Source: Laetmonice hystrix
Lineage: Eukaryota
Direction of reading: 5' to 3'
NCBI GenBank assembly: GCA_965235115.1
Contig: OZ249436.1
Location: 23,810,001 to 23,874,000, forward strand
Length of the DNA stretch: 64,000 nucleotides
Part shown: positions 1-64,000 of the stretch, piece after piece
Position numbering within the stretch: the stretch's first letter is position 1
Layout of the letters: the number at the start of each line of letters is the position of its first letter
Notes under the pieces: generated by a model
The model's database searches: none
What the model was told of the DNA's origin: nothing
Seen by the model: only the letters and a program-made list of their open reading frames with translations
Position numbers and translations under genes: made by a program

Positions 1-2256
1 GTTTAATAGTAGGCCTAATTATGGTCCTATCTAGCACCGTTTACAGACCACTGAAAATCCTTAGAAAATGTGAATGACGTCACTATGACGTCATAGTTTA
101 TACGTCACGATAGGTAAAAATGTTGGTGTCAATTGCAAGAGTATTTAAGACTTACTATTCATGTTGAGTAGTAACCATGGCTCTATAATACCGTTTCAGA
201 GTTACAGTCATTTGTTTCTCAAAAATGGCTATGACCCAAATTCAATGTCACATGCCATTTCTCTTGTTTCAAAGTTTAGCACCTGGTCGCACCCCCCCCC
301 CCCCCCCCCCTGGCAATATCCCGGGTCATGGGCTGCCACATATCGCCATGTGGGAGGAAGGGGGTCCCCGATAAAATATAATATTTAGCCGACATATTGA
401 TATGTGACCATCCCTGGCCCAGATATTCTCCATCCAATACAATACAATATGTTTATTCACAACCTCGATGGAGGCAAAGGAACAGGGTCAGGGATTGTAT
501 CTTATAGTAGCACTGCTCACTCCATTTGCCACCGCCAGGGCCCAGCCCCCTAGCGTGAGGACAGTGTATAGTCGAGACGTGCTGCTACCTGGTGTCAAAC
601 TTCGCCCCCCCCCCCCCCCCCCCACGGTTGATTGTGTGCTAACAAGATGGGTTTTTGATTTCTTACTCTAGCCATTTCCTTAGCCAAAACGCAGCCATAC
701 TTTTTAAAACGTTACACACAAGAAGCTATAAATGTTTAATCTATACATCGACTTTCAAAGCAAAAGTCTACATTAAATATTTACAAAGACAGGCAGCAGT
801 AGCAATTCAAAGCCATAGCATTAAGCAGAAAGTCATAGCTCTTCAGAAAAGTATATGCTTGATGTGCGACAGGTCTGGCGTTCGATTCCCCATCAAGTCA
901 TTTGCTGTTTTCGTTTTGATGTTGTTTTTCGACTGAATTTGAAAAATATTATGTTTCTCCCCTTTACAATTGCCAGTCATTCGGCTACAGATAATTTACA
1001 GCTATATTTCACGTTTAATGACGAAATATACAGCATACGCCACTGTCTGCAGTGTGGACTTACTATGGAGAACGCCATTGGATTTAACTGAGTTTTGTTA
1101 GTAAATAGCTTCGGTCTTCACATGGCGAGTTCCATTCCGAGACTTGGAATCTCCTCTTCAAAGTTGCCTGACATTGAGCTAAATATCTACTTGAAGTACT
1201 CCCCATAGTTTTAGGCAGAAATATTAGATACTTATTAATACAGAGGGCGATAGGCTCAGCGTCCACAGTCGGCCCATCACGCGGACACCAAGCGAGGCCC
1301 CGACATCACTCACGAAACCAGGTTTCTAGGTCAATCGATCAGTGGTCAAATTGCCTGTCTCTCTTCACGACCTTCTCTTATATAATTGATCTCCGTATTG
1401 TTAATTATACATTTTGCCAATTGAAATTTATATTATCTTAAAGTAGACAGTTTAAAGTCCACACCGTGTAAATATTAAAACGCTGAGCTTATTGTCCTGT
1501 AGTTGAGACGTGCCCCAAATTAAGAAAGAGATGACGTTGTAGATGACGTTGTAGATGACGTCACAAGTCACGTGGCACAAAAAATATGGTACCTAATTAA
1601 AGTAGACATAAAACTTTCTAAGGTTCATTAAGAATTATGGCTCTGTCTCAAATCATTCAAGAGTTACAGCACAGAATCTTCGAAATGACCTAAGTCAAGC
1701 CCAAGTTCAAAACTTTCAGGTCACGTGGTTCAGCGAAAATAGGTCAAATCGCTTATCCACCAAGGAATCTGTTGGAGCTGTCCCTAGAGAGTGCCTCTGC
1801 GAAATATTGTCAAGAATTATCCAAAAATGGGGAAGAAGTAATGATTTAACCGATTTACGAGCTAGGGACCAGGTCTCTCTAAGTTCAAAGGTCAAAGGTC
1901 AAATGAAGGGTCAGACTTATGCAGCACCCTTGCCCGACTAAAATGCCAAGACGGATTTTCGAAATTCCCAAGATGAGGTTCAAAAATGAGCTTTAATGTA
2001 CACAACACGTTTCACGTCATGACGTCATGACGTGACGTTACGTGACGTCATGACGCACCATGAGATCAGAGTTTGTCATCGTGAAGACGTAGCCCAAGTT
2101 TCATTGAGATATCTTGAAAAATGACTGAGATATACGTATAGGTTTACGACTACTACGACTACGACTACTACTACTACTACTACTACTACAGGCATAAAAA
2201 TAAGGAAGACGAAACCAGACAATTTCAAGATCCCTTCCCCTATCGGGGGAAGGGAT
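1..2256 (-). mobile_element. HINE-like element, family D copy 1 (3' part outside the window)
   Basis: Near-identical to 13192-15454. Ends in (ACT)n and the hairpin ATCCCTTCCCC-TATCG-GGGGAAGGGAT (2230-2256). Confidence 0.8.
433..540 (-). mobile_element. Possible LINE (CR1/L2-like) 3' tail carried inside family D (second copy ~13647-13755)
   Basis: Minus strand ends ...GTTGTGAATAAACATATTGTATTGTATTG: AATAAA followed by a short (TATTG)n tail. No recognisable RT peptide. Confidence 0.3.
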
Positions 2257-2263
2257 AATAATA

Positions 2264-2318
2264 GGGAAGACGAAACCACACAATTTCAAAATCCCATCCC
2301 CCACTTGGGGGATGGGAT
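2264..2318 (-). mobile_element. Unmatched 5' terminus of a family A element (host of D copy 1)
   Basis: GGGAAGACGAAACCACACAATTTCAAA plus hairpin ATCCCATCCCCCA-CT-TGGGGGATGGGAT, matching the family A termini at 5388-5565. Confidence 0.75.
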
Positions 2319-2329
2319 AATAATAATAA

Positions 2330-5300
2330 CTAGAAACACTGATTGCTGAAGCAATACAGGGATCCCATCCCCCTGGTTATCATCACTTGTCAACACGTTG
2401 TGAACCCTGATGCAGTGCACACTGGGAAACTGTCGTGCCAAGCCACCTCTCAGATTCCATAACATGAAAACTATTGATTTTAGAGAAGCCATCTTGGTGT
2501 CACATACAGTTGACCTATTAAAAAATCTTGGATTGGTCTATTTGAATGCAATTACAAAATATCCTTTGGTAATCAGTACCAGTTCAATCCTATAATCACA
2601 TGTCTGAATTGCGTGGCGATGGTCAAGAGTGTTCGACTCCAATCGGAGAGGTCCTGGGATCAATCCAGGTACTCGGCATGTTTTTCACTTTTTTATTTTT
2701 CCCCCCTAATTTTTTAAAATAGTCACGTGACCTAAAAAAAATTATATAATAAAGAGCATATGTGACTTCCTATTCATGTACAATAGTAACCAAGGCTCCA
2801 TCTTTCACCGTTTAGAAGTTACAGCCAATTGTTTCTGAAAACGGCCATGACCCCAACTTCAATGCCACGTGGTACCCCTAAAATAGGTCACAGCGCTTTA
2901 TCATAAAGAAGCCCATTGAAGATCTCCATGGAGATTTCCTGAAATCAATTTGGGGTCGATTTGACCAAAAATGTGGGGCGTGAAACCATTTTGTCACTTT
3001 TTGACATATGACTTACATCTCAAGAAGGTTAAAGGTCAGGGGTCAAATGTAGTAACAAAGTTATGGGCACTTAAGTGATAAGGTCCCCGATATGAATAAA
3101 TTTTGTTCTGCTCCTCCAGGGACTCTAGAAATAAGCTATTTTCCCCAACTTTTGATTACGTCATAACTCTATGACGGTACGTCATATGACGTCATGCATA
3201 TAAAAATGAGTTGCGATGCCCATGAGCAAGAGTCCCACCAAGTTTCATTACGATACCTTAAGAAACAACTGAGAAATCGATCATTGTTAACTACTACTAC
3301 GGGTACTACTACTAATACTACAACTACAACAGGTATAATAATAATAACTAGAAACACTGATTGCTGAAGCAATACAGGGATCCCATCCCCCTGGTTATCA
3401 TCACTTGTCAACACGTTGTGAACCCTGATGCAGTGCACACTGGGAAACTGTCGTGCCAAGCCACTTCTCAGATTCCATAGCATGAAAACTATTGATTTTA
3501 GAGAAGCCATCTTGGTGTCACAGACAGTTGACCTATTAAAAAATCTTGGATTGGTCTATTTGAATGCAATTACAAAATATCCTTTGGTAATCAATACCAG
3601 TTCAATCCTGTAATCACATGTCAGAATTGCGTGGCGATGGTCAAGAGTGTTCGACTCGCATCGGAGAGGTCCTGGGATCAATCCCGGTACTTGGCATGTT
3701 TTTTACTTTTTTTATTTTCCCCCCTAATTTTTAAAAATAGTCACGTGACCTAAAAAAATTATATAATGAAGAGCATATATGACTTCCTATTCATGCTCAA
3801 TAGTAACCAAGGCTCCATCTTTCACCGTTTAGAAGTTACAGCCAATTGTTTCTGAAAACGGCCATGACCCCAACTTCAATGCCACGTGGTACCCTTAAAA
3901 TAGATCACAGCGCTTTATCCTAAAGAACCCTATTGAAGGTCCCCATGGAGATTTCCTGAAATCAATTTGGGGTCAATTCGATCAAAAATGTAGGGCGTGA
4001 AACAATTTTGTCACTTTTTGACATATGACTTACATCTCAAGAAGGTTAAAGGTCAGGGGTCAAATGTGGTAACAAAGTTATGGGCACTTAAGTGATAAGG
4101 TCTCCGATATGAATAAATTTTGTTCTGCTCCTCCAGGGAGTCTAGAAATAAGGTATTTTCCCCAACTTTTGATTACGTCATAACTCTATGACGTTACGTC
4201 ATATGACGTCATGCATATAAAAATGAGTTGCTATGCCCATGGGCAAGAGTCCCACCAAGTTTCATTACGATACCTTAAAAAACAACTGAGAAATCGATCA
4301 TTGTTAACTACTACTACGGGTACTACTACTACTACAACTACAACAGGTATAATAATAATAATAACTAGAAACACTGATTGCTGAAGCAATACAGGGATCC
4401 CATCCCCCTGGTTATCATCACTTGTCAACACGTTGTGAACCCTGATGCAGTGCACACTGGGAAACTGTCGTGCCAAGCCACTTCTCAGATTCCATAGCAT
4501 GAAAACTATTGATTTTAGAGAAGCCATCTTGGTGTCACAGACAGTTGACCTATTAAAAAATCTTGGATTGGTCTATTTGAATGCAATTACAAAATATCCT
4601 TTGGTAATCAATACCAGTTCAATCCTGTAATCACATGTCAGAATTGTGTGGCGATGGTCAAGAGTGTTCGACTCGCATCGGAGAGGTCCTGGGATCAATC
4701 CCGGTACTTGGCATGTTTTTTACTTTTTTTATTTTCCCCCCTAATTTTTAAAAATAGTCACGTGACCTAAAAAAATTATATAATGAAGAGCATATATGAC
4801 TTCCTATTCATGCTCAATAGTAACCAAGGCTCCATCTTTCACCGTTTAGAAGTTACAGCCAATTGTTTCTGAAAACGGCCATGACCCCAACTTCAATGCC
4901 ACGTGGTACCCTTAAAATAGATCACAGCGCTTTATCCTAAAGAACCCTATTGAAGGTCCCCATGGAGATTTCCTGAAATCAATTTGGGGTCAATTCGATC
5001 AAAAATGTAGGGCGTGAAACAATTTTGTCACTTTTTGACATATGACTTACATCTCAAGAAGGTTAAAGGTCAGGGGTCAAATGTGGTAACAAAGTTATGG
5101 GCACTTAAGTGATAAGGTCTCCGATATGAATAAATTTTGTTCTGCTCCTCCAGGGAGTCTAGAAATAAGGTATTTTCCCCAACTTTTGATTACGTCATAA
5201 CTCTATGACGTTACGTCATATGACGTCATGCATATAAAAATGAGTTGCTATGCCCATGGGCAAGAGTCCCACCAAGTTTCATTACGATACCTTAAAAAAC

Positions 5301-5565
5301 AACTGAGAAATCGATCATTGTTAACTACTACTACGGGTACTACTACTACTACAACTACAACAGGTATAATAATAATAATAATAATAGGGAAGATGAAACC
5401 ACACAATTTCAAAATCCCATCCCCCACTTGGGGGATGGGATAATAATAGGGAAGACGAAACCACACAATTTCAAAATCCCATCCCCCACTTGGGGGATGG
5501 GATAATAATAGGGAAGACGAAACCACACAATTTCAAAATCCCATCCCCCACTTGGGGGATGGGAT
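2330..5565 (-). mobile_element. Three nested family A HINE-like elements (~1.08 kb each): 2330-5565 > 3348-5503 > 4365-5441
   Basis: Three 3' ends (+ strand CTAGAAACACTGATTGCTGAAGCAATACAGGGATCCCATCCCC at 2330, 3348, 4365), then three stacked 5' hairpins (5414-5441, 5476-5503, 5538-5565). Confidence 0.85.
2602..2678 (+). promoter_or_regulatory. tRNA-derived Pol III A/B-box module in family A (also ~3619-3696, ~4636-4713)
   Basis: GTGGCGATGG (A-box-like) ... GGGATCAATCC (B-box-like), followed directly by T-runs. No canonical cloverleaf. Confidence 0.55.
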
Positions 5566-5567
5566 AA

Positions 5568-7296
5568 CTAGTCGCCAGGTGCCATGGGCACAGGTATCCC
5601 ATTCACCTATTGAGGTTATCATAGGTCGCGTGACCCAAAAAATATTGTGCCGAAGGAAAGATGACTTCCTTTGAGGGGCCATAACATGAAAACTATTGAT
5701 TTTAGGGGAGCCATTTCGGTGTCAGAGACAGCTGACCCATTACCCAATCCAACGGTATTAAAATCAAAAATTAGGTCAACTTGGCCGCCATGTTGGATTT
5801 TTCAAATTCGAGGAAAATGGGTCAAGTTTTCCATCCGAACCCCAATGACGAAAACCAGACGTTGATATCTTTAACCGTTTTAGAGATATCAATGATTTTT
5901 GGTTGAAAATGATCTAAAAGGGTCAACTTTGAGGGGCCATAACATGAAAACTATTGATTTTAGGGGAGCCATCTCGGTGTCAGAGACAGCTGACCCATTA
6001 CCCAATCCAATGGTGTTAAAATCAAAAATTAGGTCAACTTGGCCGCCATCTTGGATTTTTCAAATTCGAGGAAAATGGGTCAAGTTTTCCATCTTAACCC
6101 CAATGGCGAAAACCAGACGTTGATATCTTTAACCGTTTTAGAGATATCAATGATTTTTGGTTGAAAATGACCTAAAAAGGGTCATGGAGCCAGATGGGGT
6201 CACGTGACAGCATTTAAATAGGGAAATGAAAGGTGATATTAGATGTCCCATCAGTTTAGTTAGTAACAATGCACACATCTGGCTGTTTTTCCAAGTTACA
6301 GTCATCTGAAATTACCGATGACGTCATAGGGTCAGGTAGAGCCACGTGACCTAAATAAAAATGGTGTCATTTGAAAGGCCATATATGACTTCCTATCTGT
6401 CCCCAATAGTAACTATGGGCCTATCTAGCTCTGTTTCCAAGTTACTGCTAGCTGAAAATATCGATGACGTCATAGGATCACGTAGGGTCACGTGACCTAA
6501 ATAAAAATGGTGTCATTTGAAAGGCCATACATGACTTCCTATCTGTCTTCAATAGTAACCAATGGCCTATCTGGCTCTGTTTCCAAGTTACTGCTAGTTG
6601 AAAACACTGATGACGTCATGCAGCCATGTAGGGTCACGTGACCTAATTAAAAATGGTTTCATTTGAAAGGCCATCAATGACTTCCTATCTGTCTTCAATA
6701 GTAACTATGGGCCTATCTGGCTCTGTTTCCAAGTTATTACCACATATGTGTCATGAACATGTAAATTGACCCATCTACCAAAATTCAATGGCCCATATCT
6801 GGGTCAATATGGGTCAAATCGAATTTCTGTTGCGTAACTTTATGAATCCGGCCATGTAGTCTCTCAGGAGTCAATTTCAGCCTCATTTCCCTAAAATTCT
6901 GGCACGTGACACGATTTTGTCACATTTTGACCTTTGACCCATACCTCCAGAAGGTCAAAGGTCAGAGGTCAAACTGCCCTCCATAATTTAGCTAGTCACT
7001 TGTCCAATAATGATGATGGCAATAGTTTTTCGAAAGGTCTAATTTACAATGAAATACAGGCCTAAATATCTAGAACCGTTTTTACGTCATTACGTCATGA
7101 CGTTACGTCATATGACGTCATGGGTCAAATGGTCAACTTATCGTACCATGGCCAACCTATGTGCCAAGTTTCATTCAGATATCTTGAAAAACAATACCAA
7201 AGTTAACGGCACTACTACTACTACGGGAATAATAATAAAAAGGAAGATGAAACCATACAATTACAAAATCCCATTCACCTAGAAGGTGAATGGGAT
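5568..7296 (-). mobile_element. Family B HINE-like element, complete and uninterrupted (~1.73 kb)
   Basis: 3' end: CTAG, hairpin GTGCC-ATG-GGCAC, subTIR ATCCCATTCACC. 5' hairpin ATCCCATTCACC-TAGAA-GGTGAATGGGAT (7268-7296). Internal 258-bp duplication (5671/5929) and ~146-bp repeats. Confidence 0.85.
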
Positions 7297-9100
7297 AACT
7301 AGTCGCCAGGTGCCATGGGCACAGGTATCCCATTCACCTATTGAGGTTATCATAGGTCACGTGACCCAAAAAATATTGTGCCAAAAGAAAGATGACTTCC
7401 TTTGCGGGACCATAACATGAAAACTATTGAATTTAGGGGAGCCATTTCGGTGTCAGAGACAGCTGACCCATTACCCAATCCAATGGTATTAAAATAAAAA
7501 ATTAGGTCAAATTGGCCGCCATCTTGGATTTTTCAAATTCGAGGAAAATGGGTCAAGTTTTCCATCCAAACCCCAATGGCGAAAACCAGACGTTGATATC
7601 TTTAACCGTTTTAGAGATATCAATGATTTTTGGTTGAAAATGACCTAAAAGGGCCAACTTTGAGGGGCCATAACATGAAAACTATTGACTTTAGGGGAGC
7701 CATCTCGGTGTCAGAGACAGCTGACCCATTACCCAATCCAATGATGTTAAAATAAAAAATTAGGTCAACTTGGCCGCCATCTTGGATTTTTCAAATTCGA
7801 GGAAAATGGGTCAAGTTTTCCATCTTAACCCCAATGGCGAAAACCAGACGTTGATATCTTTAACCGTTTTAGAGATATCAATGATTTTTGGTTGAAAATG
7901 ACCTAAAAAGGGTCATGGAGCCAGATGGGGTCACGTGACAGCATTTAAATAGGGAAATGAAAGGTGATATTAGATGTCCCATGAGTTTAGTTAGTAACAA
8001 TGCACACATCTGGCTGTTTTTTTTCAAGTTACAGTCATCTGAAATTACCGATGACGTCATAGGGTCAGGTAGAGCCACGTGACCTAAATAAAAATGGTGT
8101 CATTTGAAAGGCCATATATGACTTCCTATCTGTCCCCAATAGTAACTATGGGCCTATCTAGCTCTGTTTCCAAGTTACTGCTAGCTGAAAATATCGATGA
8201 CGTCATAGGGTCACGTAGGGTCACGTGACCTAAATAAAAATGGTGTCATTTGAAAGGCCATACATGACTTCCTATCTGTCTTCAATAGTAACCAATGGCC
8301 TATCTGGCTCTGTTTCCAAGTTACTGCTAGCTGAAAACACTGATGACGTCATGCAGCCATGTAGGGTCACGTGACCTAATTAAAAATGGTTTCATTTGAA
8401 AGGCCATCTATGACTTCCTATCTGTCTTCAATAGTAACTATGGGCCTATCTGGCTCTGTTTCCAAGTTATTACCACATATGTGTCATGAACATGTAAATT
8501 GACCCATCTACCAAAATTCAATGGCCCATATCTGGGTCAATATGGGTCAAATCGAATTTCTGTTGCGTAACTTTATGAATCCGGCCATGTAGTCTCTCAG
8601 GAGTCAATTTCAGCCTTATTTCCCTAAAATTCTGGCACGTGACACGATTTTGTCACATTTTGACCTTTGACCCATACCTCCAGAAGGTCAAAGGTCAGAG
8701 GTCAAACTGCCCTCCATAATTTAGCTAGTCACTTGTCCAATAATGATGATGGCAATAGTTTTTCGAAAGGTCTAATGTACAATGAAATACAGGCCTAAAT
8801 ATCTGGAACCGTTTTTACGTCATTACGTCATGACGTTACGTCATATGACGTCATGGGTCGAATGGTCAACTTACCTTGCCATGGCCAACCTATGTGCCAA
8901 GTTTCATTCAGATATCTTGAAAAACAATACCAAAGTTAACGGCACTACTACTACGGGAATAATAACTAGTATAACAGATCGCAAAGCGATACTGGGATCC
9001 CATTCACCTCGAGCATTCTTTTAGCAATGGGGCAAGTATATACCATATAATGTCCCTTTAGCCACGCACTACCTATTTGCCGCGCACCCCAGAATAAGCA

Positions 9101-9536
9101 TGTCAGGCAGTATGGCTTGGTGGCAAGAAGTGGGACTCCCATTGGAAGGGTCCCGGGTTCAATCCCGGGACAAGTCACTTTTTAATTTTTTTGTTTTTCA
9201 CTCTCCAATTTTTTATAAATGGTTACGTGACCTAAAAAAAATCTATAATAAAAGGGCTTCCTGTCTGTCTTCAATAATCACTTAAGGCCTATCTGGCTCT
9301 GTTGCTAACATATTGCCAAGAATGTGTTAATTGACCGATGTACCAAATTTCAAGGGGTCATGTTTGGCTCTAACTTCATCCATTTACAAATTACAGCCCT
9401 CACAAAATATAGGTTCACTGCCTGTGATAATCAGTACCAGTTCAATCCAGAATGAGCATGTCAGACAGTATGGCTTGGTGGCAAGATGTGTGACTACCAT
9501 GGGACAGGACCTGAGTTCAATCCCGGGTCTAGTCAC
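9101..9536 (+). promoter_or_regulatory. Two tRNA-derived A/B-box modules in family C (9101-9177, 9459-9536; present in all eight copies)
   Basis: TGGCTTGGTGG (A-box) ... GGGTTCAATCC or GAGTTCAATCC (B-box), each followed by oligo-T. Confidence 0.6.
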
Positions 9537-10471
9537 GTTATTAATTTTTTTTGATTTTCCCCCTCTAATTTTAAAAAATGGTCACGTGACCTAAAAAAAA
9601 TATATAATAGAAGAGCATATATGAATTCCTATCTGTCTTCAATAGTAACTTAAGGTCTATCTGGCTCGGTTTCTAAGATATTGCTATGAATGTGTTAATT
9701 GACCCACGTACCAAAGTTCAAGGGCTCATAATTAGGTAAAAATGGGGGAGATCAAAATTCTGTGTCCGTAACTTTTCGAAACTCCCCATCTAGTCTCCCT
9801 AAACTCGATTTTGACTCAATTTGACTAAAATTCTGAAGCGTGAAAAGATTTGGTTCCATTTTGACCTATGACCTAGATCTCAACGAGGTCTAAGGTGAGA
9901 GGTCAAATTGCCCCCCAAAATCTTAGCCCCTACTTGCCCAATAAAGATGTCACTAATTGTTTTTCAAACGTTTCCATTTTCAATGAAATAGAGGCTCATA
10001 TATATAAACACGTATTACGTCATAACTCCATGACATAACGTCATATCACGTCATGACTCATATGCCTGATACCCAATCCCAATACCTATCTACAGACCAA
10101 GTTTCATTAAGATATCTTTAAAATAAATATCAAGTTGAGGCCCGAGGGTCACTACTACTACTACAGGAATAATAATAACTAGTGGCAAGGTGCCATTGGC
10201 ACAGGTATCCCATTCACCACTGGAGGTGACCATAGTCAAGTGCCCTCTCTAACAGCATTGAAACTATTAGATTAGGGGAGCCATCTCGGTGTCAGAGACA
10301 GCTGACCTATTACACAATCCAATGGTGTTAAATTAGGAAATTAGGTCAACTTGGCCGCCATCTTGGATTTTTTAAATTCAGGTCAAATGGGTTAAGTTTT
10401 CCACCCTCTGGTGAAAACCAGACATTGATATCTTTAACCGTTTTAGAGATATCAATGATTTTGGGTCACAT

Positions 10472-11750
10472 AGGGTCACGTGACCTAAATAAAAATGGTA
10501 CCATTTGAAAGGCCATATATGACTTCCTATCTGTCTTCAATAGTAACTATGGGCCTATCTGGCTCTATTTCCAAGTTACTGCTAGCTGAAAACACTGATG
10601 ACGTCATACAGCCATGTAGGGTCACGTGACCTAAATAAAAATGGTACCATTTGAAAGGCCATATATGACTTCCTATCTGTCTTCAATAGTAACTATGGGC
10701 CTATCTGGCTCTGTTTCCAAGTTACTGCTAGCTGAAAACACTGATGACGTCATACAGCCATGTAGGGTCACGTGACCTAAATAAAAATGGTGTCATTTGA
10801 AAGGCCATATATGACTTCCTATCTGTCTCCAATAGTAACTATGGGACTATCTAGCTCTGTTTCCAAGTTACTGCTAGCTGAAAATACCGATGACGTCATA
10901 CGGCCATATACGGTCACGTGACCTAATTAAAAATGGTGTTATTTGAAAGGCCATATATAACTTCCTATCTGTCCCCAATAGTAACTATGGGCCTATCTAG
11001 CTCTGTTTCCAAGTTACTGCTATCTGAAAATATCGATGACGTCATAGGGTCACGTGACCTAAATAAAAATGGTGTCATTTGAAAGGCCATACATGACTTC
11101 CTATCTGTCTTCAATAGTAACTAAGGGCCTATCTGGCTCTGTTTCCAAGTTACTGCTAGCTGAAAATACCGATGACGTCATAGGGTCACGTAGGGTCACG
11201 TGACCTAAATAAAAATGGTGTCATTTCAAAGGCCATACATGACTTCCTATCTGTTTTCAATAGTAACTAAGGGCCTATCTGGCTCTGTTTCCAAGTTACT
11301 GCTAGCTGAAAATACCGATGACGTCATAGGGTCACGTAGGGTCACGTGACCTAAATAAAAATGGTGTCATTTGAAAGGCCATACATGACTTCCTATCTGT
11401 CTTCAATAGTAACTAAGGCTTTATCTGCAACCATTTACAAGTTATGACCCTTAGAAAATCTAGGTGACCTCATTATGACGTCATAGGTCACGTGACCTTA
11501 AAAATAAAGGTCTATAATGAAAGATCATATATGACTTCCTATTAGTGTTCAATAGTAACTATAGCTCTATCTTCAACCATTTACTAGTTATAGCCCTTGG
11601 AAAATATAGGTGACCTCCTTATGACGTCATAGGTCACGTGACCTGAAAAATAAAGGTGGATAATGAAAGAGGATATATGACTTCCTATATGTGTTCCATA
11701 GTAACTTACCCTCTATCTTGCAGCGTTTTTGAGTTATAGCCACACCCCGA
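10472..11750. repeat. Internal tandem array of ~146-bp units (~9 copies) in B'
   Basis: AGGGTCACGTGACCTAAATAAAAATGG recurs at 10472, 10618, 10764 and onward; units carry GTCACGTGAC and TGACGTCA palindromes. Confidence 0.9.
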
Positions 11751-12230
11751 CTTTTGACCAGTTTTCCTCAACTTTGAGGTCACGTGACTCGCTTAATATA
11801 GGTCAGATCACTTATTCCCACCGTTCCTGTACTGAGGCCACTAATGTTCTTGCATGGGTTCAGTTTCATAGAATTTCTTTTAAATTTGAGGGAGTTGAAA
11901 GGATTTAAGCAATTTCTTTATTGTGACCTAGTTCTCCTATGGGCCAAAGGTCAAAGGTCAAACTGCCCTCCATAATTTTGCTAACCCCTTATCCAATAAT
12001 GATGATGGCAATAGTTTTTCAAAAAAGTCTAATTTACTATGAAATACAGGCCTATATATCTGGAACCGTTTTTACGTCATTACGTCATTACGTCATGACG
12101 TTACGTCATATGACGTCATGCGTCACATGGCCAACTCATCTTCCCATGGCCAACCTATGTGCCAAGTTTCATTGGGATATCTTGAAAATAGAGATACAAG
12201 TTAACGGAACTACTACAGGAATAATAATAA

Positions 12231-15200
12231 CTAGCCCGACTGATTGCTAAAGCAATACAGGGATCCCTTCCCCTGACGAGGAACAATGAAGCAATAATAA
12301 AATAATAATGATAACGAGGCAATAGGTGTTGCTAGGCAACACCAGATCCCATTTCCCATTTATGTACATGACGTGCACCTAGCCATGACGTGTACAACTA
12401 CATGACGTGTACCTAGCCATGACGTGTACCTAGCCAAAACCAGACATGGCGATTAGTATGGCTATAACAATGGCACAACAGGCATTGATGTATTATGACG
12501 TCATTATGACGTTATACGTCACACGACGTCATAAGTCTTGGTGGCAACTGAAAGAGCATCTATGAGTTCCTATTCGGGTTCAATAGTAACTATGATCGTA
12601 TCTAGCATCGTTTAGGAGTTACAGGCCTCTGAAAATCCTTAGAAAATGGCAATGACGTCATTATGACGTCATACGTGATGATAGGTCAAAAAGGTTGGTG
12701 GCATTCGAAAGAGCATATATGACTTCCTATTCATGTTCAGTAGTAACCATGGCTCTATCTTACACCGTTTCAGAGTTACCGCCATTTGTTTCTCAAAAAT
12801 GGCTATGACCCAATTTCGATGTCACATGGTATGCTAAAAATAGTGCACAGCCCTTAGTCTGATCCCGGGGATCTGGGAAACCCCATGGAGATTCCCTGGT
12901 ATAAATTTGGGCTCGATTTGTCAAAAATTGTTGGAGTTGAGGCGAATTAGTAACATTTTGAGCTGTGACCTAGATTTCAAGAAGGTCAAAGGTCAGAGGT
13001 CAAATTGATGAATAAAATTATTCCCTCTCAAGTGGCAAGCTAAGTGCTATGAATGAATTTTCTCTGATCATGGGACTGGTACAATGAGGCACAATGAGGT
13101 ACTTCCCAAAACACCAAATTACGTAATGACGTCACGTCATATGACGTAAATCTTGGTGTCATTTGAAAGAGCATCTATGAGTTCCTATTCGTGTTTAATA
13201 GTAACTATGGTCCTATCTAGCACCATTTACAGACCACTGAAAATCCTTAGAAAATGTGAATGACGTCACTATGACGTCATAGTTTATACGTCACGATAGG
13301 TAAAAATGTTGGTGTCAATTGAAAGAGTATCTAATTGACTTACTATTCATATTGAAAAGTAACCATGGCTCTATAATACCGTTTCAGAGTTACAGTCATT
13401 TGTTTCTCAAAAATGGCTATGACCCAAATTCAATGTCACATGCCATTTCTCTTGTTTCAAAGTTTAGCACCTGGTCGCACCCCCCCCCCACCCCTGGCAA
13501 TATCCCGGGTCATGGGCTGCCACAATATCGCCATGTGGGAGGAAGGGGGTCCCCGATAATACTAGTCCCAATATGGGGAAGGTAGGGGGTCCCTGATATT
13601 TAGCCGACATATTGATATGTGACCATCCCTGGCCCAGATATTCTCAATCCAATACAATACAATATGTTTATTCACAACCTCGATGGAGGCAAAGGAACAG
13701 GGTCAGGGATTGTATCTTATAGTAGCACTGCTCACTCCATCTGCCACCGCCAGGGCCCGGCCCGCTAGCGTGAGGACAGTGTATAGTCGAGACGTGCTGC
13801 TACCTGGTGTCAAACTTCGCCCCCCCCCCCCCACGGTTGATTGTGTGCTAACAAGATGGTTTTTTGATTTCTTACTCTAGCCATTTCCTTAGCCAAAACG
13901 CAGCCATACTTTTTAAAACGTTACACACAAAAAGCTATAAATGTTTAATCTATACATCGACTTTCAAAGCAAAAGTCTACATTAAATATTTACAAAGACA
14001 GGCAGCAGTAGCAATTCAAAGCCATAGCATTAAACAGAAAGTCATAGCTCTTCAGAAAAGTATATGCTTGATGTGCGACAGGTCTGGCGTTCGATTCCCC
14101 ATCAAGTCATTTGCTGTTTTCGTTTTGATGTTGTTTTTCGACTGAATTTGAAAAATATTATGTTTCTCCCCTTTACAATTGCCAGTCATTCGGCTACAGA
14201 TAATTTACAGCTATATTTCACGTTTAATGACGAAATATACAGCATATACACCACTCACTCTCTGCAGTGTGGACTTACTATGGAGAACGCCATTGGATTT
14301 AACTGAGTTTTGTTAGTAAATAGCTTCGGTCTTCACATGGCGAGTTCCATTCCGAGACTTGGAATCTCCTCTTCAAAGTTGCCTGACATTGAGCTAAATA
14401 TCTACTTGAAGTACTCCCCATAGTTTTAGGCAGAAATATTAGATACTTATTAATACAGAGGGCGATAGGCTCAGCGTCCACAGTCGGCCCATCACGCGGA
14501 CACCGAGCGAGGCCCCGACATCACTCACGAAACCAGGTTTCTAGGTCACTCGATCAGTGGTCAAATTGGCTGTCTCTCTTCACAACCTTCTCTTATATAA
14601 TTGATCTCCGTATTGTTAATTATATATTTTGCCAATTGAAATTTATATTATCTTAAAGTAGACAGTTTAAAGTCCACACCGTGTAAATATTAAAACGCTG
14701 AGCTTATTGTCCTGTAGTTGAGACGTGCCCAAAAATTAAGAAAGAGATGACGTTGTAGATGACGTTGTATATGACATCACAAGTCACGTGGCACAAAAAA
14801 TATGGTACCTAATTAAAGTAGACATAAAACTTTCTAAGGTTCATTAAGAATTATGGCTCTGTCTCAAATCATTCAAGAGTTACAGCACAGAATCTTCGAA
14901 ATGACCTAAGTCAAGCCCAAGTTCAAAACTTTCAGGTCACGTGGTTCAGCGAAAATAGGTCAAATCGCTTATCCACCGAGGAATCTGTTGGAGCTGTCCC
15001 TAGAGAGTGCCTCTGCGAAATATTGTCAAGATTTATCCAAAAATGGGGAAGAAGTAATGATTTAACCGATTTACGAGCTAGGGACCAGGTCTCTCTAAGT
15101 TCAAAGGTCAAAGGTCAAATGAAGGGTCAGACTTATGCAGCACCCTTGCCCGACTAAAATGCCATGACGGATTTTCGAAATTCCCAAGATGAGGTTCAAA

Positions 15201-15454
15201 AATGAGCTTTAATGTACACAACACGTTTCACGTCATGACGTCATGACGTGACGTTACGTGACGTCATGACGCACCATGAGATCAGAGTTTGTCATCGTGA
15301 AGACGTAGCCCAAGTTTCATTGAGATATCCTGAAAAATGACTGAGATATACGTATAGGTTTACGACTACTACGACTACTACTACTACAGGCATAAAAATA
15401 AGGAAGACGAAACCAGACAATTTCAAGATCCCTTCCCCTATCGGGGGAAGGGAT
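12231..15454 (-). mobile_element. Family D copy 2, complete (~3.2 kb)
   Basis: 3' end: CTAG, ATTGCT-AA-AGCAAT hairpin, ATCCCTTCCCC. 5' hairpin ATCCCTTCCCC-TATCG-GGGGAAGGGAT (15428-15454). Confidence 0.85.
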
Positions 15455-15546
15455 AATAATAATAATAATAATAATAAAAAGGAAGGCGAAACCATACAAT
15501 TTCAAAATCCCATTCACCTGGAAGGTGAATGGGATAATAATAATAA

Positions 15547-18500
15547 CTAGCATAACAGATCGCAAAGCGATACTGGGATCCCATTCACCTCGAGCATTCT
15601 TTTAGCAATGGGGCAAGTATATACCATATAATGTCCCTTTAGCCGCACACTATTTATTTGCCTCGCACCCCAGCTTAAGCATGTCAGACAGTATGGCTTG
15701 GTGGCAAGAAGTGGGACTCCCATCGGAAGGGTCCGGGGTTCAATCCCGGGACAAGGCACTTTTTAATTTTTTTGTTTTTCACTCTCCAATTTTTTATAAA
15801 TGGTTACGTGACCTAAAAAAAATCTATAATAAACGGGCTTCCTATCTGTCTTCAATAATCACTTAAGGCCTATCTGGCTCTGTTGCTAACATATTGCCAA
15901 GAATGTGTTAATTGACCCATGTACCAAATTTCAAGGGCTCATGTTTGGCTCTAACTTCACCCATTTACAAATTACAGCCCTCACAAAATATTGGTTCACT
16001 GCATGTGATAATCAGTACCAGTTCAATCCAATATGAGCATGTAAGACAGTATGGCAAGGTGGCAAGATGTGTGACTCCCGTGGGAAAGGATGTGAGTTCA
16101 ATCCCGGGTCTAGTCACGTTATTAATTTTTTTTATTTTTCCCCTCTAATTTTAAAAAATGGTCACGTGACCTAAAAAAAATCTATAATAAAAGAGCATAC
16201 TTGAATTCCTATCTGTCTTCAATAGTAACTTAAGGCCTATCTGGCTCTGTTTCTAAGATATTGGCATGAATGTGTTAATTGGCCGACGTACCAAAGTTCA
16301 AGGGCTCATAATTAGGTCAAAATGGGGGAGTTCAAAATTCTGTGTCCGTAACTTTTTGAAACTCCCCATCTAGTCTCCCTAAACTCAATTTTGACTCAAT
16401 TTGACTAAAATTCTGGAGCGTGAAAAGATTTGGTCACATTTCGACCTATGACCTAGATCTCAACGAGGTCTAAGGTCAGAGGTCAAATTGCCCCCCAAAA
16501 TCTTAGCCCCTACTTGCCCAATAAAGATGTCACTAATTGTTTTTCAAACGTTTCCATTTTCAATGAAATAGAGGCTCATATATATAAACACGTATTACGT
16601 CATAACTCCATGACATAACGTCATATCACGTCATGACTCATATGCCTGATACCCAATCCCAATACCTATCTACAGACCAAGTTTCATTAAGATATCTTTA
16701 AAATAAATATCAAGTTGAGGCCCGAGGGTCACTACTACTACTACTTGTATAATAATAATAAGGAAGACGAAACCATACAATTTCAAAATCCCATTCACCC
16801 TCTAGGGTGAATGGGATAATAAGGAAGACGAAACCATACAATTTCAAAATCCCATTCACCCTCTAGGGTGAATGGGATAACTAGCATAACAGATCGCAAA
16901 GCGATACTGGGATCCCATTCACCTCGAGCATTCTTTTAGCAATGGGGCAAGTATATACCATATAATGTCCCTTTAGCCACGCACTACCTATTTGCCGCGC
17001 ACCCCAGAATAAACATGTCAGGCAGTATGGCTTGGTGGCAAGAAGTGGGACTCCCATTGGAAGGGTCCCGGGTTCAATCCCGGGACAAGTCACTTTTTAA
17101 TTTTTTTGTTTTTCACTCTCCAATTTTTTATAAATGGTTACGTGACCTAAAAAAAATCTATAATAAAAGGGCTTCCTGTCTGTCTTCAATAATCACTTAA
17201 GGCCTATCTGGCTCTGTTGCTAACATATTGCCAAGAATGTGTTAATTGACCGATGTACCAAATTTCAAGGGGTCATGTTTGGCTCTAACTTCATCCATTT
17301 ACAAATTACAGCCCTCACAAAATATAGGTTCACTGCCTGTGATAATCAGTACCAGTTCAATCCAGAATGAGCATGTCAGACAGTATGGCTTGGTGGCAAG
17401 ATGTGTGACTACCATGGGACAGGACCTGAGTTCAATCCCGGGTCTAGTCACGTTATTAATTTTTTTTGATTTTCCCCCTCTAATTTTAAAAAATGGTCAC
17501 GTGACCTAAAAAAAATATATAATAGAAGAGCATATATGAATTCCTATCTGTCTTCAATAGTAACTTAAGGTCTATCTGGCTCGGTTTCTAAGATATTGCT
17601 ATGAATGTGTTAATTGACCCACGTACCAAAGTTCAAGGGCTCATAATTAGGTAAAAATGGGGGAGATCAAAATTCTGTGTCCGTAACTTTTCGAAACTCC
17701 CCATCTAGTCTCCCTAAACTCGATTTTGACTCAATTTGACTAAAATTCTGAAGCGTGAAAAGATTTGGTTCCATTTTGACCTATGACCTAGATCTCAACG
17801 AGGTCTAAGGTGAGAGGTCAAATTGCCCCCCAAAATCTTAGCCCCTACTTGCCCAATAAAGATGTCACTAATTGTTTTTCAAACGTTTCCATTTTCAATG
17901 AAATAGAGGCTCATATATATAAACACGTATTACGTCATAACTCCATGACATAACGTCATATCACGTCATGACTCATATGCCTGATACCCAATCCCAATAC
18001 CTATCTACAGACCAAGTTTCATTAAGATATCTTTAAAATAAATATCAAGTTGAGGCCCGAGGGTCACTACTACTACTACAGGAATAATAATAACTAGCAT
18101 AACAGATCGCAAAGCGATACTGGGATCCCATTCACCTCGAGCATTCTTTTAGCAATGGGGCAAGTATATACCATATAATGTCCCTTTAGCCGCACACTAT
18201 TTATTTGCCTCGCACCCCAGCTTAAGCATGTCAGACAGTATGGCTTGGTGGCAAGAAGTGGGACTCCCATCGGAAGGGTCCGGGGTTCAATCCCGGGACA
18301 AGGCACTTTTTAATTTTTTTGTTTTTCACTCTCCAATTTTTTATAAATGGTTACGTGACCTAAAAAAAATCTATAATAAACGGGCTTCCTATCTGTCTTC
18401 AATAATCACTTAAGGCCTATCTGGCTCTGTTGCTAACATATTGCCAAGAATGTGTTAATTGACCCATGTACCAAATTTCAAGGGCTCATGTTTGGCTCTA

Positions 18501-21500
18501 ACTTCACCCATTTACAAATTACAGCCCTCACAAAATATTGGTTCACTGCATGTGATAATCAGTACCAGTTCAATCCAATATGAGCATGTAAGACAGTATG
18601 GCAAGGTGGCAAGATGTGTGACTCCCGTGGGAAAGGATGTGAGTTCAATCCCGGGTCTAGTCACGTTATTAATTTTTTTTATTTTTCCCCTCTAATTTTA
18701 AAAAATGGTCACGTGACCTAAAAAAAATCTATAATAAAAGAGCATACTTGAATTCCTACCTGTCTTCAATAGTAACTTAAGGCCTATCTGGCTCTGTTTC
18801 TAAGATATTGGCATGAATGTGTTAATTGGCCGACGTACCAAAGTTCAAGGGCTCATAATTAGGTCAAAATGGGGGAGTTCAAAATTCTGTGTCCGTAACT
18901 TTTTGAAACTCCCCATCTAGTCTCCCTAAACTCAATTTTGACTCAATTTGACTAAAATTCTGGAGCGTGAAAAGATTTGGTCACATTTCGACCTATGACC
19001 TAGATCTCAACGAGGTCTAAGGTCAGAGGTCAAATTGCCCCCCAAAATCTTAGCCCCTACTTGCCCAATAAAGATGTCACTAATTGTTTTTCAAACGTTT
19101 CCATTTTCAATGAAATAGAGGCTCATATATATAAACACGTATTACGTCATAACTCCATGACATAACGTCATATCACGTCATGACTCATATGCCTGATACC
19201 CAATCCCAATACCTATCTACAGACCAAGTTTCATTAAGATATCTTTAAAATAAATATCAAGTTGAGGCCCGAGGGTCACTACTACTACTACTTGTATAAT
19301 AATAATAAGGAAGACGAAACCATACAATTTCAAAATCCCATTCACCCTCTAGGGTGAATGGGATAACTAGTATAACAGATCGCAAAGCGATACTGGGATC
19401 CCATTCACCTCGAGCATTCTTTTAGCAATGGGGCAAGTATATACCATATAATGTCCCTTTAGCCGCACACTACTTATTTGCCGCGCACCCCAACATAAGC
19501 ATGTCAGACAGTATGGCTTGGTGGCAAAAAGTGGGACTCCAATCGGAAGGGTTCCGGGTTCAATCCCGGGACAAGTCACTTTTTAATTTTTTTGTTTTTC
19601 ACTCTTCAATTTTTTATAAATGGTTACGTGACCTAAAAAAAATCTATAATAAACGGGCTTCCTATCTGTCTTCAATAATCACTTAAGGCCTATCTGGCTC
19701 TGTTGCTAACATATTGCCAAGAATGTGTTAATTGACCCATGTACCAAATTTCAAGGGCTCATGTTTGGCTCTAACTTCACCCATTTACAAATTACAGCCC
19801 TCACAAAATATTGGTTCACTGCATGTGATAATCAGTACCATGCAGTTCAATCCAATATGAGCATGTAAGACAGTATGGCACGGTGGCAAGATGGGTGACT
19901 CCCGTGGAAAAGGATGTGAGTTCAATCCCGGGTCTAGTCACGTTATTAATTTTTTTTATTTTTCCCCTCTAATTTTAAAAAATGGTCACGTGACCTAAAA
20001 AAAATCTATAATAAAAGAGCATACTTGAATTCCTATCTGTCTTCAATAGTAACTTAAGGCCTATCTGGCTCTGTTTCTAAGATATTGGCATGAATGTGTT
20101 AATTGGCCGACGTACCAAAGTTCAAGGGCTCATAATTAGGTCAAAATGGGGGAGATCAAAATTCTGTGTCCGTAACTTTTTGAAACTCCCCATCTAGTCT
20201 CCCTAAACTCAATTTTGACTCAATTTGACTAAAATTCTGGAGCGTGAAAACATTTGGTCACATTTCGACCTATGACCTAGATCTCAACGAGGTCTAAGGT
20301 CAGAGGTCAAATTGCCCCCCAAAATCTTAGCCCCTACTTGCCCAATAAAGATGTCACTAATTGTTTTTCAAACGTTTCCATTTTCAATGAAATAGAGGCT
20401 TATATATATAAACACGTATTACGTCATAACTCCATGACATAACGTCATATCACGTCATGACTCATATGCCTGATACCCAATCCCAATACCTATCTACAGA
20501 CCAAGTTTCATTAAGATATCTTTAAAATAAATATCAAGTTGAGGCCCGAGGGTCACTACTACTACTACAGGAATAATAATAACTAGCATAACAGATCGCA
20601 AAGCGATACTGGGATCCCATTCACCTCGAGCATTCTTTTAGCAATGGGGCAAGTATATACCATATAATGTCCCTTTAGCCACACACTACTTATTTGCCGC
20701 ACACCCCAGCATAAGCATGTCAGACAGTATGGCTTGGTGGCAAGAAGTGGGACTCCCATTGGAAGGGTCCCGGGTTCAATCCCGGGACAAGTCACTTTTT
20801 AATTTTTTTGTTTTTCACTCTCCAATTTTTTATAAATGGTTACGTGACCTAAAAAAATCTATAATAAACGGGCTTCCTATCTGTCTTCAATAATCACTTA
20901 AGGCCTATCTGGCTCTGTTGCTAACATATTGCCAAGAATGTGTTAATTGACCCATGTACCAAATTTCAAGGGCTCATGTTTGGCTCTAACTTCACCCATT
21001 TACAAATTACAGCCCTCACAAAATATTGGTTCACTGCATGTGATAATCAGTACCAGTTCAATCCAATATGAGCATGTAAGACAGTATGGCACGGTGGCAA
21101 GATGTGTGACTGCCGTGGGAAAGGATGTGAGTTCAATCCCGGGTCGAGTCACGTTATTAATTTTTTTTTTATTTTTCCCCTCTAATTTTAAAAAATGGTC
21201 ACGTGACCTAAAAAAAATCTATAATAAAAGAGCATACTTGAATTCCTATTTGTCTTCAATAGTAACTTAAGGCCTATCTGGCTCTGTTTCTAAGATATTG
21301 GCATGAATGTGTTAATTGGCCGACGTACCAAAGTTCAAGGGCTCATAATTAGGTCAAAATGGGGGAGATCAAAATTCTGTGTCCGTAACTTTTTGAAACT
21401 CTCCATCTAGTCTCCCTAAACTCAATTTTGACTCAATTTGACTAAAATTCTGGAGCGTGAAAAGATTTGGTCACATTTCGACCTATGACCTAGATCTCAA

Positions 21501-21783
21501 CGGGGTCTAAGGTCAGAGGTCAAATTGCCCCCCAAAATCTTAGCCCCTACTTGCCCAATAAAGATGTCACTAATTGTTTTTCAAACGTTTCCATTTTCAA
21601 TGAAATAGAGGCTTATATATATAAACACGTATTACGTCATAACTCCATGACATAACGTCATATCACGTCATGACTCATATGCCTGATACCCAATCCCAAT
21701 ACCTACCTACAGACCAAGTTTCATTAAGATATCTTTAAAATAAATATCAAGTTGAGGCCCGAGGGTCACTACTACTACTACAG

Positions 21784-21819
<36 letters not shown>

Positions 21820-24563
21820 GGAAGACGAAACCATACAATTTCAAAATCCCATTCACCCTCTAGGGTGAATGGGATAATAATAATAATAAGGAAGACGAAA
21901 CCATACAATTTCAAAATCCCATTCACCCTCTAGGGTGAATGGGATAATAATAACTAGCATAACAGATCGCAAAGCGATACTGGGATCCCATTCACCTCGA
22001 GCATTCTTTTAGCAATGGGGCAAGTATATACCATATAATGTCCCTTTAGCCACACACTACTTATTTGCCGCACACCCCAGCATAAGCATGTCAGACAGTA
22101 TGGCTTGGTGGCAAGAAGTGGGACTCCCATTGGAAGGGTCCCGGGTTCAATCCCGGGACAAGTCACTTTTTAATTTTTTTGTTTTTCACTCTCCAATTTT
22201 TTATAAATGGTTACGTGACCTAAAAAAATCTATAATAAACGGGCTTCCTATCTGTCTTCAATAATCACTTAAGGCCTATCTGGCTCTGTTGCTAACATAT
22301 TGCCAAGAATGTGTTAATTGACCCATGTACCAAATTTCAAGGGCTCATGTTTGGCTCTAACTTCACCCATTTACAAATTACAGCCCTCACAAAATATTGG
22401 TTCACTGCATGTGATAATCAGTACCAGTTCAATCCAATATGAGCATGTAAGACAGTATGGCATGGTGGCAAGATGTGTGACTGCCGTGGGAAAGGATGTG
22501 AGTTCAATCCCGGGTCGAGTCACGTTATTAATTTTTTTTTTATTTTTCCCCTCTAATTTTAAAAAATGGTCACGTGACCTAAAAAAAATCTATAATAAAA
22601 GAGCATACTTGAATTCCTATTTGTCTTCAATAGTAACTTAAGGCCTATCTGGCTCTGTTTCTAAGATATTGGCATGAATGTGTTAATTGGCCGACGTACC
22701 AAAGTTCAAGGGCTCATAATTAGGTCAAAATGGGGGAGATCAAAATTCTGTGTCCGTAACTTTTTGAAACTCTCCATGTAGTCTCCCTAAACTCAATTTT
22801 GACTCAATTTGACTAAAATTCTGGAGCGTGAAAAGATTTGGTCACATTTCGACCTATGACCTAGATCTCAACGGGGTCTAAGGTCAGAGGTCAAATTGCC
22901 CCCCAAAATCTTAGCCCCTACTTGCCCAATAAAGATGTCACTAATTGTTTTTCAAACGTTTCCATTTTCAATGAAATAGAGGCTTATATATATAAACACG
23001 TATTACGTCATAACTCCATGACATAACGTCATATCACGTCATGACTCATATGCCTGATACCCAATCCCAATACCTATCTACAGACCAAGTTTCATTAAGA
23101 TATCTTTAAAATAAATATCAAGTTGAGGCCCGAGGGTCACTACTACTACTACTTGTATAATAATAATAAGGAAGACGAAACCATACAATTTCAAAATCCC
23201 ATTCACCCTCTAGGGTGAATGGGATAACTAGCATAACAGATCGCAAAGCGATACTGGGATCCCATTCACCTCGAGCATTCTTTTAGCAATGGGGCAAGTA
23301 TATACCATATAATGTCCCTTTAGCCGCACACTATTTATTTGCCTCGCACCCCAGCATAAGCATGTCAGACAGTATGGCTTGGTGGCAAGAAGTGGGACTC
23401 CCATCGGAAGGGTCCCGGGTTCAATCCCGGGACAAGGCACTTTTTAATTTTTTTGTTTTTCACTCTCCAATTTTTTTATAAATGGTTACGTGACCTAAAA
23501 AAAATCTATAATAAACGGGCTTCCTATCTGTCTTCAATAATCACTTAAGGCCTATCTGGCTCTGTTGCTAACATATTGCCAAGAATGTGTTAATTGACCC
23601 ATGTACCAAATTTCAAGGGCTCATGTTTGGCTCTAACTTCACGCATTTACAAATTACAGCCCTCACAAAATATTGGTTCACTGCATGTGATAATCAGTAC
23701 CAGTTCAATCCAATATGAGCATGTAAGACAGTATGGCAAGGTGGCAAGATGTGTGACTCCCGTGGGAAAGGATGTGAGTTGAATCCCGGGTCTAGTCACG
23801 TTATTAATTTTTTTTATTTTTCCCCTCTAATTTTAAAAAATGGTCACGTGACCTAAAAAAAATCTATAATAAAAGAGCATACTTGAATTCCTATCTGTCT
23901 TCAATAGTAACTTAAGGCCTATCTGGCTCTGTTTCTAAGATATTGGCATGAATGTGTTAATTGGCCGACGTACCAAAGTTCAAGTGCTCATAATTAGGTC
24001 AAAATGGGGGAGTTCAAAATTCTGTGTCCGTAACTTTTTGAAACTCCCCATCTAGTCTCCCTAAACTCAATTTTGACTCAATTTGACTAAAATTCTGGAG
24101 CGTGAAAAGATTTGGTCACATTTCGACCTATGACCTAGATCTCAACGAGGTCTAAGGTCAGAGGTCAAATTGCCCCCAAAAATCTTAGCCCCTACTTGCC
24201 CAATAAAGATGTCACTAATTGTTTTTCAAACGTTTCCATTTTCAATGAAATAGAGGCTCATATATATAAACACGTATTACGTCATAACTCCATGACATAA
24301 CGTCATATCACGTCATGACTCATATGCCTGATACCCAATCCCAATACCTATCTACAGACCAAGTTTCATTAAGATATCTTTAAAATAAATATCAAGTTGA
24401 GGCCCGAGGGTCACTACTACTACTACTTGTATAATAATAATAAGGAAGACGAAACCATACAATTTCAAAATCCCATTCACCCTCTAGGGTGAATGGGATA
24501 ATAATAAGGAAGACGAAACCATACAATTTCAAAATCCCATTCACCCTCTAGGGTGAATGGGAT
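15547..24563 (-). mobile_element. Family C copies 2-8 (~1.27 kb each): 15547-16817; 16881-24563 hosting 18094-19364, 19367-21945 (hosting 20583-21875), 21954-23225 and 23228-24499
   Basis: Seven near-identical bodies. Counting copy 1, there are eight 3' ends and eight C-type 5' hairpins (ending 16817, 16878, 19364, 21875, 21945, 23225, 24499, 24563). Confidence 0.85.
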
Positions 24564-24636
24564 AATAAAAAGGAAGATGAAACCATACAATTACAAAATC
24601 CCATTCACCTAGAGGGTGAATGGGATAATAATAAAA

Positions 24637-24761
24637 AGGAAGATGAAACCATACAATTACAAAATCCCATTCACCTAGAAGGTGAATGGGATAATAATAA
24701 GAAAAAGGAAGACGAAACCATACAATTACAAAATCCCATTCACCTAGAAGGTGAATGGGAT
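24637..24761 (-). mobile_element. Two unmatched family B 5' termini (bodies predicted upstream of the window)
   Basis: Hairpins 24664-24692 and 24733-24761 match the B terminus at 7268-7296. Confidence 0.7.
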
Positions 24762-27172
24762 AATAACTAGCGCCGATGTGGCTTGGGCCAACATCTTGTA
24801 TCCCATCCCCTGGCAATGAAAATCATAGATACATTATCATGTTAGACTACCTCCACGTCATCGATAGGCCCGTAGATCGAAAGAGCATATATTATTTCTT
24901 CCTATATGACCTCAATAATTAATATTGGTCATCTATCAATGACGTCATTGTCACGTAATACGTCCCCCTACATAATAGATGTTGTTACCTTTTGAAAAAA
25001 CATGTACCTATTATAGCTTCAATAGTAACCATAGCTCTACCTGGCCCCCTTTCAGAGTTATAGCTGTTTCAATAATATTGGTGATCTATCAACATCGATT
25101 TTCTTTTTCATTTCGATTTTGGAGACCCCTCTGCCGAAAATCCTGGGCCCGTGGCTGTATTTTGAGTTAGCCTAACAATAATGTTTGTCAATTCTTCAAA
25201 AAGAAAGAGTGGGGATAGGGCCTATATAGAGGGGGCCCACGCCAGGCAGCGCCAGGCAGGCCCTTCAGTGCTAGCGACTACCGCCCGGCAATCAATTTTT
25301 TCTTTCCTATAGTTATTTCTTCTTTCCTACAGCTATATTCTCACTGTGATCTCACCATTTGATCTCTCACTGTGAGATCATTTTGACATCTCTCTGACAT
25401 AAAACAGTACCAATATATTGGGCTTTCCTTAGAAGAATACGATCTTACAGCAATCTCATAGCGATCTAACCATGATCTCAATTTCTTCTCACACTGTGAG
25501 ATCATTTTGACATCTCTCTGACATAACAGTACCAATATATTTTTGAAATGACGTTGTCGCACCACCTTCCTGGGTTCCCACAAGGACATTCTAGAAAAAA
25601 TCCTGGCTTAATCAGTTCTAACCATTGCGTGGGCACGCTGTAGTATCTCCTGTGCCAGTTAAGCACTGACGCTAAACACCCGTACCCCCGTCCTCACTAT
25701 TGATGTTTCCCGTCGGAAATTCAAATTGGTTTTTCTATACTGGGTTGTTTTAAAATTAAAAAAATATCATCTCTACGTCCCTGTATTGTTCTTTTCACAA
25801 TTAGCGAAAAAATAAAGCGTAATTTTACACAATGATAGCTGTTTTTGAATGACATGACGTGAATTATTTGAAGTCGCTAGAAGTTCACCTATTGACTGTG
25901 TTTCGGACAGTCTAGTCAATCTCAATGATAACAGCGCCACCACCTGAGATTTACATGATGTCAAGGTGATGTCGGAATTTTATAACATTTTGACATCAGA
26001 AAGGTCTCAATATTTGTTCTCACATAGTGAAGTCATTATGAGATTGCTGTGAGATCAATGTGTGATCTTACTAGCTGAGATTTACGTGATATCAAGGTGA
26101 TGTTGGAATTTTATAACATTCTGACATCAGAAAGATCTCACTATTTGTTCTCGCATAGTGATATCATTATGGGATTGCTGTGAGATCAATGTGTGATCTC
26201 ACCAGCTGACATTTATGTGATATCAGGGTGATGTCGGAATTATATCTCATTCTGACCTCATGAGATCATACTGACATCATAATGATTGCGACTTCACACC
26301 TGTGAGGAAAAAGTGACCTCACTGTGATCTCAGCGTTAGCTCACTTCCCGACTGGGAAGGATTTAGCTAGGCCTATGGCAAATTGTCCCTTTGTGTATTC
26401 TGAATACACAATCACATTCCTCCAACCCCTCCCTGACTGGGAGGAAAATATAGGGCGCAGCTGGCCAAGAGTTCTCTCTTAACTTCAAGAAGACGGCTTA
26501 ATATCATCAGTGTTGTTTTATTCCGCTGTCCTCCAATATAAGATTCAAGAATATAATATATTAGACAGTAATACCTACAGTTTTATATAAATACAAATGC
26601 CCAGCTATTCAATTAAGTATTTTCCCAGCACAAGGGTCCATCAACATCAACCCATCCTGACTGGGGGGAATGGGGCAGTCACCGCCCGACCTTATCAGCA
26701 GCAGTTACGTAACACTGCCAACACCGGGCAGGGAGAGGCGGCTGGCCATGCACAGCGGGTGATTTGTGTATTCAGAGATGCCAACCGTTAGTGTAAAAAT
26801 ATCATTGTTATCCATTAAAACTTACAATTCTGGTCAAATTATCTTTTAAAAAAAAGAACTAAACAATCAGTGGTATACCTGAATCTATAGACTTTGTAAT
26901 TGTTGTATTTGTATGTGGCTATCTTAAACATGTTTCAAGGTACAGACTGTCAAAGCTAGATTAAAGATATTTCATCATAAATTAAAAATTATTGGTAAAT
27001 TTATGAAAAGGATTATGCAAAGTGATCAATCGTCAATGCCAGCACATATCTAATTACCAAATACACGATTCCTAAATGACTGAAGCCGTTTTAGAAAAAA
27101 ATGTCAAAAGTGACAAACTTCAAAGTCACGTGGTACAGCGAAAATAGGTCTAATGGCTTATTGCTGAAGTTT

Positions 27173-27817
27173 TCCAGTCGCTGTGATATCAATTTGAAAT
27201 CACATATCTTACTGTGATCTCACCATTTGATCACTCACTGTGAGATCATTTTGACATCTCTCTGACATAACAGTACCAATATATTTGGCTTTGCTTAAAA
27301 GAATACGATCTCACAGCAATCTCATAGCGATCTAACCATGATCTCAATTTCTTCTCACACTGTGACATCATTTGGACATCTCTCTGACATAACAGTACCA
27401 ATATATTTTTGAAATGACGTTGTCGCACCACCTTCCTGGGTTCCCATAGGGACACTCTAGAAAAAATCCTGGCTTAGGCAGTTCTAACCATTGCGTGGGC
27501 ACGCTATAGTATCTCCTGTGCCAGTTAAGCACTGACGCTTAACACCCATACCCCGTCCTCACTATTGATGTTTCCCGTCGGAAATTCAAATTGGTGTTTA
27601 CGTGATATCAAGGTGATGTCGGAATTTTATAACATTCTGACATCAGAAAGATCTCACTACAATTGTTCTCGCATAGTGATATCATTATGGGATTGCTGTG
27701 AGATCAATGTGTGATCTCACCAGCTGACATTTATGTCATATCAGGGTGATTTCGGAATTATATCTCATTCTGACCTCATGAGATCATACTCAGCGTTAGC
27801 TCACATACCCGACTGGG
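27173..27817. mobile_element. MITE-like insert with CCAGTCG...CGACTGGG ends and GTGAGATC/GATCTCAC subterminal repeats; longer partial copy at ~25340-26356
   Basis: Short inverted ends plus many oriented subterminal repeats, an architecture resembling CMC/EnSpm elements. TSD not resolved. Confidence 0.5.
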
Positions 27818-28828
27818 AAGGGTTTAGCTCTAGGCCTATGGCAAATTGTCACTTTGTGTATTCTGAATACACAATCACATTCTTCCAACCCCAACCTGAC
27901 TGGGAGGAAGAGGGGGAGTAGTAACCGACCCGCCGGGCGGCCGGCCCTTATCACCAGCACTTACGTAACCCCCTGCCGACCCTGGGCCTGGCTTCACCGC
28001 GGGCGTTCTGTATATTCAGAAATGCCAACCGTCAGTGTAAACATATTAATGTTATCCATTAAAACTTACAATTCTGGCCAGATTACCTTTCCAAAAAAAG
28101 AACTAAACAATCAATGGTATACCTGAATCTATAGACTTTGTAATTGTTCTATTTGTATGTGGCTATCTTAAACACGTTTTATGGTAGAGCCTGCAAAGTC
28201 AGATAAGATATATTTTATCATAAATTAAAAATTATTGGTAAATTTATGAAAAGAATTATTCACAGTGATCAATCGTCAATAGCAGCACATATCTAGTGAC
28301 CAAATAGACGATTCCTAAATGACTGAAATGGTTTTAGAAAAAAATGTCAAAAGTGACAAACTTCAAAGTCACGTGGTACAGCGACAATAGGTCAAATTGC
28401 TTATTCCCGACTCGAGCAAATAAAGCTCACTACAGAAGACCTGTCCACCAAAAAGTATTATATTTTCTCAAAAAATGGCACAGGAGTAGGAATTTGACCA
28501 CTTTAGGACATATGACCTACTTTTCCATGACGTCAAAGGTCAAAGGTCAAAATAATGAAGATTAGTAAAAAGGGTCTATGCCCGATTATTAGACTATGAA
28601 AAGTTTTGGGAAACTATGGATTATGACTTCAAGAAATGCCTATAAGTTTGAAATGCAAAATACGTCATGACGTCATGACGTGACGTCGTATGACGTAATA
28701 ATTATAGGGATCGATTCTCCCTACCATTCTGAATGTCCATGCCAAGTTTTATTTGGATATCTGTATCAATGACTGAGCTGTATGCACAAAAGCAACTACT
28801 ACAACTACTACTACTACTACGGGAATAA

Positions 28829-30536
28829 CTAGATAGGATGTGGCGATAGCCACATTATGAATCCCATCCCCCTGGGGCGTTTCCGTCCGACCCATTGTAT
28901 TCTATTCGTTTTCAACATGAAACATTGCTCCATCTTGTACCTTTCACAAGAAATTCCAATGCCATCATTATCATAGGCATCGGAAGATAATTTTCCAGGG
29001 GGGGGGGCAAAGATACAGGGTTCAGCACCGTTTAGCATGTGCAGGCCTGTGGAAATTTTGAGAATATGTCAATGACGTCAATATGACGTCATACGATATG
29101 CTATATAATAAATATTAAAAGAGCATATCTTTCCATCGTGTTTAAGAGTGACTATGGGCCTTTCTGGCACCGTTTAGCAGTTACACTTACAGGACAAAGT
29201 AAATCATTAAGCGACACAGCAGGATTATACTAAAATATGAACATACTTATACCTTTATAAGGTGATTTTACGTTACTATGCGAGTATTATGCATTTTATC
29301 TTTTATTTTTGTGATTAGGCTCTGAGCCAAACAGAGCAGTGCTTTATACAGTCTGCAATTTGGTGGCTCCATCTGTAGGTGCTGCGATCCCGGCCTTGTA
29401 GAACCAATGGGCGAGCGCTAAGGGATAGGACATGCCTCAGCAAATATTGAGATTTGAATGCTTTGGCCCATTTTGGAGCAAAAGAAAGGTATTAAATTGC
29501 ATGTAAAACGGGATGATTTTCAAGATAGGCCCTAAAGAGAATTTCCTTTCAGATGGTGTAGTCAGCTATTTACAGAATGTACAACAGTTCATATAGGCTG
29601 AAAGTTTGAAAAATAAACACCACTTTTTCGGCACCCATGTTCACATAGTAGCATATGCGGCCACCAGGGGGCGGCAGGTAAGCGTGGGAACACACGTGTC
29701 CTCAGCCCTTCGCCTGCCGAGCAGCGCCATGAACTTCTGCAGAATGATGCTTTTTAATATAGTTTTCGAAGGCGCCTCTTTGCCAGTAGCAGGGATATGG
29801 TGGCCAAATGGTTAAATCTACGATAAACCAGGGAACCGTGCTTTTGAACGGTGTATATCCTTTATTTATACAACCCTACTTAACATGCGGTATGAAAGAA
29901 AGAATATACCACAGTTATCATGTCGCTATAATTACCTTCACCACCACCCCCCCCCCCCCCCATCCCAAAGCAAAATCCTGGATCATCCGCCAGTCTTTTA
30001 TGGGGATATTTAATGAAACAGAACGCAGTGCAGTGGGCAGTGTCCAGGTGTGTGTATGTGAGTAGAAAGTAAATCTTGTGGGTTTTGGGCCAAAATCGGG
30101 TTCGTCTGTTCTGAGAACTGTTGGTCAGGGAATCATACCTATACCTAGATGAAGGGTTTGCAGCAGTAGCGGTGGCGACCTTCCCTCCCGCCAGGACGTC
30201 CCTTCCACCGCCAGTCCCCCTCCCCAGCCTGCTGACTTCAGTCCGATTAAGGAGAAGGGCGTCTGTCACCCCCGATCCCCATATACCAAGTACTAACTAA
30301 CTGCTGTTCCAAATAATGTGGCCATAATAATGTGGGTCTTATTCAATGTGTTACTGATATCTCAGTCACCCTAACCCCCATGTACCCAAGCACTAATTAG
30401 GCCTACTCTGGTACTTCTCCAAATAATGTGGTCTTAATAATGTGGGTCTTATTTAATGTCTTACTGATGAAGATGTGGTGAAAAAAGGGGAGCTTTTTCA
30501 AGTAGAAAATGTGGCAAGGCTAGCCATATAAAGATC

Positions 30537-30606
<70 letters not shown>

Positions 30607-33600
30607 TTAACCAACAGCAACAAGGGTGGGGGTTGCAGAAGATAATTGCAGGTCACTAATTGATCCCTTAATTTATGTGCAGACCGCCACTGCCTGCCTG
30701 TCTGCGCTCCATCTATTAATAGGGTTGGGAGAGACATGTGCGGTCAGACAACATGTGCAAGCATTTCAAAAACTTAGACCCCCTACATGTAACGAATGAT
30801 TAGGCCTACTTCCTTTCATTATTAGAAGTCTCCTCAAAAGGTTTGATACCAGGTAACAAAACTCGCAACGGCGATACGGCCATAATTGTGGTCAGTGTGA
30901 GCAAGGAGTATAGAATTCTATACTCGTTGGTGTGAGCAGGGGAGGCAGGCAGGCAGGCGGGCGGGCGTTCATTGCAGGGTGTCTGCTGCCAACATCCCCC
31001 ATCTCTTTCCAACCGTCGCCTGCCCAAACTATAATGAGTATTGCCTTTATATTTTAGAGGCCTGAAGCTTAACATGTTAGCAAGCTACTCCTAAAATTTC
31101 ATGACGAAGGATGTGATAATGTCGGATATATACACATGCTCTACTTTTAGTCTACCATAGCGACCGTGTCCACGCAGGACTGACCCACATAAGAGAGGGA
31201 ACATGTCACTAAGTAGGTCATCCATTAATCGTGAAATTCGCCGCCTGTCCTCACTATTTTGGTATATATTGAACTGCTGTCTTGTTAATTATAAATTTTG
31301 CTCATTGAAATTTATAATATAAAATAGCAGACACTTTAAAGTCCCTACCCTATACATATTAAAGGGTGTGAGCTTACCATTCCGTCGCTAATGCAAATTA
31401 TACAAATGACGTTGTAGATGACGTAAGAAGTCACGTGACACAAAAATTATGATACCTAATTAAAGAGGCCACCAAAGTGTATCAGGTTCATGAACAATTA
31501 TGCCCCTGTCTGGAGTCTTTCAAACGTTACAGCGATTATTCTCCGAAAAGACCCACATTCAAAACTTCAAGGTCACGTGGTTCTGTGAAAATAGATCAAA
31601 TTGCTTATCCGCTGCTCTATTTTTTGAAGCTTTCATTGGAGAATGTTTTTACCCTATATTATCAAATTTTACCCCAAAATGGGGAAGCATTTACGATTTA
31701 ACCGATTTGTGACGTTTGACCCAGTTCTCCCTAAGGTCAAAGGCCAAAGGTCAAATTAAGGGTCATATTTAGGCAACACCCTTGCCTGATTATAGTGGCA
31801 CGAGGTATTTTTGAAATTCCCGATATGGGCTGAGAAAATGGGCCTAAATGTACAAAAGAAAATCTACGTCATAACGTCATGACATGACGTCATATGACGT
31901 CATGCTTCAAACTGGCATTTCTCTCTGGTGTCCTTAATATGCCTACCAAGTTTCGTATTGATATCTTGAAAAATGAGCGAGATATGATGCTATAAGGGAA
32001 TGAGTCTAACTACTACAACCTACGGGAACTAGATAGGATGTGGCGATGGCCACATTATGAATCCCATCCCCCTGGGGCGTTCCCGTTCTACTAATTTTCA
32101 ACATGAAACATGGCTCCGTCTTGCACCTATCACAAGTTATAATCCTTGCCTTAATAGATGCCAATAATGTCATTATGATGTCAGACAGTACCCTGCTGTA
32201 CATCATGAATCTTGGCGTCAAATGAAAGCAGGGTTCCCTGCTTTTTGTGAACATCCAATTCCCTGAGTGTTTTCCTGAGAATTCCCTGAGAAATTTCCAA
32301 AATTCCATGTGATATATATTTGTGTTTTATAGGTAGCATAACCGATTATAACGGTCCGGAGAGGTGCATTCTTCACACTCTATCAACATTACAAAGCCAC
32401 GATATAAATAAGTCATTTTTTCAGGGATTCCAATACCGTCATAATATGATCATTATGGTCTCCGGTCGATCTGGCCCATGACCGATATGGCCTGGTTGAT
32501 ATGGCCCAGGTAGTTGGTCAATATGGCCCACCCCCGGTCAATATGGTACACTAGCTAGCTTTTCACGGTAATGCCATCATGAGTTGCTAGTCTGGGAATA
32601 TTTCCCTTTGAGGCTGAAGGTGGAGATGTCAGCACCTGTACCTGAGTGTGAGAAAGCTTTTGACGGCACGCTGCATAAATAATATTGGTATCAATTGAAA
32701 GAGCATAATCTTTCCATTCATGTTTAATAGTAACTATGAGAGTATCTCGCACCGTTTAGCAGTTTTACTTACAGGCCTCTGAAAATCGTTATAGTACTCC
32801 ACAACATATCTAGTGCAACTCTCCTCCTATGTAAGATTCAAAAACATCTATGTATTAGACAGTTATACCTACAGTTCAGAACCACAGTTAATTCAGTTAT
32901 GTCTGTTCTGAATACACATAGGCCTAATCCTCCAACCCTGCCCTGATTGGGAGGAAAGGGGGAGTATAGTGACTCACGACCCACCGGCCCAAACTGTGAA
33001 ATCTATCCACATCAATCTGCTGGCTCACTAAACCAAGGACAGCTGGCCAAGAGTTGTTTTGTAACTTTAAGAAGACAGCCTTCATGAGAGTTTTGTTTTA
33101 TTGCTTTCCTCCAATATAAGATTAAAAAAATATGTATTAGACAGTTACACATACAGCTCTAAAGCACAGCTAATTCAGTTGGGGCTGTTCTGGACATACA
33201 GATTCCTCCAACCCCACCCTGACTGGGACGACCGGGTAGTCGACACCAGCCGGCCTTATCAGCAGCAATTACATAACTCTCAGCCCCGGCCAGCGCCGGG
33301 CGGCACCAGCTCACACTGCGGGCGGTCTGTGTATACAGAGACTGCAACCATCCTAGTGCCAAACATAATAATTTGTGAAGACTATACCCATGAAAACTTA
33401 TGATTTTGGCTATATTGCCTTTCGAGAAAAAGAATTAAACAATCAGTGGTATACCTGACTCTATGCACTTTATAACAGACGTACTTGCATATGGCTATGT
33501 TCAATACCTTTCAAGATACAGCCCGTAGAAGTTCGGTTACATAAATCAGAAAGATGACGTCATAGATGACATCACAAGTCTCGTGATACAAAAATTATGG

Positions 33601-34295
33601 TACGTAATTAAAGAGGACATAAACCTTTATAAAGTTAATGAACAATTAAGGCTCTGTCTTAAATCTTTCAAAAGTTACAGCAAGGACCTTTCAAAATGAC
33701 CGAAGTTCAAAATTTCAAGGTCACGTGGTTCAGTGAAAATAGGTCAAATTGCTAAACCCGATGCACCAGTTTTTGGAGCTTTCAGTGGAGAATGTTTCTA
33801 CCAGATATTGTCAAATTTCACCAAGAAATGGGGAAGAAGACGCGATTTAACCGATTTGTGACCTCTGACCCAGTTCTCTCTAAGCTTAAAGGTCAAAGGT
33901 CAAATCAAGTGTCAGATTTAGGCAACACCCATGCCTGATTATATTGCTATGAGGCGTTTTTGAAATTCCCAATATGAGCTTAGAAAATGGGCCTCAATGC
34001 ACAAAACACAATTTACGTCATGACGTCATGACGTGACGTCATATGACGTCATGCTTCAAACTGGCAATACTCTTTGGCGTCCTTAATATGCCTACCAAGT
34101 TTTGCTTTGATATCATGAAAAATGAGCGAGATATGGATATATTTAGTGAATAGTCTAACTACTACGGGAATAATAATACAGAAGATGAAACCACACAATT
34201 TCAAAATCCCATCCCCTTGATGGGGGATGGGATAATAATACGGAAGATGAAACCACACAATTTCAAAATCCCATCCCCTTGATGGGGGATGGGAT
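28829..34295 (-). mobile_element. Family F elements: F1 28829-34295 hosting F2 32029-34233
   Basis: Two 3' ends CTAGATAGG-ATGTGGC-GATR-GCCACAT-TATGA-ATCCCATCCCC and two identical 5' hairpins (34206-34233, 34268-34295). Confidence 0.78.
30537..30596. repeat. (GA)n microsatellite
   Basis: About 30 uninterrupted GA units. Confidence 0.95.
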
Positions 34296-34364
34296 AATAA
34301 TACGGAAGACGAAACCATACAATTTTAAGATCCCATCCCCCTATCGGGGGGATGGGATAATAAA

Positions 34365-34422
34365 AAGGAAGACGAAACCATACAATTTCAAAATCCCATT
34401 CACCCTTTAGGGTGAATGGGAT
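34365..34422 (-). mobile_element. Unmatched C-like 5' terminus: outer edge of the nested stack
   Basis: ATCCCATTCACCCT-TT-AGGGTGAATGGGAT (34393-34422); unrelated sequence follows. Confidence 0.7.
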
Positions 34423-34448
34423 AATAATGACATACGCAGGAGCCTGGA

Positions 34449-34647
34449 GTATACCCCCACCAGACTATACCCGGGTATAATTTGGGCTATCCTAGAATAT
34501 ACCCGGGGTTATTCTGGGCTAGCCCCCGGGGTACAAACTAGGCTTGCCCAGATTAGGCCTATACCCCCCCCCCCCCCCGCAAAACTGTATGAAATAAACT
34601 TGTGGATATTCTACCATGGGAGTATAATCTGGGCTGGGGGGGTATAC
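34449..34647. mobile_element. Small fold-back/MITE-like repeat
   Basis: GTATACCCCCACCAGACTATAC ... GTATAATCTGGGCTGGGGGGGTATAC inverted, with internal TATACCCGGG repeats. Confidence 0.45.
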
Positions 34648-35604
34648 TGGTTTATACCCGGGGGTCAGGTCAGGACTCAGGGGTAACTGAAACGGCAGTA
34701 GGGAGGACCCAGGGTGTGGCAGAGGTTGAATGAAGTGAACGATCTCTGCCATGGAGAGTGCTGCCAGCCAAAACCTGGCCTAACATAGCGGATGCGTCTG
34801 GTAGGCAGGGGACCAGGCTACGACAGAAAACATCGTTCCAGCAAGAAATCAACGATGGACTTTATGCAACAGAATCTACGACATGTCGTTACCATTGTCG
34901 TACGGTCAACGAACATCTACCCATTTTTCGTTATTGTACTGTCGTTGATTGTGCAACAGGCCCCAGAGACTTTATATTATACACACTAGTAGACAGGGTT
35001 CTAGAGGTGGTGTACACAGAGTTACAAGGGATTTAAGCAGTTTGTTTTTGCTTGGCACGTGGCCAAATGTGGGTTCGCAAACATTTGTATTGATGAAATC
35101 ATGATTTTTGACTTGATCTGTATCACATGTCAATTAAGATAAAAAGGATCTGTCGATGTCTTCTGACAGCAGCCTGTGAGATGAATCAATACTAAAAATT
35201 TCAGAGCTCTACTTCTTCTGGATCAAAAGTTATAAGGTCTTGAACATGACATGAAAAATAACACGCAAAAAAAAGCTTGCGAAATTTGCACCCCCCAGGC
35301 ATGTTGAAAGGGTCCTATCTTCAAAACTATTGGACATTTTGCCCTAAAATTTTGACCCACCTTGAATTTACCTCCAAATAGTTACGATATTTTCATTTTC
35401 TCCTTCTTCTGCTTTTCTTCTTTTTCTTCGCTTTCTCTTCCTCCTGCTTCATTGTTATGTATGCATGTAACGTTTTAGGGTCTTTTCTCAGACTGTCTTT
35501 GAGATTATGATGATGAAGCTTGCATAAATTATTGACCATGAGGGGAACTGACCTCTTATTCATGAAGTCATGTGATGTAAAATCATATGTTATACCGTCA
35601 TATA

Positions 35605-35875
35605 CAGTGACGTAGCTAGAAATCCACCAGGGGGGGCGTAAGGGTGTACACCCAGGGGTGTTGGTATGCCCCCCGAAAGATTTGAAATGTAGGATCCTAT
35701 TGCAGGCTATCTGATACATTCTGCAAAGAGTAATATGTTTAGTAATAGTAGTATGTTTTTAGGACTTTTTTAATGCATGAACATGCATGAGTATATTTTA
35801 CAAAATTTATGCTAGGCCAACAAATGGGGGGGGGGGGGCGTATGCCGGGTACACCCATTGGTGGCTACGTCACTG
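35605..35875. mobile_element. MITE with CAG termini and 5-bp TSD (hAT5-like)
   Basis: TIR CAGTGACGTAGC / GCTACGTCACTG, flanked by ATATA on both sides. Confidence 0.8.
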
Positions 35876-36663
35876 ATATAGGTTGAGACCGTTGTGTTCC
35901 TAGGACCACTATAAACATATTATGTATTTTTTTTTTTGGGGTAACATTTGACCTTTGACCTTTAACCTTGCCTATACAAAGAATAAAGGATGCAGGTGGT
36001 TCAAGATGTAGTTTCAACAACATCCCACACACGCAGAGCCAACAACCCCGTTTCCGCCCGTCACTAAACTTGCCCCACGCCCTACCCCCTACACCCAATT
36101 TTGTGGTAATATTACCATGAGGAAATCCGACGACTGTCATCAACTGTTACAACACTTTTACAATACAAACCATATCGAACTGAAATTTACATCAGTATGC
36201 ATCCTAGAATATGTTTTTTTGCACACAAGAAGTGAGGCAAAGCACTTCCCTATTGCCTATATCCTATATCAGGGTCCTACTATTTCATTTTTCTCACATA
36301 CTGGCAAGTGCATAATCATCATATTTATACATCATATAGCTAGACGTTATGGCCCTGTCACACCTTGCCGGATAGCATAAACGGACCTGCGACGGACAGA
36401 AACTTTGTACAAAATAATCATCCGGTGGTGAAAGTCATCTTCGTTGCTGCTCCAGAAATGGATTATGGAGCGGATTGACCGCAACAATTACCGGAAAATT
36501 ACCGGCCAATCTTACGGACACTACTGTACGAGTAATGGACAAGAACTGGACAAAACGAAGACAAAACGCCAGAGAAACTGACAAAACGTTCTTTGAACGA
36601 TTTGTTCAGGTCATGTTTAGGTCCTGACCTGCCAAACCTGGGAAAAGTGGAATTGATAATTAA

Positions 36664-37026
36664 CCCTATACCGGCGACGTTTGTTACGTCACAGTCGTCA
36701 CAGAGGCTGACCCAGTTTTGTGCATCACCCCATGTGGGCGAGCCATTTTGGATTTTCGTCTCGAAAAACGTGATTTTTGGACACATAAATGTCTAAAAGA
36801 CAATAGCAATCAACGTAATATGTAAGGGGGAGGAGTTAGTACAGCTACTCGACAATTGTAGTTGGGTGATTGACAGTCTTTGCTATCAATGGGCCGGATT
36901 TACGTGGAGTGGTCGGAGTAGACAAAAAAGTGCCTCAAGGCATCGTCCGCCCTGGGGCGGTAATGCCTCAAGGCATCGTCTGCCCTGGCACGGTAATGCC
37001 TCAAGGCATCGTCCGCCATGAAAGGG
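36664..37026. mobile_element. piggyBac-like MITE with 3 x 33-bp subterminal repeats
   Basis: TTAA|CCCT ... AGGG|TTAA; repeat TGCCTCAAGGCATCGTC at 36931, 36964, 36997. Confidence 0.55.
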
Positions 37027-37347
37027 TTAAAAGTGACTATTTTATGATCAGAAAGAGTAATATTTGTAATTAGAGACAGTAGCCTACAATTCGTAACACC
37101 CTTTTTTGTATCACCTGGGGCCGGTTTCTCAGTCGCAGTTCGGACCCGGTACAAGCCACGCACTGATCCATGTCCATGCACAAGCGTTTCTTTGTGGTCA
37201 ATCCCGCGGCCTAAGACCTCAATTAAGACCGGAAAGTTGAGACTGCCACAGAGGTGGCTTAAGCCCAGTAGTGGGCCGAGTGGGCAGTGTCGAAAATGAT
37301 CCGGCAATATCGCCGCCATTGGCTACAACGTAGGCTATACAACTAGG

Positions 37348-38142
37348 CAGGCGCGTAGCCAGCATTTTTCATTGGGGGGGGGGGGTTCATGGGATTTGGG
37401 ACCTGTCACCTCTAAAAGAAAAAAATAAAACCAAATACACTGTAAATCGTTACACGTAGGCAGCGGAAGATAAAATTGGTTGGTTGGTTTGGGGGGAGGG
37501 GGAGGTTGTGAATGACAAGTTTTAAGCTATTGAAATGCGGATCATATTAGCGTCGAAGGCGCGAAACCTACTCCAGAAAAAAATTGAAAATGTTTGGGAA
37601 TATAAAAGGCCATATAGATGCTATTTCCCTTAGATTTCCTTTTTTTTGTATGAAGATGCATTAGTACAGCCACAATGAAACCATGCCGAGCGTAGCGAGG
37701 CACACATTTTTTAAGGCTGAGCCCCCTTAGATTTTCCTTCATTGTATGAAGATGCATTAGTACAGCTACAATATGAAACTATGCTGAGCGTAGGGAGGGA
37801 AAAAAGGGAGGGATTCCCCACTGATTAAAGCATGTTTATTGGAAAGAGAGGGGGGAATGGCCGAGAGCAGGGCGGGGGTCACGCCCCCCCCCCCCTCTGG
37901 ATCCTCGCCTGCAAGCATAATGCATATAAAAAGAGAGGACTTTTCCGCCAGTTCCGCGAGTTTTTTTTTCTCTATTTTTAAATTTTAAAAAATGCCTTTT
38001 ACAGGATCAGTAGGCCTATTCCAGAGTTTAGGTTATAGTATGTTGTCCCTGGAGCGGACCTCGGGGCTTTTGGATTGGGGGGAGGGCGTCTGGGCGTAGG
38101 CCTACCCGTCGCACCCCCCCCCCCCCCCCGGCTACGCGCCTG
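37348..38142. mobile_element. GC-rich MITE (CAG termini)
   Basis: TIR CAGGCGCGTAGCC / GGCTACGCGCCTG. TSD not recognisable. Confidence 0.6.
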
Positions 38143-38143
38143 G

Positions 38144-38250
38144 CTACTTGATGAACCCCCACGCCGAATGGTTGACCTCCATAATCCCCTGGAGACCCTA
38201 TCTGCCGAAGCAATAAGGACAAGGTGCCGATTCAGGACAGAAAGTATATC
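38144..38250 (+). pseudogene. Harbinger transposase N-terminal remnant
   Basis: Peptide RRMVDLHNPLETLSAEAIRTRCRFRTESI resembles the DRxNPLExLSDxExxxRYRFxRxxI N-terminus of HARBI1-family transposases; lies inside the Harbinger TIRs. Confidence 0.55.
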
Positions 38251-39775
38251 CTGGAACTTGTATAATTTTCAGACAATAGTTGGGCCTATTATGAATGCCG
38301 CTATCATTGTAGTTAATTGAGACACAAGCGCCCCCCTCCCAATATTTTCAGTGTTGCCAGTAATAATTATCCTACTTTAGGCCTACCAGGGAGAATCTTG
38401 GATCTGTTCGTCGATCCCCCTCAATAATTCAATAGAAATTATCTAGCTCCCTTAATAATTTGATGGAAATTACAGGCCTGCCCCATCAGATATCCCATCA
38501 CTGGATGTCCAGTTGGATAGGTGACTTTCCCCTTAGAACTGCTCCACCATTGTGACTGTCTTCTCGCTTGGCGTGTGTGCCTGGCCCTTCAACGTGTATT
38601 TGTTTACGTGTGACGTCATTTTTCTGACCATATTTGGGGATTGGCCTGTGTAAGGATCGGATTGCGCACACTGGAACCGGGATGGCACCGACTGTCTTTT
38701 GAGCCAGTGACCTAGCTAAGACCCGGCACAAGTGGCACTAAGAAAACCGTATTGTGCAGGTTCGCTGCACACTCCTTTCATGGTCCAAAGTTAGGCCCGT
38801 GGCTTGCCTTGTGACTGTGAAACCGTGAAATCAAAGCATAATATGATGTTTTGTTACATTTTAGGACATCCAGCGAGACTAGAGAAAAAATAGTCTGGAC
38901 TAGAGAAAAAATAATCTCTCCACATTGTTTTGTTTATCATAAATGTTATAAAAGTTTAAAAGTTTACAAAAGTTTATCATAAAAATTTATTGTTCTGTTC
39001 ATGGGCATAGATGTTGAGGTTGGCATCTTGCAGGTTCAGCTGTGCCTGGATCAGGGCCACTTGACACTGGAGGCGGAGTCTCACACGACACTCTATGATA
39101 CTGAAGAATTTCCTCAAGGTCCCAAAGGGTCCTCATCCATGACATGCAAGAAGGATAATGAGGGAGTGAGACAGGGAAGTCAAGTATATACCCCGGGGGA
39201 TCTACCTTGTCCGTTTTGCACCCGGTGAGGACCCGTTACATGTACGTTAGTTATACTGAACTTATCCAGAAGTCGTCAGTTTTATACTGTGGTCCCCCAT
39301 TACACATCCATTATTCATCAGTTCCCGTGCATTCCTTCTCAGTAATCGTCCGCTGAACATGCAGTTTATGCCCGGTACACTTCCGGTTCACCCGTTACAT
39401 GTCAGGTTGTAGTCCAGCCAAGAGTCAGGGCCAATGGACATCAATGGATGCGAACTAACAAGTCTAGGACAAGTCCAGGACGAGAAACGCACGAACTCCG
39501 CACAAATCGGATACGCAGCGTACAACCAGCGGATGGCTTTACCCGGTGGAGTCCAGTTCAAGTTTTGTGCAAGCACAAAACGTTTCTCCGGATTAAACGG
39601 GCCTCGCCTGACAAGGAACACATTTGGCGACCGAGAAACGGACAAGAAACGCATGCAAACGGAGATGAACGGATTGGAAATTTGGCTCTCCGTCGGATGT
39701 CCGTTAATGCTATCCGGCAAGGTGCGACAGGGCCATTAGACACCTGGGTAGCAGCTAATGTTGTCCTTACTGGCA

Positions 39776-39788
39776 TGGTGGCAGCGGT
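39776..39788 (+). promoter_or_regulatory. Retrotransposon primer-binding site (tRNA-Leu-like)
   Basis: ...CA|TGGTGGCAGCGGT, about 155 bp upstream of the gag-like ATG. Confidence 0.6.
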
Positions 39789-39931
39789 CGTTTACGGATC
39801 ACACATATGCTGAGCTCCTCGTTCCAACAGTGAAGATAGGCATTACTACAACTACTACTTATTCACCAACGACACAGGTACAGACATCAATCAAGAAAAG
39901 TGACGATCGAGATATGTTGTACTATGTCGTT

Positions 39932-40292
39932 ATGGCTGAAACACATAGAGCACCGAAACAGTGTTGTCTAATAAAGGGGAAACTGTGAATTCCTTCGAGA
40001 ATTGGAACCAAAATCGTGTGTACACTCTTTCACTAGACAAAAACTTCTCCCCCTTCTTGAGTGGGGCAAGAAATCCAGGGCTTCCCCACTTCATGGCTTC
40101 ACTGACGATGGAGAAGAAGCAGCGAATCGACGTACTGCTACTCAAAAGGCAAACATGTTGGCCCTCATGCTAGGTCAAATGGCTGATTATTGCCCAGTTC
40201 TGTCACGTAGTACAATTGTTTGCAACTCTACGTCGATTGACAGCATCTGGCATAGCATACATTTACATTATGGCTTCCAATCCTCTGGCGCT
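39932..40292 (+). pseudogene. Gypsy-like LTR retrotransposon gag N-terminus, frameshifted and truncated
   Basis: [13 protein letters not shown] / [28 protein letters not shown] / [66 protein letters not shown], read across two frameshifts. Resembles the HRAPKQW...TLSLD...LMLGQIANYCP start of invertebrate Gypsy-type ORFs (from recall). Confidence 0.65.
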
Positions 40293-40730
40293 CCTTTAGA
40301 CCCCAGTCACACAGGAGGTACGACCTATTGCCGACTTCTGACAACCACTGGTCGGTAGTTGGTTGTCAGAGGTTGTATACAGGTTTTTGGCAGTCTGTAC
40401 AAGGTTACCAGTGTTCGGTAAGTGGTTGTTGGAGCATTTTGGTCGGCTGGAGGTTTATGCTGTTGCATCGAAAACCTTCTGCCGACCAAACTGGTCGGGA
40501 AAAGGTTTTTCTTGTCTTTAATCGTTTGTCCGAGGCTGGGCAACATTTCTCAGACTCGACTAAAGGCCGCAGCACACCAGCCGGTTATTTGACAGCCGAA
40601 ACCGTTGGCACGTCAGAACGTCGTTAGTGTGCACTCAACGTCGAGAAAATATCGGATGATGCAAACGTCATGACCAATAGCAAGGAAGCTTTCGATCACG
40701 TGTCTAGATCACCGCCGCGTTGCTACCTAT

Positions 40731-41395
40731 TACCCCCATCACACTAGATGAAGACCTTACGGCGACCACGGCGACCTAGCGGATCGCCGTTGGTTGCCGT
40801 CAACATCGAAAAACCCCACCAAGTGTGACTGCAATGCCGCTCCCACCCCACTGCCACGACATGGAAAAATTCAATTCTCGGACGATTTAGGCCGTCCCTA
40901 CCACGTCGTATGGCGTTGCTACCACATCCTATACGATCACACTGCGCTCACTGCGCAGCAAGAGCACAGCTCTGACGTCATGAACGCAGCGATAGTACCG
41001 TGCGGAGCGTGTAAAGGGCTCATTAGGGTCACTGAGGTCTCGGTAGCATCGTGGTAAGAGCGCCGGGCCAGCGCCATGGGACGGAAAGGCTGATGCTACA
41101 CCGTTCACTGGCGCTCAACCTGTACTCTTAGGAATCTGGTACTGCATTCCTAGGACGCTGATAGTAATCGCATTTCGATCTAACTGCGCTTTTATATCCA
41201 CGGCGACCCTGCGGCGTAAATTTTGTGCATGTTCAAAATTGGTCGCCGCTAATGGCGACCATATGACGACCCAGGGAGACACTATCTCGCACCTACGACG
41301 CTCAGAAGGACCTCAGGGCACTCTATCCGCGCTCTACGGCGATCTGGCCCATTTTCTGGAGCGCAGCTAGATCGCCTTCCAGTGTGATGGGGGTA
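40731..41395. mobile_element. MITE with 3-bp TSD (Harbinger-like), inserted in a related copy spanning ~40690-41730
   Basis: TIR TACCCCCATCACACT / AGTGTGATGGGGGTA with TAT on both sides; 40930-41260 is repeated at 41397-41730. Confidence 0.7.
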
Positions 41396-41807
41396 TATAC
41401 GTTCACACTGCGCTCACTGCGCAGCAAGAGCGCAGCTCTGATGTCATGAGCGCAGCGGCAGCACCCTGCGGAGCGTGTAAAGGGCTCATTGGGGTCACCG
41501 AGGTCTCGGTAGCAGCGTGGTAAGAGCGCCGGGCCAGCGCCATGGGACGGGAAGGCTGATGCTACCTCAGTCACTGGCGCTCGACCTGCGCTCTCAGGAA
41601 GCTGGTACTGCGCTCCTAGGACGCTGATGGTGATGGCATTTCGATCTAACTGCGCTTTTAGATCCATGGCGACCCTGCAGCGTCAATTTTGTGCATGTTC
41701 AAAATTTGTCGCCGCTCATGGTGCTCATGGGGAACTATAATTTAAAATCAGAAAAATTTCGCCTGTGAACCGTAAGTAGGAACATGAACAACACAACCTG
41801 ACTGTAG

Positions 41808-41900
41808 AAACCCAAGTGTTGTCCTTGGCAAAATCGGATTCTCCGGAAAAAAACGCTACCTATATAGGATCCAAGTCTCAGATACTTGTCAACCAATCTG
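41808..41900 (+). CDS. Possible upstream exon of the EGF/TM gene
   Basis: Open frame ETQVLSLAKSDSPEKNATYIGSKSQILVNQS ending at a phase-1 G|GTGAGT donor, compatible with the next exon. Acceptor is weak. Confidence 0.3.
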
Positions 41901-42046
41901 GTGAGTTAGTTATAGAAAATGATCTGTCTAATACATCTGGATGGATTATTTTTTCCAAATCACTTATGTCTGAAACAAAATGTCATCAGACAGCTGTGTT
42001 TAATGTTTATCCATGCATAACGTCAGCAAATTACTTCTTTTTGCAG

Positions 42047-42145
42047 AAACCAACAATCTGCAGTGTATCAACACGGCATGTGGTCCTATTTGTTTCTGTG
42101 TCAGCCGGCGACCCATCGTCTCCATCAACGGAACGCAGTGTATTG
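42047..42145 (+). CDS. Exon, EGF-like Cys-rich module
   Basis: TTTTTGCAG acceptor, GTAAGC donor, 99 nt, phase 1-1: ETNNLQCINTACGPICFCVSRRPIVSINGTQCI. Confidence 0.75.
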
Positions 42146-43145
42146 GTAAGCTGGGCAACGTCCTGAACATGGTGGCACACTCCAATCAGTCTTAACTCCA
42201 ATATTTCTGTGGTTTTGATGTTTCACCGAACTAACACTGAAGTACTATGACTGAAAACATGTAGGTATGACATTTATACCAATCGTGCAACCTAAGTAGG
42301 CAAGGACTACAACTCTGCTATTACTCTATGGTTCTCTGAGTCTAAAAAACTGATTGCCTTCGAAATAGGCCTTCTTGATGAAGCTAGTTTGTTATTGTCA
42401 TATTTGCAACAACACTTTACCATACTCAAGGTAAAACTTCTTCTTCTGTCAGCTTGAATATAATATGTATTGATACCAAAGTATGGTTATCCTAATGGTT
42501 TGAGTCGAAGGCAATATTTCGTTTGAATAGAAAGAAATCCGAGGGGTGATATGTAACAAAGTTACCATTCTGCCGCTAGCGGGCTGTCGAAACATAACTT
42601 CATGGTCAATTTTAGTTTAGGAGTGATTCAGCAGGGAGGGTATAATACCTTGATTAATGACCACGGGGTTGGTGGAATTCCAGAAACAATTTAGTCACAC
42701 GTTCTGGGCACAAGTAATATCAGTGTGCTGAGGTACGTCTCTATGGCAACCGGTGATGAGCACATGCTTTATTGTGAAGGGGTCAGATAACCGATGGTTG
42801 TTATTATAAAATCATATGTTAACATTCTTCAGGGTCATAAGGTTATCCAAACCCCGGTCATATCGTGCAGAATAGACAGTTTGAAATGCTAAAGAATGTC
42901 AACAAGATAAGTCGGGGAACTCCCGGTGAGAAGGCCCTGGGTATAAATACCGGAGCCGATCGCCACATGCTGTTGTCTTAAGTCTAATACTTTGCTGAAG
43001 AACTAAGTTGCTGAAGAACCCGGTTGTTATAGTTTGTGACCACGAGGGTCCGCCACCATCACCCTTTTCTACCAAAGTCCGACCCACTTGATTACAGATA
43101 TCTATATATTTTTGTTATAGATATCACCACAAGGAATGGAAGATA

Positions 43146-43992
43146 TATCGGGTGGATAAAAAAACGCCCCGAACTTTAACCTTCAATATTTCAAAAAGTA
43201 ATGATTGTAATTCAATGACATTTTTCTTAATATCACTTCATGATGTTGTCTCCTAGTTGTTAATGTTACAACTCAATAGCTTGGATAATATTTCCGTGGG
43301 GCTAAAAACAAAAATCATTGTACAAAAGCGCAATGCCGGGCTAAAGTGAGTTGTAGTCACACCCAGAGTCCCTGGCCTCACACTACAGTGGGTGGTCAAT
43401 CGGTCCCCCATTTTCACTGCTCTCAGTCTCTTTGTCCATGAGCCAATGCACTTCGCGATCTCTCATAGGGAAATATCTTCCCAACATTGGGAAATACGCA
43501 ACGTTCTGAACGTGTTGCTAAATGTGATAATGATACGATTTCCCTTGAACTTCTCGTTACAGTCATATCGTCCTAATGTTGCTGTTTCTCTGTAGGGTTT
43601 GGCACGTTAAACATCTGTTTTCTCTAAAAGTACTAGGAATAGCACATATTTTATTATATCTAGTGGTCCACAACATTGTACATATTGTAAAACATGCAAA
43701 AACTAAATTTTGATTTTTTTTACCCAAGGTACAATGCGGTGCATCAAACAGGTGTCAAATTGGACACCTGGCAGCTGCATGATATTTGACCTAATTCCGG
43801 CATTGCGTTTTTAGACACTGATTTTTGTTTTTAGCGCCACGGGATTAATATCAAAGCCATTTAGCTGGGACTTTAACATACCAGAGATAATATTATGAAG
43901 TGATATTACGAGAAATGTTATTGAATTATAATGCATAGTTTTTGAGATATTAAAGTTTAAAGTTCAGGGCGTTTTTTTTTATCCACCCGATA
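43146..43992. mobile_element. Intronic Tc1/mariner-like non-autonomous element
   Basis: ~195-bp imperfect TIRs beginning TATCGGGTGGATAAAAAAACGCCCCGAACTTTAA; TA flanks. Confidence 0.75.
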
Positions 43993-44059
43993 TATAGGAT
44001 TAGGGCCGCCCTGGTCCAGTTCGCTACCGCCCTGGAGTCTGTCTTTGTCTTAGTAAGGT

Positions 44060-45213
44060 CAGGGCCCGGTTGTACGAATGGACTTGCGTGCTGTCGTAAA
44101 GTTACGTATGGAAATGGGTTGCACCAAACATATCCTACGACATGTTGTAACTGTCGCTCTCCTACACACTGCACTTAAGTGTTGCCTAAGTCGAGCTTGG
44201 TGCAACCCAAAAACATTATGAGTAAACCGGTGCACCAACACAACATAGGACACGGACCTACGATCAAAATTTACGCGTGGTCCAAGGTGGCGTAAGTTGG
44301 GCGTGAGTGCAATAATTATAATTCCCTGTAAGGGAAATGGGATGTTGTTCTTGTGTGCGTTCGTCTTCTCTATTTTTTTTTTATTATCGTCGTAGTTAGA
44401 CAATGGCCGTTTCTCAGCCAGTTTTCAAGGTATCTGGATGAAACTTGCACGGTAGGTTGGCCATGTCATGACTACCTCTACATATCAAGCAGTACGTCAT
44501 GGGCCGTCATGCTTCCGAGTTATGACGTGTTATACACGTCAAAAAGCACTTCACATTGTCAACTGTCAAGACCAAACAAATAACAATAGGGCAATTATCT
44601 CTCAGATACTGGAAAAGGAATAGTTCCTTAATATTTTTTTTTATCAAAATTGAGCTGATGACCTTTGCCCTTCTTAAGGACTGGGTCACAGGTCACATCT
44701 CACATAAATCTACAATTTTGAAGTAGCTTCCTTTAACTCAGCACCAAATTGCACAGAATGAAGGCTCGTAGATATGCGCAGAAGTTGTAGCATGGATTTA
44801 GCGATATGACCTATATTGGCGGAGTCACGTGACAGCAAAGTTTGATTCTGTGGCCAGTTTTTCAGACATCGGTCATAGCTCAGACCTCAATTCATATTGC
44901 ACCTCATGACCCCCAAGGGTGGATCCTAATTAAATGTAAACATGACCTAGTCACCTCGTTTCAAACCCCAAACAATGAGTCACGAACCCATCGTTGGATC
45001 TCTGATGTCACACCCACAGGAATGTGAATCCCTGACTCATTTGAATCTCTGACTCATTAATTACATCTCTGACTTACCGGACTTGTTTTACCGGAAGCTG
45101 CATCTCTACAGGCCCACCTACTACTAACGGGAGTTACGACATGTCTTAGGGCTGTACTAAGTGGCGTATCTTACGATAAGCACTTACGACACCTTTGGTG
45201 CAACCGGGCCCTG
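44060..45213. mobile_element. Intronic MITE containing a decayed HINE-like insert (~44320-45050, + strand)
   Basis: TIR CAGGGCCCGGTTGTAC / GTGCAACCGGGCCCTG, GGT on both flanks. The insert starts GGGAAATGGGAT...TTCGTCTTC...TTATTATCGTCGTAG, like the HINE 5' ends. Confidence 0.65.
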
Positions 45214-45449
45214 GGTCATTAACGATATATTTAAATTTACGTGACCGTGAATGGGAGGTCTCTGATTAATGGGATCATTATTAACTAGAGACTCTTATGC
45301 ATTCCGATTGAAGTTAACGATAACGTTAATAACCAGACCTTATTGAGACAGGCCCCTGGGTCACTTTGGCCGGGGTTAGATTCCCAGTGTAGAAAGGGCG
45401 TTGTGGATATCACGTCCATGGTATCCATACTGTGTGATCCTGTTTGCAG

Positions 45450-45572
45450 ATGTGAACGAATGTGGAGACGACAATGGTGGGTGTGAAGACCGGTGTGAGA
45501 ACCTGATAGGAAGTTTCCGGTGCAGTTGTCGGACAGGCCTGACTCTTGCGCCAAACGGACTCGATTGTATTG
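45450..45572 (+). CDS. Exon, calcium-binding EGF domain
   Basis: TTTGCAG / GTGAG, 123 nt, phase 1-1: DVNECGDDNGGCEDRCENLIGSFRCSCRTGLTLAPNGLDCI (six Cys, cbEGF consensus). Confidence 0.92.
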
Positions 45573-45786
45573 GTGAGCACAGTATTATCCCCAAATTGCA
45601 TGTTATGTTCTTTTCTATTTTCTAAGTATTCTGAGACCTCATGATATTCTTAGCGGAGATAATATAGTTTTACAAAAGTAATTATACTGGCTAAAAGATT
45701 TAGATTCCTCACAAGGAAAAAAGTCTGGAGCTCTTGAGCTGTTATGAAATATTATAGGTCCTGTGGTGTTTGTGTGTTTATCACAG

Positions 45787-45873
45787 ATGTAAACGAATGC
45801 CAGCTTGGAACAAATAATTGTTTTAGCAGAAGTTGTGTGAATACATGGGGAAGCTTCTACTGCACAAATGAGG
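45787..45873 (+). CDS. Exon, truncated calcium-binding EGF module (not in the ORF track)
   Basis: TCACAG / GTAAG, 87 nt, phase 1-1: DVNECQLGTNNCFSRSCVNTWGSFYCTNE (four Cys). Confidence 0.85.
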
Positions 45874-46065
45874 GTAAGATCAGTATAATATTTTCTCACT
45901 ACCATTGAATATTATCAGTAATGTCATGTAAATAAGACCGTTTAAGTTTATGAGGTAAAGGTCTATTCAGAAAACAATCCTTGAAATAAAAGATCCATTC
46001 ATTGGAAATCCCTTGCTGTACTCATATTTGACCTCCCAGTTTTTCAGCACGTTTTCTAATTGCAG

Positions 46066-46319
46066 CTCAAGCAGCTAATCTTGTTGGCAGCACCACCATA
46101 GTGGTTTCCACCATCCCCATGGCGACAGTTGTGGCAGTAGTGGTACTGGTGGCCAACCTTCTTTGCATCACCCTTGTTGCCACCGTTGTTGTGGTCGTGC
46201 GCAGGCGGAAGCAGAACACAAGGTCTGCAGATAAAGCAAGTCTCGTTATTAAAGGTTCAATCACTAGTCTCTCCAGAAGAAGCGTCAACCATTTCCAGAG
46301 TAACGATTCTCTAGAATGA
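46066..46319 (+). CDS. Terminal exon: transmembrane helix and short cytoplasmic tail
   Basis: CTAATTGCAG acceptor, in frame: AQAANLVGSTTIVVSTIPMATVVAVVVLVANLLCITLVATVVVVV-RRRKQ...NDSLE-stop. AATAAA at 46333. Confidence 0.8.
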
Positions 46320-46414
46320 CTTTCAGAAATACAATAAAACCATGCCGTTGCCACAAATGAAAACCACGTAGTTAGAAATTCAAAAATACTGAACTAATGC
46401 CTCTTCTATATTAG

Positions 46415-46870
46415 TAGTAGAGACCTTTAGAAGGACCCGCTTAGCTTCACTATACGGGATGCCCAATTACGTCATCAGTTCCTGCAGCAGCTCTCTAGCA
46501 GGATTTTGAGACAAAGAGCATTTTGATTGTTTCGAATCCAACAATTCATGATGAGCTCCACATGGGGGACTCAAGGGAGATGGTGAATTTAATGGACAGG
46601 ACCTACCATCTAAATCTAGGTGTAGATCCAGGGGGGTTCAAAATGTTTCCTACACACACCCTTCCCCCCGCCAAAGAAGAAAGAAAGAAGAAAAGGAAAG
46701 GGAAAAAAGAAATGGTACAGTGACCCACGTGTACTGACATGGTGGTCAGTTATGAAAGGTCTTCCAATCTTACATAATGTGGGGACAAAGCCGTATTCTG
46801 CACGTGAAGGGATGCTCCTCATTCCAAGCCATGTAGTGCAGCTATGCAGATCGTTAAAAGGTCTCCACTA
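46415..46870. mobile_element. Small TIR element with TAG...CTA ends
   Basis: TAGTAGAGACCTTT / AAAGGTCTCCACTA inverted. Confidence 0.45.
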
Positions 46871-47214
46871 CTGGTTCTTTGCTGTTTAAACCATGCGGTG
46901 CAAAGACTGGTGTTCCTGAATTCTTGCTGTTGGAGTCTTTATTTGCACCCATTTTGCTGATTGAAATCACAATATCAAGGGCAGAGTCTATCGCCTTTTA
47001 AACGGTTCTATGATCATTACTATCATATCATACGAAGATCAATAATTATTAATATTAAGAGCAATAATTATTATTAATATCGTAAGATTTACAAGGGTGA
47101 GAGGTGCCTGTTATTAACGTTATTTCTGCCGATTCGAAGGTAACATTTTGTATTGGGGATATGCTGAAACAAATAAACTGGAAACAAAAAAAAATGCATT
47201 GTGGAGGATGGTTT

Positions 47215-47215
47215 G

Positions 47216-47267
<52 letters not shown>

Positions 47268-47268
47268 A
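47215..47268. repeat. (GTT)n microsatellite
   Basis: About 17 GTT units. Confidence 0.95.
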
Positions 47269-48013
47269 TTCTCCTGCGATCCAATTCCACACTTAACGTA
47301 CTTTTTACAGTTCATTATGCTGAGACCCTTGAGAGAAATACCGATTAAATGGAAGGTTAAACGCGATAATGTTCAGATATACTGAACAATTCTTCGACCT
47401 CGTCAGGGCCCTGTTTCATAAACCACGACCAAAAAACGATAATTCTTAAAAAATCGTAGCAGAAACGATAATTGTTACGATATATCGTCGGTTCCGTTTC
47501 ATAAGATCATCGTTGAAGAAAATCAAAATCGTTACATATTTGAAAATCGTTCCTCGTCAACCCTGGGTAAGACCACCGGGAACCAGTTGAATGACCTGAA
47601 TAGTGACGTTCTGCCGTATGTACGTACGTCCATATGTCCGTAGACAGCGATTTCTCAGAAGTGTATGGGTCGATTTCTTTGAAACTTCACACACTGATAA
47701 GGGATGATCTGAGTATGATGCACGTCAAACAGATTTTTGATATCATTTAAAATGGCCGCTTGGCGGCCATCTTGGATGTAAACACATTTTCATCAATAAC
47801 TCAGCCAAAACAATCACGATTTTTTTCAAACCTGGTCCAGGGAGGAGGCATAATGATGGCAAATAGGGATCGCAATACAATTTCAATTCAGATCCAAAAT
47901 GGCGACATGGCGGCCATATTTTTTTCTTGACCCCCCACAATGACACTGTTTTGGCTTATATCTCGAAAACGGTGCAAGATGACGCAAAAGTTACTATTAT
48001 TGATGGATAGGAA

Positions 48014-49137
48014 CAGGCCCGTAGCCAGGGGGTGCGCAGGGTGCGTACGCACCCCCCCCCCCATCGCCCAAGCTCGCCTTAACTTCAAAAGGTTGCAAGC
48101 ACTCGCTGGAGTACCCTGCACCCCCCCCCCCCCCCACCTGTCCAACAGCCCAAGATCTTCCTAACTTCAGTTATTTTGTGCTCCAAATTGCACCAGATAT
48201 CACCAAAATACACCTTAAATTCAAAAATTTTCTGGGGGGGGGCATGACCCTGGACCCGCCTAACTAGGCTTCGCGCTCTCAGCACTAAAAGTTTGCGGAC
48301 TTCATACCTTTGGCCTGCGGGGCTTGTGTGCTTATAGCTATGGGCGCTGGGGGACTGTAGGGGTAGGGGGGTTGGGGGGATGTCCCCTGCATTCCTGTTC
48401 CTAAATATTGACAGCCAAGGCCGTAACAGGGGTGTTAAAGTTTCCCCTGTAACACCCTCCCCCCCCCCCAGAAAATTGTCACATTAGGCCTAATTTGACT
48501 GCAAACTGGCTGGGATCGGCGCTTGCAACCTCTTCACCACCCATTGGATTGGCCACCGATTCTCATATAAATAAATGCATAGGATAAATGCTGCTTGCAT
48601 GTTGCATTACGTTCAAAACCGTCTTCAACAGATCTTTACCTGGCGCATTGCCACAGGCGGATTTAGGGGAGGGGGTGGCAGCACACGCCCCTGTTCATTT
48701 AAAAAAAAAGTGTTTTCAGCTATAGGACCTCGGCCTAAGATAACACCTTGCATTTCGGTCCCAGATGCCAGGGAAACGCCTATTTGGCACTTTAATTTTC
48801 AATTATTTTTAGACCCCTCTCCCCCACTCAAGGCTTGGCGTCTTCGGCGCTTGCATGGGGGGGGGGGAGGGGGGGGCTTCCCCAAATTCCTGAATCCGCC
48901 CCTGTCTGCCCTACTCAGAAAGTTCGAAGCTGGGTAGGTTAGGCCTATATGGATTATGGACATCTTGCTCCCTCCCTTTCCCATTGTTTTTGGCGACGTT
49001 GGTAAGCACTTTTACCGCCCAAATTAGGCCACCTAGACAACAGAAAACCGATGGCAAAAATACCCCTTCTTTCCCATAATACGCACCCCCCCCCCCCCCC
49101 CCGCCCCCAAAAAAGAAGAATCCTGGCTACGGGCCTG
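48014..49137. mobile_element. GC-rich MITE with 5-bp TSD (hAT5-like)
   Basis: 16-bp TIR CAGGCCCGTAGCCAGG / CCTGGCTACGGGCCTG; TSD AGGAA splits the host motif ATAGGAAGTCAT. Confidence 0.85.
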
Positions 49138-49630
49138 AGGAAGTCATATATGAAGTTTCATTAAAACGATCCCGATTTCTTTCAAATTTGGTAGAAAGAA
49201 GGTGCATATGGGGGGCAATGAAAATGCAAATGTATTGCCAGATCAGAGCAAATATGGCGACATGGCGGCCATATTAATATTTTTACTCCCCCCCCATAAT
49301 TCTGTTTTGGCTCGTATCTCGAAAACGGTGCAAGATAAGGCAATAGTTACTGTTATTGACAGACAGGAAGTCATTTATGAAGTTTCATTTGGCGCCATTT
49401 CCTATGACCTTGAGCCACCTTGAAAGGTCAATCAAGGTCATGCATATTTTAATGGCCTGTACCTCCAAACCAGTTGAAGATAACAACATCTAATCTGGCA
49501 TGAAACATTACATAATAACCAGGGACAGTCTAGGGAGGAAACATATCATTAAAAATGGCTGCTTTGAGGTATACCACTGATTGTTTAATTCTTTTTAAAC
49601 TTTTGGTCAGCTTCACTTGGTTTTAGCCTA

Positions 49631-51649
49631 ATGGGCCTTATCCACTGAGCTTACGGCCGGCCGATTTCATGTCCCGGCCGGCGCCGGCCCATCTTGACCG
49701 GCCGTGCTATTGGATAAGGATGCCTGGACGCCGGCCTGCATATGTCACGGCGCCGGTCCGGCGCCGTGACCGCCGCCCGCTGAATTCAATATATTGAATT
49801 TGACCGGGAGAGGGTCGGTCATGTACTTCTCCTTGTCCATACGCGACTGATTGCAACATGGCGGGTGGAAGGTAGAAAACTAGGCAGACATGCCGTGGTT
49901 AACCACGAGGGATCCCATCCCCTGGATAGGGGATATCCCCCATCCAGGGGATGGGATCTAGAAATTGTAGTCGGCATAGTAAACAGGGGATCGTATCTGT
50001 ATCGTTTTTCAAGATATCTAACTCAAACTTGGTGGACCTGTTGATAGTTACGAAATGTGATCTGATAATAAGTCATGACGTCATAATGACGTAACGTCAT
50101 GACGTCATTCGTGTTCTGGCTATTGGGACGCTTTTCAAGGTCACTATGGCTACTTTTGAGGAAATGATGACTGTCAGAATTGGGCAAGTACCTAATTCAT
50201 ATTTTGCAAATATTTGACCTTTGACTTTTGACATGTCTGAAAGCTGGGTCAAAGGTCAGAAAATGCTTAAATTCCTACTTCAATCCCTCAATTTCCATTA
50301 AAATTTTATGAAATTGCCCAGAGATGGTCTCTAACGAGAGCTTCAAAGGAATCCTCTTTGCTATTTGATGTGTAATATATAGATATATGCTATAAGTAAG
50401 AAACGGTGCCAGATAGGGCCATAGTTACAATTTAACACGAATAGGAAGTCATGCCTGCTCTTTCAATTGACGCCAAGTTTGATGACGTAGCGTGACGTAT
50501 GACGTCATAATGACGTCATCAATATTTTCTAAGGCCTATTACTCCTAAACGGTGGGGGTAAAGCCATGGTTACTATTAAACATGAATAGAAAGTCATACA
50601 TGTATGCTCTTGCAATTGACACCAACGTGGTGACGTATGACGTCATAATGACGTCATTGGTATCTTCTATGACCTATAACTCGAAAACGGTGCAAGGTAT
50701 AGTTATTGCCTTGAACACGAATAGGAAGTCATACTTGCTCTTTCCATTGACACCAAGTTTAAGGATGTAGCATGACGTATGACGTCATAATGACGTCATC
50801 AATATTTTCCAAGGCCTATAACTCCTAAACGGTGGGAGATAAAGCCATGGTTACTATTAAACATGAATAGGAAGTCATACATGCTCTTTCAGTTGACACC
50901 AACTTGGTGACGTATGACGTATGACGTCATAATGACGTCATTTGTATCTTCTATGACCTATAACTCGAAAACGGTGCAAGATAGGGCCATATAGTTACTA
51001 TTGAACGTGAATAGGAAGTCATACATGCTCTTTCAATTGACCCCAAGATTCATGACGTCGCGTGACAGACGATGTCATAATGACGCCATCAATATATTCT
51101 AAGGTAGGCTATATAACTCGTAAATTGTGGGAGATAAAGCCATGGTTACTATTGAACATGAATAGGAAGTCATAGATCCTCTTTCAAATGACACCAAGAT
51201 TCCCGACATAGCGTGATGTATGACGTCATAAAGACATCAATATTTCATAAGGCCTATATTACTCGTAAACGGTGCACGATGAGCCATGGCTATTGAACAC
51301 GAATACTATTCAACACGAATATGCAGTCATACATGTGCTCTTTTGATTAACACCAAGACTTAATACGTATCGTGACACCATATGTCATAATGACCTCATT
51401 AAGTCATAGGGACATGTCGCCCAGGAGATGGGATCCATCCACCTAACAACAATGAGATAGGTGGCAGTCCGGTCGGCCGTGAGTAGTGGAGAAGGCCACC
51501 GTGGCGCCGGCCGGTTCGTCCGCCTCTCAGTGGATAAGGCAGTCGGTAGTGAGCTCCCGGCGCCGGGAGTGGTACCGATTTTGTCATGTCTGAGCCGGCC
51601 GGTGACACGATGACGCCGGCCGGCTGTAAGCTCAGTGGATAACCCCCAT
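49631..51649. mobile_element. Harbinger-like MITE hosting a HINE-like element (49910-51437)
   Basis: TIR ATGGGCCTTATCCACTGAGCTTACGGCCGGCCG / CGGCCGGCTGTAAGCTCAGTGGATAACCCCCAT. The empty-site sequence is seen uninterrupted at ~59328-59367. Confidence 0.75.
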
Positions 51650-51824
51650 TAGCCAACAGCCTGGTGTGGATGACATTCGCCCTGGCAGAGTGTTTTATCA
51701 TGTCTGTGAATGTGATATTTTTCTAAATTTTCATGCTGCCCGTAACGGGTATCTATTTAATCCATAAGGATTAGATCTATCTAATCCATTTTAAAGGATA
51801 TCTCCATTCTTTCTTTTTTTAAAG

Positions 51825-52623
51825 AATAGACCGTTTTCCGTTGCGGGTTGCTATGCTGCCTCGTTTTGAAACACGGGGCAAGCGGCTACTTGACGACCAG
51901 TGTCCGCCATAGTTAACCTACGGGCAATCACTCGAGAGAGCTGATTTTGAACTGCTCACAAAACCTAGCAAAATAGAATATTTCGAAACTTGGACCGGCC
52001 CCCGACTACGATCATCCCTCCAAGAACGCGGTGTGACTATTTCTGGGTATAATAAAGCGTCACTGGTAGAGTTATCAAGTTGTGTTTCGGAACTCGAACT
52101 GCCGATCGACAGCAGCTGGCTGACACACACTGGCCGGCTGAGTGGTCTCGGGCGGGGGTCAAGCGTCGCGGGTGGCCGGGGCACTTGTTTAGGTGCAAGG
52201 CGGGGTAGCCGTTCACCGGGAGCTTTTCGTTTGCGGGATGCCATCATGAACAAAACAAATTATTTATTAGTTTATTAATTTATAATGTATTTTTATTGAG
52301 GCAGGAACCAGCTGTTGATTTTATATTCGTCAGTAGATCTATTTTTTTACATGTTCAACTTCAAACCGTGATCAAAACTTATTTCTGCCTGTTACCGAGA
52401 TTCCAACTTACTGTATCGTGTCACCCCCATTGTTTTATTAATCTGGCCACCCCGAACTGCTCATATTGACACGGAGAAACTCAAAATTCCAGATTTGCTC
52501 AACACCTCTTTCTTCACCGTTCGCTATTGCCCAAGCGCCGGCAACGCGGTGCGCTTGCACCGACTTTGGCGTCGCTAGGAAGCTTGTAGGTGGCGCTAGT
52601 AGTAGTTCGGAAAATGGTCTATT
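51825..52623. mobile_element. TIR element, unclassified
   Basis: AATAGACCGTTTTCCG / CGGAAAATGGTCTATT inverted ends; contains minus-strand ORF 51918-52253. Confidence 0.65.
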
Positions 52624-53388
52624 GACAGAAGTTATAATTGTTAGGCTAGACTCGGGTCCAGGATTTTCAGCAGAGGGGCCTCGGGAAATTTCTAAAAATT
52701 AGGAACTCTGAGACGCGATTTTCCGGCTTTTAGGGACCATTTTAGTGCATTACATTTTGTGGATTCATCACTCAACAGTTCAAAATAGCCGGAATGATTT
52801 AAGAATCTATGCTCTTGTGGAGCAGGGGGTCTGGCCCCCTGAACCCCTGCCGACACACGCCTGAAGTACTTTGAGAAACTTCACATCTATCTCCCAAAAT
52901 AGCGTTTTTTGACTCTCTAAATACAAGTCCCTCTCCCCCCCCCCCCATGTTCGCCTCGCACCTTCGGTGCCCCTCCTTTCGGGCAATGCTGGATCTGTGC
53001 ATGGAGGAGGAGGAGCATGGCGTATGAGGTTATAATGATGTTAATATTATTTTCTTAAGCCTATGGCCTGTATTCAAAGACATTCCTCCACTCACACTCA
53101 GTGAGAAACTCCTTATTCTCAATGAGGTCGACCTCATACTCATTAAGGAATAGGTTGACCTCACTGAGTGTGAGGTCGACCTCACCTCTGTTCCATTTCA
53201 CAGACGTCTCTCACCCTCAAGTAAGTGTCCCTCTCTGAGGAAAACCTGAGGAAGGTCCACACCTGCCTTCAGCATTCCTCGACGGTGCAAACATGGCCTT
53301 CAGGTGGTTGGGTAGACTTGACAATCTTCAGATTTTGCAGAATACAAGACGCAGGAGTGTCATTCCGAATTACAATTTTGACTATACA

Positions 53389-53510
53389 ATGTATGACGAT
53401 GAATAATTCCGTCAAAGATACCGTCTAACAAAAAAACGCGTTTTCACGAGCTGTTAAAAATAATCAGTCATGAATTACAACCGTACAACAACCGTAGAAG
53501 ACCTATTCCA
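53389..53510 (+). pseudogene. Harbinger transposase N-terminal remnant
   Basis: MYDDE*FRQRYRLTKK / FHELLKIISHELQPYNNRRRPIP (one stop, one frameshift), the typical HARBI1-family N-terminal motif. Confidence 0.7.
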
Positions 53511-53556
53511 ATAAAATTACGTTAAAATTAAGTTAAATTAAATTAAAATAAATTAA

Positions 53557-53713
53557 CCACTTCCCGGCGGATGACGTGTATACGCATGCATTGAACCTTC
53601 CATTCTAACGGATGACGTATATACGCAAAACTTTGCATTAAAATACATGTAATTTACAGAATTAACCTGACCAGGGGGTCAGATAATTAAACATTAATCC
53701 CGCTGGCAAGTGG
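53557..53713. mobile_element. piggyBac-like MITE (157 bp)
   Basis: TTAA|CCACTTCCCGGCGG ... CCGCTGGCAAGTGG|TTAA. Confidence 0.7.
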
Positions 53714-54559
53714 TTAAAGTAAAATAAAATTAAGTTTAAAATAAAATTAAAATAATAATAAAAAATAATAATTAAAAAAAACAATGCACTGTCAGACAGA
53801 CCAAATGGACGAATCCCACTAGGCAATGGGTCAGTAGATTACACAACGGCATTTATTTATAACTTTAGTCTGCCAGTACACAATGGAGGCTGACCTCAAT
53901 CAAGTGTGACTTGAGGAAGGTCTGTGAATAGCAAATTGCAAGTAGGAGTGCAAGGTTGACCTCACACTCATAAAGGATGAGGTCGACCTTACACTCTCCC
54001 TCGAGTTATCCTCGAGTACTCCTCAGTGGAGTTTGAGTGGAGGATGAGGTTGAGTGATGTCCGTGAATACGGGCCTAAAACTCGAACACGGTGCAAGATG
54101 GAGCCATGGTTACTATTAAACAGAAATAGGAAGTCTACATTGTACATGCTCTTTCAATTGCTACCAAGATTTATGATGATGCGTATCATATGATGCCATA
54201 ATGATGCCATTGACATCTTCCAAGGTTTTTAAGAAATAAACCGTTCAAGATAGAGCAATGGTTAGATCTACAAGTTAACACGAATGGGAAGTCATATATG
54301 ATATGATCTTTCGCTTGACATTTTTTACGGCAATAACTTGTAAATGGTTGAAGTTGGAACTGTAGTTACTATGAAACACTAATAGGACCTCATAATTACG
54401 TCATTTACCTCTTCTAAAGCTTATAAGTCATTACCTGCGCAAGATTGAGCCATATTGTTTACCCCACTCAAAAGATGTCATATATTACGTGACTCCCCGG
54501 GGATGGGATCAATTATGGTGTCGCCACAACGTGTCTAGTTATTTTTGGCGGGTGTAGTT

Positions 54560-56541
54560 ATCCCATCCCCGACAGGGGGATGGGATCTTGAGATTGTACG
54601 GTTTCGTCTTCCTTATTATTATCCCATCCCCACGGAGGGGATGGGATTTTGAAATTGTAGTTGTTAACAGTTGTAAACACTATGTCATAACTCGGTCGTT
54701 TTTCAAGATATCTCCACAAACTTGGTGACGTCACGTCATGACGTCAAATTTTTGGGACTTTGGGGGCCATTTTTAACGTTCATATTGGGAATTTAGAATA
54801 TCTATCATGGGGTTTTGTTTAGGCAAGGGTGTTGCTTAAGAGGGACCCTCCATTTGACCTTTGACCTTCGGGAGAACTGGGTCCTAGGTCGTAAATCGGT
54901 TAAATCACTACTCCTTCCTCATTTTTTGGTAAAATTTGAAAATATTGGGCAGATACACTCTCTGACGAAACCTCCACAAGATGTTCATTGGGATTTAGCG
55001 ATTTGACCTATTTTCGCTGAGTCACGTGACGCTGAAGTTGTGAACAGTGCCTAGTTTAGATATCTACAATCTAATTAGAATTAGATCTTGGTAGGCCTAT
55101 TCCGCATCTCTCTCGGCTGTGTCAGTGCTGTCTGCGCTCCATAGGCTACCTAGATCTAAGGAAATCCCATTAGGGGTCACCTAAGGTTAACCTCTGGATT
55201 CAGCCAATCAGCGAGTCGCCTACGAAATCTTCGGTGTGCGCTCGTAGGCATTTTCAATGGCCCACTGGAATCTGGGTCAAAGGGCAGCCTGAGGTGACCC
55301 CATACGGGATGCCGTTAGATCCTAGTATGGAGCGCATGCGAAATAACTAAGATCTAATTTTAATTAGATTGAGATATCTATGGCTAAAACTCGAAGATAC
55401 TTCTTCCCCCCTCCTCCCACCCATGTTCGCCTCGCACCTTTGGTACCCCTCCTTTCATGCATGACGTGTGAGGTTATAATGATGTTACATTATTTTCTTA
55501 AGCCTGCAACTCGGAAACGGTGCAAGATGGAGCCATGGTCAAGATTTAACTCGAAAACGGTGCAAGATGGAGCCATGGTTACTAATGAACAGGTATAGGA
55601 AGTAGCTCTTTCAATTGACACCAAGATTTATAATGTAGCTTGTCATATGCTGTCATAATGGCGTCATTTGCATCTTCCAAGGCTTCTAAGTCCCAAACCA
55701 TTCCAGATAGAGCTAGTCACCGCTTAGCAGTGTATCCTTCGACAGCATTATTTTTTAGGTCACGTCACCTATGGCGTCAGAAGGATGTCTATGTTTTAAC
55801 AAGGCTAAAACTTGTAAATGGTTGGCGTTAAGAGACATAGTTACTATTAAACACTAATAGGAAGTCATATACGATCTTTCACCTGACAATTTTTACGTGA
55901 CGTGACACATGACATCATGAGGTGTAATAGGTATATTTCTCAGGGCTATAACTTGTAAATGGTAGAAGTTAGAGCTATAGTTACTATTAAACACTAATAG
56001 GAAGATACACATGATCTTTCAGTTGAGACCAAGATTTATTACGTAGCCTGACGTGCCACCTCATAATTACGTCATTGGCATCTTCTAAAGCTTATAAGTC
56101 ATTAACTGTGCAAGATTGAACCCTAGTTTAGTTACCCTACTCAGAACATGTCATATATTACGTGACTCCCCGGGGATGGGATCAATTGTGGTGTCGCCAC
56201 AACGTGTCTAGTTATCCCATCCCCTATCCAGGGGATGGGATCTAGAAATTGTGTGGTTTCGTCTTCCCTATTATTATTATCCCATCCCCTACGGAGGGGA
56301 TGGGATTTTGAAATTGTGTGGTTTCGTCTTCTGTATTATTATTATCCCATCCCCTACGGAGGGGATGGGATTTAGAAATTGTATGGTTTCGTCTTCTGTA
56401 TTATTATCCCATCCCCTACGGAGGGGATGGGATTTAGAAATTGTGTGGTTTCGTCTTCTGTATTATTATCCCATCCCCTATCCAGGGGATGGGATTTAGA
56501 AATTGTGTGGTTTCGTCTTCCCTATTATTATTTTTTTTTGC

Positions 56542-56585
<44 letters not shown>

Positions 56586-59520
56586 CGTAAACAGTACCTC
56601 TATCTCAGTCATTTTTCAAGATATCTCAATCAAACTTTGCACATATCTTCACCATGAAAAGGTCAGGCCACACAAGCAGTCACGAGGTCACGTGACGTCA
56701 CGTCATGACGTCATGACGTCAAACGTGTTTGGGATATTGAGGGCCATTTTTAAAGTTCATATTGGGAATTTCCAAGATCTATCATGGCGTTATGATCAGG
56801 CAAGGGTCTAGCCTAAAACTGACCCTTCTTTTGACCTTTGACCTTTGACCTTAGGGAGAACTGGGTCCGAGGTCACAAATCGGTTAAATCGCTACTTCTT
56901 CTTCATTTATTGGTAAAAGTTGACAATATTGGGCAGGAATACTCTCTAACAAGTGTTTTAATAGAAACATCCAAGGATAAGCGATTTGACCTATATTGGC
57001 TGAATCACGTGACCTTGAAGTTTTCAAAAGTGGCCAGTTTAGCTAACTATGGCTACAACTTCTAAACAGTGCCAGATAGGGAAATAGTTAGTATTGAACA
57101 CGAATAGGAAGTCATATATGCGCTTTCATTTGGCACCATTATTTTTCAGGTCACGTGACCTATGACGTCATAACGATGTCATCAATATTTTCTCAGGGCT
57201 ATAACTTGTAAATGGTTGAAGATAGAGCCATAGTTACTATTAAACACTAATAGGAAGTCATGTATGCTCTTTCACTTGACACCATTATTTTTCAGATCAC
57301 GTGACCTATGACGTCATAATGATGTCAACCATGTTTTCTCAGGGCCATCACTTGTAAATGGTTGAAGTTAGAGTCATACTTACTATTGAAGATGAATAGG
57401 AAGTCATATATGCTCTTTCATGTGGCCCCATTATTATTTTAGGTCACGTGACCTCTGATGTCATAAGAATGTCATCAATATTTTCTCAGGGCTATAACTT
57501 GTGAATGGTTGAAGATAGACCATAGTTACTATTAAACACTAATAGGAAGTCATATATGCTCTTTCACTTGACACCATTATTTTTCAGGTCATGTGACCTA
57601 TGACGTCATAATGATGTCAACCATGTTTTCTCAGGGCCATCACTTGTAAATGGTTGAAGTTAGAATCATGCTTACTATTGAAGATGAATAGGAAGTCAAA
57701 TACGCTCTTTCATTTGGCACCATTATTTTTCAGGTCACGTGACCTATCAGGTCATAATGATATCATCCATATTTTCTTAGGGCTATAACTTGTAAATGGT
57801 TGAAGTTAGAGCTATACCTACTATTAAACACTAACACTAACAGGAAGCAATATGCTCTTCCATTTGACACCATCATTTTGAATAGCTATAGCTCTCTCTA
57901 CTAAATCAGAACATGGTAGACAGGACCCCCCAGGGGATGGGATCCATTGTGGTTATCACCGCAACGGGTCTAGTTATTATTATTATTTTTGGCGATGTAG
58001 TTGTAGTAGTAGTAGTAATAGTAGTAGTAGTAGTAAACAGTACGTCTATCTCAGTCATTTTTGAAGATATCTCAACCAAACTTGGTACACATCTTGACCA
58101 TGACAAGGTCTGGTAGGACAACGAGTTGTGACGTGACGGGACGTCACGTCATGACGTCATGACGTGAAATGTGGTTTTGGACGTTGAGGCCATTTTCTCT
58201 GCTCATATTAGGAATTTCCAAAAACCTTCATGCCATTGTCATCGGGCAAGGGTGTTGCCTCAATCTGACACTTAATTTGGCCTTTGACCTTTGACCTTAA
58301 GGAGAACGGGGTCCTTGGTCAAAAATCGGTTAAATCGCTACTTCTTCTTCATTTTGTGGTAAAATACGACGATATTTGGCAGGAAGATTCTCTCACAAGA
58401 GCCTTCACAACTGTTGTTGAACGGATGAGAGATTTGACCTATTTTCGCCGAACCACGTGACTTTGAAGTTTGTCACTTTTGACATTTTTTTCTAAAACTG
58501 CTTTAGTCATATAGGAATCGTGTATTTGGTCACTAGATATGTGCTGCTATTGACGATTGGTCACTTTGCATATTTCTTTTCATAAATTTACCAATATCTT
58601 TTTTTATTTATGATGAAATAATGTAATCTGACGTTGACAGGCTCTACCTTAAACCTGTTTAAGATAGCCATATACAAATACAACAATTACAAAGTGTATA
58701 GATTCAGGTATACCACTGGCTGTTTAGTTCTTGTTTTGGAAAGGTAATATGGCCAGAATTGTAAGTTTTAATGGGTATAGTCTTCACAATAATATTTTTG
58801 CCGTCTGACAGTTGGCATCTCTGAATACACAGATCTCCCACTGTGATGCGACCGCCGGTCCCTGGCCAGGCCGGGAGAGAGTTACGTAAGTGCTGGTGAT
58901 AAGGGCCGGCCGGCCGGCCTACTCCCCCCTCCCTCCCAGTGAGGGAGGAATATGATTGTGTATTCAGGTTCTATCCCCCATGATAACTTTCCACGAAATG
59001 TTTGGGCAGGGGTTAGGGTTAATGTCAGGGATAGGGATAGGGATAGAATAGGGATATGTTTTGGGGAGGTGTAGGGACTGGGGTTAGGGGTTAGGGATAA
59101 GGTCAGGGCCATGGATCTTTCCTTTCCACCAAATTTCGTGGAGTTTAAGTTATCATGGGCGATATACCTGTATTCAGAACTGACTTAGCTGTGCCTTTGA
59201 ACTGTAGGTGTAACTGCCTATTGCATTTGTTTTTGAATCTTATGTAGGAGAGCTGAATAAAACAATACTACTGATTGTTGGTTGTGGAGTTCAAGTGACA
59301 CGACAAGCTTTTGGTCAGCTGCACTTGGTTTAGCCTGAGCCAACAGTCTGGTGTGGATGACATTCGCACCTATTGGTAAAGTTTCATGATGTATGACTAC
59401 GTGTTGGCTAAATGGCGAGAGATAGAAGTGAACGAACGGTGTGCACAGTAGACAGGTATGCAGTCGTCCTGGCGAGCGGCACACACAATAGATGCAGCCA
59501 TCACTTGAGCTTGGGGTTAC
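54560..59520 (+). mobile_element. Second nested HINE-like stack (G-type families): complete copies 54621-56211 and 56468-57973, further body 57974-~59520
   Basis: 5' hairpins at 54560, 54621, 56214, 56279, 56344, 56406, 56468. 3' ends (subTIR + hairpin + CTAG) at 56172-56211 and 57933-57973. Confidence 0.8.
58965..59170. mobile_element. MITE with 4-bp TSD and a degenerate TTAGGG-like core
   Basis: TIR CAGGTTCTATCCCCCATGATAACT / AGTTATCATGGGCGATATACCTG; TATT on both flanks. Confidence 0.75.
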
Positions 59521-59525
59521 TTGGG

Positions 59526-59652
59526 GTATTTTCCCCAACTTTTGATTACGTCATAACTCTATGACGTTACGTCATATGACGTCATGCATATAAAAATTAG
59601 TTGCTATGCCCATGAGCAAGAGTCCCACCAAGTTTCATTACGATACCTTAAT
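59526..59652 (-). mobile_element. Family A fragment
   Basis: Near-identical to 4152-4278; truncated at TTAA. Confidence 0.8.
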
Positions 59653-60037
59653 AGCGGAGAGGTTAACGACATAACACTGCACTTCATAGTACAATTATAA
59701 AACTTGGCATGATTGTTCCTTAGGTCAAGTGAACAGAATTTATCATAAGCTCCGCCTCGAAATATGCATAATTACCTCCTAATTAGCATAAAATTTGCTA
59801 ATTAACCCAAAATCAGAGGAAATGCCCATCTCGGCCCCCTAGTAGGCCGATTCTGACAAAGTTAAACTCTACTTCTTGTGAGGGTGAGGAATCGATTTAT
59901 GATACTTCCAAAATTATCTTACCTCAAGGTCATGTGATAAAAGGTCATTCATGTGATAAAAGGTCATTTTAAGGTCAAATTACTACCGACACGTCAAAAT
60001 CGCCTATGTAAGCCCCCAGTAGTCCGCCACCTAACTA

Positions 60038-63000
60038 GTGATTAGTTCCCTATATACCCCACCCGACTGTATTTTTCTTTTGAAATGCACGGGCATCAGG
60101 GGTAACCCAATTACTTTTGACAATGTCCCTAAAGAGAAAAGTTGTATAGTCCTTTACAGGAATCGAACCCAGGCCCTAAGATTACTGCACCCATTCGCAT
60201 AGCATAAGGTGTCGACACCCATGCATGCCCACTCGGCCACCGCGACTCCCCTAAAAAAGGAGCTTTGGTGGTCGAGCAGGACAATGGACCCTCCCCCCTA
60301 CACACATCTTTTTGAAATGAGACGGAATCCATATTTTCCTAGTTAGAGCTACACATGATTTCTACCGAACATTGACTGTTAAGGTAATCCTGGCACTGGC
60401 GTAGACTGTATTTTTTTTTTTGAAATGCACGGGCATCAGGGGTAACCCAATTACTTTTGACAATGTCCCTAAAGAGAAAAGTTGTATAGTCCTCTACAGG
60501 AATCGAACCAAGGCCCTAAGATTACTGCACCCATTCGCATAGCATAAGGTGTCGACACCCATGCCCACTCGGCCACCGCGACTCCCCTAAAAAAGGAGCT
60601 TTGGTGGTCGAGCAGGACAATGGACCCTCCCCCTACACACATCTTTTTGAAATGAGACGGAATCCATATTTTTCTAGTTAGAGCTACACATGATTTCTAC
60701 CGAACATTGACTGTTAAGGTAATCCTGGCACTGGCGTAGACTGTATTTTTCTTTTGAAATGCACGGGCATCAGGGGTAACCCAATTACTTTTGACAATGT
60801 CCCTAAAGAGAAGAGTTGTATAGTCTTCTACAGGAATCGAACCCAGGCCCTAAGATTACTGCACCCATTCGCATAGCATAAGGTGTCGACACCCATGCCC
60901 ACTCGGCCACCGCGACTCCCCTAAAAAAGGAGCTTTGGTGGTCGAGCAGGACAATGGACCCTCCCCCCTACACACATCTTTTTGAAATGAGACGGAATCC
61001 ATATTTTCCTAGTTAGAGCTACACATGATTTCTACCGAACATTGACTGTTAAGGTAATCCTGGCACTGGCGTAGACTGTATTTTTCTTTTGAAATGCACG
61101 GGCATCAGGGGTAACCCAATTACTTTGACAATGTCCCTAAAGAGAAAAGTTGTATAGTCCTCTACAGGAATCGAACCCAGGCCCTAAGATTACTGCACCC
61201 ATTCGCATAGCACAAGGTGTCGACATCCATGCCCACTAGGCCACCGCCACTCCCCTAAAAAAGGAGCTTTGGTGGTCGAGCAGGACAATGGACCCTCCCC
61301 CCTACACACATCTTTTTGAAATGAGACGGAATCCATATTTTCCTAGTTAGAGCTACACATGATTTCTACCGAACATTGACTGTTAAGGTAATCCTGGCAC
61401 TGGCGTAGACTGTATTTTTCTTTTGAAATGCACGGGCATCAGGGGTAACCCAATTACTTTGACAATGTCCCTAAAGAGAAAAGCTGTATATGATTAGGTC
61501 CCTATATACTCCACTGACTGTATTTTTCTTTTGAAATGCACGGGCATCAGGGGTAACCCAATTACTTTGACAATGTCCATAAAGAGAAAAGTTGTATAGT
61601 CATCTACAGGAATCGAACCCAGGCCCTAAGATTACTGCACCCATTCGCATAGCATAAGGTGTCGACATGCATGCCTACTAGGCCACTGACTGTATTTTTC
61701 TTTTTGAAATGCACGGGCATCAGGGGTAACCCAATTACTTTGACAATGTCCCTAAAGAGAAAAGTTGTATAGTCCTCTACAGGAATCGAACCCAGGCCCT
61801 AAGATTACTGCACCCATTCGCATAGCATAAGGTGTCGACATCCATGCCCACTAGGCCACCGCCACTCCCCTAAAAAAGGAGCTTTGGTGGTCGAGCAGGA
61901 CAATGGACCCTCCCCCCTACACACATCTTTTTTAAATGAGACGGAATCCATATTTTCCTAGTTAGAGCTACACATGATTCCTACCGAACATTGACTGTTA
62001 AGGTAATCCTGGCACTGGCGTAGACTGTATTTTTCTTTTGAAATGCACGGGCATCAGGGGTAACCCAATTACTTTGACAATGTCCCTAAAGAGAAAAGTT
62101 GTATAGTCCTCTACAGGAATCGAACCCAGGCCCTAAGATTACTGCACCCATTCGCATAGCACAAGGTGTCGACATATGTGATTAGGGCCCTATATACCCC
62201 ACCTGACTGTATTTTTATTTTGAAATGCACGGGCATCAGGGGTAACCCAATTAAATGATTAGGTCCCTATATACCCCACTTGACTGTACTGATTCGGTTC
62301 CTATATACGCCACCTGACTGTAATGATTAGGTCCCTATATACTCCACTGACTGTATTTTTCTTTTGAAATGCACGGGCATCAGGGGTAACCCAATTACTT
62401 TGACAATGTCCATAAAGAGAAAAGTTGTATAGTCATCTACAGGAATCGAACCCAGGCCCTAAGATTACTGCACCCATTCGCATAGCATAAGGTGTCGACA
62501 TCCATGCCCACTAGGCCACTGACTGTATTTTTCTTTTGAAATGCACGGGCATCAGGGGTAACCCAATTACTTTGACAATGTCCCTAAAGAGAAAAGTTGT
62601 ATAGTCCTCTACAGGAATCGAACCCAGGCCCTAAGATTACTGCACCCATTCGCATAGCATAAGGTGTCGACATCCATGCCCACTAGGCCACCGCCACTCC
62701 CCTAAAAAAGGAGCTTTGGTGGTCGAGCAGGACAATGGACCCTCCCCCCTACACACATCTTTTTTAAATGAGACGGAATCCATATTTTCCTAGTTAGAGC
62801 TACACATGATTTCTACCGAACATTGACTGTTAAGGTAATCCTGGCACTGGCGTAGACTGTATTTTTCTTTTGAAATGCACGGGCATCAGGGGTAACCCAA
62901 TTACTTTGACAATGTCCCTAAAGAGAAAAGTTGTATAGTCCTCTACAGGAATCGAACCCAGGCCCTAAGATTACTGCACCCATTCGCATAGCATAAGGTG

Positions 63001-63433
63001 TCGACATCCATGCCCACTAGGCCACCGCCACTCCCCTAAAAAAGGAGCTTTGTGATTAGGTCCCTATATACCCCACCTGACTGTAATGATTAGGTCCCTA
63101 TATACCTCACTTGACTGTATTTTTCTTTTTCTGAAATGCACGGGCATCAGGGGTAACCCAATTACTTTGACAATGTCCATAAAGAGAAAAGTTGTATAGT
63201 CATCTACAGGAATCGAACCCAGGCCCTAAGATTACTGCACCCATTCGCATAGCATAAGGTGTCGACATCCATGCCCACTAGGCCACTGACTGTAGTGATT
63301 AGGTCCCTATATACCCAACCTGACTGTAATGATTAGGTCCCTATATACCTCACTTGACTGTATTTTTCTTTTTCTGAAATGCACGGGCATCAGGGGTAAC
63401 CCAATTACTTTGACAATGTCCCTAAAGAGAAAA
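60038..63433 (-). repeat. Tandem array of tRNA-derived (SINE-like) ~335-bp units, with truncated units and 33-bp linkers
   Basis: GACTGTATTTTT at 60065, 60404, 60739, 61074, 61408. Minus strand of each unit has GGTGGCCGAGTGG (A-box) and GGGTTCGATTCC (B-box). Confidence 0.85.
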
Positions 63434-63635
63434 AACGGGGAAAAAAAGGAGAAAAAACGGAATATGTGAAGTGAAAGCAGGCCACGGTTACGCCAGAAGT
63501 GATTCTACCTATGCTGAAGGCTGCAGGAGTGTTCAACTTTATTCCTTAACAGTGTAACTTGTTGAAGCATTTCAATTATACGAAGAACATTGAGCTATCC
63601 ACCAAAGTTGTCAAGCAAATCACCAAGTATGAAAA

Positions 63636-63977
63636 GGGCATCAATAAACAGCGAACTAAGCGAACTGAACGAACTGAGGGAACTGAGATCGATTAGTTGT
63701 GCAACAAGCGAGTGACTTCAGGTGTGACGTCACGGCCGGAAGTTATTGACTATTTTAACAACAGTTTTGGGACTAAAATAACAGTAACCCTAGGCCTAAC
63801 CTTTACCCTAACCCAAACACACTATTTCGTGGAGGAATTAGTCAAACTAATTTAGGTCTGCTGTTTCCATGTTGGTGCCAATAGCCAGTCCCTATGGGGA
63901 ATCCCCCCAGGCATAACGAGACGATCTCAGCTCGTTCAGTTCGTTCAGTTCTTTCAGTTCACTGTTTATTGATGCCC
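63636..63977. mobile_element. MITE with ~55-bp TIRs and a short CCCTAA-like patch
   Basis: GGGCATCAATAAACAGCGAACT...GAGATCG / CGATCTCAG...AGTTCACTGTTTATTGATGCCC. Confidence 0.75.
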
Positions 63978-64000
63978 GTATTAAAGCTACTGATGTGCAA

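Follow-up and report, generated by a model that had tools for sequence, protein, structure and literature searches.

Ordered, family-matched nesting of Helentron-like elements in a 58.6-kb stack of Laetmonice hystrix

Described Helentrons and other nested or arrayed elements

Cg_HINE, HINE and DINE-1 are non-autonomous Helentrons. In the available portions of their descriptions (PMC7492417, PMC4067079), they share with the elements analysed here a 5' subTIR with its complementary inverted repeat, a 3' subTIR followed by a palindrome, a microsatellite in the left module, central satellite-like repeats, a TT target without target-site duplication, and the lack of coding capacity. Unlike the present stack, they are not reported in these portions to nest site-specifically; the word 'nested' occurs 0 times in the available text of PMC7492417, where double arrays inside one element are put down to recombination.

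For FoHeli of Fusarium oxysporum, self-insertion near the 5' end has been proposed, giving multiple 5' termini (PMC5148889). As in the stack, and as far as the accessible text goes, a Helitron2/Helentron-like element enters a relative close to its 5' end, duplicated 5' termini are short (<200 bp) and number up to five per copy, and composite units can be mobilised from an outer 5' terminus; the main grounds for the process were copies with several 5' termini but one 3' terminus, in a single family (PMC5148889, PMC13342296). Unlike FoHeli, the stack keeps all 3' ends, involves at least 10 families, reaches depth 6, defines the site to a few nucleotides and has an empty site. Tandem arrays of truncated Helitrons in plant centromeres, explained by the rolling-circle model of Xiong et al. 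2016, likewise have many 5' ends per 3' end but, in the part of the source available, are amplified from a single unit and are not mirror-ordered brackets of several families (PMC12628747). By analogy, such amplification may explain the runs of solo termini that we found outside the stack.

Nested LTR retrotransposons of grasses also form bracket-like nests that record insertion order; they have no single landing site, are mixed in orientation and generate target-site duplications. The literature searched contained no account of Helentrons of several families nested in order, as had been supposed, although the type of event, self-insertion, had already been proposed in Fusarium, according to the accessible text (PMC5148889); work from 2021 on complex oyster loci may bear on the question.

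Anatomy, inventory and pairing of the ends

The window is a stretch of 64,000 nucleotides from L. hystrix (contig OZ249436.1, 23,810,001 to 23,874,000, forward strand); coordinates refer to it and are negative in the upstream DNA that we added. With this DNA included, the stack extended from -24160 to 34423 (C1:23785840-23844423 on the assembly), 58.6 kb rather than the 34 kb of the original prediction. It comprised 29 complete elements of at least 10 interleaved families, nested to a depth of 6, and one solo B-type 5' terminus.

On its own strand, from 5' to 3', an element begins with T|TATCCC and a 12-13-bp terminal hairpin (the 5' subTIR and its inverted repeat), continues with a conserved leader of ~27 nt, a (TTA)n tract, then a microsatellite of the (GTA)n type and a body with 130-260-bp tandem repeats, and ends with the 3' subTIR, followed by a short palindrome and CTAGT|T. 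The 5' ends read T|TATCCC..., and paired ends agreed at 11/11 nt in 29/29 pairs. Folding z scores of the 12-13-bp 5' hairpins ranged from -3.9 to -7.4, and 0/200 shuffles folded as well; the 3' palindromes, whose stems differ between families, were not significant singly (z -0.6 to -1.5). The leader and GGGAT were conserved across families, and the stems co-varied. Every terminus was preceded by microsatellites that read (ACT)n and (ATA)n in plus-strand sequence, and the periods of the body repeats were 146, 258 and 131 bp. The established HINE traits (subTIRs, 5' microsatellite, 3' stem-loop) were all present. HINE subTIRs are 11-15 bp long and lie a few nt from the 5' end and tens of nt from the 3' end; here the 3' subTIR began 29-34 nt from the end. 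Coding capacity was absent from the stack: the only stop-to-stop frame of at least 150 aa in the window (39346-39813) lay outside it. On these sequence features the elements classify as non-autonomous Helentrons, HINE / DINE-1-like. Canonical Helitrons (HLE1) have 5' TC and 3' CTRR, insert between A and T, and lack terminal inverted repeats; despite the likeness of the 3' CTAG(T) to CTRR, assignment to this class was rejected, because the elements have TATCCC at the 5' end, carry subTIRs and insert at T|T. In positions 1-36000 no tRNA was detected by ARAGORN, although the bodies of C elements show tRNA-like T-arm motifs.

In positions 1-36000, ACTAG occurred 24 times; 18 occurrences were followed by a palindrome and an ATCCC... 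subTIR, and the other 6 were not ends. In positions 1-34422 there were 23 hairpin termini of ~58 bp ending in GGGATA. Read on the plus strand, these are the ends of minus-strand elements:

3' ends, first nine (minus-strand elements): 2329, 3347, 4364, 5567, 7298, 8965, 10178, 12230, 15546
3' ends, last nine (minus-strand elements): 16880, 18093, 19366, 20582, 21953, 23227, 24766, 28828, 32028
5' termini, first twelve (minus-strand elements): 2252, 2314, 5437, 5499, 5561, 7292, 15450, 15531, 16813, 16874, 19360, 21871
5' termini, last eleven (minus-strand elements): 21941, 23221, 24495, 24559, 24622, 24688, 24757, 34229, 34291, 34354, 34418

A blastn-short sweep with 32 representative ends detected no further plus-strand ends within the region. 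Taking each 3' end as an opening and each 5' terminus as a closing bracket, we parsed the 18 3' ends and 23 termini and reproduced exactly the bracket string originally predicted. All 18 internal pairs, said to match by family, had the same 11-nt subTIR class at both ends, and 5 closing ends were left unmatched. When the labels of the closing ends in this 18-pair window were shuffled 200,000 times, no more than 17 pairs matched (mean 8.6); when the order of events was shuffled, 0/200,000 gave 18 clean pairs, the best clean parse having 11.

The unmatched closing ends predicted upstream 3' ends in the order D, A, B, B, C-like. Four of the five were found, in that order: D at -1572, A at -10326, B at -22351 and a C-like end, designated G, at -24160. 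The second B 3' end was missing, both between -24160 and -22351 and elsewhere in the stack (14 representative 3' ends, E <= 1e-3). Because one B-type terminus (24705-24762) is therefore solo, the depth at the second D copy was 6 and not 7 as anticipated. The whole stack held 29 opening and 30 closing ends, all on the same strand, with no ends of the opposite (minus-strand) reading from -24160 to 34423. In the full stack the subTIR class agreed in 29/29 pairs, whereas no more than 22 pairs agreed in any of 200,000 label shuffles. The elements are arranged as follows:

1 to 2256, minus strand: D copy 1, 3' end upstream at -1572, 5' terminus at 2200-2256
2261 to 2318, minus strand: 5' terminus of an A host, partner 3' end at -10326
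2329 to 5565, minus strand: A host, enclosing A 3347-5503, which itself encloses A 4364-5441
5567 to 7296, minus strand: simple B element, defining the B 3' end and B 5' terminus
7298 to 24626, minus strand: B host, enclosing both C hosts
8965 to 16878, minus strand: C host, enclosing B' 10178-15535 and C 15546-16817
10178 to 15535, minus strand: B' element, enclosing D 12230-15454
16880 to 24563, minus strand: C host with guests C 18093-19364, C 19366-21945, C 21953-23225 and C 23227-24499
19366 to 21945, minus strand: C element, enclosing C 20582-21875
24636 to 24692, minus strand: 5' terminus of a B host, partner 3' end at -22351
24705 to 24762, minus strand: solo B-type 5' terminus without a partner 3' end, the sole imbalance of the stack
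24766 to 34358, minus strand: E host, enclosing F 28828-34295, which itself encloses F 32028-34233
34365 to 34423, minus strand: 5' terminus of G, the outermost host, with its own 3' end 58.6 kb upstream (-24160)
34424 to 35085, no strand assigned: right flank, a stretch of another, non-Helentron repeat that G interrupts

D copy 1 was 93.7% identical to D 12230. Three A termini were clustered at 5384-5565, and two identical B'' 3' ends were paired with two identical termini. The assignment of distant termini agreed with copies elsewhere: the E terminus at 34354 is that of uninterrupted E copies (6/6), and the G terminus at 34365-34423 is identical in uninterrupted G copies (4/4) and was also matched by the genome-wide pattern. 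In best matches elsewhere, G showed 97% identity and the guest E 100%. The right flank has an inverted match to -26998..-26877. Eight nucleotides left of G, cgtgtata, were considered as all that is left of a truncated host of G type, which would balance the stack at 30:30; the complete G would then have to be matched to a B-type terminus, contrary to the 4/4 G copies, and a short 3' transduction was judged likelier.

Tandem Repeats Finder reported the terminus stacks only as 61-70-bp minisatellites. As many as four families are represented in these stacks, their termini ordered as the mirror image of the 3' ends. Loci usually listed as minisatellites or shuffled Helitron debris would become readable insertion histories.

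Insertion sites and target recognition

The 28 internal insertions all lay inside or at the margin of the (TTA)n tract that adjoins the 5' terminal hairpin of a resident element, in one orientation. Tallied by hand from printed junction contexts and spacers, 15 of the 29 insertions were in the host microsatellite/(ATA)n, 5 in (ATA)n past a sibling terminus, and 8 abutted a sibling terminus (GGGATA|ACTAG); the remaining one, G, was in non-Helentron DNA. None of the 29 was in a body or in the TT-containing leader, and the minimum spacer was 31 nt. Abutting junctions are not concatemers, because 4/8 join different families (the other four are same-family).

Two empty sites were found. On contig C18, an E(F()) composite 99.1-99.8% identical to that of the stack is without F 32028-34233, and its empty site reads GGGA|ATAATACGG. 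The target of the stack itself, ...GTATA|ATAATGAC, was uninterrupted in 7/7 paralogs of the flanking repeat, relative to which the filled G site is 6 nt longer next to the 3' end. Insertion at TT without target-site duplication, as predicted, is seen as T|T at the F 32028 site and, apart from these 6 nt, at the G site.

We conclude that the locus is very probably a stack of non-autonomous Helentrons grown by recursive, same-orientation T|T insertion at the 5' tract or the ends of relatives. The conclusion draws on the observed anatomy, pairing, site, orientation, two empty sites and recurrence elsewhere; repeated site-specific insertion holds because family-specific termini and their partner 3' ends can be as much as 58.6 kb apart, empty sites exist and independent nests occur. 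A new copy would join between T and T in the orientation of its host, without target-site duplication, either in (TTA)n ~31-40 nt behind the resident 5' hairpin or exactly at the end of a resident element. Since every arriving copy would supply a fresh (TTA)n tract, the process would be recursive, and its product would be runs of 3' end plus body followed by mirror-ordered runs of 5' termini. The core of the original prediction, a satellite-like region built by targeted insertion into relatives with the order preserved, stood, except that not all growth need have been in place: the sub-stacks E+F and C+C were probably copied as ready-made composites. The solo B terminus may reflect a deletion between two adjacent B bodies or an extremely 3'-truncated copy. 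These observations provide a nucleotide-level target rule for an animal Helentron and offer a simple origin for the 'multiple 5' termini' of Helitron-like elements.

What the incoming element recognises can be read in more than one way. A real possibility, though short of probable, is that the nest arises from sequence preference: the transposase would favour TTATTA-like sequence, hairpin and leader being irrelevant to target choice, and nesting would follow only from the microsatellite that each element has beside its 5' end. G landed in a non-Helentron repeat, and other outermost copies sit behind A-rich flanks, as such a preference would allow. It also accounts for orientation, since (TTA)n has TT on one strand only; the common orientation is therefore not independent evidence of hairpin recognition. 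Among plus-strand (ATA)>=3 tracts in 124 kb, 50/52 belong to Helentrons and only 2/52 lie away from Helentron ends, so that preference for the motif and recognition of the end are inseparable here. Against sequence preference as the whole explanation, 8/28 internal insertions were exactly at an element end, outside the tract; the rightmost insertion was 34 nt from the host hairpin in 9/15 hosts, near the 29-34 nt between the 3' junction and its subTIR; and the ~27-nt leader is conserved across families with different stems.

A possibility, less likely than not, is that the tract is chosen because a hairpin arm, a small stem-loop and T|T ~33 nt downstream mimic the element's own 3' end. In IS200/IS605 and IS91, prokaryotic HUH transposons, single-strand transposases recognise hairpins near the ends and cleave at a set distance from them, and targets resemble the elements' own end junctions. 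We know of no experimental link between these elements and Helentron targeting, and of no biochemical study of targeting in the Helentron group. A further, rather unlikely extension is that the 5' module is a built-in landing pad, composed of a subTIR copy, a small stem-loop and T|T ~33 nt downstream, which mimics the 3' end. The Rep-helicase-endonuclease would join incoming copies at this pad, so that relatives home recursively, and the same site would act as a premature terminator, shedding 60-70-bp solo termini that pile up as minisatellites. If this were true, a transposon would make and lengthen its own satellite-like arrays while host genes are spared.

Recurrence, solo termini and other origins

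Nests of the same kind were found elsewhere in the genome. Bracket parsing of C6:19970001-19990000 gave 8/8 matched pairs with none left over, and that of C3:4136001-4146000 gave 3 matched pairs. Another Helentron was present at the same site in 8/12 G copies. Employing exact patterns genome-wide, we found 42 G 3' ends and 46 G termini (reversed control, 0), forming 17 simple pairs (2.3 kb or less) and 25 long ones; in 20/25 long pairs the terminus was verified as nest-closing. Pairing by the order of hits had given 42/42, a figure that is not usable because 5/25 long pairs were mis-paired on direct inspection. The five mis-paired termini were directly on their own bodies, one being a 3'-truncated copy. 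A family-specific parser of this type could improve repeat annotation and insertion dating in bivalve genomes, where, according to the available part of one account, a large share of the structural variants of 2-4 kb consists of rolling-circle elements, for the most part HINEs (10.64898/2026.02.10.705023).

Outside the stack, in the same 124 kb, a hand tally gave ~26 5' termini and 9 3' ends. Termini therefore also accumulate without complete partners, and solo 5' termini are common there. The solo termini inside and outside the stack are what one would expect if unequal crossing-over or replication slippage, as described for complex oyster Helitron loci, had separately multiplied 5' termini and units of 3' end plus body, as are near-identical neighbours such as the two inner A copies (3347 and 4364, 99.9% identity) and C 8965 and C 16880 (99.8%). 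Such tandemisation or recombination is disfavoured as the main process and very improbable: it cannot separate a family-specific terminus from the matching 3' end by 12-58 kb that hold mirror-ordered guests of other families (the G, B, A and B hosts), and it predicts neither equal counts (29/29) nor an empty site lacking exactly one whole element.

An origin by rolling-circle amplification of truncated circles, or by terminator bypass, with arrays rich in 5' ends as the product, is equally improbable. That model is recognised, in the accessible text, by several 5' ends sharing one 3' end (PMC12628747), and four of the head-to-tail junctions are same-family. Rolling-circle arrays repeat one unit; here up to four families are mirror-ordered, every 3' end is retained, and 4/8 head-to-tail junctions are between different families.

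The least probable alternative, an assembly artefact in a highly repetitive region, could draw on adjacent units 99.8-99.9% identical, whose copy number is open to mis-assembly, and on public runs (three, from one sample, stored as contigs) that over window positions 23000-28800 list pieces of only 100-355 bp, at depths in the thousands, but the same nesting logic at independent loci on other contigs, the family pairing of ends across tens of kilobases and a contig of 73.8 Mb speak against it.

Recursive insertion into relatives suggests a route by which rolling-circle elements could seed satellite-like DNA while sparing genes. HINE-type elements imply an autonomous partner that encodes a Rep-helicase-endonuclease and shares their termini. 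Inspection of 12.5 kb and 20 kb around two intact Rep-type frames revealed no ends of the stack type. Helitron_like_N had 125 matches in the genome, most in open frames of >2000 aa, and one frame combined Helitron_like_N (Rep), PIF1 and Exo_endo_phos domains; Helentron activity is therefore plausible from the predicted proteins.

Ends of the elements and their pairing

The assembly comprises 627 Mb in 35 contigs, and the window corresponds to C1:23810001-23874000. Positions 1-34422 consist of non-coding repeats, every one on the minus strand. In plus-strand reading, an element opens with its 3' end, made up of ACTAG, then a short palindrome, then an ATCCC... subTIR, and closes with its 5' terminus, a unit of ~58 bp that has GGGATA as its last bases and folds into a hairpin of 12-13 bp; HINE/DINE-1 and Cg_HINE elements, as portrayed in PMC4067079, PMC7492417 and PMC2374699, have the same anatomy. 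Eighteen of the 24 ACTAG sites in 1-36000 were genuine 3' ends, and 23 5' termini were found in 1-34422; blastn-short, run with 32 representative ends as queries, detected no extra ends there. In most elements, clustered TGACGTCA-type palindromes (CRE-like) lie immediately inward of the microsatellite, for example at 2010-2055, 3160-3215 and 4185-4235. Homopolymer C tracts of 15-23 nt occur in the D body (290-312 and 603-625) and at 34560-34580. The C bodies (e.g., 9100-9530 and 17020-17450) contain tRNA-like T-arm motifs (GGTTCAATCCC...), which suggest captured SINE-like pieces; ARAGORN called no tRNA in 1-36000.

With 3' ends taken as opening and 5' termini as closing brackets, the ends in 1-34422, read in order, reproduced exactly the bracket string of the original prediction, and all 18 opens were paired, each with a close that shared its 11-nt subTIR class, as the prediction had claimed. 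In 200,000 label shuffles of the closes, the best result was 17 matched pairs (mean 8.6); 200,000 event-order shuffles never reached 18 clean pairs, and the most in any clean parse was 11. The prediction further required unmatched 3' ends D, A, B, B and C-like, reading leftward from the window. We fetched and parsed the 60 kb upstream and found D, A, B and a C-like end (family G) in that order, but not the second B.

Unmatched 3' ends upstream of the window (negative coordinates, upstream of the window start)
-1572, minus-strand element, D family
-10326, minus-strand element, A family
-22351, minus-strand element, B family
-24160, minus-strand element, G family

Because the G 3' end at -24160 is outermost and the DNA to its left (-27000 to -24161) is not Helentron-like, the stack extends from -24160 to 34423. 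The nesting is thus real, but it covers 58.6 kb rather than 34 kb, and its maximum depth is 6, not the 7 proposed. The whole stack has 29 opens and 30 closes, with no ends in minus-strand reading; 29/29 pairs agreed in subTIR class, compared with at most 22 in label shuffles. The upstream 24 kb is well nested in its own right: the two B'' 3' ends, identical to each other, are matched by a pair of identical termini, and every I, J, D and A pair is complete.

A naive parse joined G to the B-type terminus at 24761 and left 34422 over. This pairing was rejected: in four copies (L017, L018, L019 and L026) the G body runs straight into its terminus, and all four termini are identical to 34365-34423. 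The G 3' end thus has its closing terminus 58.6 kb away, and the B-type unit 24705-24762 is solo. This unit is possibly the product of a deletion between two adjacent B bodies, leaving two B termini in succession, or possibly an extremely 3'-truncated copy. The E terminus at 34354 is that of 6/6 uninterrupted E copies; the B' 3' end recurs on contig C6, where the hairpin region of its paired terminus is 1 base off that at 15531.

Landing and empty sites

Landing sites were tallied from the printed sequence contexts of the 29 3' ends and from measured spacers. Fifteen 3' ends come after the microsatellite plus (ATA)n tract of their host, five after the terminus of a sibling plus (ATA)n, and eight adjoin a sibling terminus directly (GGGATA|ACTAG); the remaining one, G, lies in non-Helentron DNA. 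Neither the bodies nor the conserved leader contained an insertion (0/29), despite several TT dinucleotides in the leader. Different families are joined at 4/8 abutting junctions, so those junctions are not concatemers. The smallest spacer is 31 nt. Once nested DNA is taken out, the distance between the host hairpin and the rightmost guest is 34 nt in 9/15 hosts and 31, 37, 38, 40, 40 and 52 nt in the other six; at 3' ends the subTIR-to-junction distance is 29-34 nt.

A composite on contig C18, E(F()), aligned with the window across the E|F junction at 99.64% identity (3636 nt) and, continuing to 32028, at 99.8% and 99.1%; the window then has an additional complete F. The C18 sequence at the 32028 position, ...cctacggga|ataatacgg..., is an empty site that is exact at T|T and shows no duplication. 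The left flank of the stack is part of another, non-Helentron repeat family, and the uninterrupted site of the whole stack, gcagta|taataatgacatacg, was present in 7/7 paralogs of this repeat (L044-L050). Compared with them, the filled site (-24169..-24161, locus L011) is 6 nt longer next to the G 3' end, and the added bases produce a 10-nt match with the sequence flanking guests inside G hosts. This match suggests that the insertion brought along a short 3' transduction, its donor having been nested in a different G; alternatively, the 6 nt may be a remnant of a truncated host. The repeat family around the stack (34424-35085 and -26998..-26877) has 62 genome matches, 82-94% identical. A 122-bp inverted match (87.7%) has one arm on each side of the stack.

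Composite copying and recurrence

The E|F junction was identical at 5/12 E loci. Because an I-type terminus comes next, the C18 composite is in a different host; E and F therefore moved as a unit. C 8965 and C 16880 (elements named by their 3'-end coordinates) are 99.8% identical and their guests C 15546 and C 18093 99.9%, which points to duplication of a C(C()) unit that would have received different guests afterwards. The 99.9% identity of A 3347 and its guest A 4364 suggests local self-insertion.

Matched nesting recurs beyond this stack: C6:19970001-19990000 contains 8/8 matched pairs with none left over, including a G closed 15.3 kb away, and C3:4136001-4146000 contains 3 matched pairs, plus 2 opens truncated by the end of the block. 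Another Helentron occupies the same site in 8/12 G copies compared (window copy counted). Genome-wide, exact patterns detected G 3' ends 42 times and G termini 46 times (reversed controls, 0); pairing by order gave 17 simple (<=2.3 kb) and 25 long pairs. In 20/25 long pairs the G terminus is preceded by another element's terminus, most often F-type, and therefore closes a nest. The other five were mis-pairings, with the terminus directly on its own body; one of them proved to be 3'-truncated.

Mode of growth and neighbouring termini

The target position, T|T, the orientation and the recursion of Helentron insertion are established by these data. Each element probably carries a preferred target of its relatives; newcomers would land T|T at a site that every relative brings along, leading to recursive nesting. 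The shared orientation needs nothing more: TT is present in just one strand of (TTA)n. The hairpin and leader may themselves be recognised. The 5' module and the 3' end are similar in layout (a subTIR copy, a small stem-loop and T|T ~30 nt further); the leader is kept across families, and the stems co-vary. Only 2/52 (ATA)>=3 tracts in 124 kb lie away from Helentron ends, too few as a control. Of the growth by repeated targeted insertion that had been proposed, recursive, site-specific nesting is well supported as a real case, with one imbalance, but some sub-stacks were copied as composites.

Intact Rep-PIF1-endonuclease frames are abundant in the genome. Helitron_like_N matches occurred at 125 places, most in open frames of 2000-3600 aa and one 46 kb past the window end (C1:23920336-23920929); in one frame, on C12, Rep, PIF1 and Exo_endo_phos domains occur together. 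Many matches share chromosome zones with nests (C2 38-40 Mb, C7 23-24 Mb, C3 8.8 Mb and C8 29 Mb). For Fusarium FoHeli, self-insertion near the 5' end, leading to several 5' termini and composite mobilisation, is among the proposals in PMC5148889 and PMC13342296; for oyster, formation of loci by insertion, deletion, tandemisation and recombination appears in reviews (PMC12628747, PMC11136912). Our literature search found no description of mirror-ordered, multi-family Helentron nesting at a defined site.

Outside the stack, termini outnumber 3' ends in the 124 kb (~26 versus 9, our own tally); balanced nesting is therefore not universal.

Runs of 5' termini outside the stack
-59009..-58676, upstream of the window
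-53146..-52816, upstream of the window
-29279..-28977, upstream of the window
56214-56468, in the window

The upstream runs (loci L014 and L012/L011) contain termini of several families, and on their strand the upstream 36 kb has only two 3' ends (-58662 and -56222). A second Helentron cluster, at 49879-57974 and opposite in orientation to the stack, has three complete 3' ends (57974, 56212 and 54539) and eight 5' termini. It includes the five-terminus run 56214-56468, in which 4/5 are without a partner 3' end inside the window, and a palindromic double terminus at ~49912-49957.

What the first reader, a model, noticed from the sequence alone, without database searches (positions are those of the whole stretch)
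2230..34422. Family-specific subTIR 'keys' co-vary at three positions per element
Seen: the 11-12-bp subTIR near the 3' end equals both arms of the 5' hairpin 1-3 kb away and changes in concert. It is ATCCCATCCCC in A, E, F and G; ATCCCATTCACC in B, B' and C; ATCCCTTCCCC in D. Hairpin loops and the small 3' hairpins (ATTGCT/AGCAAT, GTGCC/GGCAC, ATCGC/GCGAT, ATGTGGC/GCCACAT) differ in sequence but keep their structure. Inference: compensatory change points to end-to-end pairing of single-stranded DNA or family-specific transposase recognition, which could let an element find its own end past nested foreign ends.
Basis: partly seen in the sequence, partly recalled or inferred. Interest (0 to 1): 0.72.

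Follow-up and report, generated by a model that had tools for sequence, protein, structure and literature searches.

The report
Matched ends of nested Helentron transposons
Small gene-less rolling-circle transposons stacked inside one another each carry the same 11-base word at three places in their ends, changed in step between lineages; this matching, and the idea that the ends likely base-pair during copying, is already published for this transposon group.

Summary
The minus strand of 1-34422 is a nest of non-autonomous Helitron2/Helentron (HINE) elements whose ends parse like brackets. In 20 of 20 complete elements of the window the 11-nt key is identical in 5' hairpin arm 1, arm 2 and the 3' subTIR (0 of 440 mismatches). 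It is also published: Bao and Jurka 2013 report compensatory changes in these repeats and propose that they pair, and Thomas 2014 defines Helentron families by subTIR. The scan found the same covariation before on other DNA of this genome (e1-9080424). 'Family-specific' is overstated: one key is shared by six lineages up to 50% divergent, and 17 of 22 nestings are same-key, so keys mostly cannot separate own from nested ends. Spacer and 3' tails are shared across keys, which favours pairing over key-specific transposases without proving it. One new lead: element D holds an internal 3' end with a fourth key (12314-12357) and ends at its own key about 85 nt later; a damaged CTAGT in that internal end is an equally good explanation.

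The parts
1..2256 (-). Element D, second copy, cut by the window start; key K3 ATCCCTTCCCC, hairpin 2230-2256
   Evidence: 29 substitutions to the full D over about 2216 nt
2291..2318 (-). Open A head (K1 ATCCCATCCCC), host of the partial D; its 3' end would lie left of the window
2329..5565 (-). A1[A2[A3]]: three nested A copies (2329-5565, 3347-5503, 4364-5441), K1, about 1.08 kb each when emptied
5567..7296 (-). B1, uninterrupted copy, key K2 ATCCCATTCACC, 1730 nt
7298..24626 (-). B2 (K2), 1731 nt when emptied, host of the C, B' and D copies
8965..16878 (-). C_g (K2) holding C_h (15546-16817) and B'[D]
10178..15535 (-). B' (K2), 2133 nt when emptied, host of D
12230..15454 (-). D, full copy, K3, 3225 nt; mosaic of an H/J-like 5' body and an A-like 3' tail; subTIR 12263-12273, hairpin 15428-15454
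12314..12357 (-). Internal 3' end inside D with a fourth key (K4, subTIR GGGAAATGGGAT at 12346-12357), 8-bp hairpin 12325-12343, ending CTCGT, followed by a TTA-rich tract
   Evidence: 0 such hits in 300 shuffles of 20.8 kb of element interiors
16880..24563 (-). C_a (K2) holding C_f 18093-19364, C_d 19366-21945 with C_e 20582-21875, C_c 21953-23225, C_b 23227-24499
24664..24761 (-). Two open B heads (K2), 24664-24692 and 24733-24761
24766..34358 (-). E[F[G]]: E 24766-34358, F 28828-34295, G 32028-34233, all K1; 4125, 3262 and 2206 nt when emptied
34393..34422 (-). Outermost open head (K2), right border of the nest
44322..44374 (+). Head remnant with K4 arm 2 (44332-44343), a short arm-1 remnant that pairs with it, and a diverged spacer
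54560..57974 (+). Second stack, all K1: complete J (54621-56212) and H (56468-57974), five open heads (54560, 56214, 56279, 56344, 56406)

Best explanation
These are nested, protein-less Helitron2/Helentron (HINE-type) elements whose 11-12-nt key is identical at three places within each element, likely because arm 1 of the 5' hairpin has to pair in turn with arm 2 and with the 3' subTIR during rolling-circle copying. Shown: anatomy T-key-loop-key'-spacer-(TTA)n-(GTA)n-body-key'-small hairpin-CTAGT; matched keys; insertion of later copies in the (TTA)n tract 61-81 nt inside a head. Inferred: a transposase made elsewhere nicks the 5' end, displaces one strand, and ends or joins at CTAGT once the subTIR meets arm 1; selection then acts on self-complementarity, so positions 6 and 8-10 can drift if all three places follow, while the outer ATCCC, the spacer and CTAGT stay fixed as likely protein contacts. 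The key is a match check shared by many lineages, not a family barcode.
For: 0 of 440 mismatches in 20 elements. Identical K1 in bodies 39-50% apart, while loops and tails diverge. Spacer nearly constant across keys, and tails of A, D and C homologous under three keys. Compensatory pairs in the small 3' hairpin: ATTGC/GCAAT in A and D against ATCGC/GCGAT in C. In computed joined-end junctions the subTIR:arm-1 fold lies only 0.7-4.7 kcal/mol above the head hairpin in 10 of 10 lineages. Anatomy and pairing model as in PMC3627910 section 9.
Against: No experiment on Helitron2 ends was found (0 papers). The subTIR pairs with arm 1 over more bases than arm 2 does in only 2 of 10 lineages (F, G, by 1 nt), so there is no toehold and the head hairpin wins in all 10 folds. 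Identity of subTIR with arm 2 as a direct repeat extends past the stem in B1, D and H, which fits protein reading or copying as well. Only three substitutions carry the covariation. The genome-wide test with sequencing runs gave no usable rows for arm 2 or the subTIR.
Confidence: 0.55

Rival explanations
1. Each key is read by its own transposase, which binds the three copies as protein sites; keys mark which autonomous partner moves which element.
For: Thomas 2014 define Helentron families by subTIR and say HINEs share termini with their partners; different subTIR types coexist in D. willistoni. Direct-repeat identity of subTIR and arm 2 reaches 12-14 nt in B1, D, H.
Against: Spacer and tails do not diverge with the key; K3 differs from K1 by one base; elements of different keys use the same landing tract (5 of 22 nestings cross keys). 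No autonomous element is in the window.
Confidence: 0.25
2. The match is made by copying, not kept by function: in the joined-end circle or a head-to-tail tandem the three repeats lie within about 90 nt, and template switching among them would spread a mutation to all three (quasi-palindrome correction, recalled).
For: Six exact CTAGT-T-ATCCC abutments exist in the window. D has a head/body from one lineage and a tail from another yet one key at all three places. It avoids unfit mismatched intermediates.
Against: Copying alone does not explain why K1 is unchanged across bodies 39-50% apart, nor why matching stops at 11-14 nt.
Confidence: 0.15
3. Keys act as a termination code that lets an element read through any 3' end with a foreign key and stop only at its own.
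For: D holds a K4 subTIR with an intact 8-bp hairpin about 85 nt before its own K3 subTIR. Cognate arm-1:subTIR duplexes are 5-9 kcal/mol more stable than K1/K2 crosses.
Against: That internal end reads CTCGT, not CTAGT; even intact canonical Helitron ends are read through in about 11.7% of events (PMC4778049). 17 of 22 nestings are same-key. K3 arm 1 pairs with A/F/G subTIRs only 0.9 kcal/mol worse than with its own. C_a with C_f and C_g with C_h look like one duplicated same-key composite.
Confidence: 0.2

Closest known systems
Helitron2 with asymmetric terminal inverted repeats (Bao and Jurka 2013, PMC3627910; passages and section 9 read, figure 5C not seen)
   Same: 5' ATIR 0-2 nt from the end folded in a 5' hairpin, 3' ATIR before a 3' hairpin, 5' T, compensatory changes in the complementary segments of two related elements, and the proposal that 5' and 3' ATIR pair to set the endpoint.
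   Different: Here four keys coexist in one nest; the subTIR lies 29-34 nt from the end; all ends read CTAGT; copies target a tract inside their own heads.
HINE / DINE-1 non-autonomous Helentrons (Thomas 2014, PMC4067079; Yang and Barbash 2008, PMC2374699; passages read, supplements not opened)
   Same: subTIRs, inverted repeat beside the 5' subTIR, microsatellite, central tandem repeats, 3' stem-loop with compensatory change, TT insertion, no ORF; subTIR differs among species and among three types within D. willistoni; families defined by 11 or more identical subTIR bases.
   Different: Autonomous partner not identified here; deep bracket-ordered nesting is not described in the passages read.
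FoHeli non-canonical Helitrons of Fusarium oxysporum (Chellapan 2016, PMC5148889; passages read)
   Same: ATIRs that differ between subgroups, joined-end circles, self-insertion, several 5' termini on one 3' terminus explained by stopping at the first 3' end.
   Different: No internal end of another key reported in the passages read; nests are shallow.
Helraiser, canonical Helitron1 (Grabundzija 2016, PMC4778049; passages read)
   Same: CTAG near the 3' end, terminator hairpin, head-to-tail circles, read-through of 3' ends.
   Different: No subTIR or 5' hairpin key; TC start and AT target.

Membership tests
Helitron2/HLE2 (HINE) | 5' ATIR of 8-15 bp, 0-2 nt from the 5' end, forming a 5' hairpin | tested here: met
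   11-14-bp stems starting 1 nt inside the inferred end; 30 of 30 heads
Helitron2/HLE2 (HINE) | 3' ATIR matching the 5' ATIR, subterminal, directly before a hairpin | tested here: met
   20 of 20 complete elements; 29-34 nt from the end; tail hairpins -4.0 to -7.0 kcal/mol in 10 of 10 lineages
Helitron2/HLE2 (HINE) | Insertion between T and T without target duplication | tested here: inconclusive
   All 19 minus-strand 3' ends are followed by T and emptied E restores G's intact tract; G in F shows no 3-bp duplication. No paralogous empty site was available, the T before the heads was required by the search pattern, and a TT duplication cannot be excluded in a TTA tract.
HINE / DINE-1-like | Microsatellite near the 5' end and central tandem repeats | tested here: met
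   (TTA)n and (GTA)n behind the spacer; about 146-nt repeats in B, B', H
HINE / DINE-1-like | No coding capacity | tested here: met
   No stop-to-stop frame above 155 aa in the window; two of 128 and 138 aa in 1-34422
Helentron | Autonomous partner with Rep/Helicase/endonuclease sharing the subTIR | not testable with these tools
Helitron1 (canonical) | 5' TC, 3' CTRR, A|T target, no terminal inverted repeats | tested here: not met
   CTAG is present, but there is no TC start and ATIRs are present; the insertion at 54560 would fall at G|T under the A|T reading

The most novel reading that the evidence does not exclude
The key is a base-paired termination code: the head captures only a subTIR with its own key, so an element reads through foreign-key ends. 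Element D would be a natural record of this (K3 head, bypassed K4 end with intact hairpin, K3 end), and four keys one or two bases apart in one genome would give a ready-made specificity series for the untested Helitron2 end-pairing model.
Probability: 0.2. Interest if true: 0.55.

Novelty: already known. Interest (0 to 1): 0.2.

Why it matters
As found, it is a clean example of a published hallmark of Helitron2/HINE ends. Its use is practical: four natural key variants, exact bracket pairing and one internal foreign end define the constructs needed to test whether these ends pair or are read by protein, for which the searches here found no experiment. If keys did select the terminator, that would explain when these elements carry nested DNA along and when they shed stacks of spare heads.

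Tried and rejected
Own-genome search: none held, so solo copies and chimeras could not be counted genome-wide. Sequencing runs: 4 listed, 3 holding 77-82% of the words, one sample, possibly the source of the window. Laying them on 2259-2392 gave 3 variant rows; only one is in the key (position 8, C>T, 4-8% of summed depth, which fits K2 or K4); no row for arm 2 or the subTIR, so covariation was not testable. One low-depth contig there has an arm 2 that does not match arm 1, read as decay of one copy. Laying on 12150-15700 showed 40 of 401 variant rows, none in a key; one low-depth contig follows the K4 end from 12311 with 25 unaligned bases beyond, a weak hint that it is a real terminus elsewhere. 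Run X1 (share 0.14) is no evidence. Key-guided targeting: 6 of 11 cross-lineage nestings are same-key against 3.7 expected, p = 0.095, with non-independent cases; not supported. Toehold for strand exchange: not found. Single origin of K2: the body tree needs 3 key changes (least possible 2), and a K2 clade is neither found nor rejected (p-AU 0.19). Assembly artefact or plain satellite: rejected, since copies differ by 1-53 substitutions and heads pair with their own bodies. The head-hairpin energy for E was a script error, corrected. Weak internal key-like sites in D (1830, 1481), F, C, H, J have no convincing hairpin and were dropped. Look-ups of earlier findings by words and by the D end sequence returned nothing.

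Full report
What is there. Read on the minus strand, each element starts with T, the key, a 3-6-nt loop, the key's complement, a 26-nt spacer, a (TTA)n tract and a (GTA)n microsatellite, and ends with the key's complement, a small hairpin and CTAGT. A last-in-first-out parse finds 23 heads and 18 tails in 1-34422; all 18 tails pair with a head of their own type, and 5 heads remain open towards the left edge. The first parse missed four tails and was discarded. Removing nested inserts gives elements of 1078-4125 nt, and all 15 inserts with a complete host sit 61-81 nt inside its head, in the TTA tract. A second stack on the plus strand adds two complete elements, H and J, five open heads and one orphan tail.

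The match. In 20 of 20 complete elements the 11-nt key is the same in arm 1, arm 2 and the subTIR: 0 of 440 mismatches. Random pairing gives p = 6.6e-7 by copies and 1.2e-3 by lineages. The independent content is small: one substitution for K3 and two for K2, in 2-3 changes on the body tree. Even so, the chance that the two other places carry exactly those changes is about 3e-9. Two damaged items were left out of the count: a copy at about 49935-51434 with one subTIR mismatch and no CTAGT, and a head remnant at 44322 without a 3' end. The small 3' hairpins also show compensatory pairs between homologous tails, A and D against C.

Limits of the 'family key' reading. K1 is shared by A, E, F, G, H and J, whose bodies differ by up to 50% and fall on both sides of the best-supported split of the tree. 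Of 22 nestings 17 are same-key, 11 of them same-lineage; among the 11 cross-lineage cases 6 are same-key against 3.7 expected, p = 0.095. So keys mostly cannot tell an element's own end from a nested one, and do not clearly guide targeting. The two D copies sit in different hosts, so no host was copied along with a foreign-key guest. C_a with C_f and C_g with C_h differ by 2 and 1 substitutions and look like one duplicated same-key composite; unequal exchange within the array explains that as well as transposition does.

Pairing, protein or copying. The spacer is nearly constant across keys, and the tails of A, D and C are 68-82% identical yet carry three different keys. D joins an H/J-like 5' body (support 95/95) to an A-like tail and has K3 at all three places. 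The key therefore follows the head, not the tail's ancestry or the other end signals. I infer that what is kept is self-complementarity, with ATCCC, spacer and CTAGT as the likely protein contacts. Computed joined-end junctions fold into the head hairpin in 10 of 10 lineages, with the subTIR:arm-1 fold 0.7-4.7 kcal/mol higher; three natural head-to-tail junctions also fold into the head hairpin. The switch is feasible but has no toehold, so it would need protein help. Key-specific transposases and template switching among the three nearby repeats (recalled mechanism, not from a call) remain open.

One case for read-through. Inside D, 12314-12357 is a further 3' end: a fourth key, an 8-bp hairpin, and CTCGT 32 nt after the subTIR, then a TTA-rich tract, about 85 nt before D's own subTIR. 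No such site arose in 300 shuffles of 20.8 kb of interiors. The same 12-mer is arm 2 of the head remnant at 44332, so K4 is a real key. D's interior is covered at summed depths far above the low-depth contigs of the same runs, so D is repeated, but that every copy carries this internal end was not shown; the second window copy is cut before it. The damaged CTAGT explains read-through without any key, and intact canonical Helitron ends were read through in about 11.7% of events in cells (PMC4778049, passages).

What is known. Bao and Jurka 2013 (PMC3627910; passages and section 9) describe this anatomy for Helitron2, note compensatory mutations between two related elements, and propose that 5' and 3' ATIR pairing sets the endpoint. 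Thomas 2014 (PMC4067079; passages) define families by 11 or more identical subTIR bases, which makes 'family-specific key' true by definition. Yang and Barbash 2008 (PMC2374699; passages) list subTIRs that differ among Drosophila species and three types in one species. Chellapan 2016 (PMC5148889; passages) describe self-insertion and multiple 5' ends. HELIANO (PMC11417382; passages) gives the HLE2 criteria; PMC13085455 (passages) added nothing. Figures and supplements of these papers were not seen; their tables of termini may hold further multi-key examples. Searches showed no experiment on Helitron2 ends and no report of key-dependent read-through, judged from listings and the passages above. 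Earlier notes of this scan report the same covariation (e1-9080424) and the nesting many times in this genome; they are unchecked and not independent.

Verdict. Real, well above chance, and already known. Interest 0.2. The remaining lead is the fourth-key end inside D, which needs a whole-assembly count.

Noticed in passing
window 49879-49970: A proper 3' tail (CTAGT, hairpin) on the minus strand is fused to arm 2 of an inverted copy of a K1 head, forming a near-perfect 46-nt palindrome (-30.2 kcal/mol) at the start of a decayed plus-strand copy; looks like a head-plus-tail mini element or a fold-back product. Unexplained.
   Followed up: partly
window 54560-59360: Plus-strand stack with five open K1 heads, two complete elements and a further E/G-like body (57975 to about 59358) without a 3' end; excess heads as in the stop-at-first-end model of PMC5148889, or a later deletion.
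   Followed up: partly
window 54621-54680: Element J lacks most of the spacer and the TTA tract yet is complete and has a second, 5'-truncated relative ending at 54539.
   Followed up: partly
window 8965-24563: C copies fall into subtypes; C_c and C_e have near-identical bodies (3 substitutions) but different tract ends, suggesting exchange within the array.
   Followed up: partly
window about 49633-51652: Element with terminal inverted repeats (CCTTATCCACTGAG-like) and a possible TA duplication, enclosing the decayed HINE copy; an apparent empty site lies near 59330. Seen by eye.
   Followed up: no
window about 44061-45212: MITE-like element with GGGCCCGGTTG terminal inverted repeats that encloses the K4 remnant. 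Seen by eye.
   Followed up: no
window about 45460-46220: Exon-like pieces that look like calcium-binding EGF repeats followed by a hydrophobic stretch; probably a host gene. Seen by eye.
   Followed up: no
window about 60050-63420: Tandem array of a roughly 340-nt unit with truncated variants; it contains a tRNA-like B-box motif (GGAATCGAACCC). Seen by eye.
   Followed up: no
window 59525-59651: 127-nt piece of element A, 98% identical, on the minus strand, far from the nest.
   Followed up: no
window about 47590-49500: Another HINE-like body with a (GTAC/GTCC)-type microsatellite and repeat modules related to B and H, without the keys studied here.
   Followed up: no

Follow-up and report, generated by a model that had tools for sequence, protein, structure and literature searches.

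Introduction

Non-autonomous Helentrons (HINEs) include DINE-1 of Drosophila, HINE-Mo of a mite and Cg_HINE of the Pacific oyster (PMC4067079, PMC7492417). In the portions of these papers available to us, the elements are described as carrying a 5' subterminal repeat with an adjacent inverted copy, a microsatellite in the left part, internal satellite-like tandem repeats and, near the 3' end, a second copy of the subterminal repeat and a short palindrome; they insert into T-rich DNA without target duplication, and their autonomous partners encode Rep, helicase and AP-endonuclease (PMC4067079, PMC7492417). The elements analyzed here share these features, the palindrome as far as its sequence goes. 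The same portions give the target as “TT” or T-rich DNA, whereas here it is a six- to eight-base motif, TWATTA|TT (PMC4067079, PMC7492417). A further difference is that the microsatellite of the present elements is their own target motif repeated, with deep same-orientation nests as the result. The word “nested” is absent from the text of PMC7492417 and PMC8268682, and its uses in the available part of PMC4067079 do not concern one element inserted into another.

SaTar elements, which are microsatellite-targeted non-autonomous MULEs of guayule and rice, offer a second comparison (PMC5907723). According to the accessible part of their description, they are, like the present elements, small and non-autonomous, land in microsatellites and build multimeric arrays of unrelated members, none of which breaks the functional body of another (PMC5907723). 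The same part describes them as cut-and-paste, Mutator-like elements with terminal inverted repeats and 8–11-bp duplications at non-targeted sites, in contrast to the rolling-circle elements found here, and it places the microsatellites at the flanks of the elements and calls the arrays non-nested (PMC5907723). In the present elements the tract lies about 57 nt inside, so that hosts are formally split and their ends stack in reverse order. Because the ends are asymmetric and no duplication is present, the terminal inverted repeats and 8–11-bp duplications of a MULE are both missing; the array works like a SaTar array without being a member of that group.

A telomere-targeted Helitron-like element, as far as the available part of its description goes, likewise targets one strand of a simple repeat, and this one-strand targeting fixes its orientation and leaves repeat blocks on both sides. 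Its repeat, however, is the chromosomal telomere and not an element-borne tract, it belongs to another Helitron clade, and bracket-like nesting is not described in that part. In the bacterial HUH elements IS200/IS605 and IS91, as here, a short specific sequence always abuts one end, a subterminal hairpin lies beside it, and the target is not duplicated; these elements are prokaryotic, and their proteins differ from that of Helentrons. The target of IS608 is read by DNA-DNA contacts. A full-text literature search with four words of the 5' unit matched one 13-letter word, in two unrelated papers only. Work by Šatović-Vukšić and Plohl from 2021, which is cited for “complex loci” in the oyster, may concern similar arrangements.

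Results

Organization of the Main Array

The window is the whole 64,000-nucleotide stretch of Laetmonice hystrix DNA that was analyzed. Its positions 1–34423 make up the right-hand 34 kb of a 58.6-kb nest (58,584 bp) that starts outside the window, 24,160 bases before position 1, and ends at position 34423. The whole array contains 29 recognizable 3' ends and 30 5' ends of HINEs, all in the same orientation, and one of the 5' ends is unpaired. Eighteen terminal 3' ends, recognized by the structure ACTAG plus short palindrome plus ATCCC arm, fall within positions 1–34423. Eight of them (3347, 4364, 8965, 10178, 12230, 18093, 20582 and 28828) come after the end of a host body and (AAT)nA, one (32028) is preceded by ...CGGGA, five (5567, 7298, 16880, 19366 and 23227) directly follow GGGATA, and four (2329, 15546, 21953 and 24766) follow GGGAT(AAT)1–3A. 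The original prediction that every 3' junction reads (AAT)nA|ACTAG, GGGATA|ACTAG or GGGA|ACTAG was thus true of all 18, and the six other ACTAG words in positions 1–36000 (11583, 13561, 26070, 32550, 34537 and 34985) lack the terminal structure. The word AATAATAACTAG occurs 11 times in the window versus 0.01 expected from shuffles. A search of the bodies in both orientations found no HINE 5' or 3' end within them, bearing out the claim that no element lands in the body of another. Scans of the window for tRNA and Rfam families gave no matches.

All elements of the array lie on the minus strand of the window. At its left edge, a family D HINE (1–2257) has its 5' end at 2205–2257, with the hairpin CCCTTCCCC..GGGGGAAGGG, and reaches 1,572 bases beyond the window to its 3' end; its body is 87–91% like the D copy at 12230. 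It is followed by the 5' end unit (2266–2319) of a family A host; going by bracket pairing and the match of the arms, this host has its 3' end 10,326 bases to the left of the window. The family A HINE at 2329–5566 is host to two other family A HINEs, of which that at 3347–5504 sits in its tract and that at 4364–5442 is innermost, its own tract being unoccupied; the bodies beginning at 2329, 3347 and 4364 are followed by three stacked 5' ends at 5389, 5451 and 5513. By rough, HSP-weighted figures, bodies 3347 and 4364 are 99.9% alike, and the figure for 2329 is about 96%.

Family B is present as a guest-free HINE at 5567–7297, with internal 258- and 146-bp tandem repeats, and as a HINE at 7298–24627 that is host to two family C nests. 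The C host at 8965–16879 holds a B' guest (10178–15536), itself host of a family D HINE (12230–15455), and a C guest (15546–16818). The C host at 16880–24564 holds C guests at 18093–19365, 19366–21946, 21953–23226 and 23227–24500, the second of which holds another at 20582–21876. A 5' end unit at 24639–24693 belongs to a family B host with its 3' end 22,351 bases before the window. Beside it lies an orphan B-type 5' end unit (24708–24762) that has no matching 3' end or body and accounts for the count of 29 versus 30 ends; which unit counts as the orphan was chosen by arm type. The family E HINE at 24766–34359 is host to a family F HINE (28828–34296), which is in turn host to another (32028–34234). 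The outermost element (family I) has its 5' end unit at 34368–34423 and its 3' end 24,160 bases to the left of the window. Differences in body length within a family are due to the internal 146- and 258-bp tandem repeats.

Anatomy of the Elements and Their Autonomous Partner

Read on its own strand, which is the minus strand of the window, each element starts with 5'-TCCC..., a hairpin, a 26-nt spacer, (TTA)n and then (GTA)n, and continues with a body containing tandem repeats; the subterminal repeat then recurs, and a short palindrome precedes the terminal ...CTAG-3'. The 5' hairpin consists of the subterminal repeat and its inverted copy, with a 12–13-bp stem and a 4-nt loop, and folds at -14.2 and -14.5 kcal/mol (z of -4.1 and -6.5). 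The subterminal arm begins at base 1–3 of the element, and its 3' copy lies 23–40 nt from the 3' end. The spacer is exactly 26 nt long in all 30 5' ends and is ~88% conserved across families with differing hairpins. Past the 21–33-nt hairpin, the spacer and 1–2 linker bases, the tract begins about 53–60 nt (~57 nt) from the 5' end, in agreement with the predicted ~60 bp. Palindromic words are visible near the 3' end in all families; in the two families that were folded, the palindrome has a 5-bp stem 10–14 nt from the end, and its folding energy is not better than that of shuffles (z about -0.5).

The features expected of Helentrons and HINEs were found in these elements: the 5' subterminal repeat with its complementary 3' copy, the 5' hairpin, the left-part microsatellites (TTA)n and (GTA)n, the internal 146- and 258-bp repeats and an autonomous partner sharing the ends, the 5' end being the one compared. 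At this partner locus (L065), an open frame carries the domains Helitron_like_N, PIF1 and Exo_endo_phos (PF14214, PF05970 and PF03372). The frame is at least 1,419 amino acids long, with its start beyond the stretch examined, and the same genomic frame is free of stops for 3,634 amino acids. The locus has a family A 5' end, and the last 955 bp ahead of it are 94% like HINE-A. The genome contains 125 matches to PF14214. These elements are HINEs, with an autonomous Helentron partner elsewhere in the same genome. The Rep frame runs opposite to the structural 5'-to-3' direction, an arrangement given for only one family in the available part of PMC4067079.

Nesting Order and Relative Ages

Pairing of the 3' with the 5' ends follows a last-in-first-out order, with a depth of up to six. 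In the 29 pairs obtained in this way, the arms match at 258 of 261 positions (3 mismatches); shuffled pairings gave a mean of 36.9 and a minimum of 17 mismatches, and none of 20,000 was as good as that observed. For the seven hosts that have a guest-free copy of their family in the array, the paired 5' end belongs to the family of the host. On another contig, an independent array that terminates in generic DNA parses as C(C(B()C())).

Divergence from the family consensus is 3.8% for the two family C hosts versus 0.68–0.85% for the six guests, and the closest relatives of these guests were found on other contigs. Hosts are older than their guests. These divergences are alignment distances, as the earlier HSP-weighted identities were distorted by internal repeats. 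Between the hosts at 8965 and 16880 the distance is 0.17%, and between their guests at 15546 and 18093 it is 0.08%; a unit of host plus guest was therefore duplicated. Guests 20582 and 21953 are 0.25% apart. Part of the array thus arose through duplication, and not all copies are independent insertions. Among the matches listed for contig C2, a run of family C bodies has fewer downstream C-type 5' ends than bracket balance needs.

The Target Site

The DNA into which the array was inserted (34422–34600, no strand assigned) is a copy of another dispersed repeat, whose uninterrupted paralogues read ...GCAGTA|TAATAATGACATACGC... across the site. Six of the seven paralogous empty sites, which all correspond to one founder site, read GCAGTA|TAATAATGAC, and at the occupied site the whole array lies between the two halves with nothing duplicated or lost; this is the T-rich insertion without target-site duplication that is characteristic of Helentrons and HINEs. 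The cut is TTATTA|TA, that is, A|T, or T|T if moved by one base. Since the empty sites put the cut after TTATTA, the termini are 5'-TCCC...CTAG-3'; termini of TATCCC...CTAGT with a T|T cut had been proposed first and were dropped after this comparison. Of the TT target originally predicted, the T|T cut is compatible with the 1-nt ambiguity, but “any TT” is not, the cut being better placed after TTATTA.

The 5' flanks of family A and C elements in generic DNA read T(T/A/c)ATTA in 29 of 29 cases (AAT[A/T/g]A after GGGAT), and five solitary HINEs recovered from tract sampling have TAATAA (three), TAATTA (one) and TAATGA (one). At the other end, A precedes ACTAG in 9 of 10 generic 3' flanks of family A. 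Within the array, 70 copies of the octamer fall in junction zones and 6 outside them, and the other strand has none; the (TTA)n tract repeats the target on a single strand, and this accounts for the uniform orientation. At the level of sequence, the hexamer at all 29 generic sites and the one empty-site check demonstrate a sequence component of targeting, and the hexamer is presumably read by the transposition machinery. Foreign 3' flank, 9 nt in length, accompanies the outermost element, indicating that read-through occurs. A constant distance from the cut to the host hairpin was considered but found no support, because tract remainders vary widely, from 6 to about 30 nt on the 5'-end side and from 0 to 16 nt on the body side, in a measure that is biased by the right-most guest.

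Genome-wide Distribution of Insertions

The HINE group has about 3,400 (3,407) 5' ends in the 627-Mb genome, and 59 of the first 100 listed have a neighboring 5' end within 140 bp. In a census with classes set by eye from 17–20-nt flanks, 79 of 93 family A 5' ends lie in the tract of another HINE or at its 5' boundary and 12 in generic DNA; for family C and a close variant, the numbers among the matches listed are 83 and 17 of 100. A free tract of at least three repeats holds 0–2 of the 93 family A ends and, among the matches listed, 0 of the 100 family C ends. Identical flanks at spaced loci indicate that segmental duplication inflates the census. In the sister family A2, 38 of 57 3' flanks, read by eye, are generic and 14 are in HINE context, a fraction still far above target size. 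This genome-wide excess in HINE tracts supports the preferred, element-borne (TTA)n target that had been proposed and, as part of the same core inference, the renewal of that target by each insertion; the idea thus survived the test that most copies might sit at random TT sites with no enrichment in tracts.

Of 22 sampled (AAT)≥5 tracts, 17 were free and none adjoined a HINE end, and the genome is estimated to contain about 2,600 tracts of this kind, a figure derived from 9,749 overlapping matches. In the non-array half of the window, octamer target sites have a density of about 0.6 per kb, and HINE-borne sites number about 2.3 per element in 3,407 elements. From these densities, HINE-borne sites are expected to be a few percent of all sites, yet they hold 83–85% of the A and C copies, the numbers of free sites being estimated from a small sample and from base composition. 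Insertions are nearly absent from long free (TTA)n tracts, and this suggests an added context effect, that is, a hairpin or context component of targeting beside sequence. Of the two sources of targeting originally named, the (TTA)n sequence is thus backed by the generic and empty sites, and a part played by the neighboring hairpin or by context is suggested by the unused free tracts.

Discussion

Origin of the Nests

We consider it likely that these are nested HINEs produced by Helentron machinery that inserts after T(T/A)ATTA, the target that each element repeats in its own tract, so that bracket-like nests form. A Rep-helicase-endonuclease Helentron protein encoded elsewhere in the genome would drive transposition, and integration would occur without target duplication directly 3' of T(T/A)ATTA, usually followed by TT. 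Newcomers would enter the tract of a resident copy, or the single TTA ahead of its 5' end, always in the orientation of the host, and each would supply a fresh tract; repetition of these steps would yield the nests. Host termini are kept, as the original prediction held, but the guest's own 3' terminator then separates the 5' end of the host from the host body. A non-sequence factor, such as a protein on the hairpin or spacer, DNA structure or pairing with the conserved spacer, may in addition favor HINE-borne over free tracts. More tentatively, Helentron integration could be a form of homing, in which resident 5' ends attract the machinery through the hairpin, the invariant 26-nt spacer or strand pairing with the spacer, and the adjoining TTA tract is cut. 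The tract would then be a landing pad maintained for a guild of HINE families living in self-made, gene-free nests, in which guests sever hosts from their own 3' ends.

It is also conceivable, but in our judgment unlikely, that the end of the resident element and not the tract sequence mainly directs targeting, the TTA tract being no more than the closest place where a cut can be made. Candidates for such a role are transposase sitting on the 5' hairpin or the 26-nt spacer, cruciform extrusion that leaves the neighboring tract single-stranded, and pairing between the spacer and the incoming strand. The plentiful but unused free tracts, the concentration of A and C copies on a few percent of the octamer sites and the constancy of the spacer in ends with differing hairpins all speak for it. 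Founders at generic sites, however, had no resident end nearby and still have the hexamer in every case, the distance from the host hairpin to the cut is not constant, and within the array the octamer alone predicts the sites; the excess, moreover, may partly reflect array duplication and better retention in repeat-rich regions, and the free-site estimates carry the limits given above.

Three further accounts were weighed. Without targeted transposition, unequal exchange or slippage between tracts could have amplified body-plus-tract and 5'-end-plus-tract units separately, as might be thought from the near-identical neighbors, the orphan and surplus 5' ends, the long runs of family C bodies spaced 1204–1214 bp on contig C2 and three units, 4,152 bp apart, with a 5' end fused to a body end. 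Such exchange cannot put D in B' in C in B with the 5' ends reversed, so heterologous nests contradict it, and it predicts neither older hosts, nor guests with their closest kin on other contigs, nor the 29:30 balance; neighbors are often heterologous, as at 12 of the 19 zero-tract junctions behind 5' ends of family A, and we regard this account as improbable. Still less probable are rolling-circle concatemers or read-through, which have been proposed for tandem Helitrons of plants and bats. They would fit the 3' ends that lie almost against a 5' end (GGGATA|ACTAG) at 8 of 28 internal array junctions and at 19 of 33 junctions of a family A 5' end with the 3' end of another element (7 of these 19 being A-A), as well as the read-through seen at the outermost element. 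Given TCCC...CTAG termini, however, one TTA is always left between the ends, and no direct CTAG|TCCC joint, which same-family concatemers should have, was seen among the junctions listed; the same 12 of 19 zero-tract junctions join different families, and stacked 5' ends would be impossible. An assembly artifact in a repeat-rich region can be practically dismissed: nothing positive speaks for it, the public runs being short unitigs of one sample that are too short to span junctions and speak neither for nor against any of them, and the same grammar recurs at independent loci on other contigs, private substitutions among copies track nesting depth, and the flanks join into one uninterrupted paralogous sequence.

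Implications of the Proposed Targeted Nesting

To our knowledge, earlier descriptions assign no role to the microsatellite inside HINEs; here it is the element's own preferred target, repeated. The nests account for uniform orientation and exemplify how rolling-circle elements can build large repeat blocks without damage to genes. They can also date transposition bursts, since any enclosed copy has to be younger than the one around it. If the context effect is real, it would constitute end-directed targeting in a eukaryotic rolling-circle transposon. Reviews of oyster repeats refer to “complex, shuffled” Helitron loci (PMC12628747, PMC11136912), and the nesting rule turns such loci into readable brackets with a built-in order of events.

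A Second Cluster in the Window

Positions 54539–57981 contain another HINE cluster, which is smaller, lies on the plus strand and is opposite in orientation to the main array. It contains five stacked 5' ends (56212–56532) versus one recognizable 3' end and one host body; with one or two bodies for five 5' ends, this cluster has an excess of 5' ends.

Structure of the HINE array

The array of HINEs (non-autonomous Helentrons) spanned 58,584 bp, from 24,160 bases upstream of the window to position 34423, its left part being mapped from 40 kb of upstream sequence. The ends of its minus-strand elements were recognized by two plus-strand landmarks: for the 3' end, "ACTAG" with a short palindrome and then an ATCCC... 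arm behind it, and for the 5' end, a ~55-nt unit reading GAAGAYGAAACC..ATCCC followed by arm, loop, arm and GGGAT. There were 29 3' ends and 30 5' ends in a single orientation. As had been claimed from the sequence alone, each terminal ACTAG site (18 of 18) between window positions 1 and 34423 had one of three sequences before it (the end of a host body with (AAT)nA; GGGAT(AAT)0-3A; or ...GGGA), and no HINE end in either orientation lay within an array element body. The junction word AATAATAACTAG occurred 11 times in the window (0.01 expected). Body length variation within a family consisted of internal tandem repeats of 146 and 258 bp.

At the extreme 5' end, a subterminal repeat and its adjoining inverted copy form a 12-13-bp hairpin (folding at -14 kcal/mol, z -4 to -6.5), and all 30 5' ends had a following spacer of exactly 26 nt. 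Beyond it come the (TTA)n tract, (GTA)n and a body with tandem repeats; close to the 3' end the subterminal repeat recurs, together with a small palindrome. By this anatomy the array elements are HINEs, in agreement with what has been published on HINE-Mo, DINE-1 and Cg_HINE (PMC4067079, PMC7492417).

Outside the array, window 36000-42000 and 48000-50000 had a G+C content of 45-51% (array, ~40%) and may be genic DNA. Window 60065-62691 contained 334-bp and 172-173-bp tandem repeats (97-98% alike) with interspersed 34-bp repeats, unrelated to the HINE array; tRNA and Rfam matches were not found in this stretch.

The Helitron Rep domain had 125 matches in the genome, mostly within stop-free open frames of 2,000-3,600 codons, and many of the genome's Helentrons are apparently autonomous and intact. 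One such locus (L065, contig C7:4645200-4652600) encodes Helitron_like_N, a PIF1 helicase and an Exo_endo_phos endonuclease. Its coding frame leads, with no 3' end in between, into a 955-bp stretch sharing 94% identity with HINE family A, and this stretch terminates in a 5' unit of the family A type whose tract is (AAT)7. Family A is thus derived by deletion from an endonuclease-encoding Helentron. The reading frame opposes the structural 5'-to-3' direction, as reported for one Drosophila family (PMC4067079). Several Rep-domain frames lay at most 20 kb from family A ends, in units that recurred every ~19-22 kb on C7.

Nested order of insertion

We parsed the plus strand as brackets, with each 3' end opening and each 5' end closing, and the array resolved into a nest up to six deep, in which a host carries another copy, the guest, in its (TTA)n tract. 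In the 29 last-in-first-out pairs, with the B-type 5' end 24708 left out as an orphan picked after the end types were known, the subterminal arms agreed at 258 of 261 positions. With the ends re-paired at random, mismatches averaged 36.9 and never fell below 17; a count of 3 was reached in 0 of 20,000 shuffles. All seven hosts whose family has a guest-free array copy were paired with a 5' end of the same family. A second array, on another contig, parsed as C(C(B()C())) and was followed by generic DNA. Divergence from the family C consensus was 3.8% for hosts and 0.68-0.85% for their six guests, which is the order demanded by nested insertion. Several guests had their closest relatives on other contigs.

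Exact ends and target motif

The array is bordered on its right by a copy of a different dispersed repeat (window 34422-34700; the 40 copies scored out of 1,736 first-look candidates were 89-97% identical over a 160-bp part). Six of seven empty paralogous sites read ...GCAGTA|TAATAATGACATACGC...., and in the window both halves of this site border the entire array with no duplication and no loss. From this comparison the 5' end is TCCC, ambiguous by one base, and the cut falls directly after TTATTA on the element strand. At the left edge, nine extra bases separated the target from the outermost 3' end. They match the sequence after a guest in a family I host tract, and so the outermost element appears to have carried along part of an earlier host; they look like 3' read-through from an earlier nested donor.

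With the 3' end taken as CTAG, all array junctions were TTA|[TCCC...CTAG]|TTA in tract phase, and one TTA still lay between both elements at the tightest head-to-tail junctions (GGGATA|ACTAG). At generic sites, GGGAT was followed by AAT[A/T/g]A in 29 of 29 5' flanks from two families (A 17, T 11, G 1), that is, T(T/A/c)ATTA before TCCC on the element strand, and five solitary HINEs encountered during tract sampling had TAATAA (three), TAATTA (one) and TAATGA (one). An A preceded ACTAG in 9 of 10 generic family A 3' flanks, indicating that the target goes on with TT. Judged from these flanks, the target is about TWATTA|TT. A (TTA)n tract presents this motif at each repeat and on one strand only, which explains why guests share the orientation of their hosts; no opposite-orientation neighbours occurred among 193 listed 5' flanks of families A and C. 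For families A and A2, three 3' junctions lay in (GAA)n, which is (TTC)n on the element strand (C1:29937468, C2:11185757 and C11:7347785); thus, another T-rich trinucleotide repeat is used occasionally.

Genome-wide census and the role of HINE context

Flank classes were assigned by eye from pattern listings, and array duplication inflates the nested counts: among 93 family A 5' ends (one palindrome artefact removed), what followed was a short tract plus a further 5' end in 43 (6 of them settled by 71-80-bp spacing to the next listed end), the 3' end of a different element after 0-3 repeats (in one case a longer tract) in 33, HINE fragments in 3, generic DNA in 12 and a long tract assigned no context in 2. 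For family C and a close variant, 100 listed 5' ends out of 119 gave 43 with a tract and another 5' end, 40 with another element's 3' end and 17 with generic DNA, ten cases being settled by how far away the next listed end, 5' or 3', lay. Of the 57 3' flanks of sister family A2, 14 fell in HINE context and 38 in generic DNA; 2 lay in (GAA)n and 3 were ambiguous. The whole HINE group had 3,407 5' ends at two or fewer mismatches (control, 0), and 59 of the first 100 listed had another at most 140 bp away. The census did not show most copies at random TT sites without enrichment, and the original prediction that the element-borne (TTA)n is a preferred, self-renewing target stood.

Whether the motif alone accounts for this preference depends on the scale considered. 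Inside the array, junction zones contained 70 copies of the octamer and the remainder 6, with none on the opposite strand, and the octamer alone predicts insertion sites; the hexamer, with 98 occurrences in junction zones versus 113 elsewhere (p ~5e-10 for 28/28), would not suffice. In the non-array half of the window, octamer density was ~0.6 per kb, at which HINE-borne sites are expected to be a few percent of all sites. In a small sample of (AAT) tracts of at least five repeats, 17 of 22 were free, some with 20-27 repeats, and none abutted a HINE; at most 2 of 193 5' ends lay in free tracts of three or more repeats. Sequence alone thus seems not enough for genome-wide targeting, and the few expected HINE-borne sites together with the near-unused free tracts, small-sample figures for free sites, suggest that HINE context may add to it. 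Candidate factors are a protein at the hairpin or invariant spacer, DNA structure and strand pairing; no fixed distance from the cut to the host hairpin was found. Part of the excess in HINE context may also stem from array duplication or from copy retention that differs between repeat blocks and other DNA.

The element type, the T-rich target and the microsatellite were already known. Arrays arising from microsatellite targeting are known for SaTar (Mutator-like) elements, described as non-nested (PMC5907723), for Paramecium a strand-specific insertion of Helitrons at telomeric repeats has been proposed (PMC13085455), and "complex loci" of Helitron parts in oyster are mentioned in reviews. 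Full-text literature searches turned up neither a Helentron with its own microsatellite as target nor reverse-order 5'-end stacks.

Rearrangements beyond simple insertion

The adjacent family C hosts 8965 and 16880 (window 8965-24564) differed by 0.17% and their first guests, 15546 and 18093, by 0.08%, indicating that a host-plus-guest unit was duplicated or moved whole. Each copy later gained different guests; the composite may have been copied via transposition or unequal exchange.

The main array had one 5' end without a partner, and an opposite-strand cluster at 54.5-58 kb had five stacked 5' ends but just a single recognisable 3' end and one more body. The stacked units (window 56212-56532) are orphan 5' ends, with too few bodies upstream; they were 91% alike, with hairpins of two types arranged X1 X2 X2 X2 X1. 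This 5'-end surplus indicates that body loss, or amplification of 5' units via tract exchange, also happens. Contig C2 carried a long run of family C bodies. At C2:38675782, 38679934 and 38684087, a family A 5' end was fused directly onto a family A body end, and these three fusions, spaced 4,152 bp apart, are a tandemly repeated rearranged unit.
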